Origin: a virus
Length of the DNA: 64,000 bases
Strand: one strand, 5' to 3'
IMG/VR virus record: IMGVR_UViG_3300037493_003174
Location: 18,342-82,341 of that record
A program made the position numbers and the translations under genes. Positions 1 through 64,000 of the stretch are shown here, piece after piece; position 1 is the stretch's first letter, and the number at the start of each line of letters is the position of its first letter. The notes beneath the pieces are model-generated. The model was not told where the DNA came from, made no database searches, and worked only from the letters and a program-made list of their open reading frames with translations.

Positions 1-1
1 T

Positions 2-1870
2 AAAGATGGTGTAGATGGTATCCTGGGTAATAAGACTCAAATGGCATTAGATGCTTTTAATTCTGGTATTCCTCCTTCTAAAGTAAAAACAATTGAACCA
101 AAGAAAGAATCACAAAGTACTAAGTATGTGATTAACAAAAATCTTGGAACAGGTTACTTACCATATCTCGATAGAGGAGAAGGAGAAGAAATTTGTGTTA
201 AAGGTAAAGGATGTTCATTTAATGTAAGTGTTAAGATGAGTAACTTACTTGGTGAAATAGCTGATGGGGATATATGGGCAAATGATGCTTGGTTTAATAA
301 GTCTGATGTTCTTAATAAAGGTGGAGATCTTATTTATGAAACCACAGAAAGAGACATCAGTAAGATGCCCAAGGTTCCTAAAGATGTTTATGCAAAATTA
401 CAAGTTGGTGATTATGTACAGCTCAATAGGATAAATACAAAAACAAGTGGAGAGTTTGCTGCAGAAAAACAAGGAGGTTTAGAAAATGAAAATGTTGAAC
501 ACCTTGGATTTGTAGTTGGTAAAGATAAAGATGGTACGCCACTAATTTGGCATGGTTCTGAAAAAGGAAAAGCTTTTATTAAAAGACTTGATGAGCCAAT
601 AAGTCTTGATGATCATGACAAAAGTATATTCACTTATCAAGTTGCATCTATTGTAAGATCACCTAGTCTTAAAAATGCTGACTTATCTGGATTACAGAAA
701 ACAGTCTATTACAGTACAATTGATCCTAAACAAAAACTAATAGCTAGTAAAACAGCAACTGAACGTCAAAGACAAGCAACAGGTGTTATTAATAATAATG
801 TTAGAAATCTTAAAAACTTAGGTTACACTCAAGAAGATGCAAATTTTGTAGGACAGATTCTTGTAGGAGGAATCATGCAAAATGAAACTCAGGGTGGAGA
901 ATCAAATAAAAGAATTCCTAAACAAATTGCAGCTACTCTTTATAAAGATGTTCTTGGTCAAGGAGAGTTTGAAGGAGATGAAGCAAGTATTGGTTATTAC
1001 CAAATGAAACCTACTTTAAACTTTGTCAGTAAAGATGGGTCATTAAATGCACTTGGTAAAAAATTAGAAAAACTTGGAGTTGATCCTAAAGATATTGGAA
1101 CTTTTGATATTGAAGCACAAACTAAAGCAGGTGCAATTATTCTTTTAGATAATTATGAACAACTTAAAAAAGATAAAGATTTTAATATTAAGACTGGTCT
1201 ATATAAAGGAAAGATACCAGCATCTTATATTTTAGCTAAGTCTTGGCAAGCAGGAACTGATTGGTATAAGAGAGAAAAATATCAAAAATATCTTAATAAC
1301 TTTGATATAGATTATAGTAATAATGTATTAAAAAATGCTCTTAATACTATGAGCAATACAACTACAAGTAATCAATTACAAAAAGAATATAATACAGTAA
1401 AGAAAGGAATTACATCAAGAGAACAAGCTAATGCAGATATTCAAAGAGCTCAAAGTCTTAAAGAATTAGTAGAAAAAAATAACAGAGAAGCTGAGTATCA
1501 AAAGAATAATCCAAATTATGCTTATTCAAAAAAGGTACCTACTGAGTCTACTGCTGTTTATAATTCTTATAAAGATACATTTAAAACACCTGAGTATACT
1601 ACGAAACCTATAATAGAAAGTACAGTTTATAAATATCCTGAAAGACCTGGAGTAACTTATAAAAAAGATTCAAAAGGTAAATGGTATGTTAACAGTGGAA
1701 AAGCAACAGGCAACAAGTACGTTCCTATACAAGATCCATCTGGGAGTAGAACAAAAGCTTTAGTAAAGGGTGCGGTTAAAGCTAAAGAAGGGGGTATGAT
1801 TGTAAATCTTACACAAGCTGAAATTGATAGATATATTAAGGATGGTTATGTAATAGAACAAATAGATTAA
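2..1870 (+). CDS. Multi-domain virion peptidoglycan hydrolase (PG-binding + NlpC/P60/CHAP-like + lytic transglycosylase-like), 5' truncated
   Basis: The frame is open upstream of the ATG at 41 and reads KDGVDGILGNKTQMALDAF, a PG_binding_1-type DGxxGxxT motif. GCSFNVS...LQVGDYV...EHLGFV...IWHGS gives a Cys-His-His papain-like pattern. IMQNETQGG...SIGYYQMKP gives an SLT/lysozyme-like E...GxxQ pattern. Confidence 0.7.
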   Translation, partial: KDGVDGILGNKTQMALDAFNSGIPPSKVKTIEPKKESQSTKYVINKNLGTGYLPYLDRGEGEEICVKGKGCSFNVSVKMSNLLGEIADGDIWANDAWFNKSDVLNKGGDLIYETTERDISKMPKVPKDVYAKLQVGDYVQLNRINTKTSGEFAAEKQGGLENENVEHLGFVVGKDKDGTPLIWHGSEKGKAFIKRLDEPISLDDHDKSIFTYQVASIVRSPSLKNADLSGLQKTVYYSTIDPKQKLIASKTATERQRQATGVINNNVRNLKNLGYTQEDANFVGQILVGGIMQNETQGGESNKRIPKQIAATLYKDVLGQGEFEGDEASIGYYQMKPTLNFVSKDGSLNALGKKLEKLGVDPKDIGTFDIEAQTKAGAIILLDNYEQLKKDKDFNIKTGLYKGKIPASYILAKSWQAGTDWYKREKYQKYLNNFDIDYSNNVLKNALNTMSNTTTSNQLQKEYNTVKKGITSREQANADIQRAQSLKELVEKNNREAEYQKNNPNYAYSKKVPTESTAVYNSYKDTFKTPEYTTKPIIESTVYKYPERPGVTYKKDSKGKWYVNSGKATGNKYVPIQDPSGSRTKALVKGAVKAKEGGMIVNLTQAEIDRYIKDGYVIEQID

Positions 1871-1884
1871 ACTTATTAAGTTTA
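1868..1884. promoter_or_regulatory. 17-bp palindrome TAAACTTA-T-TAAGTTTA (operator-like)
   Basis: Perfect 8-bp arms overlapping the stop codon; second copy at 7938-7954. Confidence 0.55.
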
Positions 1885-1894
1885 TCCAATAAAT

Positions 1895-1910
1895 TAAAAT
1901 TTAGTATATT
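1895..1910 (+). promoter_or_regulatory. Putative late promoter motif TAAAATTTAGTATATT
   Basis: Identical 16-mer at 27039-27054 and a variant at 52551-52564; each is followed by 16 nt and then an ATG. Confidence 0.6.
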
Positions 1911-1926
1911 AACTATATAAGATAAT

Positions 1927-4900
1927 ATGAAAAAAAGAGTTAGAATCTATAAGAGCCCAACAGGTGAAGGACAGTTTTTAAATAAGACTGCACAATTTTT
2001 ACGTAAAGCTCAGATGGGTGGTGCACCTACTGCAGAAGAATTATCATATCCGGGTGCTACTCAAGGTCAAACACAACAAGTAGATGATAATCAACTTGCT
2101 TCATTAGTACTACAAGATATTAGTAACTCAAGACCAAAAGAAGAGATAGTAGTTAAGTTGGTGAATATGTATGGTAAAGATCCAATGGAAGCAACTACTT
2201 TGGTAAATCAAATGTATACTTATCTTGAAGAACAATCAGAAGCACAGAAAGAAGAAGATTCTGAAGAATCATCAGATGAAGAAATTACAGGTGGAGATCC
2301 AGAAGATGCTCAGGAGGAAACAGTAATGAATCCTGTTCAAGAAATTGAAGAAGACTTCTATGGTGATGACATGAATAATGATATGGCAAATCAAGTTGCT
2401 AATGAAGATGATGAAGTAGAAGATGATGATACTGATGTTGCTTCTCAAGTAGTAATGATGAGAGGCGGCTACATGAGAGCACAAGATGGAGCAGAAATAG
2501 AAAGTGAATATCCAATTGTATTTCCAGGAGTTGAAGCATACTTACCTGCAAACATGTCTGACATGATGGGTGGTAGTTATGATGTAGCAACTGGAGAAGC
2601 TTGGCAAAGACCAGAGTTTACTGCACCTGAAACTTCAGATGATGCTGGTATCTCATATGGTTATATGGATCAAGGTGCAGAGGAAGCAATGGTAGAAGAT
2701 GCCCCTGAAGGAATACCAACAGAAGAAAGTGAGTATAGAAAAGGTGGAGCTTACAAAAAAGGTAAGAGTGCTTATGTAAATTCTGTACTTAAGTTAGTTA
2801 AGAAACAAATAGGTGGAGATCAAGAAAATAATAATCCTAATGACCTTACTAAAAAAGAAGATCAATCAGATCCAATTGGAAATGATTTAAGAAGAGGTAT
2901 CTTAAGTAATTATATTGGAACCCTTAAGAATCAAGGTCAGATGGCTGTTGCTAAAGAAGAAGCAGAACAACAGTATGATCAAATGATGCAACAGCAACAA
3001 ATGATGCAACAGGGTATGCCTCAAGCTCCAATGAATTATTCTGAAAATGGTGAAATGCTTGATGAAGCTCAGTTTGGTGGATTGTTTAATAGAAGAAGAA
3101 ATCAAGAAGGTCAAGAGAGAAGAGGCTTGTTCAATAGAAAACCAAGGATTCCACAAGGATTTGGTTATGGCTATCCTCCAATAGAATCAGTAGATGTATA
3201 CAAGAGAGGTATATTTGGTAGACCAAAAGAATACTCAGTTAACTTTGGACAAATGCCATCTGTTATGCCAGGTTATGGTATGCAAGGTAGTGGACCAGGT
3301 TTCTATGGTTATGGTTATACAGGTACTAAAAAGACTCCTGCAAGAAAAATTGTAGAAGATAATGCTATTTATGTAAATAGTCAAGCTAATAAAGATGTAG
3401 CTGTAGTTACTCCGGGTAATGAAGCAACTAATAAAGATGTTAAGGTTGAAGAAAAAGTTGAAGTAAAAGCTGATGGTACAACAGAAACAGTTGCAACTAC
3501 TGAAGTTAAAACTCCTGGGACTGAAACTCCGGTTACTGTAAACAGTTCTAAAACTGCAAAAGAAAAACAAGTTACTAAAGATCAAGTAAAAGGTCAAAAA
3601 GAAGTTAATGTTCAGAAACGTGCTGATGGTATTTACACTTATCCAAATAAGACTGCAATTTATAAGAAACAAAATAACCAGTGGTATATTGATATAACTG
3701 GTGTAGGAAATGCATTTCAAAAAGTTTCTTCTGGAGATGTAGAGGGTAGAGTAAATGCATTAGAAAAAAATGCTGTAACATATGTTCAACCAAAAGCTAA
3801 AGTAGTACCCATTCCTATTGGAAATAGGCCTGACTTAATGAAAGATGCAACAGGAGTAGCTTCTCAAGTAAGACAGGTTGCAGTTCCAACTTATGATTTT
3901 AAAAAACCAAAACCAAAAGTTAACGCTTTTGATATGGATAAAATTATGGCTCCAATAAAAGATCCATTCATGTTCCCAAGACAAACAGTGATTGATCCAA
4001 AAGGATCACAACTTTTTGGATTACAAGATGGAGGTATCATACAAGATCCTTTTTCTGATGAGTATGGTAATCTTCAAAGATTTGTTTATGGAGGAGATGA
4101 TGATCTATCACTTGCAAATATGGATCAGTCTGATATTGATTACACAGGATCAGAAGATGTAACAGATCCATACTTTCAAAAAGGAGGTTTGCTTAAAAAC
4201 TTGTTTCCTGCTAACTTAAATAGAAATTACAGTACAGAATATAGAGGTGCACGTAATGCTGCAGGAGAAGTTGTTCCTGGTTATTTTGGTAAGAATTCAC
4301 AACTTAAATCAGTAGATGTTCAAAAAACAGGTTTATTAAGTGGAAGACCTAAGAAGTATTCAGTTACTTTTAGTAATCAAAGTTCTGATCCAACTAAACC
4401 AATGATTAGTTTAGATAGACCAGGTACAGAAAGTGTTATACCTAAAAAAGCTCCTATGGCTTTATCTCAAAGAGAAATGGATAGAGGTGATAGACAAGCA
4501 GGAAGACAGAGACCATTAACTGCTGGTAAAAAATATGAAAAATATTTTGAAGAACCTGTATTGAATGAGGAAGAACAAGCAAAAGCTTTTGATAATCAAT
4601 TAAAATATCAAGCTAATGTAGATGCTTATCATAAGGAAAGATCAGATAATACTGCAATGATTAATAAAATGTTTAATCAAAAAGGAGAACAGCCTGGAAT
4701 AACACAAAATCAAATGCAAGAGTTTCAGCAGATGATTGGTAATCAAACAGGAATACCTAGTTATGCTGAATCTCCATATCCAACTCAAGTAATGCGTCCT
4801 GAAGGTGAGTTTCCTGAAGGATATGTACAAAGGAATCCAATGTATGGTGCAGCATCAGATAGCTATGAAAGTTACTTAGACTTTATAAATAGTGGTATGC

Positions 4901-5628
4901 CTTTAGGACAAGGTATGACAAGAAATGAGATGACAAGAGAGCAGTACATGGGAGAGTATGGTCATTATAATGATGGTGGTGCTTTAAGAAAGTTTATACC
5001 TACTGCTCAGTATGGTGGTGATAGCCCTGTAGTATATACTAATAATCCAGCAATGGATGGGATGACAGATGTTGATATGTTATCTCTTAACCCTGGTATT
5101 CAAGATTTAGATCAATCATCTTTAACAAGTTTTATGAATGTTGATAGTCCTACAAGAGATCAATCACAAGACCCAAAACAATATACTGTAGATCCAAATC
5201 AAGCTTCAAGACAACAAACTGAAAAAGTTTATGAACCTGAAGGAGATGTAACATATGACTTTAAAACAAAAACTAATGTTGATCCACAAGCAGCTTTACT
5301 TACAGGTAATGCAGCTGCTAAAGGAGTTTTAGGATTTGTTGATAGAATGCAAAATAAAAAGAACGAGGCAAAAATGTATAAAAATCTTACTTCTGATAAT
5401 TTATATGCAAGTGATCCTAGTAGAGACCGTGGTGATTATGAATCAAACTCTGGTTTATATAGACCAGATGACATGGGTGAAACTTGGAATAGTAGATCTG
5501 CACAAATGGGTGGTCAAAATAGTTATCTTAATGAAGATCCTGACTATGTAGAAGGAGATGAAGTTGATATGACAGATGAAGAATTAGCAAACTTTATTGC
5601 TAACGGTGGTGAAGTTGAATATTTATAA
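1927..5628 (+). CDS. Low-complexity virion internal/cargo protein with repeated xxxGG motifs
   Basis: 1233 aa, acidic and Q/M-rich, no Cys seen, about 11 [AFYM]xxGG-type motifs; lies upstream of the giant ejected proteins. Confidence 0.6.
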   Translation: MKKRVRIYKSPTGEGQFLNKTAQFLRKAQMGGAPTAEELSYPGATQGQTQQVDDNQLASLVLQDISNSRPKEEIVVKLVNMYGKDPMEATTLVNQMYTYLEEQSEAQKEEDSEESSDEEITGGDPEDAQEETVMNPVQEIEEDFYGDDMNNDMANQVANEDDEVEDDDTDVASQVVMMRGGYMRAQDGAEIESEYPIVFPGVEAYLPANMSDMMGGSYDVATGEAWQRPEFTAPETSDDAGISYGYMDQGAEEAMVEDAPEGIPTEESEYRKGGAYKKGKSAYVNSVLKLVKKQIGGDQENNNPNDLTKKEDQSDPIGNDLRRGILSNYIGTLKNQGQMAVAKEEAEQQYDQMMQQQQMMQQGMPQAPMNYSENGEMLDEAQFGGLFNRRRNQEGQERRGLFNRKPRIPQGFGYGYPPIESVDVYKRGIFGRPKEYSVNFGQMPSVMPGYGMQGSGPGFYGYGYTGTKKTPARKIVEDNAIYVNSQANKDVAVVTPGNEATNKDVKVEEKVEVKADGTTETVATTEVKTPGTETPVTVNSSKTAKEKQVTKDQVKGQKEVNVQKRADGIYTYPNKTAIYKKQNNQWYIDITGVGNAFQKVSSGDVEGRVNALEKNAVTYVQPKAKVVPIPIGNRPDLMKDATGVASQVRQVAVPTYDFKKPKPKVNAFDMDKIMAPIKDPFMFPRQTVIDPKGSQLFGLQDGGIIQDPFSDEYGNLQRFVYGGDDDLSLANMDQSDIDYTGSEDVTDPYFQKGGLLKNLFPANLNRNYSTEYRGARNAAGEVVPGYFGKNSQLKSVDVQKTGLLSGRPKKYSVTFSNQSSDPTKPMISLDRPGTESVIPKKAPMALSQREMDRGDRQAGRQRPLTAGKKYEKYFEEPVLNEEEQAKAFDNQLKYQANVDAYHKERSDNTAMINKMFNQKGEQPGITQNQMQEFQQMIGNQTGIPSYAESPYPTQVMRPEGEFPEGYVQRNPMYGAASDSYESYLDFINSGMPLGQGMTRNEMTREQYMGEYGHYNDGGALRKFIPTAQYGGDSPVVYTNNPAMDGMTDVDMLSLNPGIQDLDQSSLTSFMNVDSPTRDQSQDPKQYTVDPNQASRQQTEKVYEPEGDVTYDFKTKTNVDPQAALLTGNAAAKGVLGFVDRMQNKKNEAKMYKNLTSDNLYASDPSRDRGDYESNSGLYRPDDMGETWNSRSAQMGGQNSYLNEDPDYVEGDEVDMTDEELANFIANGGEVEYL

Positions 5629-5636
5629 TTTAAGCT

Positions 5637-7940
5637 ATGTTAAGAAGAGTAAGAATTAAATCTGTACCAAAAGCTAGAACAGGGTATCAAGTTAATGGTG
5701 GTTTAGCTAATGATGTACCATCATTTGGTGGTGCTGATTACAATGCATATATTGGTGAACAACCATCTGAGGTAAAGAGAACACTATCTGCGGTTCCAAG
5801 AAAAGAAGCTAATCTAGAAGCTGAAGGTGGAGAAACTGTAATAGGAAATATTGATGGTAGTATGATGCCCTCTTTTTTTACAATTACTGGTCCACGCCAC
5901 AGTAGTGGAGGTGTTCCATTAAACTTACCAGATGACAGTTTTATTTTTAGTGATACTAAGTCAATGAAGATTTCAGACCCAACTATTCTAAAAATGTTTA
6001 ATGCTAATCCTAAGAAAGGTGGATACACTCCGGCTGACTTATCTAAGAAATATGATCTTAACAGGTATAGAAAAATACTTCAAGATCCTAATTCAGATAA
6101 GATGGATAGAAAGACTGCTGAGATGATGATTAAGAATTACACCATGAAACTTGGTGCTTTAGCATTAGCTCAAGAGTCTAAGAAAGGATTTCCTCAAGGT
6201 ATACCTGAATTATCAAAACCTTATATGGAGTCTAATGGAATTACTGAAGAAGACTTACTACCACAAAAACCACAACCACAACAGCAGATGCCGTCACAAG
6301 AAATGATGGAGGCTCCTGAAATGGAAGGTATGGAAGAGATGCCAATGGAAATGCCAAATGGGGAACAGATAGCTCAACCTCAGTCTATGGAGCAAGATAT
6401 GGCTGCTCAGGAAATGATGCAACAACAAGCTCCTATGGCTTATAGTGGTCAACCAATGGCTATGTATGGGATGTCAATGGGAGGTTATGAGTTTCCTTAT
6501 GAGTCAAATGAAATGGCTTATGGAGGATTGACTAAAGCACAAACTGGAGTTATCACACCTTATGAAGAAGCAAGAACAAAACAAGGAAATGTAACTCCAA
6601 CGGGTACATCAAATAAGTTTAGTTCACGTAAACAATCATTAAATGATTATTTAAAACAATGGGAAGATAGTATTCCTGGTATTGGTAAAATGACAGAAGG
6701 CCAAGCACAAAAAGCTATTTATGAATGGACTTTAAAAAACAATCCTGAAAGCATTAAGAATATGTGGACAACACATGGTCTTACAGCTAAAGGTATGAAG
6801 AATGCAAAATTAAAAGCATTGAGTAAAGATGGGTCAGGTAAATTTACTGAAGAACAATTAAAAGATCCTAAACTGTTAGAACAGTTGCAAGATGCATATG
6901 TAGATAATTATTTTGGTGTAAGACAATTAGATCCTGTAAAAGCAGAAGAAGTAAAAGATGGGCCTGTATCAACAGAATGTCCATGTCTTGATGATAAAGG
7001 TGTAGCTATTGCAGGAAAGTTTGCTCAGAAGAATGAGAAAGATGAGTGTATGCCTGAAACATGTACACCAAAAGAAAGCTGTGAATGTGATAGAGCAGAT
7101 GGTACGGTATATGATCCAGGTATGAATACTGATGGTAGTTGTAAAGAATGTGAAGAAATTATCACAGAAGAAGGAGATGTACTTAAACCGCCAGCAGAAA
7201 AAAGAGAACCAGAATGGTGGTTACAAGATACTGTAAATACTATGGGTGCATTTGGTGATATGATGAGTGCTAAGAAATATATGCCTTGGGAAGCAAGAGT
7301 TGATCTTGAAGAACCAAGACCTACATTCTTAGATCCTACAAGAGAACTAGCTGCACAATCTGAACAAGCTAATATTGCAGCTCAAGCAGCTTCTTCATTT
7401 GCGGGTCCTCAAGCATTGAATGCAAGACTATCTCAGATACAAGGTCAAGGAGCTAGATCAGCTGCAGATACACTTAGTAGAATTAATAATCAAAATGTTA
7501 ATATTGCTAATCAGTTTGAAGCAAATCAAGTTGGTGTAAGAAACCAAGAAAATCAAATGAATCAGCAAATGGCAACTAGAGTATATGACAAAAATGTTAT
7601 TGCTAATCAACAGTTTGATAATGCTAAAAGACAAGGGGCTGCAAATATGAGACAGGCTTACAATACTGCAGTAACAAATAGAATGAAGACAGATGCATTA
7701 AATCAAATGTATCCTAACTATCAAACTAGACCGGGTGTTGGAGGACGTGTAGAATATACACCAACTGACAAAGCTGTTGATCCAGGAGCAAAGCAAGCAA
7801 CAATGGGAGAAGAATTAAAAGAATTAATGTCTCAAGGATTTAGTAAAGAGTCTGCTGAAAAATACCTTTTAAATAAATATAAAAAGAAAGGTGGTAGTAC
7901 AACAGGATACGTATATACTGATTGGCCAATCTTCTTATAA
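5637..7940 (+). CDS. crAss-like virion cargo/ejection protein
   Basis: 767 aa; EAEGGE...GPRHSSGGV...FIFSD domain that I recall from Bacteroidota phage cargo proteins; Q/M-rich linker, Cys-rich tandem pair and N/Q/A-rich helical C-terminus. Confidence 0.55.
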   Translation: MLRRVRIKSVPKARTGYQVNGGLANDVPSFGGADYNAYIGEQPSEVKRTLSAVPRKEANLEAEGGETVIGNIDGSMMPSFFTITGPRHSSGGVPLNLPDDSFIFSDTKSMKISDPTILKMFNANPKKGGYTPADLSKKYDLNRYRKILQDPNSDKMDRKTAEMMIKNYTMKLGALALAQESKKGFPQGIPELSKPYMESNGITEEDLLPQKPQPQQQMPSQEMMEAPEMEGMEEMPMEMPNGEQIAQPQSMEQDMAAQEMMQQQAPMAYSGQPMAMYGMSMGGYEFPYESNEMAYGGLTKAQTGVITPYEEARTKQGNVTPTGTSNKFSSRKQSLNDYLKQWEDSIPGIGKMTEGQAQKAIYEWTLKNNPESIKNMWTTHGLTAKGMKNAKLKALSKDGSGKFTEEQLKDPKLLEQLQDAYVDNYFGVRQLDPVKAEEVKDGPVSTECPCLDDKGVAIAGKFAQKNEKDECMPETCTPKESCECDRADGTVYDPGMNTDGSCKECEEIITEEGDVLKPPAEKREPEWWLQDTVNTMGAFGDMMSAKKYMPWEARVDLEEPRPTFLDPTRELAAQSEQANIAAQAASSFAGPQALNARLSQIQGQGARSAADTLSRINNQNVNIANQFEANQVGVRNQENQMNQQMATRVYDKNVIANQQFDNAKRQGAANMRQAYNTAVTNRMKTDALNQMYPNYQTRPGVGGRVEYTPTDKAVDPGAKQATMGEELKELMSQGFSKESAEKYLLNKYKKKGGSTTGYVYTDWPIFL

Positions 7941-7963
7941 ACTTAATAAGTTTATTAAACTTA
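7938..7963. promoter_or_regulatory. 17-bp palindrome TAAACTTA-A-TAAGTTTA plus an extra half-site
   Basis: Reverse complement of the 1868-1884 element; an additional TAAACTTA at 7956-7963. Confidence 0.55.
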
Positions 7964-7999
7964 AAAAATGTTGATACTTTTATAAAGAATTAGAATAAC

Positions 8000-10966
8000 A
8001 TGGCAACGTACTTACAAGGAGTTACAGATTATATACCACAGTTTCAACCGTTTCAACCGGACCTGAACTTCTATGGTAATATAATGCAAACTAAGCAAAC
8101 CCAGTATGATACAAACTGGAAGTCTTTAAATAAAATGTATGGTCAGTATTATAATGCTGAGCTTACCCGTGATGGAAACATTTCAAAAAAAGATAGTTAT
8201 TTAAAAGAAATTGAGTTTAACTTAAAAAGAGTATCACAGCTGGATTTGTCTCTAGAACAGAATGTAACTCAGGCAACTCAAATCTTTAAACCATTCTATG
8301 AAGACAAGTCCTTAATGAAAGATATGGCTTGGACAAAGAATTACAACAACCAAAGCAATAGAGCAGAAATCTTTAAGGTTTCATCTGATGAAAAAGATAG
8401 AACTCAGTATTGGGAAACAGGTGTTAGAGAAATGCAATATTTAAAAGATGAGTTTAAACTTGCTACAGATAGTGAAGCAATGAACTTTTCTAATGTAGAG
8501 TATACTCCTTATGTTAATGCTGTTGAGAAAGCTCAGGATGTTGCTAAAGAAGCTGGTCTTTCTGTTGAGTCAGTTGACTTTAGTAAAGATGGTAGATGGA
8601 TTATAAAGACTAAGAATGGTCAACAACTTGTTGAACCCTTACAAAAGTTATTTGAAGCACGCCTTGGTAGTGATCCTGCTATTCAAGCTGTATATAAAAC
8701 ACAGTCTTTTGTAAATAGAAAAGATTATGCATATTCTAATGCAGCACAATTTAAAGGAGACAAGAATGCAGCAGAGATGAAATATCTTGAAAACAGTTTT
8801 AATGTTTTAAAAGAAAAAAGTACTGCAAGATATAAAGGTCTTCAAGAAAATTCTAAAAGCTATGATAATAAAATTGCTGATATTGAGAAGCAAATAAAAG
8901 ATGGAAAAGCATCTCCAGAAGCTACACAAGCTTTAGAGCAGTATAAGATGAACAAAGAGATCAATGATAAAGTTTTAGCCCGCGCAGAACAGGAACAAAA
9001 AGATCTTAATGGTGGTCAGTCAAGTACACCAACTACATCAAATGGTTTTGTTAATCCTTATGGAGATCTTAAATCATTAAGATGGAAAGTTGATAATGGT
9101 ATGGCTTCTTTGCTTATGCAAAAAGATTTAGATGAGGCAGCAAACATATTTGCATTTAAAGATGCAAAACAAGATATGGATGCTAATCCATATGCTGTAC
9201 TTGCTGATAAACATAAGTATAGCATGCAACAAATTGCAACTAGAAATGCTGGTCTTGCAAATGCAGCAAGAATCCGTAATGAAGGTGAAAGAAAAACCAT
9301 GCTTGACAAAGCTAGACTTACTGCTGGAACACATTATCAAGATGAACAGACAGGAGAGATCAAACCAATTGAAGCTCTTGATCAAGTGTTTACAAGACAG
9401 AATGCAAGTGGAACGGCAACTCCAGAATTAGATATGAGAAAGGTGAGCAAGCAGATAGTTTCAATACAAACTAAATCTGTTGCTATTCCTTATTTAAAAA
9501 ATGTAACCACACTTCTTGATCAGCTTGTAGCTAGCAAAAGTATGACAGAAAAACAAGCTTCTCAAATACTTGGTTATAACAAGAGTCCAAATATTAATAG
9601 AAAAACATTTAGTGATAAGCTAAATAAGTATGGAGTAACTTGGGTTACTAGTGAAGTTGGTGTAGAAGGTTTAAATAAGATAAAACGAAACATGTCTACA
9701 TGGTTAAGTCAAAATAATCAGTTGTCAGGTTTAGATGGAACAGCTTATAATAGTTTTAAAAAATCATCATTAATGTTTGATGACTATACAAATTACTTAA
9801 AGGCTGATCAAGAGTGGAAAGCAAAGTCTTCAAAAGAAGTAGAAGGTGAATTAAGAAGATTAGGTTATAAGAATGTAGATTACTTATATGATAATAATGG
9901 TAAGCAAAGAACTAAAGTAGAATACTTTGATGCACTAGCAAAAGCAGGTAAGATAAGTAAATCAGATGCTAAAGATTCTAAATCATATAAATCAGAAAAC
10001 AGAACCTGGTTACAAAAACTTGGACCAGGTAACTGGATTGATATGGCTGTTGAAGCATATAATGCACCAGATATTGATTATGATGAAATGGTTGGTGCTG
10101 CTAATAAAGTATATAGTACTGGAAAAGTAAAAGCTCAAGTTGTTGGTTTAGACAAACTAGGATCAATGTCAGGTTCAGGTACTTTTGCTCCTAATTCAAG
10201 TTCAATATTTGTAAATCCAAAAGGTCATACATCATCAAATATAAGATTTGGAGAAATACTTTCAGATATGAGTAATGTTGATTGGGGTGCTAATAATAAA
10301 AACAAAGTAACATTTGGAGGTACTAGCGCAAATTCATATAATACAGCTTCTGGAAAAAATAATACTGGTGTTGCTTTACTTGATCAAATTAGAGCAGAGT
10401 TAACTAGACCAGGTAAAACTAAGATGGGTAACTTTAGAGTTGACGTATCACCAATTGCAGCTGGAAGTATTAACAAATCTGCAGTTATTATTTATCCAGA
10501 TGCAACATGGTTAAAAGGACAAGTATATACTAAAAATAAAGAAGGTGTAAAAACTAAACCTGGATTAATTAGTGCAACTGAGTATGATCAAATTATGAAA
10601 AATGGTGTGTCATATGTAACTGATTCAGGAAATATGACAAACTCAGTTTATATGAGTGCTTATCAAACACCTTTAGAATCTTATGTTGATTACTTAGATA
10701 CTAAAGGTCAAGCTTATGTTTATACTGATCCTTTAAGTTCTAACTATTCATTTAGTATTGAAAAAAACAAACTAGGCACAGGAGATTATATAACAACTTT
10801 TAAATATCCTGTTTGGAATAATAGTACAAAAAAATATGATTTTGAAACTGCAAGAGACAATGTAACCAACTATGGTCAGGGTATGGAACAAGCAAGATTT
10901 CAAGCTATGGATTTGATAGAAAAGTATAAACAAATTAATAAAAGTTCATATAATGGCAACAGATAA
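8000..10966 (+). CDS. Virion cargo/ejection protein
   Basis: 988 aa, no Cys seen; N-terminus YIPQFQPFQPDLNFY...KQTQYD; directly precedes the giant-protein block. Confidence 0.55.
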   Translation: MATYLQGVTDYIPQFQPFQPDLNFYGNIMQTKQTQYDTNWKSLNKMYGQYYNAELTRDGNISKKDSYLKEIEFNLKRVSQLDLSLEQNVTQATQIFKPFYEDKSLMKDMAWTKNYNNQSNRAEIFKVSSDEKDRTQYWETGVREMQYLKDEFKLATDSEAMNFSNVEYTPYVNAVEKAQDVAKEAGLSVESVDFSKDGRWIIKTKNGQQLVEPLQKLFEARLGSDPAIQAVYKTQSFVNRKDYAYSNAAQFKGDKNAAEMKYLENSFNVLKEKSTARYKGLQENSKSYDNKIADIEKQIKDGKASPEATQALEQYKMNKEINDKVLARAEQEQKDLNGGQSSTPTTSNGFVNPYGDLKSLRWKVDNGMASLLMQKDLDEAANIFAFKDAKQDMDANPYAVLADKHKYSMQQIATRNAGLANAARIRNEGERKTMLDKARLTAGTHYQDEQTGEIKPIEALDQVFTRQNASGTATPELDMRKVSKQIVSIQTKSVAIPYLKNVTTLLDQLVASKSMTEKQASQILGYNKSPNINRKTFSDKLNKYGVTWVTSEVGVEGLNKIKRNMSTWLSQNNQLSGLDGTAYNSFKKSSLMFDDYTNYLKADQEWKAKSSKEVEGELRRLGYKNVDYLYDNNGKQRTKVEYFDALAKAGKISKSDAKDSKSYKSENRTWLQKLGPGNWIDMAVEAYNAPDIDYDEMVGAANKVYSTGKVKAQVVGLDKLGSMSGSGTFAPNSSSIFVNPKGHTSSNIRFGEILSDMSNVDWGANNKNKVTFGGTSANSYNTASGKNNTGVALLDQIRAELTRPGKTKMGNFRVDVSPIAAGSINKSAVIIYPDATWLKGQVYTKNKEGVKTKPGLISATEYDQIMKNGVSYVTDSGNMTNSVYMSAYQTPLESYVDYLDTKGQAYVYTDPLSSNYSFSIEKNKLGTGDYITTFKYPVWNNSTKKYDFETARDNVTNYGQGMEQARFQAMDLIEKYKQINKSSYNGNR

Positions 10967-13900
10967 TAATGTACCATTCAGTTCTTTAGATTCACTAGGT
11001 CCGGAATATGGAAGTATTAATACTCCAACAATTGATGCTAAAGGATTAGCAGCATTTGAAGGAGATAGGATTGATATGCCTAAAATAAATTTTGAGGCAT
11101 CTGAAAGTTTTACACCAACTTTACCTGATGTACAAAATCTAAATAATCCGGCTGCTCAAGTTAGAAAAAATGTTGTAGGAATCTCTCCTAGTAAACCAGG
11201 TGTAAATAAAAATGCTAGTGTAGATGATTTAAAAAAGTCTATGAAAGATTATGCATTGGCTACTATAAGAGCAACTGCAGATAAAAATCAATATGGAAAG
11301 ATCTATTCATATAATGCTGGACCAGATGGTAATGCATTTTATAAAAGATATCAAGCTTATGGTCAAGAAAAGTTTGATGCAATTGGGTTTTCTCCATTAA
11401 GAGATAATGAAGCATTGTTTAATGCTAGAACCACTCAGTGGGATGATTTTAGTAGAATGATGACAAACTCATTTGTCCCGCTCTTTACAAGAGGTTTTGT
11501 ATCAGGACCAAAGTCATTAGGCAGAATGCTTACTGGTGATTTTACTGGAACAGATTTAGAAGATGCGGCAGCTTATGAAGAAGCTGCTGCTATTGGTCAA
11601 TCAAGTAAAGGAGGCTTTGGTGGCTTTGCTACTAATGCTCTTATGAATTTTTCATATTCAGCTGGTATTATTACTGAAGCTATAGTGGAAGAAGTTGGTT
11701 TAGCATTAGCTACTGTAGGTACAGCAGGAGGAGCAGCTCCTATTCTTGGTGTTAGAACAGGTATAAACATTGGAAGAATAGGAAAAGCACTATATAAAGG
11801 AGTTAATTTTGCTGGAGATGGTATAAAAGCTATTAATAAAACTCTAGATGCAGTAGGTAGTGTAAAAGGAGCTAGAGAATTTTGGAATGCTAGTAAAGGT
11901 TTTGCTAAGACAGTGAATCCATTAAGTAATACTTTTGATGCATACAACTTAGCAAATAAAGCAGACAATCTTAATAATCTTGGAAGAGCATATAAAACTG
12001 CTGGTGGTTTTTATAGAGATGTAAGAAACATCAATATGGCATTATCAGAAGCAAGACTTGAAGCAGGTATGGTAGAGAATGGTATTTATGATAATCTCTA
12101 CAATGAATACTATGCAAAAAACAATGAAGCTCCATCAGATGATGTACAATATGATATGATGAAACAAGCCAAGAAAGGATCATTAAATACCCTTTACTGG
12201 AACACAGGTCTTATCTATGGATCAAACTTAATTACATTTCCAAACATTGTTGGTCCTAAAGGTGGATTAAGAAACTTTTCTAAAGCAACTATTAAAGAAC
12301 TATCAGAAGTATCTGGTGGTAAGTTTGGTAAATTAGGTAAGGTTGTATATGATCAAGGTAAAAAGAAGTTTGCCTTTGAGAAAAATAATTTTAAAAATTA
12401 TGTAAAAGGCTGGGCAAAGGATCCAATACATAAATCATTAGGTAATACAGTTGGATATTTCAAAGCTAACTTTACTGAAGGTATTCAAGAAAACTTACAG
12501 GAAGTTATTGGTGGTGCTAATGAAAGATATTATACAGATACATTTAAAAGTGGAGCAGTTCAATCACATAATTATAGTAAGTCAGTATCACAATATGATT
12601 ACTTTTCTGATGAGTTAGGAAAACAATTCTCTGCACAAGGATTTGAAACATTTGCTTCAGGTTTTGTAATGGGAACATTTGCATCTCCTTTAAATAAAAG
12701 TTTTGAATATCTTGGTGTTGGCTTTAATAGAATGTTCAATAAAGAAGATTATCAAAAACTAAAAGATAAGAAACTTGAGATAACAAAAGATTTAGTTAAT
12801 AATCTAAATGGAATTGATGTTAAAGATTTCTTAGATGCTAAAATATTTAACTATGGTCAACAGGATATTATATCTAAAGTAAAAGAATCCGGAAGTAAAA
12901 AAGAAGCAATGGATGCTGATCATGAGGGTTTATTAAATCAAATGGATTTACTTATTAGAAATGGTAGTTTAGAATCATATCAAGAAAAGCTAAGAGATCT
13001 ACAACAACTAACTCCAGAAGAGTTTGAAGATGCTGTTCCTACTATACCTAAAGGTGAAGGTGCTAAGTATCAAACTAAGATTAATGATACCATTGATAAA
13101 ATGGATAAGATTAATAGTAGATATAAAACCTACAAAGAGAAGTTTGAGAATCCTATTGATCCAGATAATCTTCCTCCAAAAGGAACTCCTGAATATGAGA
13201 ATGCTGTGACTTTGCATAATGCATGGGAAGATTCTATTAAGAATGCTGTGTTCTTCAATGAAACATTTGAAGATACAATGAAAAGAAAAAGAGATATTTT
13301 ACAAAAGTTTAATACTCAAAAGCCTTTACAAAGTTTAACTCAAAGAGACTCAGAAGTTATATTTGATAATGATAAACTACGTAATGAAGTTGGTTTACTT
13401 AAAAATGAAATTGAATCTCTTAAGCAATTAAAAGATCCTGCATCTAAAGAAGAATTAAAAAAGAAAGAAAGCAAGCTTGCTGCAATGCAAAAACTTGGTG
13501 AATCTACAGTTAGCTTTACAAACTTCTTTAATAGATATGAAAGATCTGCAGAAATTAGAGAGGTTCTTCAGAAAGAAAAAGGTGATGTACCTGTAACTGA
13601 TGAAGAAGTAGAAGCTGTAATGGATGAATACTTTGGAGAGTTTAGTGAAGAAAATAAGATTAAACAGACATCTGAATATGAAGCAGCTTTTAAAGATTAC
13701 CTTAAAACTGTTGCAAATGTAAATAAGGATTACTTGTTTGATGAGAAGGTTGATGAAGCCTTTGAATTACTTACAGATCATCATAAATTAGATTCTGAAG
13801 CTAGATCACTTATTAAAGGAGTTAACTTACTACATGACCCGGCAGGATTTCTTGATCTTGTAGAAAGAAACCAGAAATGGATGAAAGATCTTTATGCAAG

Positions 13901-16373
13901 AAGAGGTGAGTACTATCAGAAAATGATAACAGATCAGTTTGACATTGTAGTAGATAATGCTCTCTTAAATGCATTAGCTAATAAAAGTGTATACATTAGT
14001 ATGGATGACTTTGCTGCTTGGAAAAATGAAGGTATTCCACCGTCAGAGTTTTATGATCATGCAAGAAAGTTAGTTATACCTGAAGGAACAGAAGCCTATG
14101 ATGTATATTATATGCTTTTTGATCAAGCGGCTCAATTAAAAGCAGAGAAAAGTGGAACAGTACCATCATCATTAGATGCCGTTCTTAATGCAGATTTAGA
14201 AAAACTTGAATCACAAAAAGAAGCAGAGCTTAAGAATGTTCCAATGATTGAAACAAAAGTTTCTAAAGGTAAGTTAGAACCAAATTCTTCTGGTCAAATT
14301 ACTGCTAAGATGGTACAGGAACAACTTCAACCAAATACATATGCTGAAGCAAGTTATGGAGATGAAGACAATTTTATATTGTTCATGGATGAAGCTGGTA
14401 ATCTTAGAGAGAATGATGCTGAGGGAGCTGTTGTTGAAGTTAATAAGGTACCTGTTGCATTTACTTCTGTAGAAACTTATGTGATTGCAGAAAGACCTAA
14501 TCCAGAATATGCCCAGGAGATTGAAAAAAGATATGAAGATCTTAAAGAAGACAGGATCAATCAGTATACTGCGCAAGTAGAAGAGGTTGAGAAAAAAGAA
14601 AAAGAACAAAAGACTACAGAGATAGAACCAATTACTTCAGCTACTTCATTAGAAGATATTATCAGACGTTCTCCTGCTTTGTATAACAAGCTTAATAAAG
14701 AATTTACTGAAAGAGTTATTAAGAAAATGGATTCAGAGGAGTATGTAAATATGAATTCTGAGCAAGAAAGAAACTTGTTTGAAAAGTTTCTTCAATCTGA
14801 TCCAATTGCAAAAGGGCTTATTGATACTTACAACAAAGAGCAAAAGCTTGATGAAGCTACTAAAGAAACTGGTGAGAAAGAAGAATTTGAATTCATGTAT
14901 CAAGGTAAGATGGTTAAGACGGCAGATCTTAAAACCATTCAAGACCTTGAGAAAATGAAAAGAAGATTTGACAAGATGATTAAGGATATTAATGAGAGTG
15001 AAGATGCTACTACTGAAGATATGACTAACAAGTCTAAGTATAGTATTATCTCTAAAGACCTTGAAAAACTTATCAATACAAGAACTAAGAATGATGCTAA
15101 AGTATCAGATGAAATTACTGCTGATGAATATAATGACTTTGTTGATAATGGTATAGTTAAAGCTGGCCGTATCACTAAGATTGCAGAAAAAGTTAAGAAT
15201 GGTACAGACCTTACTCAACAAGAGAAAGAAATGTTCCAAGATAAAACTACTGAGATCAATGAAGAGCTCCGTAAGATGAATGAGAAAGATGCTGCTAAAG
15301 CTAAACCATCTGACATAGAAAAGGAACTATTTTCAGAAACTGATAGTAAAGGAAGAATTAATACTGTTTTTTCTACTACAAAAGAAAAAGATGGATTAAT
15401 TAAAACAACATTTACTTTTAATAGATCAGATAAAGACCCATCTCAAAGAAACAATATGATAACAGGTATTCCTGTAGAAAAAGCATTAGGTAATAAGTAT
15501 ACTATTGATGAGGAATACGTACCTGAAGGAGCCAAAGTAGTTGGAGTTTCTGAAATTAGAATAGATAAAACAGGTGCAGGAGCAACAGTTACTTTTGAAA
15601 TAGATGGAGAAAAATCTCAAGGTGAAGTTAAATTAAATACTAATACTACTTATGATGCAGAACTAGCTGCTTTAGAAAGTACTTCTGCTGCTGATACAAT
15701 TCCAGAAGATCCACAGTCTAGTGATGATGTTGATTCACCAACACAAGATAGTGATTCTAGAAAAGTAGAAGTAATTGATGATGCTAAGAGATATTCAATT
15801 GATGACTTTAAAGCAGATGTTGCAAAAGTTAAAACAATGGATGAGCTACAACAAATTGTTTCAGACTTACACATTAAAGTTTCTGAAGAAGCTGTTGCAT
15901 TTGAAGATTTACAAGTTATGTCTGAACTAGCTAAACAAAAAGCTGCAGAAATAAGAGCTGGAGATGTAAAAATTGATCCAATTGGTTTAACAGAAGGTAC
16001 TCAAGTTATAGCAAAAGAGATTATCTTTGATAATGCAAATATGTTTGCAATGGCTAATGATACTCTTGTAGTCAAGTCAGTTGATAAAACAAAGAAAACT
16101 ATTACAGTTACTCCTATGGGAAGTACAGAAGAAATGACTGTAGGCTTTGATAAGTTAAATGAAATGTTTATATTAAAAGATACAGTAATGGACACAACAG
16201 AACAAGTTACAGAACCTGTTACTAAAGAAGAACAGGAAATGGTTACTCAGTCATCAGATTTAGCTGATACTATACTAAACAGTCCTGATCAGTTAACAGA
16301 ACTTGAGAAAACTGTTTCTAAGAAAACAGTTAGTGAATTAGATGCTGAGTTATTAGAAGACTTGAAATGTTAA
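10953..16373 (+). CDS. Giant ejected virion protein 1
   Basis: 1806 aa; Gly/Ala-rich hydrophobic segment (VGLALATVGTAGGAAPILG), EGIQE motif and long charged helical regions; the only Cys is the last residue. Confidence 0.6.
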   Translation: MATDNNVPFSSLDSLGPEYGSINTPTIDAKGLAAFEGDRIDMPKINFEASESFTPTLPDVQNLNNPAAQVRKNVVGISPSKPGVNKNASVDDLKKSMKDYALATIRATADKNQYGKIYSYNAGPDGNAFYKRYQAYGQEKFDAIGFSPLRDNEALFNARTTQWDDFSRMMTNSFVPLFTRGFVSGPKSLGRMLTGDFTGTDLEDAAAYEEAAAIGQSSKGGFGGFATNALMNFSYSAGIITEAIVEEVGLALATVGTAGGAAPILGVRTGINIGRIGKALYKGVNFAGDGIKAINKTLDAVGSVKGAREFWNASKGFAKTVNPLSNTFDAYNLANKADNLNNLGRAYKTAGGFYRDVRNINMALSEARLEAGMVENGIYDNLYNEYYAKNNEAPSDDVQYDMMKQAKKGSLNTLYWNTGLIYGSNLITFPNIVGPKGGLRNFSKATIKELSEVSGGKFGKLGKVVYDQGKKKFAFEKNNFKNYVKGWAKDPIHKSLGNTVGYFKANFTEGIQENLQEVIGGANERYYTDTFKSGAVQSHNYSKSVSQYDYFSDELGKQFSAQGFETFASGFVMGTFASPLNKSFEYLGVGFNRMFNKEDYQKLKDKKLEITKDLVNNLNGIDVKDFLDAKIFNYGQQDIISKVKESGSKKEAMDADHEGLLNQMDLLIRNGSLESYQEKLRDLQQLTPEEFEDAVPTIPKGEGAKYQTKINDTIDKMDKINSRYKTYKEKFENPIDPDNLPPKGTPEYENAVTLHNAWEDSIKNAVFFNETFEDTMKRKRDILQKFNTQKPLQSLTQRDSEVIFDNDKLRNEVGLLKNEIESLKQLKDPASKEELKKKESKLAAMQKLGESTVSFTNFFNRYERSAEIREVLQKEKGDVPVTDEEVEAVMDEYFGEFSEENKIKQTSEYEAAFKDYLKTVANVNKDYLFDEKVDEAFELLTDHHKLDSEARSLIKGVNLLHDPAGFLDLVERNQKWMKDLYARRGEYYQKMITDQFDIVVDNALLNALANKSVYISMDDFAAWKNEGIPPSEFYDHARKLVIPEGTEAYDVYYMLFDQAAQLKAEKSGTVPSSLDAVLNADLEKLESQKEAELKNVPMIETKVSKGKLEPNSSGQITAKMVQEQLQPNTYAEASYGDEDNFILFMDEAGNLRENDAEGAVVEVNKVPVAFTSVETYVIAERPNPEYAQEIEKRYEDLKEDRINQYTAQVEEVEKKEKEQKTTEIEPITSATSLEDIIRRSPALYNKLNKEFTERVIKKMDSEEYVNMNSEQERNLFEKFLQSDPIAKGLIDTYNKEQKLDEATKETGEKEEFEFMYQGKMVKTADLKTIQDLEKMKRRFDKMIKDINESEDATTEDMTNKSKYSIISKDLEKLINTRTKNDAKVSDEITADEYNDFVDNGIVKAGRITKIAEKVKNGTDLTQQEKEMFQDKTTEINEELRKMNEKDAAKAKPSDIEKELFSETDSKGRINTVFSTTKEKDGLIKTTFTFNRSDKDPSQRNNMITGIPVEKALGNKYTIDEEYVPEGAKVVGVSEIRIDKTGAGATVTFEIDGEKSQGEVKLNTNTTYDAELAALESTSAADTIPEDPQSSDDVDSPTQDSDSRKVEVIDDAKRYSIDDFKADVAKVKTMDELQQIVSDLHIKVSEEAVAFEDLQVMSELAKQKAAEIRAGDVKIDPIGLTEGTQVIAKEIIFDNANMFAMANDTLVVKSVDKTKKTITVTPMGSTEEMTVGFDKLNEMFILKDTVMDTTEQVTEPVTKEEQEMVTQSSDLADTILNSPDQLTELEKTVSKKTVSELDAELLEDLKC

Positions 16374-16376
16374 GCT

Positions 16377-19300
16377 ATGAAAATACAATGTGCTTTATCT
16401 GAATCTCAGATTAAAAAATTATATTCTAATGTGTATGGAAATATGGTTGAACAAGGAGACGCGTTTAACCCTGAGCAATACATGAAGGATTTGTTCAATA
16501 AGATTGCAAAAAACTCTGATGTAGATACTGCAGCTAAGTTTATGCAACAAGTTCCATCTATGATTGGAACAGCATCCTTCCGTCCGGCTCTGGAAGATTT
16601 TGAAATTAAAACAGATTCACTAAAACCACTTATCAAAAAGTTTAAGAAGTCTGAGAATGGTATTGATAATACTGTTAAATTTTTTAGACCACAACTGGAT
16701 CCAGATGTTGAGAAAGAACTTATTGAAAAGAAAGCATTAAGTGCATTTCATATTGCTGAGAAGACTAGTGATACAGTTCCTGCTGATCCATTTAACTATC
16801 AGACATACTCATCTTTGTCAACTACTTTTCAGGAATTTATCTCTAAGAATCCTAATGAAGATATTCAAACAGAAACTTTTGATCCAGGAAGAAGAACAAT
16901 TTATTCTACTCTTGCCGCAATTAGAGAAGAAGCAAATAACAATACTCCATTAAGAGAACTTGTATATCAAGATACTATACTTAAGTTAAAGCCTGTAAGG
17001 TTATCTGAAGTAGATGAGAATCTATTGGATAAGACAACAAAGAGATTGGTCAATAGGGCAGCTTATTTGAAGGGGTCAGGTCAGGCACAATCTTATGTAA
17101 CAACACCAGATAATATATTCCTAATGGTTATCTCTGATAAAGATGGTATTCCATTACAGTTTAATGAACAAGGAGATATTGTTGCTGAAGGTGGTCAACT
17201 TGTTTACCAATTCTTGAGAGAGGTTAGAAAGGATGGGAATAAGTTTAAGGTTACAGATATCTACGGAAGGTCAGAACAAATTATTGATCCGGCTATTCTA
17301 GCTGAGAAATCAGGTATTACATTAGAAGAAGCTCAAGTAAGACAACAGGATGAGTTTAAAGAGCTCTATGAGTTTAGAGAAAAGCTTATTAAAGGTGACT
17401 CACCTTTAGTTGACATTGTAGGAGTTAGCCAGGGAATAAGTGAGATTAAACCAAATGCATTAAACTTATCCAATATCAGTATTATACTAGAAGATAATGA
17501 CCATGCAATAAGAACATTGTCTGTTGTTAAATCACCACGTTCTGGTTTTGAAAAAGGAGAAGGAGTTATTACTATAAAAGGTGTTGAATATAAAGTTGAC
17601 CGTCCAAACTTAACTGCAGAACTTACTAAAAAGATTGCTACAGTCTTGACTAACAAGGAGTTAACAAACAAAGAAAAGTATGATTATGTATCTCAACTCT
17701 TAGCAGACAAGGCATCAAATGATACAAGAAAGCATGAACTTGAGTATCTTGAAAAAACAGATAAACTAATGTTCTCATATTCTCCAACAACTTTTGCTGA
17801 AGGATATAGTAAGTTTATTGATGTAGATCTTAACTCACCAGAAGCATTCCAACAAATTACTGATGCGTTAACAAATGCTTCAGGAAAAGATGGTAAGTAC
17901 TTTAGTGCTAAAATGACTTATAGTGATAATGCAATTGAGAAAGGTTATCAAGATTATGATTTGGCAACTAACACATTGTCAGATGATTACCAAGATTACT
18001 TTGCTTTAATTAAAGGTCTTCCAAATACTAAAATCTTTGCAGATATATCTATTGATAGTAGATCATTCAATAGTTACATGGGATTTGCAATTCCAAATCA
18101 GTTCACAGAACAACTGGCAAAAGCTCAAGAGTCAACTGAGACAGTAAACAAAGATGACTTCTTTGAGTCTATGGTAGATGAAAGTCTTACTCCAGGAGAA
18201 GAGATGTTCAATACTCTAATGAAAGAAGCAATTTCAACAGAGGCCAGAGGATGGAAAACTATTGTTGATCAGGAAACAGGTAAGCTTCACAAGGACAATT
18301 ACTACATGTCAACTTATTTAACTAACCAGTTAAAAAATAATGCTAGACGGTTTACAAAAGAAACCATGCAAGAAGTACTTGATAATTATTCAACTTTCAG
18401 AAGGCCAAGTAAAACTGAGATGGAAATCATCCAGAAGGAATTTGATAAAGCATTTGCTCCTCAAGTAACTAAAGCTAAATCAATTGAAGAAGTTCAAAAT
18501 GAGATTAATAGTTATATTGATCCAAAGAATGTCCCAACTCCAGAAAGCAATGGTCCGGGTGATGCATTCTTCCTAAGAAAAGGAGACCTTCCATCTGATG
18601 TATCTACTGAGCAGGTAGAAGATGCTAAACAATGGTGGGCAAACTCTCCATTAAACAAACACATTGGACTTAAACAAGTAGCAAACATTGTTAATTCTAA
18701 TGCTTATGCAAGATTCATTGCTTATGGTGCTGCATTAAATGGCAACCTAGGTATGATTGAAGTTGCAGCAACTGGGAATATGGTTGATGTTTATCATGAA
18801 GCTTGGCATGGCTTCTCTCAATTATATCTTACTAAAGCAGAAAAGAAGGCTCTATACAATGAAGTACTTAGAAGAACAGGTAAAAGCTTAAGCTTCTTTG
18901 AAATTGAAGAATTACTTGCTGAGGAGTTTAGAGATTATGCAAAGAATCAAAAGACAGTAAAAGATGCACCAAAAAGAAATAGTCTTTTTAGAAAAATACT
19001 TGATTTCTTAAAAGCATTATTTGGAAAAGGTTCAGTTACAAATCTATCTGAGATAAGTACAGTAAAAGAATTATTTGATAATTTATATTTAGGTAAGAAT
19101 CTGAATAACTACACACCACTTATAGACAATGTTATGTTTGACTTGCTCTACAGAAACAGTGGTATAGTTAAACCAGGTACTGAGACAGATCAAGTATTAA
19201 ATAGACAAGACTCCAACTTATTGAAAGATAGTATGGATTCTATTATCTCTGATATCATTGACAATGAAGTAAGTAAAAGAGATAATAAGGGAGCAACTTT

Positions 19301-22300
19301 AAGTATTCTTTTGGATAAAAGAAACCGTGAGCCTCTTTATAATATGATTAAGCAAAATCTAGAAGCAAAGTTAAAGACTTATGAAACACAATTAGAGGAA
19401 ACTCCAGAGAATGAAGAGAATGAATATAAAAGGGACATACTACAAAACAGAATTAGAATTATACAAACTGGTCTTGAAAACTATGGGGATACAAAATCCG
19501 GACTTGTACAATACCATGTGGAGAATAGTTCTTATGACCTTGTAAGACAAAAGTATACTGCATTAGAACTTGATGAAGAAGGTAATCTTGTTGAACCTGA
19601 GAATGCTACTGATACTGAAAGATATGGTGATCAGAAAGTAAATGATAAGTCACTTATTCAATTAGCTGGTAAGGAGACTCTTTATATTCTAAAGAGTTTG
19701 TATCAAGCAAAGATTAATAAGAAGACAGGTCAAGTAGAGTATGAATACAATGAACTAGGATTCAAGAAGCTTGCTGACTTTAGAAGTACTTGGAATAATA
19801 CAGTAAGAGCAATTGGTGGTATTCAAGATCCACAGCAAATGTATGATAAACTCATGCAAGAAAGTGAAACTGTACCAGAGTTTAAACAACTAGTGCAATC
19901 AAAACTTCCTAACCCAAAAGTATTTACTAACAATGCATTTGAGTTTCAAGCAACAACATCTTTCTGGCAAGACTTTAGTAAAACTAGAGTGCCCTATATT
20001 CAGCTTACTGTGTTTAAAAATCAAATAGGTGAAAAAATTGAGTACAATAATTTTACTGGAGCAGAAATAAAAATTCCTATTTATGAGTATGATGCACAAG
20101 TAACTGAAGCTTCTAATGAAGTTGGGAATATTGTAAGAATGTTTAAAGAGAACTTTAGAGCAAATCAGAACAATCCATATGTAGAAAGAGTTGGTAGAGA
20201 TAATACACCAATGCTTAATCTTGGAAAAGTAGTTGATAGTTTTTCATCTCAAGGTAAATTAGATGTAAATCAATCTTACGGTTTTGCAAGAGCACTTGGA
20301 TTCAACTTGAGTGATTTAAGTATAATTAAGAATACGCTTAAGAAAGATAACAAAACAATTGAAGAATTTGGTCTTCCCTACATATTTGATATTATTAAAA
20401 AATTGCATGAGAAAGAACAACTTCCAAATACCAATAGTACTACAAGAAGTTTGATCAGTAAGTTTAGAGAAAATCCAATTGAAACTTTATCAAAAGGAAT
20501 CCCTGCTAATATTATTAGTACTTCAGAAATTATACAGAAAAATAAAGTAATTGCAATTGCAAGTCTTGAAGCAAGATATGGTACTAGAACTTCTAATTCT
20601 ATGGTACTTAATGCTGAAAAGAATCTTGTCTCTGAATTTATTGATAATCATACAATTAGCAAACAGGTATATGCATTAAACAATGCAAAGAAACTTTCTG
20701 ATCTTTGGACTACTGATGAATTTAAGCATATGTCTTATATGGATCCTGCTATTAACTCTTACACAAATAGATTAGGAATAATTAGATCATTGTATGACTT
20801 AAAGTCTCCTGAGCAATCAAGAAGAACAACAAGATCATTCTTGTTATTTGCAAACTCTGGAACTCAAGTTGAGAATGAAGATGGATTTAATACAACTAGT
20901 TTAGATGTAAATAGTAAGATGATTCAGGAAATGCATACTATGTTGAAAGACGGTGTGCAAGAATTTATGAGACATGCTTCTAAGTCATCTTCATTTGGTG
21001 CTAGAATTGAAGGAGGAGTTATTGGTCTACCAGGTAAAGAAGGTGGAGACAATAAGCTTTGGGTTGACCTTGACATGTTTGGTAAAGGAACTGCATTTGA
21101 TTATGCATTAAAGTCTCATTTACTTCCTTACATGGAAGCAGAGGCTGAAAGAATCTACAGATTCAAGATTAACAAAGATGAGTTTAAGAAATATGCTGGC
21201 TATAATAGAGTGCTCAGTAGTGGAAAGATGGCTGGTGAAGAATTTACAGCCTTTGATGATGTTATCTCAGATTCATTAAAGAAACAAATCTATGATGCTA
21301 TTGACTCTGCAGTTAAGAACAAGACTCTATTTAATTTATCTAGTTTCTTAAAACAAGATACTACAGGTGCACTTGGTGTATTAAGAGGAGATGTAAAGAA
21401 ATATTTTGATGAGCAAACTAAAGAAAATCTTGAGATGCTTCAGGAATCAAAGTATATTTCTCAAGATCTTAAAGATAGAATGAAAATATTTAATCTATCA
21501 GATGATCAAGTAGAACAAAAGCTTGTTGAAACATTTACATATAACTCTTGGATACATAACTTTGAAATGGGTATTCTTTTCTATGGTGACTTTGCTCAAT
21601 ACAACCACTACAAAGAAGAGATGCACAAAAGAAATACTGGAGCTACATCCGGGGGCCGTGGGTTTAGATCTGACATAGCAGCAAGAAACTTTGTTAATGG
21701 TTACTTAGCTACTACATCTTATGCTAAAAAACAAGGCATTTCTGCTATTGCATATAATGGTACATTCAATACTGCAATTATTCAAGATGTAATTAGAGAT
21801 TCAGAATATCTTGGACAAATTGAGAAAGGTCTTAGAAAAGACTATGAAAAAAGATATAAGAATGCAGGTGTTCCAAATGCTGAAAAGGTAATTAATGAAA
21901 GATTAAAGATAGAACTTAGTAAGTATAAAGGAATGGAAGAAGGAGATGGGCAAGGCTTTATCACCTTTGATGCATATCGGACACTAAGACACCTTGAAAA
22001 TGCTTGGTCTAATGAGCAAGAAATATTATTTCAAAGAATTGCTAAAGGAGACAATGTAACTACAAGTGAGATTAAAGAACTCTTCCCTGTATACAAAGTA
22101 CAACACTTTGGTAACTTAGCTAATACTGGTCTTCCAATAAATGCAATGCACAAGTTTGCATTAGCTCCGTTAATTCCTAGTGTTATTGCTGGTTCAGATC
22201 TTGAGAATCTTCATAGACAAATGATGACTAAGAATATTCAGTATGTTACATTTCAAACCGGTTCTAAAGTAGGTAGTGTTACATCTGAAGTAAATGATAA

Positions 22301-25300
22301 AGGTGAAGCAGTAGCTGATAAAATTTATGATGATAAAGATCAAAAGTCTTTAAAAAGAGATATTGCATTTACTCCAAATGTTATTTACCTTGAGAATCTT
22401 AAGAATGTAACTAATGTACCTAACAAGTTTAAAAACAAAACTGTGTTCTCAACTCAGTTAAGAAAATTGATCTTGGGAGGTATGTATAGAAATGGTAAGA
22501 TTATCAATCCTAAAAACTCAGTTGCAGTAAAATCATATGAAGCTGCAGTTGATGCTTATAGTAATATCCTAAAGCTTGAATTACTTCATGAAATTGGATA
22601 TGAATATAATCCAAAAACTAAAAAGTATACTGGAAACATACAAGACTTCTTAGAGGTTGTTCAAAGAGAACTTGAAAGAAAAGATCTTCCTGAGCATTTA
22701 ATACAAATGGTAGGGCTCAATAGAGATAAGTCTATTAAGACTGATTTGTCTCTGCACCTTAAAGCTGATGATATTGAAAAGATTCTTGTTTCTCTTGTAG
22801 AAAAAAGATTGATCAAACAAAAAGTAAAAGGTGAAGCATTAGTTCAAGTTGCTAGTTCTATGTCCAATGGAATGTGGGATAACAAACTTAAGAAAGCTAC
22901 TAATGCAGATATATTAAAGTACATGGGTACTAATAATTTGCCTTTCTATAATAATGATACAGCTGATGGTAAGACTGCAGCAATGAAAGTTGCTGTTGCA
23001 CTTCAAGGAGACTTTGCTAACTTGCTTAAACTTAACCACTTAGATGGTGAAGTAATTGGTACAAGACAAAGACTTAATGAAATGATTAAGGATGACAAGT
23101 GGATGGATTTAGATAACAACCGTAAAGCAGTAACAATATCTGCAGTACGTATCCCAGTTCAGGGTATTAACTCAATGGAATTCATGGAAATCTATGACTT
23201 CTTAGATCCAGCTGCAGGAAATATTATTATTCCACCATCAGAAATTGTTGCTAAGTCAGGAGCCGATTATGATGTTGATAAGTTGACAACATTTATGCCT
23301 AGCATAGATAGTAATGGTCAATATGTTGAAACAGGATTGACTAATGATGAAGTTCTTAAAAAAGTAAATGAATTATCTGGAAATGAAAGAGGAAGTAAAG
23401 TTGCCAGAGCTTTAATTAAGAAACAGAAAGCAGCTTTAGAAAACAGATTAATTAATACAATCAAAAGCATTCTTGAGTTGCCAGATAATTATGCAGCATT
23501 AGTAAGACCAAATGATACATACTTACTTAAAGATGAGATAGCTGATGTAATTCAAGATGATGTTATTGAGTATAACAGATTTAAGAATGTAAACAGTAAG
23601 GATTACAGAGTTAATAAGAAAGGTGAAAAAGTAATTAGCCCAACAAGAATTCTTGAGTCACGCTACAACTTACACAAACATGATGTAAACACAATTGCTA
23701 AGAGAGTATTAGGTATGATCGCTATAGAAAATGCATTACACCCAATCTTTAATTCAATTGGTGTATCTATGCCTGCAACATATAAAGATTCAATCTTTGA
23801 TGATTCACTTGGAAGATATGTTGATGGAAAAAATGACTATGATGTAAGACTAATGTTGCCTCATAATAAAACTGATGACGGTAGAGTTTCTCTTTCAGGT
23901 ACAGATACTGTAGATGGTATGGACAACATTGGTGAATTATTTTCACAAATGATGAATGGTGCTGTGGATGTTGAGAAAGATGCATGGATATTCTTTATCC
24001 AGGGTAACTATGAGATTACTCCAATGATTACTTTCTTACTAAAAGCTGGTGTGCCTAAAGAAACTGCAATTCTATTTGCCTCAAATCCAATTGTTAGAGA
24101 GTATGCAAAACAACAAAGAATAATTAAAAGTGCATACTCAAAAGTTACAGGAACAATTGCTGAAAATTTTATTCCAACTATGGGTAAATATCAAGCTGCA
24201 GTAAATGCTTTAGCAAAGTTTGGAATTAAAGATGGAGCACAGAAAGTAAGTCAGAAAAAATATTATAATGCTGTTACTAAAGCAACTGGTGCTTCAGGTA
24301 TTTTAAATTCTAAAGGTGAGTTTGATCTTGAATTAATGAAAAAAATCATTAAGAATCCAAATGAACCATCTTTGAGAAATCATATGGAAGCAATGTTCCT
24401 TCACTTTATTGAGCTTGAAAAATCTAGCCGTGGATTCACTACACTTAAGTTCTTATCTAATCCAGATACTAAGACTTCTAAAACTTTACAAGAAGTAATA
24501 AGAAGAAATATGTCATTAGAGGATGCTAAAGCAATGTCAAAAATTGAAGAAGGCACAGTAGATAAATTAAAAGAAACTGTACTTGGTACTTTCTTTGACA
24601 ATAAACTAATTAGTGATCTTATTGTTCCATTATTTCCACTTAGAAATAATGATACTGTAACTAACTTTATTTTGAAAACAAGTGCTGAAAGAGCAGGTGC
24701 AGTTGCAAAAAGATTTGGAAAAGGTCAGGACGGAACTAGAAGTTTTATTACTCAGTTCAAAAATGCTATTCCAAACTACATCTTCCAGAATTATATGTCC
24801 AACTTTGTTGATGAGAATGGTAAACTAACAAGTATGCCTAAGAACTTTAATAAGATGGATGTTGTTAGTAAAGTTGGAGTAAAGAATGGGGCAGAGATCA
24901 TTAATGGGAAATTGTTTGTAGATGACGCAAGGCTTAGAAAAGAGTATCAAGAAGGTTTGTATTATAGGAACAATACCATGCCTGGTAATTATTCTGAAAG
25001 TGGATTAAGAGGACTTGGAGCTTTAGTAATCTTTGAATCAGAAGCTGCCTATTTCAGATATGTATTTGAAAGAGAGAATCAAAGAAATTTATATTCACTT
25101 GAGTCTTTATTAAAAAACAAAGACTTTAAAAAAATGCGTGAGTTAACTGCCAATGATAAAGAAGCTTATGAAGCTTACATAAATCAAAGAGCATTAATTA
25201 ATGCATTCAATAGAGTAGCAATCATGGGTCTTGAGGGCCAGTCATATACAGACATGGTCTTAGATATGATAGAAGAATTCTCTCAACTTAAAGGAAGATA

Positions 25301-27041
25301 CCCAATCTTAAGTCAGTTTACTATACCAAACATTAAGACTGGAGAAAGAGTTTTGACTTTGAATGATAAAGCTATGTTGAAAGATCCTCAGTTAGCAGAG
25401 ATTTACTTTGAAAATCTGAAAGATTTGGCTGATGAGAATGTAAAGAAAGTTACAGATACTGAAGATAACAAAAGAATCAGTAAACTTTTTGGCCTGCTCC
25501 CTATAATGAGCATGTATCAACATGGTATAGGGTACAGTAAGTATGGATTTAATGAAGCACTTCCATATGAAGGCTTTATTGGTGTAATGCAAACTGCATC
25601 TGAGATCTTTATGAAGAGTCAGTTAAACAATGATACTCTTGGAAACATCTTTGAGTTAATGCTTGATTCACCTAATAGAGACTTTACTAATTTTGTAAGA
25701 GATCCTAAGACATATATTGCTCCTAAACCAGTTGTTCAACCTGTAGAAGAAGAAGTAATCATGGATGCTAATACTCCAATGATTGAAGACATGCTTGCTA
25801 TGGCTCAGAGTGCTGAAGAAGTTCCTACTCAGAGTGATATAAAAATTCCTAAAGTTGGAGACATTGTTACAATAAGTTTTTATATAAAAGGTGAAGATGT
25901 TGATGTAAAAGCAAAAATAGTGAAATTAGAAAACTATCTTGAAGCAAACATTTATAATAAAGGCTTTGAAGTAGATTTAGAAAATATCAAAACTGGTAAA
26001 AAATATGAAATATATGTAGATCCTGATGGAATTATTTCTCAATTTCAAGGTGAAAAAGGTTTAAGAATTGGAACTGATAACTATATAAAAGAATTTGATA
26101 TAGATTTACAAACTAAAACAACAACTACTACTCAACCATCTACTAGTGTTAAAGAAGTTATTCCAACTTATGGAGCTGTGCAAGTTGCAACTAATCCTAC
26201 AAAAGAGTTTGACAAGTATTTAACTGATGCAATTTCAGATAATATTAAAAATAATGCCTATGTTGAAAACGGTAGTAGCTCAGCTAATTTAATGTTTAGC
26301 TATGGATGGCAATGGAAAGGTAACAACTCTAAACAAGTTATTGGAGATAAACTTATTGTACAACCGGCTCAAGTAGATTTTAGTGGTAAAGGAAATCCTG
26401 TTGCCGTTAAGTCTAAATATTTTTATGATTCTAAGTATAATGATGGTGCTACAGTGCCAAATATATCAGAACTAGATTTTTTAAAGAAACATATTGAAAA
26501 GAATTTAGGTATTGACATGTCTGATTATGACATTGCTTTAAATAATATTTATACGCAGGGAACTAATTTATTCAGACATACTGATATTGATGAATCTAAT
26601 ACTGCAAAAAACTATCCAGTTGTTGTTTATGTTTTAGGAAATGAACATAAAGTAAGAATAGATGACAATGGTGGAGGTGCTGTAAGAGGTATGGGAGAAA
26701 TGGTTAATCCAAAAACTTTAACATTAAAGAATGGAGATATTTATACATTTGGTATGAATGGTAAAGGTAGATTTGAAGCTGTACATGATGTTATTAGAAC
26801 AAATAAAACAGATGATACTTTTCCACCAATAACTTTACCTGATGGAAGAACCATAAATAAGTATACAGTTACTTTTACATTCAGAAGAGCCGCTGATTTA
26901 GAACCAGGTATGCCAACTACACCCGCTAAGATTACACCTACTCAACAATCTACAGATACTCCTATAACAGAAACAATTACAAACAAAAATACACCTGAAG
27001 GTTTACCGGGAATTGATAGAACATCATCTGATTGTCAATAA
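16377..27041 (+). CDS. Virion-packaged single-chain two-barrel RNA polymerase with zincin domain and C-terminal AlkB-like 2OG-Fe(II) domain
   Basis: 3554 aa; RIPVQG and SGADYDVDK (DxDxD at 23265-23279, like DFDID of phi14:2 gp66); DGQGFI and KVG motifs; HEAWH...EELLAEEF zincin (18795-18809); HTD...H...TFR near the C-terminus. Confidence 0.88.
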   Translation: MKIQCALSESQIKKLYSNVYGNMVEQGDAFNPEQYMKDLFNKIAKNSDVDTAAKFMQQVPSMIGTASFRPALEDFEIKTDSLKPLIKKFKKSENGIDNTVKFFRPQLDPDVEKELIEKKALSAFHIAEKTSDTVPADPFNYQTYSSLSTTFQEFISKNPNEDIQTETFDPGRRTIYSTLAAIREEANNNTPLRELVYQDTILKLKPVRLSEVDENLLDKTTKRLVNRAAYLKGSGQAQSYVTTPDNIFLMVISDKDGIPLQFNEQGDIVAEGGQLVYQFLREVRKDGNKFKVTDIYGRSEQIIDPAILAEKSGITLEEAQVRQQDEFKELYEFREKLIKGDSPLVDIVGVSQGISEIKPNALNLSNISIILEDNDHAIRTLSVVKSPRSGFEKGEGVITIKGVEYKVDRPNLTAELTKKIATVLTNKELTNKEKYDYVSQLLADKASNDTRKHELEYLEKTDKLMFSYSPTTFAEGYSKFIDVDLNSPEAFQQITDALTNASGKDGKYFSAKMTYSDNAIEKGYQDYDLATNTLSDDYQDYFALIKGLPNTKIFADISIDSRSFNSYMGFAIPNQFTEQLAKAQESTETVNKDDFFESMVDESLTPGEEMFNTLMKEAISTEARGWKTIVDQETGKLHKDNYYMSTYLTNQLKNNARRFTKETMQEVLDNYSTFRRPSKTEMEIIQKEFDKAFAPQVTKAKSIEEVQNEINSYIDPKNVPTPESNGPGDAFFLRKGDLPSDVSTEQVEDAKQWWANSPLNKHIGLKQVANIVNSNAYARFIAYGAALNGNLGMIEVAATGNMVDVYHEAWHGFSQLYLTKAEKKALYNEVLRRTGKSLSFFEIEELLAEEFRDYAKNQKTVKDAPKRNSLFRKILDFLKALFGKGSVTNLSEISTVKELFDNLYLGKNLNNYTPLIDNVMFDLLYRNSGIVKPGTETDQVLNRQDSNLLKDSMDSIISDIIDNEVSKRDNKGATLSILLDKRNREPLYNMIKQNLEAKLKTYETQLEETPENEENEYKRDILQNRIRIIQTGLENYGDTKSGLVQYHVENSSYDLVRQKYTALELDEEGNLVEPENATDTERYGDQKVNDKSLIQLAGKETLYILKSLYQAKINKKTGQVEYEYNELGFKKLADFRSTWNNTVRAIGGIQDPQQMYDKLMQESETVPEFKQLVQSKLPNPKVFTNNAFEFQATTSFWQDFSKTRVPYIQLTVFKNQIGEKIEYNNFTGAEIKIPIYEYDAQVTEASNEVGNIVRMFKENFRANQNNPYVERVGRDNTPMLNLGKVVDSFSSQGKLDVNQSYGFARALGFNLSDLSIIKNTLKKDNKTIEEFGLPYIFDIIKKLHEKEQLPNTNSTTRSLISKFRENPIETLSKGIPANIISTSEIIQKNKVIAIASLEARYGTRTSNSMVLNAEKNLVSEFIDNHTISKQVYALNNAKKLSDLWTTDEFKHMSYMDPAINSYTNRLGIIRSLYDLKSPEQSRRTTRSFLLFANSGTQVENEDGFNTTSLDVNSKMIQEMHTMLKDGVQEFMRHASKSSSFGARIEGGVIGLPGKEGGDNKLWVDLDMFGKGTAFDYALKSHLLPYMEAEAERIYRFKINKDEFKKYAGYNRVLSSGKMAGEEFTAFDDVISDSLKKQIYDAIDSAVKNKTLFNLSSFLKQDTTGALGVLRGDVKKYFDEQTKENLEMLQESKYISQDLKDRMKIFNLSDDQVEQKLVETFTYNSWIHNFEMGILFYGDFAQYNHYKEEMHKRNTGATSGGRGFRSDIAARNFVNGYLATTSYAKKQGISAIAYNGTFNTAIIQDVIRDSEYLGQIEKGLRKDYEKRYKNAGVPNAEKVINERLKIELSKYKGMEEGDGQGFITFDAYRTLRHLENAWSNEQEILFQRIAKGDNVTTSEIKELFPVYKVQHFGNLANTGLPINAMHKFALAPLIPSVIAGSDLENLHRQMMTKNIQYVTFQTGSKVGSVTSEVNDKGEAVADKIYDDKDQKSLKRDIAFTPNVIYLENLKNVTNVPNKFKNKTVFSTQLRKLILGGMYRNGKIINPKNSVAVKSYEAAVDAYSNILKLELLHEIGYEYNPKTKKYTGNIQDFLEVVQRELERKDLPEHLIQMVGLNRDKSIKTDLSLHLKADDIEKILVSLVEKRLIKQKVKGEALVQVASSMSNGMWDNKLKKATNADILKYMGTNNLPFYNNDTADGKTAAMKVAVALQGDFANLLKLNHLDGEVIGTRQRLNEMIKDDKWMDLDNNRKAVTISAVRIPVQGINSMEFMEIYDFLDPAAGNIIIPPSEIVAKSGADYDVDKLTTFMPSIDSNGQYVETGLTNDEVLKKVNELSGNERGSKVARALIKKQKAALENRLINTIKSILELPDNYAALVRPNDTYLLKDEIADVIQDDVIEYNRFKNVNSKDYRVNKKGEKVISPTRILESRYNLHKHDVNTIAKRVLGMIAIENALHPIFNSIGVSMPATYKDSIFDDSLGRYVDGKNDYDVRLMLPHNKTDDGRVSLSGTDTVDGMDNIGELFSQMMNGAVDVEKDAWIFFIQGNYEITPMITFLLKAGVPKETAILFASNPIVREYAKQQRIIKSAYSKVTGTIAENFIPTMGKYQAAVNALAKFGIKDGAQKVSQKKYYNAVTKATGASGILNSKGEFDLELMKKIIKNPNEPSLRNHMEAMFLHFIELEKSSRGFTTLKFLSNPDTKTSKTLQEVIRRNMSLEDAKAMSKIEEGTVDKLKETVLGTFFDNKLISDLIVPLFPLRNNDTVTNFILKTSAERAGAVAKRFGKGQDGTRSFITQFKNAIPNYIFQNYMSNFVDENGKLTSMPKNFNKMDVVSKVGVKNGAEIINGKLFVDDARLRKEYQEGLYYRNNTMPGNYSESGLRGLGALVIFESEAAYFRYVFERENQRNLYSLESLLKNKDFKKMRELTANDKEAYEAYINQRALINAFNRVAIMGLEGQSYTDMVLDMIEEFSQLKGRYPILSQFTIPNIKTGERVLTLNDKAMLKDPQLAEIYFENLKDLADENVKKVTDTEDNKRISKLFGLLPIMSMYQHGIGYSKYGFNEALPYEGFIGVMQTASEIFMKSQLNNDTLGNIFELMLDSPNRDFTNFVRDPKTYIAPKPVVQPVEEEVIMDANTPMIEDMLAMAQSAEEVPTQSDIKIPKVGDIVTISFYIKGEDVDVKAKIVKLENYLEANIYNKGFEVDLENIKTGKKYEIYVDPDGIISQFQGEKGLRIGTDNYIKEFDIDLQTKTTTTTQPSTSVKEVIPTYGAVQVATNPTKEFDKYLTDAISDNIKNNAYVENGSSSANLMFSYGWQWKGNNSKQVIGDKLIVQPAQVDFSGKGNPVAVKSKYFYDSKYNDGATVPNISELDFLKKHIEKNLGIDMSDYDIALNNIYTQGTNLFRHTDIDESNTAKNYPVVVYVLGNEHKVRIDDNGGGAVRGMGEMVNPKTLTLKNGDIYTFGMNGKGRFEAVHDVIRTNKTDDTFPPITLPDGRTINKYTVTFTFRRAADLEPGMPTTPAKITPTQQSTDTPITETITNKNTPEGLPGIDRTSSDCQ
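26128..26953 (+). repeat. 16-bp direct repeats CTACTCAAC(C/A)ATCTAC flanking the AlkB-like domain
   Basis: Copies at 26128-26143 and 26938-26953, 15/16 identical, 810 bp apart, same codon phase. Confidence 0.65.
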
Positions 27042-27054
27042 AATTTAGTATATT
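27039..27054 (+). promoter_or_regulatory. Putative late promoter motif TAAAATTTAGTATATT
   Basis: Identical to 1895-1910, with the same spacing to the ATG. Confidence 0.6.
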
Positions 27055-27070
27055 TAATTAAAGAAAAGAT

Positions 27071-30000
27071 ATGCCTTGTCCAAATAAAATAAGATCAAAT
27101 TTATTTAATGAAGTTCTTGCAAAAGCTACGCCTGCTAAAAGTATGTCTATAGAAGGTGCAAGAGAATTAGCAAGAACTCTTAATAGAGAGTATGGTGCTA
27201 GTGTAGTGACTGTAGAACTAGGTGATGTTATAGAAGTAAATGTATCTATACCAGAATCACTTGTTAATACATACTATGCAAGTGAGTTGGCTATTGAGAT
27301 GAGAGAACTTGCACAAGCTGAAAAAGAAGCAAGAGCAATGCAGAGAGAAGATGCTGAACGCGCAGGTGTTGAGTATACTGATGATTATCTTAAAGATGAA
27401 GACTTAGCAGAAATATTTACTGAAGAACAAGTACAAGCTGCAAGAGATCAAGAGATAGCAATGAAGTTAGGTCAGAAGTTTAAAAATGCTTTTGGTATTG
27501 ACTACAAAATAGTTTCTCCATCTGAGGCTGCCATTATTCTAAAAGATAGTCCAACTCCATTTACTGTAGGCACTGCAGGTTTCTTTTATGGTAACCAGGT
27601 ATATTTTGTTAAGGGTTATTTCAACTCAAATTCAGTAATGCATGAATTTAGTCACCCTTTAATTAAAGGTATACAGTATCAGAATCCAAAATTATTTGAA
27701 AACTTATATGCTCAGTTAGCTACATCAGCAAATGGTCAAGCAGCAATTCAGTATGTAAAAGATCAGTATCCTGAATTAGAAGAAGGAACAATTAGATTTA
27801 AAGAGGAAGCTATTGTTACTGCAATGGAAATGGATGCTCAAATGAAATTGAACAACATCAAATCAGATGACAGTTTATTTAACAAATTTATTCAGAACTT
27901 ACTCTATGCATTAAAGAAAGTTCTTAAAGCTCTAACAAATAAAGTAAATCTTCAGAAGCTTGATACAACTACAACTCTTGATCAGTTAGTTGATATGATG
28001 ATTAATGAAGACTTTGTTATTCAGGATCTCAACTTCCAACAAAGTTTATTTGCAGAGTTCAAAAAAGAAACAGATCAGTTCTTAAAAGAATTAGAAGAAG
28101 TTACACCAAAGGACTTAATTAAAACTATTGACAAGTTCCATAATGAAATGTCATTCCAGTTGGGCCAGTTAAGAAACTCACCAAAGAAATTAAAAACTGA
28201 GTTAGGTAAAGATGGTATTGATCTTATTAAAAACATCAGAGACTATGTTAAAGGATATAAAACATCCGGAGAAGTTAGTGATGAAGAACTTGAAGTACTT
28301 ATTGAAGCTCTACAAAAAGATGAAAGAGATTTAAGATTGAGATCTCTTGCCTTTATTAACAGTTTAGCTGAGCTTAATGTATTTGCTAGAAGAATAGAAA
28401 AGATCATGAATGATCTAAGAACTTCTAAAGCATACCAGACTGAAGAAGGAAACCAAAAAATCCAGTATTACAAACAGTTCATGGAAAGACAGGTTAAATT
28501 CTTAAGAGATGTTAGCAAGCAGATTGGTCTTGATCCGTCAAATGAGTTGAGTAAAAAGATTTATTCTATCAAAGGTTTGATGGAAAATAATATTGAGAAA
28601 GCAAAAGACATGACATTTGATTATGTTAAAGATTTCTTATTGGATCAGACTCAAGTTATGCAAAGAAATGTTAAAGGGAACTTAGTAGAGAAAATTAATG
28701 ATCTTTTAAAAATTGATGGTTATAATGAAGCAGATAGTCAAAAAATTGTACAAGAGCTTCTTGATAAACTAGATATTGATAAGCAAAGAAATATTACTGA
28801 AGAAACTCTGGGTCTTCCAAATAAAACTCCTAGGTTTAAGTATTACAAAAAAGCAATTCAAAATTATAATGCTAATAAGATTTTAGAAGATACAGTTGAT
28901 GATTACCTAAGAGGTCATGTTAAAGACCTTGGAATGGCTGGTGCTATGCTAAATCCTCTAGGGAATATTAATGACTTGTTTGGATCCTTTGTTCAATACA
29001 TGCGTAAGAAAATTGCTGATGCTGAAGTACAAAGTCAGCAAGAACAAATGAGATTTGTACAAAGTCTTGTACCTGATTTGAATGCCCTAGGGTATAATCC
29101 AAATGATACTTCACAACTTGCAGACTTAGTTTTGTTTGTTGATAAAGAAGGTATAGTAGATGAGGAAGGAAACTATGAAGAGTATGAAGTATATTCATAT
29201 ATTGATAAGTTCAAGAACTGGAGAGCAGATAAAGCTAAACTTCAGGCAGATTTAAAAAAGGCTAAGATTAAAGGAGATAGAGAAGCCATTAAGGAAGCTA
29301 TGCAGGCTATGAGAGATTTTGAAAGAGATCACATGGTCCGTAGATACAAAGATAAAGTATTTGATGTACAGAATATCTGGTTACAGGCTAATGTTATCTA
29401 TGACCCAAGTTCTAAAAAAGATATTGTTATCTCTTCTGACATTGCATTAGATGCATTTACTGAAAAGAAAGAAGCAATTGCTGAGTTAAGTACTTATAAC
29501 TCTAGTGACTTTACAACTCTTGAGGATTTATTAGAATTTACTCCATCCGCGGCAGCTAAAATAAGATACAATGAGCTATTTAATCTTTATGACAATGATG
29601 GTAATTTTAAGCAAGGTGAAGAGTTACAAAGAGTTCTTGTAAGAAGACATCATAGAGAGCAATCTAGAAAGTTCAATGAGTCTGTATCTAATGTTGAAAG
29701 ATTCCAAAAAGACTTTGACAATTTTGTTAATCAAGAATTGGCAGGGTTAGGTATAACTTATGATAGTGATCCTGCAAGATATGAAGCTGAAGTAAAAAAG
29801 TTCCTAGATAAAAACACTAGAATAGCTTATGATGATAGTTACTTCCAAGATAGAAACAGGATCCTTGATAATATTCAGAAGATAAATGATAAAGCAAAAG
29901 GAGCTGACATATCTATTAGACTAGCTGCATTATATGAACAACGCTCTCATATAGTTAATAAGGTTACTGATAAAGATGGGGAGCCAAATGGAACTGAACT

Positions 30001-32914
30001 ACCTCTTGATTCACTTAAAAGATTAAAATCTCTTGAAGAAGAAATAGTAGATCTTCAAGATCAGTTTGATAAAAAGACTGGTTTATCTAAAGATGACTCA
30101 AGAAAACTTAGATACTATGAAGAGTTTATTATTGGAAAAGGTTTAGCATCAAAGATGACTCCTGAGCAGAAAAAAGAATATGTAAATTTATCTTCTAAAG
30201 CTAAAGCATTTGGTTTATCAGATACAGAAATTGCATATTTAAGAAATCAGTTTAGACAGTTGGCAGAAATGACCAATACCTTTGCTACTGATTATTATGT
30301 ACAAGCCTTTAATACAGCACTTGGTACTAGCGATGTAGCACCAATTACTATTGACACAGCAGATGAGTGGATTAATGGTGATATGGTATTGGCAGCAAAG
30401 ACTGGTAACTCAAGATTTTCAGAGTGGTTTGATAGAAATCATTATATGAAAAGAGCATACAATCCTAAGACTGAGCAGTATGAAGACATGTACATTAGAA
30501 CTAAAGCTTGGAGTGTAAGTAGACCATCTGATGAAAAGTACATGAAGAAAACTACTATTATAGATCCATCAACAGGAAAAGAAATTCCAATCAATGGTGT
30601 ACCCGTAGCTAAGTATTCATATACTAGAATTAAAGATGAGTATAGAACTGGATATAACCCAGTAACTAAGAAAGTAGAACTTGAAGTTGGTGTTCATATT
30701 GATAACCGTGGTAATTTTTTACCAAAAGAAGTTGCATTGAATGCTCCTAACTCAAAGTACATGAATGAAAAGTACTATGAAATTAAGAGTAAAGGTGGAC
30801 CACAATTTCATTTACTAGAAACTCTTAAAAAAGAAAGAATTAAAGCTCAAGAAAATTCACCTTATGCCTCTAGATTATATTTAGACTTTCCAAGATTTAG
30901 AATCACTGAAAATTTAGAGTACAAACAATCTGGAAACTTAACAAAAGATATAAAGGATAAGAAGAGTGCAATAGTTGATTCAGCAAAAGCCTTAGTAAAA
31001 CAAGTAGCTGATGATGCAGAAAGAGGAGCTAATTATATTGATAAATTCTTATTTGTTCCAACTGACTTACAAGGAAATCCAATTTCTAAAGTTCCAGTAA
31101 GAGGTTTATATAAACTTGACGTTAATGTAGTTTCTAAAAATGTATTAAAGTCTGAGTTAAATTACATGAACTCATTAGATATCCAGAAGGTATTAATAGA
31201 AGCAGAACCAACTGTAAAAGCATTGGTAGATGTACTTGGAGATCCTGAAAATGCTCTAGATAAATTAAATATGGCCAGCTCTACTCTATCTAAAGCGCAA
31301 GATAAAGCTGCAGTATTCTTAAAGAGAGAAACAAACAACAGACTTCAAGTTGCAATAGATGTTATGGATAGAACTTTCTATGGTCAGACTGTAAGTGAGT
31401 TTCAACAAGAAAATCCTGTCTTCTCAAAGTTTGTAAGAGGTTCTCTAGGTGCTGCATCATTTGCATTCTATAACTTAAATCCAGTATCTACAATAAAGAA
31501 TAAGTTAGGAATGAACTTTCAGAAAATGATTTTTACATCTGGAGGTAAGTTTATAAGCTTTCCATCTATTGCAAGAGGTAAAGTAAAAGCAACAAAAGTA
31601 CTATTTGAATATGCTACTAAAGATGCTTATGCAAGAGGAGTTAAAGGTTTAGATATGCAGATAGCAGATGCATTTAATATGGCTCCAGGTAAAGCTAAAC
31701 AAGAAATTGGTAAATCAGCTACAAATACAACTGTCAAAGAATTATTAGATGGAGCATGGATGTACTCTGATAGAAAGCTTACTGAATTCCAGGGCTCATT
31801 AGAGTTAGGATATAGCATGCTTGACTGGCAAATGATAGATCAAATTCAACCAAATGGTGAGGTAACACAAATTAGATATGTAGATGCGTTTGAAACAGAT
31901 GCTGATGGCATTGCAAAACTTAAAGCAGGAATCAATCCTGAATGGGGTATGAACTATGTTGATCATGTTGTAGAGGCTGGAGATACATTAGCTTCACTTG
32001 CTAAAAAATACAACATGACTGTTGAGGAGTTAGCAGCCAAAAATAAAATTGATGCAAAAGCTAGTCTTGAAGAAGATCAATCAATTATTATCTCAAGAAA
32101 TGAGAAATTTAATATGATAAAACTTAGAATTGCTAGTGCAAACAAAAAGTTAAATGGTACAGTAGAAGCAATTGAATCACCAACTGCTGAGAAGAATTTA
32201 CTTTATGATGTATTTACTTTCTCAAGAAAGTTTGGTACAGGTATGTTCTTATCTAGATTCCAGACAGATTTGTCTAAAGAAAATAGATTTGGAGAAGTTT
32301 GGGATTGGGATTTGAATGAAACAACAAGAGGTAAATATATTACTTTCTTAAGTGGTTTAAATAACTTAATACGTGATGGTAAAAATTACTATCCAACTAT
32401 GACTGATGATGAAAAGTCAGCATTTAGAGAAGTTATTTTTGAAGGTGTATCTTTATTCCTAATGGGTCTTGCAGTATCATTACTGTTTGGTTTTGATGGG
32501 GATGATGAAGACAGATTTAAAAAACTAAAAGAACGTGAAGAAAAATATGGTACAGCAGGTTGGTTAGCTAATCACATGTTGTATCAGTTAATCATGGTTC
32601 AAAAAGAAAATAGCACAATGATACCTTTACCTGGTATGGGTGCTGGTGACTGGTTAGACTTTACTAAAACAAGTACTATAGCTATGGGACCAACATTAGA
32701 ACTTTATCTTAAGATTACAAAAGATATGTACTATATTCTAACAGGAAATGATAAAGCAGTTTATAAACAAGAGGTTGGGCCATATGAATGGCAAGATGAA
32801 GGTCACTATAAATTATGGAATCACGTAGGATCAATCTTTGGATTATCTGGTAAAAACTTAAGTCCTTACTGGGCAATTAAGAAGAATGAAATATTTACTA
32901 ATTTAAAAGGTTAA
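27071..32914 (+). CDS. Giant ejected virion protein 3 (zincin + LysM + hydrophobic helix)
   Basis: 1947 aa; HEFSH...KEEAIV (27641-27655); LysM HVVEAGDTLASLAKKYNMTVEELAAKN (about 31961-32092); VSLFLMGLAVSLLFGF helix; the only Cys is residue 3. Confidence 0.7.
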   Translation: MPCPNKIRSNLFNEVLAKATPAKSMSIEGARELARTLNREYGASVVTVELGDVIEVNVSIPESLVNTYYASELAIEMRELAQAEKEARAMQREDAERAGVEYTDDYLKDEDLAEIFTEEQVQAARDQEIAMKLGQKFKNAFGIDYKIVSPSEAAIILKDSPTPFTVGTAGFFYGNQVYFVKGYFNSNSVMHEFSHPLIKGIQYQNPKLFENLYAQLATSANGQAAIQYVKDQYPELEEGTIRFKEEAIVTAMEMDAQMKLNNIKSDDSLFNKFIQNLLYALKKVLKALTNKVNLQKLDTTTTLDQLVDMMINEDFVIQDLNFQQSLFAEFKKETDQFLKELEEVTPKDLIKTIDKFHNEMSFQLGQLRNSPKKLKTELGKDGIDLIKNIRDYVKGYKTSGEVSDEELEVLIEALQKDERDLRLRSLAFINSLAELNVFARRIEKIMNDLRTSKAYQTEEGNQKIQYYKQFMERQVKFLRDVSKQIGLDPSNELSKKIYSIKGLMENNIEKAKDMTFDYVKDFLLDQTQVMQRNVKGNLVEKINDLLKIDGYNEADSQKIVQELLDKLDIDKQRNITEETLGLPNKTPRFKYYKKAIQNYNANKILEDTVDDYLRGHVKDLGMAGAMLNPLGNINDLFGSFVQYMRKKIADAEVQSQQEQMRFVQSLVPDLNALGYNPNDTSQLADLVLFVDKEGIVDEEGNYEEYEVYSYIDKFKNWRADKAKLQADLKKAKIKGDREAIKEAMQAMRDFERDHMVRRYKDKVFDVQNIWLQANVIYDPSSKKDIVISSDIALDAFTEKKEAIAELSTYNSSDFTTLEDLLEFTPSAAAKIRYNELFNLYDNDGNFKQGEELQRVLVRRHHREQSRKFNESVSNVERFQKDFDNFVNQELAGLGITYDSDPARYEAEVKKFLDKNTRIAYDDSYFQDRNRILDNIQKINDKAKGADISIRLAALYEQRSHIVNKVTDKDGEPNGTELPLDSLKRLKSLEEEIVDLQDQFDKKTGLSKDDSRKLRYYEEFIIGKGLASKMTPEQKKEYVNLSSKAKAFGLSDTEIAYLRNQFRQLAEMTNTFATDYYVQAFNTALGTSDVAPITIDTADEWINGDMVLAAKTGNSRFSEWFDRNHYMKRAYNPKTEQYEDMYIRTKAWSVSRPSDEKYMKKTTIIDPSTGKEIPINGVPVAKYSYTRIKDEYRTGYNPVTKKVELEVGVHIDNRGNFLPKEVALNAPNSKYMNEKYYEIKSKGGPQFHLLETLKKERIKAQENSPYASRLYLDFPRFRITENLEYKQSGNLTKDIKDKKSAIVDSAKALVKQVADDAERGANYIDKFLFVPTDLQGNPISKVPVRGLYKLDVNVVSKNVLKSELNYMNSLDIQKVLIEAEPTVKALVDVLGDPENALDKLNMASSTLSKAQDKAAVFLKRETNNRLQVAIDVMDRTFYGQTVSEFQQENPVFSKFVRGSLGAASFAFYNLNPVSTIKNKLGMNFQKMIFTSGGKFISFPSIARGKVKATKVLFEYATKDAYARGVKGLDMQIADAFNMAPGKAKQEIGKSATNTTVKELLDGAWMYSDRKLTEFQGSLELGYSMLDWQMIDQIQPNGEVTQIRYVDAFETDADGIAKLKAGINPEWGMNYVDHVVEAGDTLASLAKKYNMTVEELAAKNKIDAKASLEEDQSIIISRNEKFNMIKLRIASANKKLNGTVEAIESPTAEKNLLYDVFTFSRKFGTGMFLSRFQTDLSKENRFGEVWDWDLNETTRGKYITFLSGLNNLIRDGKNYYPTMTDDEKSAFREVIFEGVSLFLMGLAVSLLFGFDGDDEDRFKKLKEREEKYGTAGWLANHMLYQLIMVQKENSTMIPLPGMGAGDWLDFTKTSTIAMGPTLELYLKITKDMYYILTGNDKAVYKQEVGPYEWQDEGHYKLWNHVGSIFGLSGKNLSPYWAIKKNEIFTNLKG

Positions 32915-32916
32915 CA

Positions 32917-33060
32917 ATGGCAAAGGCAACAACAACAGCTTCAGCAAGAACTTATTCTAAGCCTAAGATTTCCCGTCCTGGGGTACATGCTAAAACTAAA
33001 ATTAGCAAGTCTGCAAATTCAAAAAACTATAAGAAGTCTTATAGAGGACAGGGTAGGTAA
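32917..33060 (+). CDS. Small basic protein with C-terminal YRGQG motif (47 aa, not in ORF track)
   Basis: MAKATTTASARTYSKPKISRPGVHAKTKISKSANSKNYKKSYRGQGR; starts 2 nt after the upstream stop. Confidence 0.75.
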   Translation: MAKATTTASARTYSKPKISRPGVHAKTKISKSANSKNYKKSYRGQGR

Positions 33061-33061
33061 G

Positions 33062-33091
33062 AAAAAAAAAGGGGGACTATTACAGTCCCCC
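33062..33091 (-). terminator. Intrinsic terminator at the junction of the convergent arms
   Basis: GGGGGACT-attac-AGTCCCCC stem with a 9-nt U tract on the minus strand. Confidence 0.8.
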
Positions 33092-33460
33092 TAGCTCTAT
33101 GTCAAGTAATTGACAAAATAATCTTTTTGTTTCAGCTTCTACAGCTTCTTTTGGCCATTTTTGAATAGTGTCTCCAGAATGAATAGTATCAAATCCAAAT
33201 ACCCACCAATCTTTTGGTGCACGTTTACCATCTCCAAAATCATTATAAGTAATACCACCATTAACATTCAAAGTCTGAACTAAATTTATTAGTTTTGTAA
33301 CATCATCTCCATGCATAAAGTCTAAATTACCTAGATGCAAAGGATGTGTTGGAGGTATTGCAACATAACCACTACCCCAACCTCTTTCAAAAAATATATC
33401 AGCACTTACAGTTGTAGTCATATACTTACGTTTGTTATTTTCAATTACAAACCAAATCAT
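33080..33460 (-). CDS. Conserved phage hypothetical protein
   Basis: GYVAIP...VNGGITY...WWVFGFDTIH pattern; the true start may be MTTTV at 33421. Confidence 0.65.
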   Translation of the reverse strand: MIWFVIENNKRKYMTTTVSADIFFERGWGSGYVAIPPTHPLHLGNLDFMHGDDVTKLINLVQTLNVNGGITYNDFGDGKRAPKDWWVFGFDTIHSGDTIQKWPKEAVEAETKRLFCQLLDIELGGL

Positions 33461-33648
33461 TCTTCATCAATTTCTTCACAACAATCACATTCTTCTTCAT
33501 CATGAACTCCATATTGATTATCAAACCATTCTCTGGCTTCTTGTTTACTTGGATACTCATGTGAACCTGATTCAATAATTGATTCTGCACCTGCTAGGTA
33601 TGCTTCAATCATTGATTTACGGAAGGCAATTGGATGCACGTTAGTCAA
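33457..33648 (-). CDS. Hypothetical acidic protein
   Basis: 63 aa, overlaps the upstream stop. Confidence 0.55.
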   Translation of the reverse strand: MTNVHPIAFRKSMIEAYLAGAESIIESGSHEYPSKQEAREWFDNQYGVHDEEECDCCEEIDEE

Positions 33649-34027
33649 CTTTAATAAATTTTGTTAAGTCAGGTTTGAAGTATCCGGGCCCTTTAAGAAT
33701 CTTTCCATCTTCTCTCAAGATTGGTTTACCATCTTCACCAAGCTTACTCATGTTACTTGATTGAATCTCATCAAATACATCTTCTATTATATGTTGCATA
33801 CCATGTCTAAGTATTGTACCACATAAGATGTATAACTGATCTCCTAGAGCATCAGCTATGTCTATTAGAGATTTTTCATCACAAGCATCCAAATACTCAT
33901 CATTTTCTTCTTGCATTAAAGCATGTCTGAGTTCATACTCATCTGCTTTTAACTTTCTTGGACTAGTACCATCATTTTGTCCAAATGCTTTGTGGAATGC
34001 GGCCACTGCTAATAATTGTTTTTTCAT
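33641..34027 (-). CDS. MazG-like (DR2231-type) nucleotide pyrophosphohydrolase
   Basis: EENDEY...IADALGDQLY...SNMSKLGEDGKPILREDGKILKGPGYFKP. Confidence 0.85.
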   Translation of the reverse strand: MKKQLLAVAAFHKAFGQNDGTSPRKLKADEYELRHALMQEENDEYLDACDEKSLIDIADALGDQLYILCGTILRHGMQHIIEDVFDEIQSSNMSKLGEDGKPILREDGKILKGPGYFKPDLTKFIKVD

Positions 34028-34039
34028 AGGTGTAAAGAT

Positions 34040-34072
34040 AAAAAAAAAGGAGAAACAATGTGTCTCTCCTTT
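34040..34072 (-). terminator. Intrinsic terminator
   Basis: AAAGGAGAAACA/TGTCTCTCCTTT stem plus a U tract on the minus strand. Confidence 0.65.
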
Positions 34073-34110
34073 AATTGATAACTATTGTATTCCCTGTAAC
34101 TACAGGCTCA

Positions 34111-35700
34111 TTAGAAGAAGTCTGGGGTGTTATCAACTCCATCATCTTCTAGATCATTAGATCCAAAATCTAAATCAAAATCAGAAGAGTTATCTTCTTT
34201 AACTTCAGCTACAGCTTCTTTAAGATCTAAGTCAGCTTCTTGTTGTTCTTCTAAAGGTACAACATATAAAGCTTCTTCAGCTTCAAATAATGCATGTTCT
34301 TCTGGTGTTGGTTCCAAAGTAGGAGCAGCAATTGGAATAAGAATTTGATCCATGATCATGTCCTCTTCTTCATCACTAACAAAGTCTTCTACCACAACAG
34401 GAACTATAAAAGTATTACCTGCAACATCAGTATAAGTTACTATTTCATCATTAACAAAAGCTGACTTGTCTTCAGTAACTTCTAGAATGATTTCTTCTGA
34501 CTGGTGCAAATCTATATCAAAATCAGACCCTTCTTGCACCACTATAGGTTCTACTTCTTTTAAAGTAAAATTACCTGCTACATCAGGAGCTACCCAAGTA
34601 ACTTGAGACATATCAACATCTGAAGCATCAATTTCTGGTGCATTCATCAGAGCATCCATAATTTCTTCAGGTGCTTTAACTCCAGATAATTGAGCCATAG
34701 CAAAAGTATCTTCTTCAAGTTCATTTTGAAGTTCAAGTTCTCTAGCATTCATAAAAGTAGTTTCAGCTAAATGAAGTTCAGCTGCTAATTCTTCAGGTTC
34801 ACCTTCAATCTCAGCTACTCTTTGTGCATACTCTTCATCAGATTCAATATGGATTTGAATTTCTTCAACTTCAGCAATCTGATCAAGTAAGTTAGTCTGA
34901 TTAGGAATAACATATAAAGGATCTACTTCTTCTTCTACTGGTGCACTAATAGCTATAACTGGTGCAATAACTGGTTGAGGTGGTGCATTAAAGTTACCCA
35001 CAGTACTAATAAAGTAATGTAAGATTCTTTGATCTTCCATCCAGGTACGCGGGTGAGAATGCTGTAAGGCAATAGTCACATAATTGTAGAAAGCCCAAAG
35101 ACTGTTACTATCTTCATATACATGACTTGGTCTATCCATTTGACTACGGATGATACTTGCCTGCTCAGTAGTAAGAATCTGATATTCAGCAAAAAGGATA
35201 CCCAATAACTGAGCTTGCTTTCTTTTATTCAAACTAATACCAGTCATTATAGCTTTGTCAGCTACAAGTTGATTATAATACATGTGAGCATTAGCTACTT
35301 GGTCATCAATAGTTGCTGTAGTTTCTACATCTGCAGTACCTACATGTTTTCTTGTCCAAGTTCCAATATCTCCGGATGTCATAACAGTTCCTGTCTGGTT
35401 GATATAAGCACCAATCAAACATTTAAACTTAACTTGTTTGTTGTAACTATTAGTCCAAGCAAACATCATTGATAGATCAGGATCATTGTTGTATTGTAAC
35501 TTATAAATCCCTTGAGCAATTTGCCCGTCAGCAGTACATCTGTACTCTTCTTCTGTAATCACAAAGCCAGCATTTGCTAAAGCTTGAAATGAATGATCAA
35601 TAACAAACTGGTGAGTAATTACAGTGTAACTAGCAGCATGTTGTGGTAAAGGCACACTAATTAAGTGAGCTCTTGTACATTCTTGAATTTTCTTTGGCAT
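34111..35700 (-). CDS. DUF932-like protein with a long acidic C-terminal tail
   Basis: SYTVITH...WTNSYNKQ...RKHVG...SLWAFYNYVT N-terminal domain; about 290-aa D/E-rich tail. Confidence 0.6.
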   Translation of the reverse strand: MPKKIQECTRAHLISVPLPQHAASYTVITHQFVIDHSFQALANAGFVITEEEYRCTADGQIAQGIYKLQYNNDPDLSMMFAWTNSYNKQVKFKCLIGAYINQTGTVMTSGDIGTWTRKHVGTADVETTATIDDQVANAHMYYNQLVADKAIMTGISLNKRKQAQLLGILFAEYQILTTEQASIIRSQMDRPSHVYEDSNSLWAFYNYVTIALQHSHPRTWMEDQRILHYFISTVGNFNAPPQPVIAPVIAISAPVEEEVDPLYVIPNQTNLLDQIAEVEEIQIHIESDEEYAQRVAEIEGEPEELAAELHLAETTFMNARELELQNELEEDTFAMAQLSGVKAPEEIMDALMNAPEIDASDVDMSQVTWVAPDVAGNFTLKEVEPIVVQEGSDFDIDLHQSEEIILEVTEDKSAFVNDEIVTYTDVAGNTFIVPVVVEDFVSDEEEDMIMDQILIPIAAPTLEPTPEEHALFEAEEALYVVPLEEQQEADLDLKEAVAEVKEDNSSDFDLDFGSNDLEDDGVDNTPDFF

Positions 35701-35701
35701 A

Positions 35702-37780
35702 TTAAAATAAACTTAATTGGTTTCTATTAGGCTCTAAAGAGTTAATCTCTTTCCTAATTTTTTGTAAATAAAAATCATAATTAATGTTGTAATCAGAAAA
35801 AGGTCTTTCTTCATGATCAATATAAACTGTTTGCATCCACGGACCAGATTCAATCTGAATTTCCCTGCCATCTAGCAAGTTAGTTTTAATAATCTTTGAC
35901 CCAGCGTTAGATATAAAATATCTAAGTGTATTTTGTATAGGTATTGCTGTATAGGAACCTCCTATTTTTGGTGCTATATACATAAATATTCCATTAGTAG
36001 TTCCACCATTATTAGCTTCTTTATAATCAGAATCACTTCTTACCCAGTTATCATCTGACCAAGATTGTTCATAGCCATTTGCTAATAAATAATCTTTTTG
36101 TTGTTGAAGAGTATACTTAAGATATTCAGGATCTATTTCTGGTTTAATTAAATGTTCTACAAATTTCCAATCTCCTTTAATCTTGACACCACCACAAAAA
36201 TCAAATATATTTGTGTTAGCTTTAACAAAGTCTTCTGGTTTTATACCTTCTACAAAATATGCATGCAAAGCTTTAGGTATAATTAAGAAGCTCTTGTTTT
36301 TATGAAGAGCTAAATTATCAAACTCAAATCTACCTTTACATTTAGACTTTCCATCTTCAGTAACAGCAATATAATTATTCACATCACCAAGAATAATCTT
36401 AGAATATGTATCATGCTCAAGCTGGAGATTAGTAATCTTTTCCCAACGTGCACAGATATCCATGTACTGAGCAACATATTTTCTTGGAATTAGTGTCTCA
36501 ACACCATCTGTATTTTGCATAAGTGGAATAGCTCCAGGAATCTCTTCACAAATCATTTCATACAACATTGACAAAGTAAGCTGCCCATTAATTGTAATTC
36601 TCATTGTAAATTCAGGATCATATAGGAAACTATTTTCATCATTACTTAACCCATAGGTTGAGTTTAAAATAATCTTGTACACATAATTCTTGGGATCTTT
36701 CTTAGGAATCTTCTTTCTTTCTTCAAAAAACCATTCATACAGATTACAAAACTCTTCTTGTGGCAAATGACCCGGAGCCCACCCATTTCTAATTGCTAGA
36801 TTTGGATAGAATGATGTAACATCACTTGTCATAATGACCATGTCAGAATCAGATTCATAAAGTCTACTATCTCTTGCTCCATGAATACCACCTAGACCAT
36901 AATCAGTCTTTACTCCGTGATACTGTACAGAATACTTAAACCCTCCCTTAGTTTCACCAGGATAGATAATTACTTCTTGAAATTTCTTAAGTAAGTTTTC
37001 AAAAGTAGCAGTACTAAACTTTATATAAGGCAAGATAATGTCTTTTACAACAATCCTTTCTCTATAAGTCCTCATCTGTTTGAGATCATATTTCTTAATC
37101 CCAGTTTCTTTACTTAAGAAATGAAGAAACAATTCTTTAGATATCCTTGGCTCAGAAGCAGAGAACAAATCAATATTATATTCTTCAGTTAAAGTCTTTC
37201 TTAAAGAAATTTGTTCTTTACTCAAGAACATAATTTGCTTAGTAGACTTAACATCATTAATACAATACTTGATGATCTCAGGAATCTGATCAGCTCTAAT
37301 GTCAGAACTATGATGGATAGGCATGTCAATGATATTCTTCCAATCCATGCTAAACTGAATCCACTTTAATGAACTTCTCTTAGCCGGATTATCCCAGTGA
37401 TTAAGCTTAAATACATCTACCTGTCTGATCTGGAGATCTCTTGGACTAAATTCTAGAAACTCTCCTTCATTTTGTCTTCTAATAATATCCTGAACCTTAC
37501 CATAGATAAACTCAGCAATTTCATCACCATCCATTTCCATCAACTGTTCCTTGTTCCGTAGAACATGTTCAGTTACCTGACTATCAAATCCAAGTCCGTT
37601 ATAGCTTACATGCCATTCATTCATAGCAATATTCCTTTCAAGGAAACCTACCAATTCAATAATCTGATTTTTACTTTTGTGGATTACAAAAATTTCTTGT
37701 TCTTCAGATTGAACTTCCTCAAACACTGCTAAAAAACAGTTGCTTAAAGTTTCATAATCCATCACGTAATGTTTTCTCAT
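35702..37780 (-). CDS. polB: DNA polymerase family B
   Basis: Exonuclease motifs DYET, YNGLGFD, YCINDV; polymerase motifs SDVTSFYPN, KIILNSTYG, NTDG. Confidence 0.92.
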   Translation of the reverse strand: MRKHYVMDYETLSNCFLAVFEEVQSEEQEIFVIHKSKNQIIELVGFLERNIAMNEWHVSYNGLGFDSQVTEHVLRNKEQLMEMDGDEIAEFIYGKVQDIIRRQNEGEFLEFSPRDLQIRQVDVFKLNHWDNPAKRSSLKWIQFSMDWKNIIDMPIHHSSDIRADQIPEIIKYCINDVKSTKQIMFLSKEQISLRKTLTEEYNIDLFSASEPRISKELFLHFLSKETGIKKYDLKQMRTYRERIVVKDIILPYIKFSTATFENLLKKFQEVIIYPGETKGGFKYSVQYHGVKTDYGLGGIHGARDSRLYESDSDMVIMTSDVTSFYPNLAIRNGWAPGHLPQEEFCNLYEWFFEERKKIPKKDPKNYVYKIILNSTYGLSNDENSFLYDPEFTMRITINGQLTLSMLYEMICEEIPGAIPLMQNTDGVETLIPRKYVAQYMDICARWEKITNLQLEHDTYSKIILGDVNNYIAVTEDGKSKCKGRFEFDNLALHKNKSFLIIPKALHAYFVEGIKPEDFVKANTNIFDFCGGVKIKGDWKFVEHLIKPEIDPEYLKYTLQQQKDYLLANGYEQSWSDDNWVRSDSDYKEANNGGTTNGIFMYIAPKIGGSYTAIPIQNTLRYFISNAGSKIIKTNLLDGREIQIESGPWMQTVYIDHEERPFSDYNINYDFYLQKIRKEINSLEPNRNQLSLF

Positions 37781-37818
37781 AGACTAGTTCAGTTAAGCTG
37801 TTCCCCCTTTTAATTAAT

Positions 37819-37852
37819 AAAAAAGAGGGAGTGCCTGTAGCTCACTCCCTCT
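37819..37852 (-). terminator. Intrinsic terminator
   Basis: AGAGGGAGTG/CACTCCCTCT 10-bp stem plus a U tract on the minus strand. Confidence 0.75.
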
Positions 37853-37873
37853 CTGTGTAAAACAAAAGACTAA

Positions 37874-38275
37874 TTACTTAGTCTCCTTCTTTACCTTTTC
37901 TGCCAAGGTAGTAGCAGTAAAGAATTTTTTATAGTCAAATGTTTTAGCATTAATTGCAAACAAGTTAACTAACTCATGCACTGCTGCCATATCTTCAACA
38001 TAAAACTCTTGGAAAGTTTCAATCTTTGCTCTCTCTTCTCTAACTTGTCTACCATTAGGTCTTTGAACTTTAGTTGCCATTGGATCACCATTGTCATCTA
38101 ATCTAGGCAACATGTGCAAAGTTGTCTTAGTAATTTTAGAGATTATCACAAATACTTTAGTATCTGGATCCATAATACATTCTACGTAAGGACATATGTC
38201 TGAAGTAGGAATCATTCTGAAAGTTTGCTTGTCATTCCAAGTTGCTTGGACAAGCATCATAGTGTTTTCACTCAT
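37874..38275 (-). CDS. Hypothetical protein
   Basis: 133-aa ORF; preceded by TAACTTTG (38297-38304, minus strand), which matches the Bacteroidota -7 element TAnnTTTG. Confidence 0.65.
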   Translation of the reverse strand: MSENTMMLVQATWNDKQTFRMIPTSDICPYVECIMDPDTKVFVIISKITKTTLHMLPRLDDNGDPMATKVQRPNGRQVREERAKIETFQEFYVEDMAAVHELVNLFAINAKTFDYKKFFTATTLAEKVKKETK

Positions 38276-38301
38276 TTTATTGGTTTTTAATTTCTACAAA
38301 G

Positions 38302-38868
38302 TTAACCTAGAATTTTTAATTTCTGCAAATCTGCAACCTCAATCAACAAATTTTCTCTTTCCATATGAGGTTTATCACAGAGCTCACCAACAAATTTAAG
38401 TAATTCTACTTCAACATTTAGGATTTTTGCATACTGTTCAAAGAATTTCTCAGGAAACAAATAGCTATTGACATATATGTGATTTGCACTATTGTCATCA
38501 AAATAATTCAGAATCTTGCGCTTTAATACTTGGTTCATTCTGCTGTATTTACCATCAACAAAATAAAACCAATCTTCACTGAAATCAGAAAAGTCAAATA
38601 TAAATATACTAGTAGAACTATCTACTTTAATATAATCTACAAGTCTATTGTTCTTGAGTAGAATATTCTTCTCAAACTCAATATACTCTGGATCATTCTT
38701 AGTATGATATACACAGACTAATTTCATATCCTCGGTGGTATAGTTCTCATCCCAAGAAACATAAGTTTCTGTTGGAACGGCACATGACCCCCTTTTTATT
38801 TCCAAGAGCGGATATAAGAATATCTTGGACTTTTGAAAGTATTTCCTATAAAGCGCATTCAATGCCAT
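38302..38868 (-). CDS. Hypothetical protein
   Basis: 188-aa ORF in the replication block. Confidence 0.65.
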   Translation of the reverse strand: MALNALYRKYFQKSKIFLYPLLEIKRGSCAVPTETYVSWDENYTTEDMKLVCVYHTKNDPEYIEFEKNILLKNNRLVDYIKVDSSTSIFIFDFSDFSEDWFYFVDGKYSRMNQVLKRKILNYFDDNSANHIYVNSYLFPEKFFEQYAKILNVEVELLKFVGELCDKPHMERENLLIEVADLQKLKILG

Positions 38869-38872
38869 AAGT

Positions 38873-39892
38873 TTACAATTTTACATTACCAATTGCAAGC
38901 TCATAAGGCAAGTCATATCTTCTGTTTTCATAGTGCCACTTGATCTGAGGTACTATGTCTGTTTCAAATTTTTCTTGCCATAAAGCAAGCGTTTCTAAAG
39001 ATACTTGATAAGGGTATACTTGGTTATACTTGTCTACAACAATAAATGTTACTTGCACTGTCCAGTTATGAGCATCTTCACTAGCAACGTACTTCTGAAG
39101 AGCAAGCTTAACATAAATCACTGCCTGAATCCAATACCGGTAATATTCTACAGCATCTTTAAAATCCTGTATAGGTTTACCAGTTGTCTTCAAATCATTG
39201 ACAAATAAAGTCTTAGATGCATTGTCTACTACAATATTATCCAAGACACCTTTAATACCAAATGGTAAATCTCCAATACTTCCGGACAGTAGCAACTCAT
39301 TGTGCACTTCAGTATCTGGATCTCTATCATCTAAATCAAGCTGTAATAGAGACATTACATCTCTGTTTTGTTTTAGTATTTGAACAGACTGTCTGCAGCC
39401 ATCCAGAATTATCTGATCAATTACTGTTTTTTCAGAACTTACTTTCAGAAACTTAAAATATTCTTTGTTTTCTTCTGTCAGGATTTTTTCTATCCTCTGT
39501 TGATCAGTCTTTAATGCTTGGTGCAGATTCATTGCAAGAAGTTGTGTAAGAATCTCTGGCATGTAATCTTCTAGTAATAAAGTATTATTTCCAAGAGTCA
39601 TATGATACTTGAAAATATTATCTACTACTGTTTTGTTATTTCCACTAGGGAGTTTACCTGGTAGCACTACAAAATCATTTTCAAACTTACTTGGTTCTAA
39701 TAAAAGACAATGCAGAACACGCCCTGCTACCAGATGCGCGTCTGTACTATCCTCTCTTTGATTAAGAATGTAATGATTATAAAATGCTATAGGAGAAAAT
39801 AATAGCTTGTTAATTCCACTATAACTAAAGTAAAACTTTTGCTTGTAGAATAATTCTAGTTCATCAGAACCAGTCAAAGTCATCTGACTCAT
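38873..39892 (-). CDS. PD-(D/E)xK exonuclease (RecB/Cas4/ExoVIII-like)
   Basis: SYSGI...GRVLHCLLLEP...KGVLD...NDLKTT...YWIQAVIY. Confidence 0.8.
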   Translation of the reverse strand: MSQMTLTGSDELELFYKQKFYFSYSGINKLLFSPIAFYNHYILNQREDSTDAHLVAGRVLHCLLLEPSKFENDFVVLPGKLPSGNNKTVVDNIFKYHMTLGNNTLLLEDYMPEILTQLLAMNLHQALKTDQQRIEKILTEENKEYFKFLKVSSEKTVIDQIILDGCRQSVQILKQNRDVMSLLQLDLDDRDPDTEVHNELLLSGSIGDLPFGIKGVLDNIVVDNASKTLFVNDLKTTGKPIQDFKDAVEYYRYWIQAVIYVKLALQKYVASEDAHNWTVQVTFIVVDKYNQVYPYQVSLETLALWQEKFETDIVPQIKWHYENRRYDLPYELAIGNVKL

Positions 39893-41219
39893 TTGCTTGT
39901 GTTATTTGATTGTTATTTGATTGGGTATCTAAAGCTAATGGAGTTTCTATAACTTCTTTAATTATTTCTTCATCATTAGAATCATTAGAATCTAAAATGT
40001 TCTTAAGCTCAGTTAAATGTTCCTTAGCTTCTAAAGCAATTAACTCTTCCTTAAGTTCATTACGTTCAATTCTAGTAAATGCTTCTGAGATATCTTCATC
40101 AGAAATCTCAAGCACCTCTTCTTCAACTTCAGGAAGAGTTTCCTCAAATTCAGATTGCATTTGATATGAATAATTAACATTCATTTCTGCAAGAAGTTCT
40201 GGAGCTAAAGTAATGTGCTTCATTTTAAAGGTTGAAGTATCTCCTTTTTGTGCAACATCATCACCAATATAACTTAACAAAGTGTTTAGTTTATCAGAAG
40301 TAAGTTGACCCTTTTCTTTAAGAACACTGATTGAGTGATCAGAACCAATCTGAGGATTAGAATGAGTAAGTCCTAACCAACCCAATAAAGATTTAAAGTT
40401 AACATGAGTTTTAGTGTGGCTATTATAAAATACATCTCCATGATAATAGAAAAGAATTATCAAATGAACTAGACTTGCACTGTATTTACAGTTTGCCATA
40501 ATTTCCATAGCCAATACTGTATTGTCATTATCAGAACTCTCTAGCATTATCTTTAGTTGGTTATAAACAGTATGATCAATAACGGCAGCTTCATCACCAT
40601 TTAACTGGTCAATGATTGTTGACTCATCATATACAGAAGCTTGATTTGCAAGATCAACAATTACTTTGAAATCCTCAAGAACAGAAGTTATTTTTTCTTG
40701 TTTTGGTTCACGGTTGTATTTATAAACATACTTCATGATAAGTCTAGAAGTTGGTCTATCAACAAATACACACTTTTCTGTATAAAATTCTAGTGCATCA
40801 ACAATCTTTTGATAATGGTGATCATCCAAAGAATCTTGAAAATTACTAAATTCTGTCAATGCTATAAAATCAGATGTTTTAATTTTGAAGGCCCAAGTTG
40901 ATGTTACAACTTTATTTAAGGTATTATTATTTGCAATAAACACATTTGCTTTTGCGGGATCTCTTACTGTTCTTATACCAGATTCATCACAAAGATTTTT
41001 AAATTTATTTCTTGGAACATGTACACCGGGTAAGAAAAATACCTTATCTCCATTTGTTGGAACATAATCTGATTTAGAAATAGGCAAGATAAGATCTTTA
41101 TCATTACCAATTTCTCCAAGAAGAACAGATATACTATAACTAGTTTCACTTCCCATGTCACTAAAGTCATCACACCAGTAACCTAAGTCTGAGCTAAAGT
41201 TTAAAATTGTTTTACTCAT
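39864..41219 (-). CDS. Hypothetical protein, possible N-terminal BRCT-like domain and acidic tail
   Basis: Start MSKT at 41219 (the upstream ATG falls in a terminator); GDKVFFLPG...GIRTVRDPAKANVFI resembles BRCT. Confidence 0.5.
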   Translation of the reverse strand: MSKTILNFSSDLGYWCDDFSDMGSETSYSISVLLGEIGNDKDLILPISKSDYVPTNGDKVFFLPGVHVPRNKFKNLCDESGIRTVRDPAKANVFIANNNTLNKVVTSTWAFKIKTSDFIALTEFSNFQDSLDDHHYQKIVDALEFYTEKCVFVDRPTSRLIMKYVYKYNREPKQEKITSVLEDFKVIVDLANQASVYDESTIIDQLNGDEAAVIDHTVYNQLKIMLESSDNDNTVLAMEIMANCKYSASLVHLIILFYYHGDVFYNSHTKTHVNFKSLLGWLGLTHSNPQIGSDHSISVLKEKGQLTSDKLNTLLSYIGDDVAQKGDTSTFKMKHITLAPELLAEMNVNYSYQMQSEFEETLPEVEEEVLEISDEDISEAFTRIERNELKEELIALEAKEHLTELKNILDSNDSNDEEIIKEVIETPLALDTQSNNNQITQANESDDFDWF

Positions 41220-41230
41220 ATTTAAAAAAT

Positions 41231-41258
41231 AAAAGAAAGGGGTCATTACACCCCTCTC
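41231..41258 (-). terminator. Probable intrinsic terminator
   Basis: GAAAGGGGT/ACCCCTCTC stem with a U-rich tail on the minus strand. Confidence 0.55.
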
Positions 41259-41314
41259 AAGTTTGTATTGAGTTGAAAAATGGTTTATTAATTTGGAAAA
41301 GCTTGAGGCTTCAC

Positions 41315-42505
41315 TTACTTAACAGCCATCTTTACAACATTAGCATTTAGCATTAGCTTACTAAATTTAAGCTTGTTTCCATTAACAATCTCCTTGATCA
41401 TTAAGTATCTCACATCATCATTAAATGCAGCACAATCTGTTGTTAGTTTAATCAAACGGTTAGCAATTGAATCAGTTACTGTATTACTCTCAGCATGTAG
41501 CAAAGAATAATTTATCACACGTGTAGCAATTACACTTGAGATATCAGCTCTAAAGTCATCATCTTCACCAACAGCATTCTTCAAGGCTCCCATCACATAT
41601 GCTTCATCTTTAGTCAAGATATCTTCCGGGGAAATAATCTTGTCTAATTTATTATTAATGAACATAGTAAACATGGAACTAAAGTCTACTCCTACTGAGC
41701 CTTCACCAATCATTTGAATAAGAGGCAACTTATCCTCAAACTTAGGAATAGAACTAATCCCGTTGAAGAAAGTTGTAATTGCTCTTGGATTCACGCTTTG
41801 GTTTACTAGCTCAGGGTGCATTAGCATAAAGTTAATACATCTACCATCAATAGCAGTTGTCTCAGCCCACTTTGCCCATACATCTTTATCAAATTTTAGA
41901 CCCACAGAAATAAATCTTGTCTTTTGAGCTACATCCAAGCTAGTCACATTATAGTCACCATTGTCTGGATTAGTAGTCAAGATTACATGCCAGTTCTTTG
42001 GAAGTTTCCATGATACATATTCTTGTCTGTCTAAGATCTCCATGGTAGCTTGCATAAATCTATGGTCAGCTCTAGTATAATCATCAAGAATCAAGAAGCC
42101 ACCTTCACCTTTACCCTGAATCCATTCAGGAGCAGCATGTGACATACGTTTTGCAACAACTTTGTATCCTTTCTTTACAGCTGCATCAATCTGAGCTTCA
42201 TTTATCCAGGTAGTTTTACCTTCAGCATTTTGTATTTCAAATTCCTTTACAGGAAAACCCACTAAGTCACCTAATTCTTCTAACTGAGATAGATTAAGCT
42301 TTACAACTTGCATGCTCATCTCTTTACCCAACTGCATAATAGCTGAAGTTTTACCAAGTCCGGCATCACCTTCAATATTAATTGCTACAGGAACTTTTCC
42401 TTCTTTCTGAATATGTTGGTTATTATTAACCATGTGTTTGATGAAATCTTTTAACTCATCAACATTTAACAAAACTTGTGAATTCTCTACTTTTTTTCTT
42501 GACAT
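41315..42505 (-). CDS. MoxR-like AAA+ ATPase
   Basis: Walker A GDAGLGKT, Walker B LILDD, TTNP, DxAxxxRF, NPRA. Confidence 0.82.
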   Translation of the reverse strand: MSRKKVENSQVLLNVDELKDFIKHMVNNNQHIQKEGKVPVAINIEGDAGLGKTSAIMQLGKEMSMQVVKLNLSQLEELGDLVGFPVKEFEIQNAEGKTTWINEAQIDAAVKKGYKVVAKRMSHAAPEWIQGKGEGGFLILDDYTRADHRFMQATMEILDRQEYVSWKLPKNWHVILTTNPDNGDYNVTSLDVAQKTRFISVGLKFDKDVWAKWAETTAIDGRCINFMLMHPELVNQSVNPRAITTFFNGISSIPKFEDKLPLIQMIGEGSVGVDFSSMFTMFINNKLDKIISPEDILTKDEAYVMGALKNAVGEDDDFRADISSVIATRVINYSLLHAESNTVTDSIANRLIKLTTDCAAFNDDVRYLMIKEIVNGNKLKFSKLMLNANVVKMAVK

Positions 42506-42516
42506 TGCTTTAATTT

Positions 42517-43821
42517 TTAAAGTTCTAATTTGATAATTCTTCCAGGAAGATCTTCATTCATACTTGATCTTTCAGATAACACCCACAATGTTGGACCTTT
42601 TGGTAAGACACTTGCGCTGCATTCACCATCTGTAAAATATACAAGACTGGTATATAATTTATTGTTTTCATTAAAATATTCAATGACAGGATCAAATTGA
42701 GTCCCACCTCTACCTTGTACTTTTAAATCAAGTTCTCCTCTGTAAGGATCAATTGATTTAATTTGTGTATCACATTGTATCACTGTAATATCAACACCAG
42801 CTTTATAAATATGATGCATTTCATTCATAAACTCTGCAAGTTCAGTATCACTTACAGAAGCTGAAGTATCAATGGCCAACAACATGTGTTGTTTCATTTT
42901 TATTTTAAGACCAGGATTATCAGAGAATCTTCTATTCTCTTTTCTCCGGATCTTTTTAGTGAACACTCTAGTGCTAACACCAGTAAATCTTCTAATATAA
43001 CCCCGCCAGTCAAATTTTGGTGGAACTACTTCATCAATTTCTATCAGTCCTTCAATTTCTCCAGGAACAGTTCCATGTTTCTTAATAGTCTGCTCTTTAG
43101 CATCAGATAGAAGTTTTTGTACTTGCTTATCTAATAACTTTTGCTCAGCTTCACTAAGATTATCAAACTCTTCCCATGTTCCATGATCTGGAGTATTACC
43201 ATCTTGAATATTATCTAGAAGTTGATCAAGATGAGGATTACTACAAGTGCCGTTTTTATCTTTTTCATCTTGTGCTTCTTTCAACTTATCATAATAGTAT
43301 CTAGAGCCTGCTTTTGCATCCCAACCTTTGTCAACGTAATCTTCAAAGATAATACCTCTAGGAGGAATAGCATCATATTCAGCTTTAGATTGCTCTTCAG
43401 TCATAGATCCATCTTCTAGACCTTGTTTTACTTTAGCTTTTACAGCATCAACTAACTGTTGATACTGATCAGCATTCATATCATCTCCAGGAAGCCAACC
43501 ATTTTCAATATATTGGTTAAGTTCCATGTCCATAGCAACATTTGCTCTTTTCTTATCAGAAAATTTAAAATACATGCTAAGGTGCCCAAAGGCTATATGT
43601 AATAATTCATGTTTTAAGATACCAAGCTTATGTAAATCAGGTAATTTATCCCAGAACTCCTCATTGATTTCTAGTTGATAATTTATACCCATTTTACTTA
43701 CGCCAGCCGTTGGTACTCTTTTGCTCCAAAACTTATTCAACATAATGAGAAAGATACCATAATAAGGCTCTTTCAACATCAAGTCTTTAGTTGCTTTGCT
43801 TAATGATTCATTTCTTGTCAT
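42517..43821 (-). CDS. Metallopeptidase + VWA domain protein (DUF2201-like)
   Basis: PTAGV...HELLH...NVAMD; MIDAS AIDTSAS, GRGGTQF, YFTDG. Confidence 0.85.
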   Translation of the reverse strand: MTRNESLSKATKDLMLKEPYYGIFLIMLNKFWSKRVPTAGVSKMGINYQLEINEEFWDKLPDLHKLGILKHELLHIAFGHLSMYFKFSDKKRANVAMDMELNQYIENGWLPGDDMNADQYQQLVDAVKAKVKQGLEDGSMTEEQSKAEYDAIPPRGIIFEDYVDKGWDAKAGSRYYYDKLKEAQDEKDKNGTCSNPHLDQLLDNIQDGNTPDHGTWEEFDNLSEAEQKLLDKQVQKLLSDAKEQTIKKHGTVPGEIEGLIEIDEVVPPKFDWRGYIRRFTGVSTRVFTKKIRRKENRRFSDNPGLKIKMKQHMLLAIDTSASVSDTELAEFMNEMHHIYKAGVDITVIQCDTQIKSIDPYRGELDLKVQGRGGTQFDPVIEYFNENNKLYTSLVYFTDGECSASVLPKGPTLWVLSERSSMNEDLPGRIIKLEL

Positions 43822-44222
43822 TCTTTTAGTTCAATATTAATGTTAAACTTATCAGCCGGATAGCCTAGTTGTCCTAAAAATCCTACCATATCTACAACAA
43901 AATATTCTAGATACAATTCCATTGAAGCTTTACTAGCTTTTTTTTCTGTCATTATAGACAAACATTTACCGCTTGTTAAAGCTACTGCACTTGAAGAATC
44001 TACATGTTTATTAATAATAAGCCATGCTTTTGAACAGTGCTTTTCCCATTCACTTACAGGTAATTTTGCGTACTTATATAGTACTAGTAACTCACCCAAA
44101 TACTCTTTCAGATCTGCATTTTTCAGAGCTTCAAATGCTACAGTATGATTTTCTTTATCTGTAGATTTTAGCATTCCTAATAAATTCTTTGTTTCTTCTT
44201 TGTCAAACTTTACTTTACTCAT
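43818..44222 (-). CDS. Hypothetical protein (MLxSxDxEN motif)
   Basis: 134 aa, translationally coupled to its neighbours. Confidence 0.6.
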   Translation of the reverse strand: MSKVKFDKEETKNLLGMLKSTDKENHTVAFEALKNADLKEYLGELLVLYKYAKLPVSEWEKHCSKAWLIINKHVDSSSAVALTSGKCLSIMTEKKASKASMELYLEYFVVDMVGFLGQLGYPADKFNINIELKE

Positions 44223-44413
44223 AATTCTTCAGTTTTTAATCCTTCTTCATCTAAATAATCTAATTCCATTAATTCACCATTTAAGTCCATCATAATCATG
44301 TATGCAGGATTATCTGTATCAACAGCATCCATGTCATAATTACTTTCTAAAAGTTCTATAGCTTCATTAATTAAAGCTTCTACTTTTTCTCTAATTTGTT
44401 TTACTCTTTCCAT
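44219..44413 (-). CDS. Small acidic hypothetical protein
   Basis: 64 aa; starts in an AAGACTAATGG junction repeat. Confidence 0.6.
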   Translation of the reverse strand: MERVKQIREKVEALINEAIELLESNYDMDAVDTDNPAYMIMMDLNGELMELDYLDEEGLKTEEL

Positions 44414-44425
44414 TAGTCTTTAATT

Positions 44426-44686
44426 TTAAATGTTTTTTTTAAAACTTACTTTTATAAAATACTTTACTGCATTCCAAAAAGATTTAGGAAAATAAATATT
44501 ATATAAGTAAATAGTTCTAGGAGCTACAATAAACCCTTTCTTTAGTTTTTGTCCATCTAACCAGTGGTTGTCTTTATAAATCCAACACAACCAATACTTT
44601 TTACTTTTTAATATTACTCTACCTTGTACAGGATACTTTTGAGCATCTTCTCTTTTTACACCTCTATAGTCATAAAATGTTCTCAT
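44426..44686 (-). CDS. Hypothetical protein
   Basis: 86-aa basic ORF. Confidence 0.5.
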   Translation of the reverse strand: MRTFYDYRGVKREDAQKYPVQGRVILKSKKYWLCWIYKDNHWLDGQKLKKGFIVAPRTIYLYNIYFPKSFWNAVKYFIKVSFKKNI

Positions 44687-44874
44687 ACTTTTGCTTTTTG
44701 TATAAAATGTTTTGCTACTTCAGGAATGTGTTTCTTATAGTAAGGTTGTTCAGACTTACACCATTGTTTCACCTGATCTTTTGTTTCAAATTTTTGATAA
44801 GAAAATGTTACTTCCAACTCATTAATGAAGTCTTGAACTGTCCAACCTTCCCATATGTGCCTATTATTTTCCAT
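44683..44874 (-). CDS. Hypothetical protein
   Basis: 63 aa (HIWEGWTVQDFI...QPYYKKHIPEV). Confidence 0.6.
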   Translation of the reverse strand: MENNRHIWEGWTVQDFINELEVTFSYQKFETKDQVKQWCKSEQPYYKKHIPEVAKHFIQKAKV

Positions 44875-44886
44875 TAGTCTTTTGTT

Positions 44887-45282
44887 TTAATATGATTTAC
44901 CTGTTTCTTTTTCATACTTCATTTGCCACTCAGATGCTTTTGCTAAATCAAAATTATGATGATAAAAATCTGCTGCAAGCATTAAAAGTGTTGAATCATA
45001 CATGTCTTTTGTTACATACATTTTAGTCCAAATAGCTTCTATATTTTCTAAACTTTTTCTAACATCATGACCTTCATTAATCCATTTTTCATATATGCCA
45101 TAAAGACCATGAAAATCTACAGGAAAAGTCATAATAAAAGCATAAGTGTCTTTATTATAATTAGTGTTTTCTTTTACAAAAATTGGTACTTCTCCAAGAG
45201 GTTTTTGCCAACCTAATTCTGTCATTATAATGTCAATCTTAGGTGTATCATACACTTTTTGTGTAAATGCATTTTCTTCCAT
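44887..45282 (-). CDS. Hypothetical protein
   Basis: 131 aa between two junction repeats. Confidence 0.6.
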   Translation of the reverse strand: MEENAFTQKVYDTPKIDIIMTELGWQKPLGEVPIFVKENTNYNKDTYAFIMTFPVDFHGLYGIYEKWINEGHDVRKSLENIEAIWTKMYVTKDMYDSTLLMLAADFYHHNFDLAKASEWQMKYEKETGKSY

Positions 45283-45295
45283 TAGTCTTCAATTT

Positions 45296-45418
45296 TTAAG
45301 GTTTATAATCAATTTTTATTTCTAAAAATAACCATACATAACTAGCATGCATTCCTTTTGATTTTTTTGGAATTAATTTCCATTCCAATAAATTAATTTT
45401 TAATGTTATTTGTTTCAT
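45296..45418 (-). CDS. Small hypothetical protein (40 aa)
   Basis: MKQITLKINLLEW...DYKP; TGATG coupling to the upstream gene. Confidence 0.4.
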   Translation of the reverse strand: MKQITLKINLLEWKLIPKKSKGMHASYVWLFLEIKIDYKP

Positions 45419-45759
45419 CAGTCTTCTATTTTTAGTGTTTTAATCATCCATTCTGTGGGTGTATTTATATTATCAACCCACTCTTTAGCAGTAGGAATGT
45501 AATTATTACAATCCTCTTTTACATGTTGTTCTCCAATATATCTGACATATACATCTTTACCATCACAGTTAGTAATAGTCATACCAAATCTTTTTTCACA
45601 TTCAAAGATACCTTCACTGTGGTGACGGAACATTCTATGTTTACTGTGTCCAATCCATGCTTTAGTTTCATCAAACCATTTATGAATCTCTATATAATCT
45701 ATTGCTGAACCACCAAACTTTCTAGCTGATGATATAGCATGTTGCCAAGGATGTGCCAT
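45418..45759 (-). CDS. DUF6915-like protein
   Basis: MAHPWQHAISSARKFGG...IHKWFD...HRMFRHHSEGIF...VRYIGEQHVKED. Confidence 0.7.
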   Translation of the reverse strand: MAHPWQHAISSARKFGGSAIDYIEIHKWFDETKAWIGHSKHRMFRHHSEGIFECEKRFGMTITNCDGKDVYVRYIGEQHVKEDCNNYIPTAKEWVDNINTPTEWMIKTLKIED

Positions 45760-45947
45760 TACTTCTTTTTTAAATGTTCAATTACTCTTTCCCAATAAGA
45801 TCTAGCTTTCATTCTACCATCTTTATATGGTGCTAAAGCAAGAGTTGCTATTGCAGACTTTAATGACTCTTCTTTAGCATTTTCAATTCCATGAAGTTTT
45901 ACAGCATACTGATAAATGTGTTCTGCTTTTTCTTTCTCAAACATCAC
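45759..45947 (-). CDS. Hypothetical protein
   Basis: 62 aa, coupled ORF. Confidence 0.5.
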   Translation of the reverse strand: MMFEKEKAEHIYQYAVKLHGIENAKEESLKSAIATLALAPYKDGRMKARSYWERVIEHLKKK

Positions 45948-46344
45948 TTCTCTTATCTAATAAACTACCTTTATGAAAAAATTCTTCATAATCAATAATT
46001 CTTACATTACTATTTATAATATATTTTCCTGAAGGAATACATATACATAATTCTCCAAAACCACCTTCATTATTCCACCAATCTTCTATATTATTAAGAA
46101 TTTTTCCTTGTGCAAAATCTTCAATTAAAGAATAAGCACTTGAGTCTAATTCAGCTAAATTATAATCATTATCCCAGTCATCAATATTATTATTTACATC
46201 TTGTGGAGTATCACATTTTTCTTTTGTATATCCAATCCATTCTATGGCACCGTCATCTCCACCACCATCATATTTTACCTTAATTCCGGTAACACTAAGA
46301 TCAGCCAACTTAAGAAGAAGGCCTGTTATTTCTATTTCTGTCAT
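45937..46344 (-). CDS. DUF6878-like protein
   Basis: VKYDGGGDDGAIE...WWNNEGGFG. Confidence 0.65.
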   Translation of the reverse strand: MTEIEITGLLLKLADLSVTGIKVKYDGGGDDGAIEWIGYTKEKCDTPQDVNNNIDDWDNDYNLAELDSSAYSLIEDFAQGKILNNIEDWWNNEGGFGELCICIPSGKYIINSNVRIIDYEEFFHKGSLLDKRSDV

Positions 46345-46346
46345 AA

Positions 46347-46772
46347 TTATTTTGTTTTGTAAAACCTACCTAATATGTTTCCATTTAGGAATTCTTCTTT
46401 CTCAAGCACTTCATATTTAAATTGGTGCTTTACTTCTTGATAAGTCAATTCCATACCTGTAAAACAGATCATTAGAATTTCCCTTTTGATCATAACACCT
46501 GCTTTGTGAGCATCTTTAAGAGTTTTATTACTACTGTAATAATTCATAAAGTCAGGTTTTATCTCTCTAGTATACTTTTTTAGTCTTTTGTCTGTAGTCA
46601 AGGCTAAAGCTTTCTTACCTAAAGGTTTCTTTTTATTGGTAAAGAAATTTTTCTTACCAATGTATGCAACAAACTTACCATCAATGATAGTAGTCATAAT
46701 ATAGATGAATCCAATACCATGTTGTGGTATACAGAACTCATCAAACTCTTTACCTTTGTATATCCAACTCAT
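46347..46772 (-). CDS. GIY-YIG family nuclease
   Basis: GFIYIMT...YIGKK...YYSS...REIL...E...NGNI. Confidence 0.7.
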   Translation of the reverse strand: MSWIYKGKEFDEFCIPQHGIGFIYIMTTIIDGKFVAYIGKKNFFTNKKKPLGKKALALTTDKRLKKYTREIKPDFMNYYSSNKTLKDAHKAGVMIKREILMICFTGMELTYQEVKHQFKYEVLEKEEFLNGNILGRFYKTK

Positions 46773-46773
46773 G

Positions 46774-46929
46774 CTACTTATGTTTATATCTTTTCATATC
46801 CCAATCTGCAATAGTACTTACCATTGTAGCTAATACTTGTATAGCTTCTTCTACAGATCTACTTTCAAAACTTAATCTTGCTTTTGTTACTTTATGTTTA
46901 AAAACATAATCATACATTGGATTTTTCAT
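46774..46929 (-). CDS. Small hypothetical protein (51 aa)
   Basis: MKNPMYDYVFKHK...; fills the gap with ATGA coupling. Confidence 0.5.
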   Translation of the reverse strand: MKNPMYDYVFKHKVTKARLSFESRSVEEAIQVLATMVSTIADWDMKRYKHK

Positions 46930-47903
46930 ATTACTTGTTTAATTAAAGGAAACAATTGTTCTCTTACAGCTTCAATTCCATGATCTCTTACAGAATCAGA
47001 AAGATCCTTAGACATATGCAGATTAATATAATCTAAATCATATCTAGTTTTATATTTCTTAGCAGCTTCCAAACCAGGTTCATCATTATCAAACATAATA
47101 ATAATTTTCTTGTATTTATCTTTTGCTTTTTTTATAAAACTTTCAGGAATCATACTGTTCTCACTGTCTGGAGCAACCGCTTCAATGTTGTTAATACCAA
47201 GCCTAGTAAATGCCATAACATCCTTAAGAGAAGAAAGAATAATAAGATACTTAGAATCTATCAGTTGTTCAGAGCCTTGAATGTAGTCTTTTACTTTAAC
47301 AAACTTCTTATCTCTTTGCTTAGGTTGATAGATTTTATAGAGAGTACCATCTTCTTTGAAGTAGCCATAGATAAAGTTTACATCAATCTTTATGTCAAAG
47401 ATAAGACCTACTTCATCTATTTTTCTCATAGTATAATACTGTAAAGGAACTATATTATACCTGTCCAAAGTTTTAGAACCAATTTGAAAACTCATCCAGA
47501 ATCTTTGATCAAACACATTCCAGTGTCTCATCTCAAAATCATGAACTTGATATTTTCCATGGGCTGTATACTCTTTAACTGCACTATATTCATTATCTAG
47601 AATAAAAGTGTTATAATCATTTAAAATTTTGTTACTTGCTGCACCTCTAGAAAGTAGATTGAACATGCTCTGTACAAGACTTAATCCATCACCACAGTTA
47701 CCAGATGAAAAATCCTTGAATCTATAGATTCCTCTATCATCTAAATAAACACACAGGGATGGTGTTTTTTCACTAAGATTGAATATAGACTTAATTTTTA
47801 CACTTTGTCCACTTAATCTTTCTGTAAGTCCTAAGTAATGTTCAAATACCCATTCTCTTGGTACCTCAAATATTTCAGAAACCAAATTTTTTGTTGAAAT
47901 CAT
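46926..47903 (-). CDS. DNA primase (TOPRIM)
   Basis: EKTPS...FKDFSSG N-domain; SSLKDV, FDNDEPG, KDLSD. Confidence 0.8.
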   Translation of the reverse strand: MISTKNLVSEIFEVPREWVFEHYLGLTERLSGQSVKIKSIFNLSEKTPSLCVYLDDRGIYRFKDFSSGNCGDGLSLVQSMFNLLSRGAASNKILNDYNTFILDNEYSAVKEYTAHGKYQVHDFEMRHWNVFDQRFWMSFQIGSKTLDRYNIVPLQYYTMRKIDEVGLIFDIKIDVNFIYGYFKEDGTLYKIYQPKQRDKKFVKVKDYIQGSEQLIDSKYLIILSSLKDVMAFTRLGINNIEAVAPDSENSMIPESFIKKAKDKYKKIIIMFDNDEPGLEAAKKYKTRYDLDYINLHMSKDLSDSVRDHGIEAVREQLFPLIKQVI

Positions 47904-47920
47904 AGCACCACTTTAAAAAT

Positions 47921-47948
47921 AAAAGGGGAAGCACATGACTCCCCCTTT
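47921..47948 (-). terminator. Probable intrinsic terminator
   Basis: AAAGGGGAAG/CTCCCCCTTT stem with a U-rich tail. Confidence 0.55.
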
Positions 47949-47955
47949 AAACTTA

Positions 47956-48648
47956 TTAGTCTAATGAGAAGTCAGATGAAGACTTTGAAGAAACATTAAA
48001 GTCTCCTACACTATTATCTTCATCACCAAAGTTTTTAACTTCAGCTGTTTCTACTTTTTTCAAATGAGTTGCCTCATTATAAACAAGAACTTTACCTGCT
48101 TCTATGTCTCCATAGGCATATTTGTTCTTTTCTCCTTTTGGAAGATACATGTCATAGTTAGTGTATCCTGTTTTACCAACATACTCTTTACCAGCAACAC
48201 AGAATTCAAGATATTTATCTTTGAATGGAGCTGTCTTGTTAAATGCAATAATTAAATCTTCAATAGTTTCATGAAGATTATCCTGAGCAACAAACCAGTC
48301 ATTGATTCCAGCAGTTTTACAAAGATTTTGTAAAAAGATCATCATGGATCTGTCTCTTTGTATCTTTTGACCAGATTTGGTTTCACCATCTGCATATGCA
48401 TATTGGCTTGCTTTTACTCTACCAATTTGACCAGCATAGTGTCCTTTACTTGCATCATCTTTGTCAAGCATAAATCCTTCAAAACCATCAATTGGTTCTG
48501 TCTCAAGATGAAGAATCATATGTTTTGCTCCATCAATGAATTTAAAATCTTCTAGCTCAATGCTATTAATTTTTAATACATGGTTACCTGGTGCAATTGT
48601 CTTAGGCATTCCTGAGCCCGTTGCTAAGTCTGTTGTACTTAATCCCAT
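47956..48648 (-). CDS. Putative single-stranded DNA-binding protein
   Basis: PGNHVLKINSIE beta-rich start, acidic/aromatic tail (SSDFSLD); located between the Sak4-like ATPase and primase. Confidence 0.5.
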   Translation of the reverse strand: MGLSTTDLATGSGMPKTIAPGNHVLKINSIELEDFKFIDGAKHMILHLETEPIDGFEGFMLDKDDASKGHYAGQIGRVKASQYAYADGETKSGQKIQRDRSMMIFLQNLCKTAGINDWFVAQDNLHETIEDLIIAFNKTAPFKDKYLEFCVAGKEYVGKTGYTNYDMYLPKGEKNKYAYGDIEAGKVLVYNEATHLKKVETAEVKNFGDEDNSVGDFNVSSKSSSDFSLD

Positions 48649-48676
48649 TTTGTTTTTGTTTTTTTTGTTATTAATA

Positions 48677-49396
48677 TTAAATGTAAATTTTGTCCCAGTA
48701 AGTTTTTAACTCACCATCAATCATTTCAGAAACTACTATTTCTTCATTTCTTAAGTGCTCTGGTCTTGCACCACATGTAACCTCCTCATTAGTTTTAAAA
48801 TTAATGTAAGTTTTGTCACCTTTTCTATACATATAACCAATGGCATCTGCATTAGCACATATCAAGGACTTGATTTTACCTGTCAAATCAATATTTGCAG
48901 ATAATACCATATCACCTTTATCATTTACTTGAGCATCTTTAATATGACCAGATAAAATAATGTGGGGAGCTAAGGTATCAATAAAATCTAATACTTGAAA
49001 GAATGCTTGACGGATATACAAATAACCAGCACCATTAGGTAAAGTTATCACACTGTCTCCATCAAAGTTTTTACCCATTGAAGTTGCACGGTAAAGTTTA
49101 ATAGCAAGTGGCATAACCATTTCTTCTAATGCAGTCACTGTATCTATAGTAACATACTTATATGGTCTACCTTCATCTCTAATAGCTTTACCAGCCTCTT
49201 GTAATTCTTTAAGACTGTTTACTTTAATTTTAAGAGCATCAACATAGTCTGAACCATTCTCAAGATCTATTATCAAATTATTCTCAAGACCAGCAAAAGC
49301 TGTTGTCTTACCAGTTTTTGGTTTTGAATAAATGATTAATCTCTTGGGGTTAACTCTGTCTGCTTTAACTTTTTTAGTTGGCAATACTATACTCAT
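48677..49396 (-). CDS. Sak4-like / AAA_24 ATPase
   Basis: YSKPKTGKTT, IIDLENG, VTIDTVT, ADAIGY. Confidence 0.8.
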   Translation of the reverse strand: MSIVLPTKKVKADRVNPKRLIIYSKPKTGKTTAFAGLENNLIIDLENGSDYVDALKIKVNSLKELQEAGKAIRDEGRPYKYVTIDTVTALEEMVMPLAIKLYRATSMGKNFDGDSVITLPNGAGYLYIRQAFFQVLDFIDTLAPHIILSGHIKDAQVNDKGDMVLSANIDLTGKIKSLICANADAIGYMYRKGDKTYINFKTNEEVTCGARPEHLRNEEIVVSEMIDGELKTYWDKIYI

Positions 49397-50061
49397 ATCA
49401 ATTTTATTTTAGATAATGCTACTGCTAATTTATCAAAGTCAGTAGAAATTCTTCTACATATTTCCATAATTGAGTCATCTTTACTAGATGTTTCAACTAT
49501 AGGTTTGCTCTCTAGATCAAATGATGGCACCTCATCTTCTTTTTTAGGATACTGTTCCTCAAAATCTGGGAAAAGACTTGGAGTTAGAGTTTTCTGAAGT
49601 CTTGGTAAACCTTCTTCTGCTTCAGGTTCTGCACTCTTTCTTTTCTCATAAAGAGCATGTGTAATCTCAGTTCCATCTTTTAGAACAGCTAGCAACTCAT
49701 TTACCGGAACAGTATAAGTAAAATAGGGCTCACCTTGAGAGTTTGTACTCTCTTTTTTCTCATACTCTTCAGCAAAATACTTGTTGAGCTTATACTTAAA
49801 TAACTGTCTATCAGCATTCATTGGTTTAATATCAACAACTTTGTTGTTCATGTCATTTACATTATCATAGAACTCTACATAGATGTCCTGATCTTTTTCA
49901 AGCTCCCACTGAAAAAACTGCACTTGTCTTCCATACTTACCTTTCTGGAAAAATGCTGTCTTAATAGTAAAGAAAGGATCAGGTAATCCCAGTTTTCTAA
50001 ATGTCTCAATGTGATCCACAAAGAATTCATTTTCTTTTTCTTTTCTAATACTCATTTGCAT
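49393..50061 (-). CDS. Hypothetical protein
   Basis: 222 aa in the replication block. Confidence 0.65.
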   Translation of the reverse strand: MQMSIRKEKENEFFVDHIETFRKLGLPDPFFTIKTAFFQKGKYGRQVQFFQWELEKDQDIYVEFYDNVNDMNNKVVDIKPMNADRQLFKYKLNKYFAEEYEKKESTNSQGEPYFTYTVPVNELLAVLKDGTEITHALYEKRKSAEPEAEEGLPRLQKTLTPSLFPDFEEQYPKKEDEVPSFDLESKPIVETSSKDDSIMEICRRISTDFDKLAVALSKIKLI

Positions 50062-50065
50062 TGTT

Positions 50066-51067
50066 TTAATTTAGTCCTAATTTTTTTGTTGCTTGTCCTG
50101 GAGGCTCAATCTCTATAATACGCATTATAGTTCTGTCTAGTTTAAAGAAAGCAATTCTAGTAAGGCCGTTTCTAGATTTAAGAAAGTGAAATACCAATGT
50201 GTCAGGATCACTAATCAAATATCTTTCAGGTCCATATTGCTTTAATCTACGTACAGAAGGTTTATTAATACCTAGAACTACATCTGCATGTTGCAGTAAT
50301 GAGTCACTTCCATAGATATCAGAATCTAACACATAATTGCCGTAACTACCTTCTTCTTGTCTCTTTATATCATCAATGTTTCTATTTAGTTGGCTCAATA
50401 CAACAAAGGCAACTGGATATTTCTTTTTCATCATTGTGAGTGCTTCTCCCAATGCTCCAAGCATATCAAATTTATCTTTCTGTCCTTTACCTACTCTAAA
50501 TAGAGCAGAGTGATCTATTGCAACAAGTACATTAGGAAAGGTGCCATCTTCATTCTTGTGTTTTTTAACATAATAGTCAATGGTGGCACACATTTCATCT
50601 ACTGTGCAGGCATCATATACCACATCAATGAAGTCATTCTCTTTAGATTTGTTATAGAACTCTACACATTTCCAATAAACTGCTTCATCAACAGGTTCTC
50701 CCTTACTCATTAGTGTATTGTAATCAGATCCTACATTCATACTCAGCTTCCTGACACCATTTGTCTCATCAAGCATCTCCATCTGGAACTTCAAGACTCT
50801 AAAATCTTGATCTGTATTGTTCTCAATTATGTCTGAGATCAATTGCTCCATAAATAGAGTCTTCCCGGTCCCGGGCCTAGCACCTACTACAGTGATAGTT
50901 CTCCACTCCAATCCATCACAGAAGGCATCATTAAATTTTGGCCATGCACTTTTAAGAGATTTAAGCTCACCTTTTCTTCTTGCTCTGATTTTCTGAATTG
51001 CTTTTTCTAAAGCATCTCTCTCACTTACTGGTAATAAAGGCTGTGCACCATTGAATAATTCTGCCAT
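50066..51067 (-). CDS. dnaB: DnaB-like replicative helicase (C-terminal domain only)
   Basis: GARPGTGKT, FQMEM, IDH, LSQLNR, ADVV, KSRNG. Confidence 0.88.
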   Translation of the reverse strand: MAELFNGAQPLLPVSERDALEKAIQKIRARRKGELKSLKSAWPKFNDAFCDGLEWRTITVVGARPGTGKTLFMEQLISDIIENNTDQDFRVLKFQMEMLDETNGVRKLSMNVGSDYNTLMSKGEPVDEAVYWKCVEFYNKSKENDFIDVVYDACTVDEMCATIDYYVKKHKNEDGTFPNVLVAIDHSALFRVGKGQKDKFDMLGALGEALTMMKKKYPVAFVVLSQLNRNIDDIKRQEEGSYGNYVLDSDIYGSDSLLQHADVVLGINKPSVRRLKQYGPERYLISDPDTLVFHFLKSRNGLTRIAFFKLDRTIMRIIEIEPPGQATKKLGLN

Positions 51068-51071
51068 ACTA

Positions 51072-51251
51072 TTAATTTGGATTAGTTAATACATCTTTTT
51101 TTGCTTTGTTATAAAGCCAATGGAATCCTGATATGATACCCTCAATAAATAAATATTGAATAATGGTTATCTTCAAAATAAATAAGTCCACAATGGCAAA
51201 CCCACATAAACTTCCCAGTATGGCAATTATAATGAGCATAAATTTTTTCAT
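51072..51251 (-). CDS. Small membrane protein (59 aa)
   Basis: MKKFMLIIIAILGSLCGFAIVDLFIL...; fills the gap with ATGA coupling. Confidence 0.55.
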   Translation of the reverse strand: MKKFMLIIIAILGSLCGFAIVDLFILKITIIQYLFIEGIISGFHWLYNKAKKDVLTNPN

Positions 51252-51844
51252 ACAACTAATTCTTTAAATGCGTCATAGTTATCATCATCATAACCTGACT
51301 GTTTTAGGTCACAGTATGTTGCCAAATCAGAATCAAAAGATTTATCCATATTCTGCTTTCTAACAAAATACTGGGCAGTTCTCATGAATTCATAATTCTT
51401 TAAACTGTACTCATCAACATATCTTTCTGTGGCTGAAATAATAGTTTCCCAATCATAGTCATAAGTTTCAAAAAACCATCTAAATGTACTCTCAAGATTC
51501 TTAGGATTAACCCGTGCATATTTTCCAGAAGATAACTTTTTATTAGGAAATATGTTAACATATTCCAGTATCTTTTGTGAAAACTCATCACCCATTAAAT
51601 CTCTTGAAGTTTTTTTCTTACTTTTTCTAAAGAAACTATTAATTTCTTCTATAAAGATATGACTTTTTGCTGTTAATTGCAAATCATCATTAATCCAATT
51701 GTCCTTTTGCAGTCTTCTGCTTTCTAATGCAGCATTGACAAATTGATTAGGTACAATCTTCTCTTTTATACAATGTAAAACATAGTATGTGTTTGGGGAA
51801 AGGTCTTCTTTTATCAACCTATTAAATATTTCTTCCATCACCAC
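51248..51844 (-). CDS. Hypothetical protein, possible replication initiator/helicase loader
   Basis: 198 aa, upstream of DnaB; function inferred from position only. Confidence 0.45.
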   Translation of the reverse strand: MVMEEIFNRLIKEDLSPNTYYVLHCIKEKIVPNQFVNAALESRRLQKDNWINDDLQLTAKSHIFIEEINSFFRKSKKKTSRDLMGDEFSQKILEYVNIFPNKKLSSGKYARVNPKNLESTFRWFFETYDYDWETIISATERYVDEYSLKNYEFMRTAQYFVRKQNMDKSFDSDLATYCDLKQSGYDDDNYDAFKELVV

Positions 51845-52551
51845 TTAATTGAATAATTCCATTGTTTTTTTGCTAATTCACTAACTTCAACAAATACATT
51901 TTTGGAGTCCCATCTTTCTTCTTTATTATAAGCTGCGCTAGCAGGATGACTCACATAAAACTTGTAATTATTATCATTAACACAATCAGCCCATTCTTGA
52001 GCTTGTTTACCCATGTAAACATAAATAAGCCCATTATTATTCCATGTCAGATGATCAAATAAATAAGCAATGAAAGGTTTCCATAATGCATAATGCTGTG
52101 CAGTCTTACCTATAGTAGTTGTGAGTGCTGTATTGAGCATTAAAATACCTTGATTTGACCATCTAGTTAAATCTACATCTAAACTACCAGGATGTCCATT
52201 ATAGACAGTTCTATTTATTTCATTTAAGATAAACTTTAAACTAGGTTGTAGTTCACCTGAATTACTACAACTAAATGCAACTCCATCAGCAATTCCAAAT
52301 TGAGGATAAGGATCTTGTCCAACCATTACAACTTTAAGATCACTATACGGACATTCTTCAAATGCTCTAAACATTTGTTTTAGGGTTGGAGTAAATCTTT
52401 TGCCATCTAATGACATTCTAGCAAGTTGACTTATTATATTATCAAAGTCACCACTAAATATAAAAGGTTTAAGAACTCTGCCCCAACCACTAGGTTCTAA
52501 TCTTTCAAACAATTTTTGTTTAATATCTTCTATGTTTATTTTATTACTCAT
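51838..52551 (-). CDS. ung: Uracil-DNA glycosylase family 1
   Basis: VVMVGQDPYP, GVAFS, PSL, WSNQGILMLNTALT, SHPAS. Confidence 0.93.
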   Translation of the reverse strand: MSNKINIEDIKQKLFERLEPSGWGRVLKPFIFSGDFDNIISQLARMSLDGKRFTPTLKQMFRAFEECPYSDLKVVMVGQDPYPQFGIADGVAFSCSNSGELQPSLKFILNEINRTVYNGHPGSLDVDLTRWSNQGILMLNTALTTTIGKTAQHYALWKPFIAYLFDHLTWNNNGLIYVYMGKQAQEWADCVNDNNYKFYVSHPASAAYNKEERWDSKNVFVEVSELAKKQWNYSIKW

Positions 52552-52566
52552 AATTTGGTATATTTG
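52551..52566 (+). promoter_or_regulatory. Promoter motif TAATTTGGTATATT(TG)
   Basis: Variant of the late motif with the same spacing to the ATG; also contains TAnnTTTG. Confidence 0.55.
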
Positions 52567-52580
52567 TTAAAAATTTTAAT

Positions 52581-52892
52581 ATGGCAATCAAAGTTAAAGA
52601 AATGAAAGATGATGCTGTTATTGATGTAAGAGTCAATAAGACTTATTATCTAATGGTAAAAGCTGTTTCATTTTATCTTTTTACTCAAATTAAAGTAGAT
52701 GACAAAGAAGCTTATCTTAAAAAAATGGCAACTGATGAATACTCTGATCTTGATGACTTACAGAAATCTTTTTATACAATTACTTTGTTATTAGCTGAGA
52801 TTGAAAAAATAGTTAATGACCAGAAACTGTATGATGAAAGAGAAGTACTGCAACCAGGAGATGAGGGCTATGTAGCTCCTACCCTAGATTAA
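52581..52892 (+). CDS. Hypothetical protein (lone plus-strand gene)
   Basis: 103 aa in an otherwise empty gap, with its own promoter motif. Confidence 0.7.
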   Translation: MAIKVKEMKDDAVIDVRVNKTYYLMVKAVSFYLFTQIKVDDKEAYLKKMATDEYSDLDDLQKSFYTITLLLAEIEKIVNDQKLYDEREVLQPGDEGYVAPTLD

Positions 52893-53253
52893 CATTGAGT
52901 TCTCTTCCAATTGCAATACAAGCTTCAATAGCTAACATCAACTCATCTTTGCTGCAATCTGCAAAAGACTTACATTCCAACAGACCGTCTGTTTCATAAC
53001 AGAGGCCAGATTGTTTTTTAATAAGGAGTTTCATTTCTTCAAAAGTATAACCTGATTCTTTTGCTAGTTCTCTAATACAAGCATGAACTTTTGCAAGTTG
53101 TGCTTTACTGTGATCTGTATTAGCAAGATCAATATACATTTCTACTTTTTGACCTTCTGGAATTTTATCCAAAAAGATCTGGTATGCTAACTTACTTTTT
53201 TCATCTTCATAAGTTAACTTACCATCTTTTTTTACTAGTTTTCCTGTAAACAT
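52879..53253 (-). CDS. NinB/Orf-like protein
   Basis: SKAQLAKVHACIRELAKESGYTFEEMK...KSFADCSKDEL. Confidence 0.55.
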   Translation of the reverse strand: MFTGKLVKKDGKLTYEDEKSKLAYQIFLDKIPEGQKVEMYIDLANTDHSKAQLAKVHACIRELAKESGYTFEEMKLLIKKQSGLCYETDGLLECKSFADCSKDELMLAIEACIAIGRELNVNLG

Positions 53254-53256
53254 TCT

Positions 53257-53508
53257 TTAACAGATTATATTATTCAATACATTAACAAACTCTAGATAGT
53301 GTTGTATTGTTACAATATTAACTGCTGGAATGTCCCAGCATTTAAGCTCCCAATAATTTTCTTTGGCATCAATACTGTCTATGCTATGTAATACTACATT
53401 TTCACAAAGTTCTTTTTGATAGTAGTAGTAATCATAACCATTTTGACTATCTACATTATATACATCAATTTTTTCAAAACCTAAATCAATAAGATCTTCT
53501 TCTGTCAT
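53257..53508 (-). CDS. Hypothetical protein
   Basis: 83 aa, MTEEDLIDLGFEK start. Confidence 0.6.
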   Translation of the reverse strand: MTEEDLIDLGFEKIDVYNVDSQNGYDYYYYQKELCENVVLHSIDSIDAKENYWELKCWDIPAVNIVTIQHYLEFVNVLNNIIC

Positions 53509-53512
53509 TTTA

Positions 53513-53914
53513 CTATTTTTTTACAATTTTCATAAATAAGTCATGACTAAGAACTGTAGAAGAATAATCTTTCTTTATCTCATCATAAGCGGGTGCATTT
53601 ATATTAGCACCAAACTTCTTCATTCTTTCATTTTTTAGATGCTTTATTGCTAAATATGCAATATAAAAATCATCATCATCTGTAGATTCAAGAAGTTTAT
53701 ATAGTCTTTCTTTTTCTTCATTATCAAGCAATCCTAATGTTTTATTAAGATTAACTTCTGCAAAAAAGATAAAGGGTTTGTACTCACCAGCTTTGGTACC
53801 TTGACTATAAAGATACCATAAATAATTTATATTACTATCTGATGTTTTACTGAGTTCATGATGATCATTACAGATTTCTAAGATTATTTTTTTTAGTTCA
53901 GCTGTATTTTTCAT
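53513..53914 (-). CDS. Hypothetical protein (LLxSxD motif)
   Basis: 133 aa. Confidence 0.6.
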   Translation of the reverse strand: MKNTAELKKIILEICNDHHELSKTSDSNINYLWYLYSQGTKAGEYKPFIFFAEVNLNKTLGLLDNEEKERLYKLLESTDDDDFYIAYLAIKHLKNERMKKFGANINAPAYDEIKKDYSSTVLSHDLFMKIVKK

Positions 53915-53995
53915 TTTATGATTTAATTATTGGTACACAATCTTCTGGACCGGTACAACTACCATCACATACACAGATATAAGCATCTCTTTTAT

Positions 53996-54172
53996 TCATT
54001 TCACTTTGATTTTAGGAATAAAGTTAATATAACTCTGTGCTTTTCTTTTACAATTCCATGTAGAAACTAATGCAGGATTATTTTTACTTCTAATATACTT
54101 CCATCTTGTATACCATGCTTTCTTGTACATCACCATGTACATACCTTTCTCTTCAACTACTTTATACGTCAT
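53996..54172 (-). CDS. Small basic hypothetical protein (58 aa)
   Basis: MTYKVVEEKGMY...; fills the gap; ATGA-coupled to a 27-aa Cys-rich ORF at 53916-53999. Confidence 0.45.
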   Translation of the reverse strand: MTYKVVEEKGMYMVMYKKAWYTRWKYIRSKNNPALVSTWNCKRKAQSYINFIPKIKVK

Positions 54173-54185
54173 AATCTTTAATTTA

Positions 54186-54416
54186 TTACCAAGATGTGGT
54201 ATTAGTTATACAATAATCATTTCCAGGATGGGCATTCATCCAATCACCTTCTGAAAGGTAAAAAGTTTTATTATTACCTGAGCAATCATTTTTAATTACT
54301 ACTGAATAGTCAGTAATATTATCACTTTGTATAACTCCACAATTACATGGTGTTACTTCTTTCTCGCATGACATTGCTAATAAAGCAACTGCTATAATCA
54401 TTATTACTTTTTTCAT
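54186..54416 (-). CDS. Putative lipoprotein
   Basis: MKKVIMIIAVALLAMS-C lipobox; several further Cys. Confidence 0.7.
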   Translation of the reverse strand: MKKVIMIIAVALLAMSCEKEVTPCNCGVIQSDNITDYSVVIKNDCSGNNKTFYLSEGDWMNAHPGNDYCITNTTSW

Positions 54417-54417
54417 C

Positions 54418-54780
54418 TTATTTCTTTTTAAATTGTTCAAACCACATAAATATTTCAGAATCTGGTCTAACATCAGAATTATCATCATACCATTGAATAA
54501 TGCTAATTAACTTATCTACCTCTTCTTCACTATAACTATTTTCTTGTTGCCATTTAGCACCTTCTATAAAAGCATCTTCATTGTAAGGTTGTTTAACCCA
54601 ATATCTTTCAGCAGCTTCTTCAAGTGTTTCTTGTTTAGTAAAGTATTTTCTATCTAATACTACTTTAAAAGTTTCACCATTAATACCTGGTAAGTCTTGT
54701 TTAGGTTCTTCTTTTTTCTTATTCTTTTTTACTAAGGCATCCCATTCTTCAGGTGTACCATTAAATTGTATATCTCCCAT
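54418..54780 (-). CDS. Hypothetical protein
   Basis: TLEEAAE...FIEGAKWQQE...YSEEEV pattern that I recall from Flavobacteria phage small genes. Confidence 0.6.
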   Translation of the reverse strand: MGDIQFNGTPEEWDALVKKNKKKEEPKQDLPGINGETFKVVLDRKYFTKQETLEEAAERYWVKQPYNEDAFIEGAKWQQENSYSEEEVDKLISIIQWYDDNSDVRPDSEIFMWFEQFKKK

Positions 54781-54811
54781 AACTATTTTTTTACAATTTC
54801 AATTAACTTTC

Positions 54812-54991
54812 TCATTTTTCTTCATAATTTTCATCATACTTTTTATTGTCCCAAAAATAATCACACTTACCATCTTCATCAGGCTTAAAATAATTATATG
54901 CTTGTAGATCTTTAGAAGGAATAGCTGTGAATCTGTAACACTCTTTTCTTAGAGAACACTCTTGGTTCCCACACATTTCAATATCTGGCAT
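54812..54991 (-). CDS. Small Cys-rich phage protein
   Basis: MPDIEMC...C...CYRFTA...CDYFW; start revised to 54991. Confidence 0.6.
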   Translation of the reverse strand: MPDIEMCGNQECSLRKECYRFTAIPSKDLQAYNYFKPDEDGKCDYFWDNKKYDENYEEK

Positions 54992-54992
54992 A

Positions 54993-55133
54993 CTATTCTG
55001 ATTTATTTTTCCATTCTTTCCATGTATCAAAATCTTTGAGTTTTTCAAGGTCTCTTTTCCATTGAGCTTTAAAACTCATTGATATAACCCACATAAAAAA
55101 AGTTCCTGTAAATAATCCTAATCCAAAGTCCAT
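54993..55133 (-). CDS. Small membrane protein (46 aa)
   Basis: MDFGLGLFTGTFFMWVISM...KSE. Confidence 0.5.
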   Translation of the reverse strand: MDFGLGLFTGTFFMWVISMSFKAQWKRDLEKLKDFDTWKEWKNKSE

Positions 55134-55134
55134 A

Positions 55135-55395
55135 CTACTTAATATTTTCTAATGGGTAAGCATTTAAAATTGAATCTTTTTCCACATACGGATAAGAATG
55201 ATGATTATCTAATGTTTCAAAAGTAGCATGAGATTCTTCACTTGCTTCTTTCAATGCTGCTTCTACATGAAGCTTAGCAAATTCAATCATTGCAGTCTCT
55301 ATACTACCTAAACAAATTGAATCAGTGTCTAAGTGTAAATGATAATAATCTGTTTCAATTAGTTCTTTTGCTGTTGGTATTATTTTAGTTTCCAT
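55135..55395 (-). CDS. Hypothetical protein
   Basis: AMIEFAKLHVEAALKEASE...SILNAYPLENIK. Confidence 0.6.
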   Translation of the reverse strand: METKIIPTAKELIETDYYHLHLDTDSICLGSIETAMIEFAKLHVEAALKEASEESHATFETLDNHHSYPYVEKDSILNAYPLENIK

Positions 55396-55413
55396 ACTAC
55401 TTACGTTTTAAAA

Positions 55414-55677
55414 TTAATTGTAATAAAAATATTGTTCTATTGATTCACCCCAATGCATGGCGTTTGCATATAATTCACATTCATTACCATAAGAGTTAAT
55501 ATATTTAACCTTTAAAAATGATGAAACTTCTTTAAACACAATTTCATTTTTTACACCCCACACTACTTCACCTTCAATTCCTTCATTACCTCTTAAGGAT
55601 CCAACTAACCTATTATTAAATCTTACCTTAGAACCAACGGGAACATTTAAATATTTATCTTTAACAACTTCTTCCAT
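55414..55677 (-). CDS. Hypothetical protein
   Basis: 87 aa between repeats. Confidence 0.55.
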   Translation of the reverse strand: MEEVVKDKYLNVPVGSKVRFNNRLVGSLRGNEGIEGEVVWGVKNEIVFKEVSSFLKVKYINSYGNECELYANAMHWGESIEQYFYYN

Positions 55678-55682
55678 ACTAT

Positions 55683-55808
55683 TTACGTTTTAATTACTTT
55701 ACAATATCTACATTTTTCTCTTAAACTATTTGGGTCAAATGCAATCCAATAGTGAGTGTGATTACTATACCAAAAATTAAATAACCAATCTGCTATTCTT
55801 TTTTTCAT
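55683..55808 (-). CDS. Small hypothetical protein (41 aa)
   Basis: Starts and ends in family B repeats; HxHxW...CxxC. Confidence 0.45.
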   Translation of the reverse strand: MKKRIADWLFNFWYSNHTHYWIAFDPNSLREKCRYCKVIKT

Positions 55809-55945
55809 ACTACTTACGTTTTAAAGTTTACTGCTAAGTCCACCAAATAATATTAGTAGTCCTATTCCTATTATTATTATTATAATAAATGTTACCATCT
55901 TATTCTGATTTAAGTTTTAATAGAACTGCTTTATCTAAAGTTTTA

Positions 55946-56395
55946 TCAATTTTCATCTTTAATATATAATTTAACTAATCTATAATTTAATTCGGATGTA
56001 TGACCATTATCAGCAAACTCATTTGGAACAGATGTATAATACGATTTAGGATATACATTTGAATTCATCCAATCTTTATAATTTTCAAATACTTCTTTCT
56101 CTACTTTTATGGAGCTATTAATTGTTAATAAATGTATTATTGTAGAATGGTCTTTACATAAAACTCTTCCAATTTCTGAATAAGAAAGATTATTTTCAAA
56201 GAATAATTTTGTAGCAAATATTTTTCTCATTTCAACGATATAACTATTTCTACTCCATCTTACTAGCTTAAAGTATTCATGTATTTCTTTTAATTTTTCT
56301 AAAACTAATATCTCCTCTCTAAGAATTTCTATTCTTTCATCATATGATTTATTTAAATATTTTTTTCTTACACCCGTTTTTACATTCTTTTTCAT
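55946..56395 (-). CDS. DnaA C-terminal-like HTH protein
   Basis: R...IVEMR...LSYSEIGRVLCKDHSTIIH. Confidence 0.7.
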   Translation of the reverse strand: MKKNVKTGVRKKYLNKSYDERIEILREEILVLEKLKEIHEYFKLVRWSRNSYIVEMRKIFATKLFFENNLSYSEIGRVLCKDHSTIIHLLTINSSIKVEKEVFENYKDWMNSNVYPKSYYTSVPNEFADNGHTSELNYRLVKLYIKDEN

Positions 56396-56459
56396 AATAT
56401 CAACTTATAGGTTTATTTTTCTTGTTTTTGGTCTTGTTATATGTGTTATATCTTTCATC

Positions 56460-56840
56460 TTATTCTGATTTAAAGGTTATAAAAAGTCTCCAGAATATCC
56501 AGAAAAAAGAATACATCAACAAACCTATTATATTGAACATGATATCTTCAGAATCAAAATTACCATGAATTCTCTTTTTAACAAATAGATTTGACAATGA
56601 TTGTGCAGACTCAATAAATACACCACCAAGAAATAATACCCATGCAACAAGTACATGGTAGAAAACATTCTTCTTTACAAGCAAATAGTTTAATACTAAT
56701 GCAGCAAAGAAATAAAAGCATAGATGTAGTTCTTTATCATATGCACTAAAGACTCTAGGTAACTTTACCATAAAGCCTATTAAAGATACAGTAGCTAATA
56801 CAGTTACTATACCTATTTTATGTAATGTTTTTTCATTCAT
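56460..56840 (-). CDS. VanZ-like membrane protein
   Basis: DKELH...IESAQ...DIMFNIIG; multiple hydrophobic segments. Confidence 0.7.
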   Translation of the reverse strand: MNEKTLHKIGIVTVLATVSLIGFMVKLPRVFSAYDKELHLCFYFFAALVLNYLLVKKNVFYHVLVAWVLFLGGVFIESAQSLSNLFVKKRIHGNFDSEDIMFNIIGLLMYSFFWIFWRLFITFKSE

Positions 56841-56844
56841 AAGT

Positions 56845-57039
56845 TTAAGATTTTTTTCTTTGCTCTAGGTAATCAATAATGAATCCTATTGCAACAATTA
56901 TGTTCATACCTAATGAAGCTAATATCTCATAGATATCCTCATATATATTGCTCATTAGATGAATATGGCCTACCATCCAAAAGGGTATGGACAAGTTCTG
57001 GCTTATCCATACCACCAAATATTTAATAAAATGTTTCAT
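56845..57039 (-). CDS. Small membrane protein
   Basis: 64 aa, two hydrophobic segments. Confidence 0.55.
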   Translation of the reverse strand: MKHFIKYLVVWISQNLSIPFWMVGHIHLMSNIYEDIYEILASLGMNIIVAIGFIIDYLEQRKKS

Positions 57040-57122
57040 ATACTAGGTATTTAATTATACCCAATATACCAATGAATGCTAATAAATAAATAGTTATCCA
57101 ATATGCATTTACTAGTTTTTGT

Positions 57123-57398
57123 CTAGTTTTCTTTTTCATTATTTTTTACTTTTTTTTCATGAGTCTTTCCATATCTAGCTGAGAACTTTTTTTCAATTTT
57201 TTTTAATTTTATAGCCTCACTTGGATTTTCTAATTCATAATTGACTGCTCTAATTTTCTCTTGTTCTTTATCATACTCTTGCCATTCAAAAGCTTCTAGA
57301 TCTTTCATTCTTTGCAAGTCAGCTATAGTAGCTTCCTCTGGTATATTACCATCATTTGCATGTATCATTTCCATGTAAAATTCTTTCATTCTTCCCAT
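57123..57398 (-). CDS. Hypothetical protein
   Basis: 91 aa. Confidence 0.55.
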   Translation of the reverse strand: MGRMKEFYMEMIHANDGNIPEEATIADLQRMKDLEAFEWQEYDKEQEKIRAVNYELENPSEAIKLKKIEKKFSARYGKTHEKKVKNNEKEN

Positions 57399-57820
57399 AA
57401 CTTTATACTTTTTTCTAAAAGAAACTTAATAGTTATTCTAATATCATCATGGCCCAGTATAGATCCTGCTGTTTTTAGTTTATTAAAAAACTTTTGATCT
57501 ACATCAAGTTCAATTCTTTTCATTCTATGTGGTCTTGATGAATCAATTACATTAAAATCAAATGGAAACATCTGGGCATATACATAAACATTTTGGATGT
57601 AAGATTTGTCTTTACAAAACTGCAACACTAGTTTCTTGTTATAATTAACTTTATCTCTCTTGATACCAGTAACTTTTGCTATTGCATGTTCTGTCATCAT
57701 AAACCTAAAGGCAAGTAAGCCCATTAAATAACTTCTTTGATCAACTAGAACTCTTTGTCTAGAGTTCATTGGAATCTTAGAAAGAGCAGTGATCACATCA
57801 TCTTTGGTGTAATCCTCCAT
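57386..57820 (-). CDS. Putative HTH protein (DnaA_C-like)
   Basis: SRQRVLVDQR...TEHAIAKVTGIKRDKVNY. Confidence 0.5.
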   Translation of the reverse strand: MEDYTKDDVITALSKIPMNSRQRVLVDQRSYLMGLLAFRFMMTEHAIAKVTGIKRDKVNYNKKLVLQFCKDKSYIQNVYVYAQMFPFDFNVIDSSRPHRMKRIELDVDQKFFNKLKTAGSILGHDDIRITIKFLLEKSIKLWEE

Positions 57821-57859
57821 AATTAAATTTTAAATAATACTTTAAATCAGCTTTTCAGC

Positions 57860-58120
57860 TTAAAGAGATAACTCTTTTTCTAGAAATTCACTTAGTTCTT
57901 CTACATTATCCAGTATAATACCAAATCTGTTAGAACTATAGAATTCATACGGAAAACAATCCGGAGATAAGCTAACTTCTTTTAATAAGAAACCAGCTAT
58001 CCCAGGTTGTAATGGTAAATTTATTGCTTTTGTAACAGTATAGATTACTCCTTCCTCAACCCATTGATTCTGAGGTATTTGTTCAGGTTTTTTCTTATCA
58101 TTAATACACAGAACTCTCAT
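57860..58120 (-). CDS. Hypothetical protein
   Basis: 86 aa, VLCINDK...GVIYTV. Confidence 0.55.
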   Translation of the reverse strand: MRVLCINDKKKPEQIPQNQWVEEGVIYTVTKAINLPLQPGIAGFLLKEVSLSPDCFPYEFYSSNRFGIILDNVEELSEFLEKELSL

Positions 58121-58355
58121 GCTTTAGTATTTCAGTTTTAACCTTAACCTTTTCAAAATCATTATGTATATCTAGCATTTCTAAGAAATCACCTTCCTTT
58201 ATTAAGCATTCCCCTTTATTGTGAGCAATAACAGTACACTGTTCAGCTTGTATAGGATCATGTTTACAGAATTTAATAAGACAAGACATAATGTATGGAA
58301 ATGAATTATTATTATCATTATACATTACAAGTTTATGAGATTTTATTTGTTCCAT
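58101..58355 (-). CDS. clpS: ClpS-like ATP-dependent Clp protease adaptor
   Basis: KLVMYNDNNNSFPYIMSCL...QAEQCTVIAHNKG; matches the ClpS LxND...F..V...A.....H..G pattern. Confidence 0.78.
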   Translation of the reverse strand: MEQIKSHKLVMYNDNNNSFPYIMSCLIKFCKHDPIQAEQCTVIAHNKGECLIKEGDFLEMLDIHNDFEKVKVKTEILKHESSVY

Positions 58356-58372
58356 ATAACTAATATAAGAAA

Positions 58373-59467
58373 TTAAAGGGAGATATTAAAGTTTTTCCAG
58401 GTAATCTTGCTTTGATCAAAACCTTCTAATGCATCCTTAACCCATTTTTCATCAGCTGTATTCATGTAGCAAAGAATATGAATTATAGATTTATCATCTG
58501 GATTTAATCTGAGCAATCTCCCAATTCTCTGGCTTGCCTTACGCTCATTACCATAAGCATGCATTATGATACCTTGTTTAAGATCAGGAATGTTTACACC
58601 TTCACTCAACTGTAATACAGTAGAAAGTTTTTTAATCATCCCTGTTTTAAACAAATCAAGATTAGTGTCAGACTGTGGATTATTACTGTGATAGCTGTAA
58701 TCACACAATCTATCTGCTTGATCTTGAGTATTAGCAAATACAATACACTTAGTCTGAATACTTTCCATCAGCTTCTCAGTATATGCTTCTTTGCTTGGAT
58801 ACTCCATCATTGCTTTCATCCTCATTACTCTAAGAATATGCACCGGACCTGCTCCAGTATCTAGTCTATTACACCAATAGTTATAGTTCTGTTGCTCAGA
58901 AGTTGTAAAGTGGCCACCGTTCTTGGTAGCCACTGTAAACACTTTTTCATGTCCCAGTTCTAGTTCATGCACTACAATCTGATAGTCATTAAGAATATTA
59001 TTCTCAATAGCTTCATCAGCTTTAAATGTAAATACAACTGGACAGAATTCATTAACTAATTTACCCTTCTCAGAATTTGAGAATTTAGGAGGAGTCCCAG
59101 TCAAACCAAGAACTTTACCCTTATACAGTTGTAAGAATCCTCTGTGACTATCAAGTAAACTATGAGCTTCATCTAAATAAACTGCAGCATACTCTCTTGG
59201 ATCATGTTTATTTAAACTTAGATAAGTAGTAAATACTACTCTACCAAGTAAATGCTCCATATTAAATCTTTCTGCATCATCTTTCCAAGACTGGAAGATT
59301 GACTTCTTTGGAGCAACAACAAGACACTTCATTAGAGGAGTAGTATTTCTTTCCATATGTTTCAAACCAACTAAGGTTTTTCCAACACCGGTACCAAGTA
59401 CCACACTGCATCTTTGTTTACTATCTGTTGCAGCTAATGCTTCTAATTGTATCTCTTCTCTAGTCAT
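58373..59467 (-). CDS. Superfamily 2 DEAH-box helicase
   Basis: GTGVGKT, DEAH, LTGTP, EGVNIP, QRIGRLLR. Confidence 0.88.
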   Translation of the reverse strand: MTREEIQLEALAATDSKQRCSVVLGTGVGKTLVGLKHMERNTTPLMKCLVVAPKKSIFQSWKDDAERFNMEHLLGRVVFTTYLSLNKHDPREYAAVYLDEAHSLLDSHRGFLQLYKGKVLGLTGTPPKFSNSEKGKLVNEFCPVVFTFKADEAIENNILNDYQIVVHELELGHEKVFTVATKNGGHFTTSEQQNYNYWCNRLDTGAGPVHILRVMRMKAMMEYPSKEAYTEKLMESIQTKCIVFANTQDQADRLCDYSYHSNNPQSDTNLDLFKTGMIKKLSTVLQLSEGVNIPDLKQGIIMHAYGNERKASQRIGRLLRLNPDDKSIIHILCYMNTADEKWVKDALEGFDQSKITWKNFNISL

Positions 59468-59649
59468 TCTTCTCCAATATTCATGTAACCAAATATAGCT
59501 CCTAATGGAAATACAACAATACCTACAGATCTTATAACTTCTGTTTTAAGTGGTACATCAAAATCACATTGAGTAAGCTTATATATATTTCTAAACCATC
59601 CAAACATGATCATTAGCCATATAAGTAGTATAATATATCCATTTTTCAT
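59464..59649 (-). CDS. Small membrane protein
   Basis: 61 aa, two hydrophobic segments. Confidence 0.55.
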   Translation of the reverse strand: MKNGYIILLIWLMIMFGWFRNIYKLTQCDFDVPLKTEVIRSVGIVVFPLGAIFGYMNIGEE

Positions 59650-59654
59650 AACTT

Positions 59655-60404
59655 TTAAATTAAATTAAACACTGTTTTTTGAATAAATTGATTAGCATAA
59701 GCAGGATCTGACATAACTTTAATTGCTTTGATATGCTTATCAATGTTATCTAAAGTTTGTTTATGATCATATGTTGCATATGCTTGAATAAATACATTTA
59801 AGAATTGTTTCTTAACCCATCTATCAGCAACACCAATTTTAATAAATAAATCACTAAATGCTTTACACATTTCTCCTGCTTTTGGATTGTTAATTTTAAA
59901 CTCTCCATTTTTAATTTTAGCACTTGAAGTCACAATAGCATTATAAGTATTTGAATTATTACAAATTGATGCAATCATCAAAGCTTCTAAGTTATATAAT
60001 CCCATGTATTGTTGAAGAGTTACATAATCCGGATTAGAGAATGAAAATGCATGAATATAATCTTTTAATTGCCATGACTTAGAAGAATTGTTATAATAAG
60101 CCATTTTTTTAATAAGATCATCTTTATTTATTACTTCAACATATTCATATCTTACTGGAATCTGTTCTCTTCTACAAGAATCTAATAAATGATCACCATC
60201 TATTACATATGTTAACTTTGATCCTGTAAAGAAATCTACTTTACAACAGATAACTTGTCTTGTATTACCTAAAATACGGATACTTTCTACTAATTCTTGT
60301 GTATGCTTAGACAATGTTGGTCTTTGCATTGGTAATCTGTTAAACATATCATAATTTGTTGTAACAGCTATTTTAATAAAATCATTTTTACTTTTCATAA
60401 TCAT
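59655..60404 (-). CDS. ParB/Srx-like domain protein
   Basis: TTNYDMF...QR...LVESI...VIDGDH...N...WQLKDY. Confidence 0.65.
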   Translation of the reverse strand: MIMKSKNDFIKIAVTTNYDMFNRLPMQRPTLSKHTQELVESIRILGNTRQVICCKVDFFTGSKLTYVIDGDHLLDSCRREQIPVRYEYVEVINKDDLIKKMAYYNNSSKSWQLKDYIHAFSFSNPDYVTLQQYMGLYNLEALMIASICNNSNTYNAIVTSSAKIKNGEFKINNPKAGEMCKAFSDLFIKIGVADRWVKKQFLNVFIQAYATYDHKQTLDNIDKHIKAIKVMSDPAYANQFIQKTVFNLI

Positions 60405-60431
60405 ATATTTAAATCATATCATTAAATCATT

Positions 60432-60611
60432 TTAAATCTTTTCATTTTTAATCAATAAACTGTTTGCATACAGTGTATTTCTAAATGCAGCAATAGCTAC
60501 TTTTGCAGTTTCTAGTTTCTTTGTTTTTTGAAACTCATCATAACAAGTATTACCAACAGTCTCAGACTTATCAGCAACCTCTTTAATTTGTTTTGTATTT
60601 GCTTTACTCAT
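60432..60611 (-). CDS. Small helical protein (59 aa, not in ORF track)
   Basis: MSKANTKQIKEVADKSE...AKVAIAAFRNTLYANSLLIKNEKI; ATGA-coupled to the upstream gene. Confidence 0.65.
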   Translation of the reverse strand: MSKANTKQIKEVADKSETVGNTCYDEFQKTKKLETAKVAIAAFRNTLYANSLLIKNEKI

Positions 60612-62020
60612 TTTAGTTCTTTTAGTTCTCTATAAAGAGAAATTTGTTTTCTTTTTATTTCAATCATTTCAGGAGTAATATCAATAGTTTTTAAACCAAC
60701 AGTTGTCATTAAAGTACGTTTAACATAGTCATCATTTAAATTTTCAGATGCACGTTTTCTATAAGATACAGCCCATTGCTTATTATTCTTTAACCATTCA
60801 CTGTGCCTAGCTCTTAGATATTCTTTATTAGTAGCATAATACTTTTTATTTTTAAGCTTTCTTACATTAAATGTTTTATTGAGATACTCACGTATTTTTT
60901 CACAAATAACCTCTTTATTATTTGCATAATAAATTTTATAAGTTATTTCTTGACACCTCTTAGAAGCTAGAGCATTTAATTCTGGAGTAGAATATTTTAC
61001 TTTGCACCAGTTATCATTATTAGCTTTTAACTGCTTTCTCAATAACTCTTTTTTCTCTAGAGAACTTGACTTAGATCTTATTTTATACTTATTATCAAAT
61101 ACTCCAAATCTCATACAGGTATTAACTACATTACTTTGTGTAGTACCTAAAAACTTTGCAGCTTCTCCATAAGTATTAAATTCAAAAAGCAAATTATCAT
61201 CTAGATCATAGATTTTTACTTGAGCTCCTATTTTCTCACCATACTCTTTACGAGTTTTTTCAGGGAGTTTGTACTTTGGAGTAGATAAAATATCTTCTAA
61301 AGACCATTTTTGCTTAACTCTTGATTTAATAGTGTCAAAACTAAGACCTGACTCTTTTGCAAGCATTTCACAATAATTCTTCTGATTATACATTACTCCT
61401 TTGTACTCATACTTAATATAATCCTCTTCACAAGAATATCCAGTTTTTTCTCTATAAGCTTTAAGTTGAGCTCTTCTAGATTCTATTAGTTTTGGAGTAA
61501 TTTCTTGTTTAGAATAACCATCACTAAGTAATACTTTTGTAATATACTTGTCATGAAGATCTGCAGTAAGTTTTTTCTTATAAAGAACATCTCTTTCTCT
61601 ATATGCTTCTCCATTCTTGTACCAAGAAATTTGATTTGCTATATCTTTATTTCTTTTTAAACTTAGTTTTTCAATCTCTGGACCTTCATAGTTATAATAA
61701 CAAAAAGAAGATTTAGCCCTACAATGTTTACAAATACTTGATTTAGCTTTTTTACCACTACTATAAGTTCTGGATTTATATTCATTTTTATCACAAAGAA
61801 TTACACCACATTTGATGCATTCTTTAGATTGTTCTCTAAAGTATTTTCTACACCCGCAACTAGTTCTTAAACCGCCTTTAAGTGAACCAGTAGGTATCTT
61901 TACTTCAGAACCACATTCACATTTACAAAACTGTTTACCTTGACCTGCATAACCAATTACTGTAAGATATCCAAAGACTTCGTTATCAATATTACATCTA
62001 GGTTTAACATTCCTACTCAT
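60608..62020 (-). CDS. Mosaic DNA-binding protein (homing-endonuclease-type modules, no evident nuclease site)
   Basis: CKCECG...SCGC, CxxC...CxxC, NUMOD1-like FNTYGEAAKFLG, and two LxDxY...ITPxxIExxR repeats. Confidence 0.55.
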   Translation of the reverse strand: MSRNVKPRCNIDNEVFGYLTVIGYAGQGKQFCKCECGSEVKIPTGSLKGGLRTSCGCRKYFREQSKECIKCGVILCDKNEYKSRTYSSGKKAKSSICKHCRAKSSFCYYNYEGPEIEKLSLKRNKDIANQISWYKNGEAYRERDVLYKKKLTADLHDKYITKVLLSDGYSKQEITPKLIESRRAQLKAYREKTGYSCEEDYIKYEYKGVMYNQKNYCEMLAKESGLSFDTIKSRVKQKWSLEDILSTPKYKLPEKTRKEYGEKIGAQVKIYDLDDNLLFEFNTYGEAAKFLGTTQSNVVNTCMRFGVFDNKYKIRSKSSSLEKKELLRKQLKANNDNWCKVKYSTPELNALASKRCQEITYKIYYANNKEVICEKIREYLNKTFNVRKLKNKKYYATNKEYLRARHSEWLKNNKQWAVSYRKRASENLNDDYVKRTLMTTVGLKTIDITPEMIEIKRKQISLYRELKELK

Positions 62021-62328
62021 GCAGCATTAACTTTAATCATCCTTTTAAGTTCTCTTTGCTTGTTCTGAATTTTAATAAGCTCAGGATAATTCTTTACCTC
62101 TTTATACTTTATGCCCAATTTTAACACTAAGTGGTATTTTGATATTGTCTTATCTCTGTTGAGTATTGTATTTAGCTCATCTAATCTTTGCTTAATTTTT
62201 TTCCTGGTAGGAAAACAACAACAAGTTTTTAATTCATTTTTTAATCTATAAAATTCTCTTTGTCTATCTAAATAGTACTCAAGAATTGTTCTTAAAATAA
62301 CTTCATTATCTTTCATAATCATATACAT
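62017..62328 (-). CDS. Hypothetical basic protein
   Basis: C-terminal YPELIKIQ...ELKR resembles the repeat in the downstream protein. Confidence 0.55.
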   Translation of the reverse strand: MYMIMKDNEVILRTILEYYLDRQREFYRLKNELKTCCCFPTRKKIKQRLDELNTILNRDKTISKYHLVLKLGIKYKEVKNYPELIKIQNKQRELKRMIKVNAA

Positions 62329-62332
62329 TTAA

Positions 62333-62737
62333 TCATTTTAACCAATTCATTGTTCTTGCTTGTTCTGGGTGAGAGTGAATCCAATCATGACAGTTTCTAC
62401 AAACTGGTATCCATGTACTTTGAACTAAATAAAAAGCATCTCTGTTAGCTCCAGCGTATGTATGATGAACATCAGTGGCACCATGGCCACATCCGTTCAC
62501 CTTTACTACACACATAAAATTATCAGTAAGATACCTTTGTCTTAATTTACTATACTCAGCATCCTTCTTTGCTCTTTTGGCAGAAACACGGGGGATCTCA
62601 GAACTTGTTGGTTTCTGTTTAACTTCTCCGCTTTTGTGGCAACTCCAGCATTGTTGGCATAATTTTAATCCCCCGGTTCCGCTACTCTTCCAGATGGGCC
62701 TTTCTTTGCCACATCCATCACATACTTTTAGCTTCAT
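62333..62737 (-). CDS. HNH/Zn-finger nuclease-like protein
   Basis: CDGC...CQQC; C...C...DVHH...VCRNCHDWIH. Confidence 0.7.
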   Translation of the reverse strand: MKLKVCDGCGKERPIWKSSGTGGLKLCQQCWSCHKSGEVKQKPTSSEIPRVSAKRAKKDAEYSKLRQRYLTDNFMCVVKVNGCGHGATDVHHTYAGANRDAFYLVQSTWIPVCRNCHDWIHSHPEQARTMNWLK

Positions 62738-63242
62738 TTCTTAGTCTTGGTAAATGATTTGGGTCTCTTTCTAAACTTAAAAAGTTTTTAGGAAGAATAC
62801 CTTCAGACATAAAGATACCAATAATTTGCTCTTTACTAATATTTAAATCTTTAAAGGTTAGAGTATTTTTGAACTTCTCATCTGTCTCAACGTCAGACAA
62901 TAAGAAGTCTGTGATTGGACTATTTGGGAATAAAGTCTTAAAGAAAACATTAGTATACTGTATAGTAACTTGTTGCTTAAACTTATTAAGTACAACTTGT
63001 GCTTTCTTGTAAACATTAATAACTCTTTGTTTTTTCTTACCACACATTGCAATCATTTCTTGTGGTGATAATGCCTCAAGACCATAGAGTGCTCTCTTAT
63101 AGAGATAGTTCTGATACTGAGAATAAGAATCTGTCTCATACTGCATTACAGTTGAACGTTGATTCATCAGTTGATAGTTTTCAAGATTCCCTGAATACTC
63201 AAATTTTTGTTTTGTGTTTTGCTTTTCCATAATTATATACAT
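62718..63242 (-). CDS. Hypothetical protein
   Basis: About 170-aa ORF. Confidence 0.6.
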   Translation of the reverse strand: MYIIMEKQNTKQKFEYSGNLENYQLMNQRSTVMQYETDSYSQYQNYLYKRALYGLEALSPQEMIAMCGKKKQRVINVYKKAQVVLNKFKQQVTIQYTNVFFKTLFPNSPITDFLLSDVETDEKFKNTLTFKDLNISKEQIIGIFMSEGILPKNFLSLERDPNHLPRLRNEAKSM

Positions 63243-63256
63243 TTAATTTAAACAAT

Positions 63257-63287
63257 AAAAAAAAGGGAGCCAATTTCTCAGCTCCCT
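63257..63287 (-). terminator. Intrinsic terminator
   Basis: AGGGAGC/GCTCCCT stem plus a U tract on the minus strand. Confidence 0.7.
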
Positions 63288-63308
63288 ATAGTGATCATTA
63301 TTAACCTA

Positions 63309-63779
63309 TTAGAGTGAAAACTCTTGATTAGGTTGAATAGCAGAAGATGCTTGCTCTGCTACATAAGCATTGCGTAGTTCTTCTGTATTATCATGTTGAA
63401 TTGTAATATCCTCAGCATTAGCTGCTTGAGCATACACAGTTTTACGGTAAATAGGATTACCATCAATAGTACAAGGAATACCACTTTTACCAGCAACCTT
63501 TAAATCACGGCTTGGATCTTTCTTGTTGAAAGGAGCCAATGATTCTTTAATGATAATCTTACCTTCTAAGATTTGACCAGCATAATAACCCATCTCTTGC
63601 AAGATTGCAACTGGAGCCTGAATTAAAGCTGTCAATACTGTTCTTCTTAGGAAACCATTATCATCAATAGTTGTTCTTGGTTGAGCAAGTTTTACATAAC
63701 CATACTCTGGATTGTTTGCAGATTTATTAATAACTGCATTTGTAGTAGCGTCAGCCACAACTGTTACTTTTGAGTTCAT
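63309..63779 (-). CDS. Hypothetical protein (beta-rich)
   Basis: Probable start MNSKV at 63779; followed by a terminator. Confidence 0.55.
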   Translation of the reverse strand: MNSKVTVVADATTNAVINKSANNPEYGYVKLAQPRTTIDDNGFLRRTVLTALIQAPVAILQEMGYYAGQILEGKIIIKESLAPFNKKDPSRDLKVAGKSGIPCTIDGNPIYRKTVYAQAANAEDITIQHDNTEELRNAYVAEQASSAIQPNQEFSL

Positions 63780-64000
63780 AGCACAAAAATTAATTGTTAG
63801 AAAATAATTGAATTGAATTTGAGTAGAAATACTATACTTATAGCCACTCAAGCTAGAAGTAAGTGATAATATTCTTATTGCAAGTCAGAATATTAATAAT
63901 CCAAAGGATCCGTAAGGTCTATTATATCATCAAATGGTTCATCATCTGATATGGTTTCATTACTATTTTCATCATCTACTAGATAATCAAAATCATAATG

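What the first reader, a model, noticed from the sequence alone, without database searches (positions are those of the whole stretch)
10953..32914. Three giant ejected proteins have cysteines only at their facing termini: a candidate head-to-tail covalent ejection chain
Seen: reading the translations (1806+3554+1947 = 7307 aa) I find just four Cys. They are the last residue of protein 1 (EDLKC*, 16368-16370), residue 5 (MKIQC, 16389-16391) and the penultimate residue (SSDCQ*, 27033-27035) of the RNAP, and residue 3 of protein 3 (MPCPN, 27077-27079). The outer ends have none. Known: the N4 virion RNAP is Cys-free, and crAss-like giant proteins are packaged and ejected. Inference: tail-to-head disulfides (or metal bridges) link P1-RNAP-P3 in gene order into a single chain of about 7300 residues. 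This would fix stoichiometry and ejection order, with release in the reducing cytoplasm. I do not know of a prior description.
Basis: partly seen in the sequence, partly recalled or inferred. Interest (0 to 1): 0.9.

Follow-up and report, generated by a model that had tools for sequence, protein, structure and literature searches.

The report
Terminal cysteines chain crAss cargo proteins
Three giant proteins of this crAss-like phage, with its particle-borne RNA polymerase in the middle, have no cysteine except one at each end that faces the next protein; hundreds of relatives keep this rule, add a pair where an extra protein is inserted and lack it where genes are fused, which points to still untested end-to-end disulfide links.

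Summary
P1 (10953-16373), P2 (16377-27041) and P3 (27071-32914) total 7307 aa and hold four Cys: P1 last residue, P2 residues 5 and 3553, P3 residue 3.

It is not chance. Other ORFs here carry about 1% Cys. In 66 non-redundant related loci:
- P1 has a C-terminal Cys in 52/52 and an N-terminal Cys in 0/52.
- P2 has both in 53-55 of 55.
- P3 has an N-terminal Cys in 58/58.
- Only 11 internal Cys occur in about 430,000 residues.

Cultured and named crassviruses (phi14:2, crAss001, DAC15, others) follow the same rule. In crAss001 it holds although the P1 gene lies on the other strand.

An extra protein between P2 and P3 carries Cys at both ends. P1-P2 and P2-P3 fusions lack the junction pair. Tail Cys and head Cys co-occur at 168 of 169 junctions.

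Cyanophage A4 shows the same signature with a disulfide seen by cryo-EM (gp27 Cys1715 to gp26 Cys5).

Best reading: a head-to-tail disulfide chain P1-RNAP-P3. The pairing is well supported. The bond chemistry, stoichiometry and reductive release are untested.

I found no published description for crassviruses. This scan noted the same pattern earlier on other genomes.

The parts
8000..10966 (+). P0, a 988-aa upstream cargo-like protein with no cysteine; not part of the chain
   Evidence: Its homologues hold 0 Cys in 32,356 residues over 33 loci.
10953..16373 (+). P1, an 1806-aa giant protein whose only Cys is the last residue; proposed first link of the chain
   Evidence: The P1-family HMM hits crAss001 gp47 at E 6e-23.
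16368..16370 (+). TGT codon for P1 Cys1806, in the C-terminal tail ...ELLEDLKC*
   Evidence: It is the only invariant column in the last 300 residues of 53 homologues.
16377..27041 (+). P2, a 3554-aa crAss-type virion RNA polymerase with Cys only at residues 5 and 3553; proposed middle link
16389..16391 (+). TGT codon for P2 Cys5 (MKIQC...)
   Evidence: Invariant in alignments A1 and A3. In the AlphaFold2 model it lies in the non-helical residues 1-8 ahead of helix 9-29; residues 1-4 have pLDDT below 50.
18795..18809 (+). HEAWH (HExxH, zincin-like) motif in the N-terminal part of P2
   Evidence: Invariant H807 E808 A809 W810 H811 in 26 homologues; sequence shown.
23265..23279 (+). DYDVD, the candidate catalytic DxDxD motif of the two-barrel RNAP
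   Evidence: D2297, D2299 and D2301 are invariant. The motif lies inside the region aligned to the phi14:2 vRNAP.
26403..26804 (+). AlkB-like 2OG-Fe(II) oxygenase module between the RNAP body and the conserved C-terminal Cys tail
   Evidence: Pfam PF13532, E 3.9e-6, 27.7 bits, below the 31.2-bit curated cut-off. Homologues carry other modules at this position.
27033..27035 (+). TGT codon for P2 Cys3553 (...TSSDCQ*)
   Evidence: Invariant in A1. A C-terminal Cys is present in 55/55 complete P2.
27071..32914 (+). P3, a 1947-aa giant protein whose only Cys is residue 3; proposed last link
27077..27079 (+). TGT codon for P3 Cys3 (MPCPN...)
   Evidence: An N-terminal Cys at residues 3-7 is present in every full-length P3 homologue down to 24% identity and in 58/58 loci.
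31964..32092 (+). LysM peptidoglycan-binding domain of P3
   Evidence: Pfam PF01476, E 5.8e-10.
32429..32485 (+). The only strongly hydrophobic 19-residue segment in the whole cargo block (P3 residues 1787-1805)
   Evidence: Kyte-Doolittle scan.

Best explanation
P1, the virion RNA polymerase P2 and P3 are packaged cargo proteins of a crAss-like phage. They are kept free of cysteine except for one thiol within 1-10 residues of each end that faces the next protein. In the assembled particle the C-terminal Cys of P1 most likely pairs with Cys5 of P2, and the C-terminal Cys of P2 with Cys3 of P3. This would give one linear chain of about 7300 residues, P1-S-S-P2-S-S-P3. Because the bonds sit at the extreme termini, the chain would stay thread-like, with side stubs of 10 residues or fewer. 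It could then pass through the tail channel in partly unfolded form, each protein pulling the next. Shown here: the pattern, its deep conservation, the coupling of facing Cys, and its gain and loss with gene insertion and fusion. Inferred: that the bond is a disulfide, that the complex is 1:1:1, the order of exit (the LysM domain and hydrophobic segment at the P3 C-terminus suggest that this outer end meets the envelope), and separation by reduction in the cytoplasm.
For: 1. The pattern is exact in the window.
2. Conservation in homologues. Nearly all full-length P2 homologues among the 120 listed have exactly two Cys, at residue 3-6 and 1-5 (once 9) residues from the C-terminus. P3 homologues keep the N-terminal Cys down to 24% identity and lack a C-terminal one. 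P1 homologues keep only a C-terminal Cys.
3. Counts in 66 non-redundant loci: P1 C-terminal Cys 52/52 and N-terminal 0/52; P2 N-terminal 53/55 (in one of the two exceptions, L020, the MKVTC start lies 12 residues downstream of the called ATG) and C-terminal 55/55; P3 N-terminal 58/58; 11 internal Cys in 429,837 residues against 1.07% in neighbouring genes.
4. The terminal Cys is the only invariant column in the last 300 residues of P1, where mean column identity is 19%.
5. Tail Cys and head Cys are coupled at 169 junctions: both 102, neither 66, discordant 1, and that one is a start miscall.
6. The rule holds in other crassviruses and relatives: phi14:2, crAss001, DAC15 and cr85_1, Suoliviridae cr1_1, cr118_1, cr7_1, cr10_1 and cr109_1, Intestiviridae cr271_1 and Flavobacterium phage Fpv1.
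7. It holds where the P1-like gene is on the opposite strand (crAss001, DAC15, cr85_1). It is therefore a protein-level feature and not a signal at the gene junction.
8. Five loci have an extra 242-655-aa protein between P2 and P3 with exactly two Cys, residue 3 and the last residue. Its C-terminal module is homologous to the extreme C-terminus of P2 in relatives that lack the extra gene (E 1e-8 to 1e-18). The tail type K.LK..C is always followed by a CPI-type head, whichever protein bears the tail.
9. P1-P2 fusions (cr1_1, cr118_1 and cr108_1 with sequence evidence; Fpv1 by architecture) have no N-terminal Cys and no junction pair, but keep the C-terminal Cys and the head Cys of the next protein. 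The P2-P3 fusion in cr271_1 keeps Cys3, has no C-terminal Cys, and has no Cys between residues 2545 and 3679 around the inferred junction.
10. Structural precedent: Anabaena phage A-4L/A4 gp27 (1717 aa, sole Cys 1715) and gp26 (1114 aa, sole Cys 5) are disulfide-bonded in the cryo-EM pre-ejectosome (PMC12002296).
11. crAss001 virions contain inter-subunit disulfides in the tail and at the portal vertex (PMC10172136).
Against: No experiment shows the bond. Phage assembly takes place in a reducing cytoplasm, and many crassviruses live in anoxic guts. Gut crassviruses tolerate more internal Cys (13 in the cr7_1 giant protein, 14 in the cr271_1 giant protein), so the Cys-free rule is not absolute. 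In some phages the C-terminal Cys lies 9-11 residues from the end (crAss001 gp50, cr10_1). The counts are not phylogenetically independent. The fold of the P2 N-terminal domain shows no similarity to A4 gp26 or to any PDB chain, so the A4 case is an analogue and not a homologue. Charge complementarity of the facing ends is weak.
Confidence: 0.65

Rival explanations
1. The topology is the same but the chemistry differs. The facing terminal thiols share a metal ion (Zn, Fe or Cu), or make another reversible contact, so the proteins are joined end to end without a disulfide.
For: The comparative data establish pairing but not the type of bond. A metal bridge would form in a reducing cytoplasm.
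Against: Each end contributes a single Cys. In the last 300 residues of P1 no other column is invariant, so there is no conserved His, Asp or Glu ligand. Near P2 Cys5 the next invariant residue is Q57. The one solved case with the same signature is a disulfide.
Confidence: 0.1
2. The terminal Cys are functional but do not join neighbours. They might form homotypic dimers (P1-P1, P3-P3, P2 chains), tether each protein to another virion part such as the portal or a gp45-like cargo protein, or act in maturation or processing of the ends.
For: Several copies of each protein are thought to be packaged; Bayfield et al. give 6 of each as an example. crAss001 gp45 and DAC15_59 contain Cys.
Against: This reading does not explain why the N-terminus of P1 and the C-terminus of P3 never carry Cys (0/52 and 1/58, the one case being an inserted middle link). 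It does not explain why an inserted protein has Cys at both ends. It does not explain why both partners of a junction are missing together in fusions while the other junction is kept. In this phage the upstream cargo proteins P0 and the 1233-aa protein have no Cys to bond with.
Confidence: 0.15
3. There is no function. Selection removes Cys from ejected proteins, as is known for N4-like phages, but is relaxed at disordered ends, where Cys persist by drift or because of nucleotide signals at gene junctions.
For: Cys suppression in ejection proteins is established (PMC11445570). In the model Cys5 lies in the non-helical N-terminal stretch ahead of the first helix.
Against: The Cys are invariant over lineages that share only 20-30% identity, while every neighbouring residue varies. 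They are enriched and not merely tolerated: 4 Cys in the 20 terminal residues against about 1-2% expected. They are present only at facing ends. They persist where the genes are not adjacent.
Confidence: 0.03

Closest known systems
Cyanopodophage A4 (Anabaena phage A-4L, Saffermanviridae) ejection proteins gp27 and gp26; pre-ejectosome cryo-EM, PNAS 2025, PMC12002296
   Same: Two consecutive, otherwise Cys-free large ejection proteins. The upstream one has its sole Cys 3 residues from the C-terminus (1715 of 1717) and the downstream one has its sole Cys at residue 5. The two are seen disulfide-bonded, with the C-terminal helix of gp27 lying in a cleft of gp26.
   Different: A4 has one bond between two proteins of a T7-like pentameric core. 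It has no RNA polymerase and no three- or four-member chain. I detected no sequence or fold similarity. The paper reports the bond as a local stabiliser and not as a general rule.
Crassvirales cargo block: phi14:2 gp65-gp66(vRNAP)-gp67 (GenBank gp076-078; Drobysheva et al., bioRxiv 10.1101/2020.03.07.982082) and crAss001 gp47, gp50, gp49 (Bayfield et al. 2023, PMC10172136)
   Same: The RNAP core is homologous (E 2.6e-22 to phi14:2) and P1 is homologous to gp47 (HMM E 6e-23). The three-giant-protein architecture at the end of the virion module is the same. All three proteins were found in virions by MS. The terminal-Cys pattern is identical.
   Different: This clade is very divergent: no PHROG hit and about 23% identity in the RNAP core. 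Its P2 is 3554 aa and carries an HExxH motif and an AlkB-like module. Neither paper mentions these cysteines: the word cysteine occurs 0 times in either text, and disulfides are discussed only for tail and portal-vertex proteins.
Schitoviridae (N4-like) ejection operon: N4 gp50 vRNAP, gp51, gp52; DEV gp71-73 (PMC11445570)
   Same: A giant virion RNA polymerase is ejected with partner proteins, and cysteine is strongly suppressed in all of them.
   Different: The N4-like proteins are reported as essentially Cys-free throughout, with no conserved terminal Cys. Here one Cys is kept at each facing end.
Fused polyprotein forms of the same block (Suoliviridae cr1_1, cr118_1, cr7_1, cr10_1, cr109_1; Steigviridae cr108_1; Intestiviridae cr271_1; Flavobacterium phage Fpv1)
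   Same: The modules are the same, joined by a peptide bond in place of the proposed disulfide. Fusion was noted by Drobysheva et al..
   Different: The fused junction has no Cys pair, while the remaining free junction keeps its pair. Drobysheva et al. assumed that polyproteins are cleaved. The present reading suggests instead that covalent continuity is what is conserved.

Membership tests
crAss-type virion RNA polymerase (two-barrel, phi14:2 gp66-like): P2 | Conserved DxDxD catalytic motif | tested here: met
   DYDVD at 2297-2301. D2297, D2299 and D2301 are invariant in 26 homologues.
crAss-type virion RNA polymerase (two-barrel, phi14:2 gp66-like): P2 | Sequence homology to the structurally characterised phi14:2 vRNAP across the catalytic region | tested here: met
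   BLASTP E 2.6e-22 over 607 aa; tblastn E 6e-18. Also hits crAss001 gp50 at E 1.5e-12. However, phmmer and a profile search against PDB sequences found nothing.
crAss-type virion RNA polymerase (two-barrel, phi14:2 gp66-like): P2 | Two double-psi beta-barrel fold | not tested
   The catalytic region was not folded.
crAss-type virion RNA polymerase (two-barrel, phi14:2 gp66-like): P2 | Packaged in the virion and active on ejection | not testable with these tools
   Known for phi14:2 and crAss001 by MS and inferred here by homology and synteny.
Disulfide-linked ejection-protein pair (cyanophage A4 gp27-gp26 type) | The upstream protein has its only Cys within a few residues of the C-terminus and the downstream protein has its only Cys near residue 5 | tested here: met
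   Window. A-4L.
Disulfide-linked ejection-protein pair (cyanophage A4 gp27-gp26 type) | Physical S-S bond between the two termini in the virion | not testable with these tools
   Needs non-reducing gels, MS or cryo-EM.
Disulfide-linked ejection-protein pair (cyanophage A4 gp27-gp26 type) | Homology to gp26 or gp27 | tested here: not met
   No PDB sequence hit for P1, P2 or P3 apart from LysM. Foldseek of the P2 N-terminal model gave no match at E <= 0.001. I therefore treat A4 as an analogue and not as a family member.
Cys-suppressed ejection proteins (N4-like) | Near-absence of Cys compared with the rest of the proteome | tested here: met
   Internal Cys 0 of 7307 here and 11 of 429,837 in relatives, against 1.07% background.
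Cys-suppressed ejection proteins (N4-like) | No conserved Cys at all | tested here: not met
   Terminal Cys are invariant.

The most novel reading that the evidence does not exclude
Across Crassvirales and their relatives the injected cargo is one redox-latched protein train. Up to four giant proteins, about 0.7-1 MDa including the virion RNA polymerase, would be concatenated head to tail by terminal disulfides (or by peptide bonds where genes are fused), ejected as a single thread in a fixed order, and released or activated when the host cytoplasm reduces the links. The tail and head modules would form a portable connector code that lets new cargo proteins be spliced into the train.
Probability: 0.35. 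Interest if true: 0.85.

Novelty: new variant of a known kind. Interest (0 to 1): 0.78.

Why it matters
Crassviruses are among the most abundant viruses of the human gut. How they pack and deliver several hundred kDa of cargo, including the polymerase that starts infection, is an open question; the crAss001 atlas could not resolve these proteins. A simple, order-wide sequence rule predicts the topology of the cargo (which end touches which) and suggests 1:1:1 stoichiometry. It offers a mechanism for ordered ejection and for switching on the polymerase. It explains why gene fusions and splits are tolerated in this block. The idea can be tested directly with existing cultured phages (phi14:2, crAss001, DAC15) and possibly with already deposited reduced and non-reduced MS data. 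It would also extend the single disulfide seen in cyanophage A4 into a wider principle for ejected phage proteins.

Tried and rejected
- PHROGs found no family for P0, P1 or P2, and only LysM for P3.
- blastn of the region against the phage collection gave no match.
- phmmer of P1, P2 and P3 against PDB sequences gave nothing useful. The profile of 26 P2 homologues against PDB gave no hit, although pairwise BLAST to phi14:2 is significant.
- Foldseek of the P2 N-terminal 400-aa model (pLDDT 71) against PDB gave no match at E <= 0.001 and no A4 gp26.
- Charge complementarity of facing ends gave no clear signal. The P1 tail has mean net charge -3.1, but the outer P1 N-terminus is also acidic and the P2 head is neutral.
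- The P1-family HMM did not detect phi14:2 gp078 or the N-terminal half of the Fpv1 4401-aa protein. The P3-family HMM did not detect gp49 or gp076. tblastn with the Fpv1 N-terminal half found only Flavobacterium phages. The Fpv1 P1-P2 fusion therefore rests on size and architecture only. P3 orthology with gp49 rests on position, the shared CPN/CPI head motif and the pattern.
- The p-crAssphage record was not in the collection under two accessions.
- Pfam on ten Cys-rich or small early ORFs found no thioredoxin, DsbA or Erv-type oxidoreductase. This check was not exhaustive.
- Single-sequence locus searches found only relatives at 96-97% identity.
- I rejected the idea that the Cys codons reflect translational coupling or ribosome-binding signals at gene junctions, because crAss001, DAC15 and cr85_1 keep the pattern with P1 on the other strand.
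Full report
**Observation.** The window is bases 18342-82341 of an 82-kb IMG/VR viral contig estimated 69% complete. Three consecutive + strand ORFs end the rightward gene block; downstream genes run the other way:
- P1, 10953-16373, 1806 aa
- P2, 16377-27041, 3554 aa
- P3, 27071-32914, 1947 aa

Translation gives exactly four Cys in 7307 residues: P1 residue 1806 (the last), P2 residues 5 and 3553 (the penultimate), and P3 residue 3. The outer ends, P1 N-terminus and P3 C-terminus, have none.

Other ORFs of the window hold 0.3-6.7% Cys. Upstream genes on the contig are Cys-rich, for example 67 Cys in 870 aa. The phage as a whole therefore does not avoid cysteine. Two more upstream proteins are fully Cys-free: 1927-5628 (1233 aa) and P0, 8000-10966 (988 aa). 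Placing four Cys uniformly, one within five residues of each facing end, has p of about 5e-12.

**Identity of the proteins.** PHROGs and PDB sequence searches are blank except for a LysM domain in P3.

P2 is nevertheless a crAss-type virion RNA polymerase. It has a DYDVD motif at 2297-2301 that is invariant in 26 homologues. Residues 1716-2310 align to the phi14:2 virion RNAP (BLASTP E 2.6e-22; tblastn E 6e-18). They also align to crAss001 gp50 and to 'putative RNA polymerase' genes of other crassviruses.

P2 additionally carries an invariant HEAWH (HExxH) motif at 807-811. It has an AlkB-like module at 3343-3476, a Pfam hit below the curated cut-off. A profile of the P1 family hits crAss001 gp47 at E 6e-23.

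P3 has a LysM domain at 1632-1674 and the only strongly hydrophobic segment of the block at 1787-1805.

**Conservation.** Three database searches returned 282 homologues of P2, 87 of P3 and 371 of P1.
- Nearly all full-length P2 homologues among the 120 listed, down to about 41% identity, have exactly two Cys. One is at residue 3-6 (MK[IV]xC...) and one is 1-5 (once 9) residues from the C-terminus. This holds although the domain just upstream of the tail varies (AlkB, YbiA, PF18760, PF25176, helicase). The exceptions are truncated or mis-started gene calls.
- Every full-length P3 homologue, down to 24% identity, has a Cys at residue 3-7. Most have none elsewhere and none has a C-terminal Cys.
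- P1 homologues have one Cys, within the last 1-4 residues, and none at the N-terminus.

A scan of viral contigs with the P2 alignment fetched 78 loci, down to 30% identity, that contain the whole block. Among 66 non-redundant loci:
- P1 has a C-terminal Cys in 52/52 and an N-terminal Cys in 0/52.
- P2 has an N-terminal Cys in 53/55; in one of the two exceptions, L020, the MKVTC start lies 12 residues downstream of the called ATG. It has a C-terminal Cys in 55/55.
- P3 has an N-terminal Cys in 58/58.
- P0 has 0 Cys in 32,356 residues.
- Internal Cys number 11 in 429,837 residues, against 1.07% in neighbouring genes.

In an alignment of the last 300 residues of P1 from 53 phages, with mean column identity 19%, the terminal Cys is the only invariant column. 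In the first 400 residues of P2, Cys5 is one of eight invariant positions.

**Facing pairs.** I examined 169 non-redundant junctions between consecutive + strand ORFs of at least 200 aa in these loci. A Cys in the last ten residues of the upstream protein and a Cys in the first ten of the downstream protein are both present at 102 junctions and both absent at 66. They are discordant once, and that case is a start-codon miscall. These counts are not phylogenetically independent.

**Cultured and named crassviruses.**
- phi14:2: gp078 (1797 aa) has Cys only at 1797; the vRNAP gp077 (2180 aa) at 3 and 2179; gp076 (1421 aa) at 3.
- crAss001: gp47 has Cys 2339 of 2341; gp50 has 5, 1334 and 2404 of 2412; gp49 has 5.
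- DAC15 and cr85_1 show the same pattern.

In crAss001, DAC15 and cr85_1 the P1-like gene lies on the opposite strand from the other two. The pattern is therefore a property of the proteins and not of gene junctions.

**Natural experiments.**

Insertion. In L018, L021, L024, L026 and L046 an extra protein of 242-655 aa sits between P2 and P3. It has exactly two Cys, residue 3 and the last residue. Its C-terminal 120-180 residues are homologous, end to end, to the extreme C-terminus of P2 in relatives without the extra gene (E 1e-8 to 1e-18). The tail type K.LK..C is always followed by a CPI-type head, whichever protein carries the tail.

P1-P2 fusion. In cr1_1 (4551 aa), cr118_1 (4946 aa) and cr108_1, gp47-like sequence precedes the RNAP core in one polypeptide. 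Fpv1 (4401 aa) shows the same by architecture only. These proteins have no N-terminal Cys and no junction pair. They keep a C-terminal Cys, and the next protein keeps its head Cys. cr7_1, cr10_1 and cr109_1 behave likewise.

P2-P3 fusion. The 4620-aa protein of cr271_1 joins a gp50-like core to a gp49-like C-terminal region. It keeps Cys3, which faces the C-terminal Cys of P1. It has no C-terminal Cys, and no Cys between residues 2545 and 3679 around the inferred junction.

The loss of both partners of one junction, with the other junction retained, argues for the pairing P1-C with P2-N and P2-C with P3-N. It argues against other pairings and against homotypic dimers.

**Precedent and literature.** A note from this scan on another genome pointed to cyanophage A4, and I checked it. 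In Anabaena phage A-4L, gp27 (1717 aa) has a single Cys at 1715 and gp26 (1114 aa) a single Cys at 5. The cryo-EM paper reports a disulfide between exactly these residues, with the C-terminal helix of gp27 lying in a cleft of gp26 (PMC12002296).

Suppression of Cys in ejected proteins is described for N4-like phages (PMC11445570). crAss001 virions contain inter-subunit disulfides in tail and portal-vertex proteins. gp47, gp49 and gp50 were found in particles by MS, but the cargo cysteines are not discussed (PMC10172136). The phi14:2 RNAP preprint mentions neither cysteine nor disulfide. It does note that the three proteins are fused in some phages. Further searches found no description of terminal cysteines in crassvirus cargo. 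This scan has flagged and followed up the same pattern on other genomes.

**Mechanism.** The most likely reading is a linear chain P1-S-S-P2-S-S-P3. It would form inside the particle, or on exposure to oxidant. All bonds lie within ten residues of a terminus, so the concatenate stays thread-like and can pass a narrow tail channel in partly unfolded form. Internal Cys would be excluded to avoid off-pathway cross-links, the known rationale for N4-like phages. Reduction in the cytoplasm would separate the parts.

What is shown: the pattern, its conservation, the coupling of facing Cys and the fusion and insertion behaviour. What is inferred: the disulfide chemistry, the stoichiometry, the order of ejection and reductive release.

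The AlphaFold2 model of P2 residues 1-400 (pLDDT 71) places Cys5 in the non-helical stretch of residues 1-8 before helix 9-29; residues 1-4 have pLDDT below 50. That is compatible with a reachable thiol. The model matches no solved fold.

**Verdict.** I class this as a new variant of a known kind. The known kind comprises disulfide-linked, Cys-depleted ejection proteins with one solved pair, in A4. The variant is a three- to four-member chain with the virion RNA polymerase in the middle, conserved across an abundant viral order.

Noticed in passing
window 18795-18809 (P2 residues 807-811): An invariant HEAWH (HExxH, zincin-type) motif lies in the N-terminal third of the RNAP polypeptide. Drobysheva et al. 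place a zincin-like protease in the neighbouring protein of phi14:2, so domain distribution among the three proteins differs between clades.
   Followed up: partly
window 25800-27041, and P2 homologues P0001-P0120: Between the RNAP body and the conserved C-terminal Cys tail, homologues carry different accessory domains: AlkB-like PF13532, YbiA/DUF1768 PF08719, PF18760, PF25176 and helicase domains. This looks like a swappable effector slot. The tail with the Cys is kept whichever domain precedes it.
   Followed up: partly
L090 21798-22087 (uncultured phage cr108_1, MT774385): The fused P1-RNAP gene is interrupted inside the catalytic motif (...AKAGSD | LYDIDK...) by about 290 non-coding bases. 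This is probably a self-splicing intron in the RNAP active-site codons.
   Followed up: no
window 5637-7940: A 767-aa protein inside the otherwise Cys-free cargo block has eight Cys clustered at residues 448-505. This may be a metal-binding module.
   Followed up: no
L011 7386-26531: A P2 homologue of 6381 aa has only two Cys (residue 5 and the last residue). It is followed at once by an ORF that starts MSCPI..., so the terminal rule holds even for a 700-kDa polypeptide.
   Followed up: partly
L091 (cr7_1) and L094 (cr109_1): The cargo genes of these Suoliviridae contain 9-148 in-frame stop codons under table 11, which indicates stop-codon recoding in late genes. The terminal Cys pattern persists, but internal Cys are more frequent in cr7_1.
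   Followed up: no
P3 N-termini: window 27071-27100: The P3 head carries a widely shared motif around the Cys (C-P-N/I-x-x-x-P-E-W/F). It is found from this clade to Suoliviridae and Steigviridae, although the proteins are otherwise undetectably similar.
   Followed up: partly
window 46347-46772 and 60608-62020 (- strand): Homing-endonuclease-like genes (SegE GIY-YIG, E 1.5e-19; a NUMOD1-containing 470-aa protein with 18 Cys) lie among the early genes.
   Followed up: no
genome C1:1731-4343, upstream of the window: An 870-aa protein with 67 Cys (7.7%) and further Cys-rich proteins lie just upstream of the Cys-free cargo block. They may be external tail or fibre parts and make a sharp contrast in Cys usage within one virion module.
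   Followed up: no
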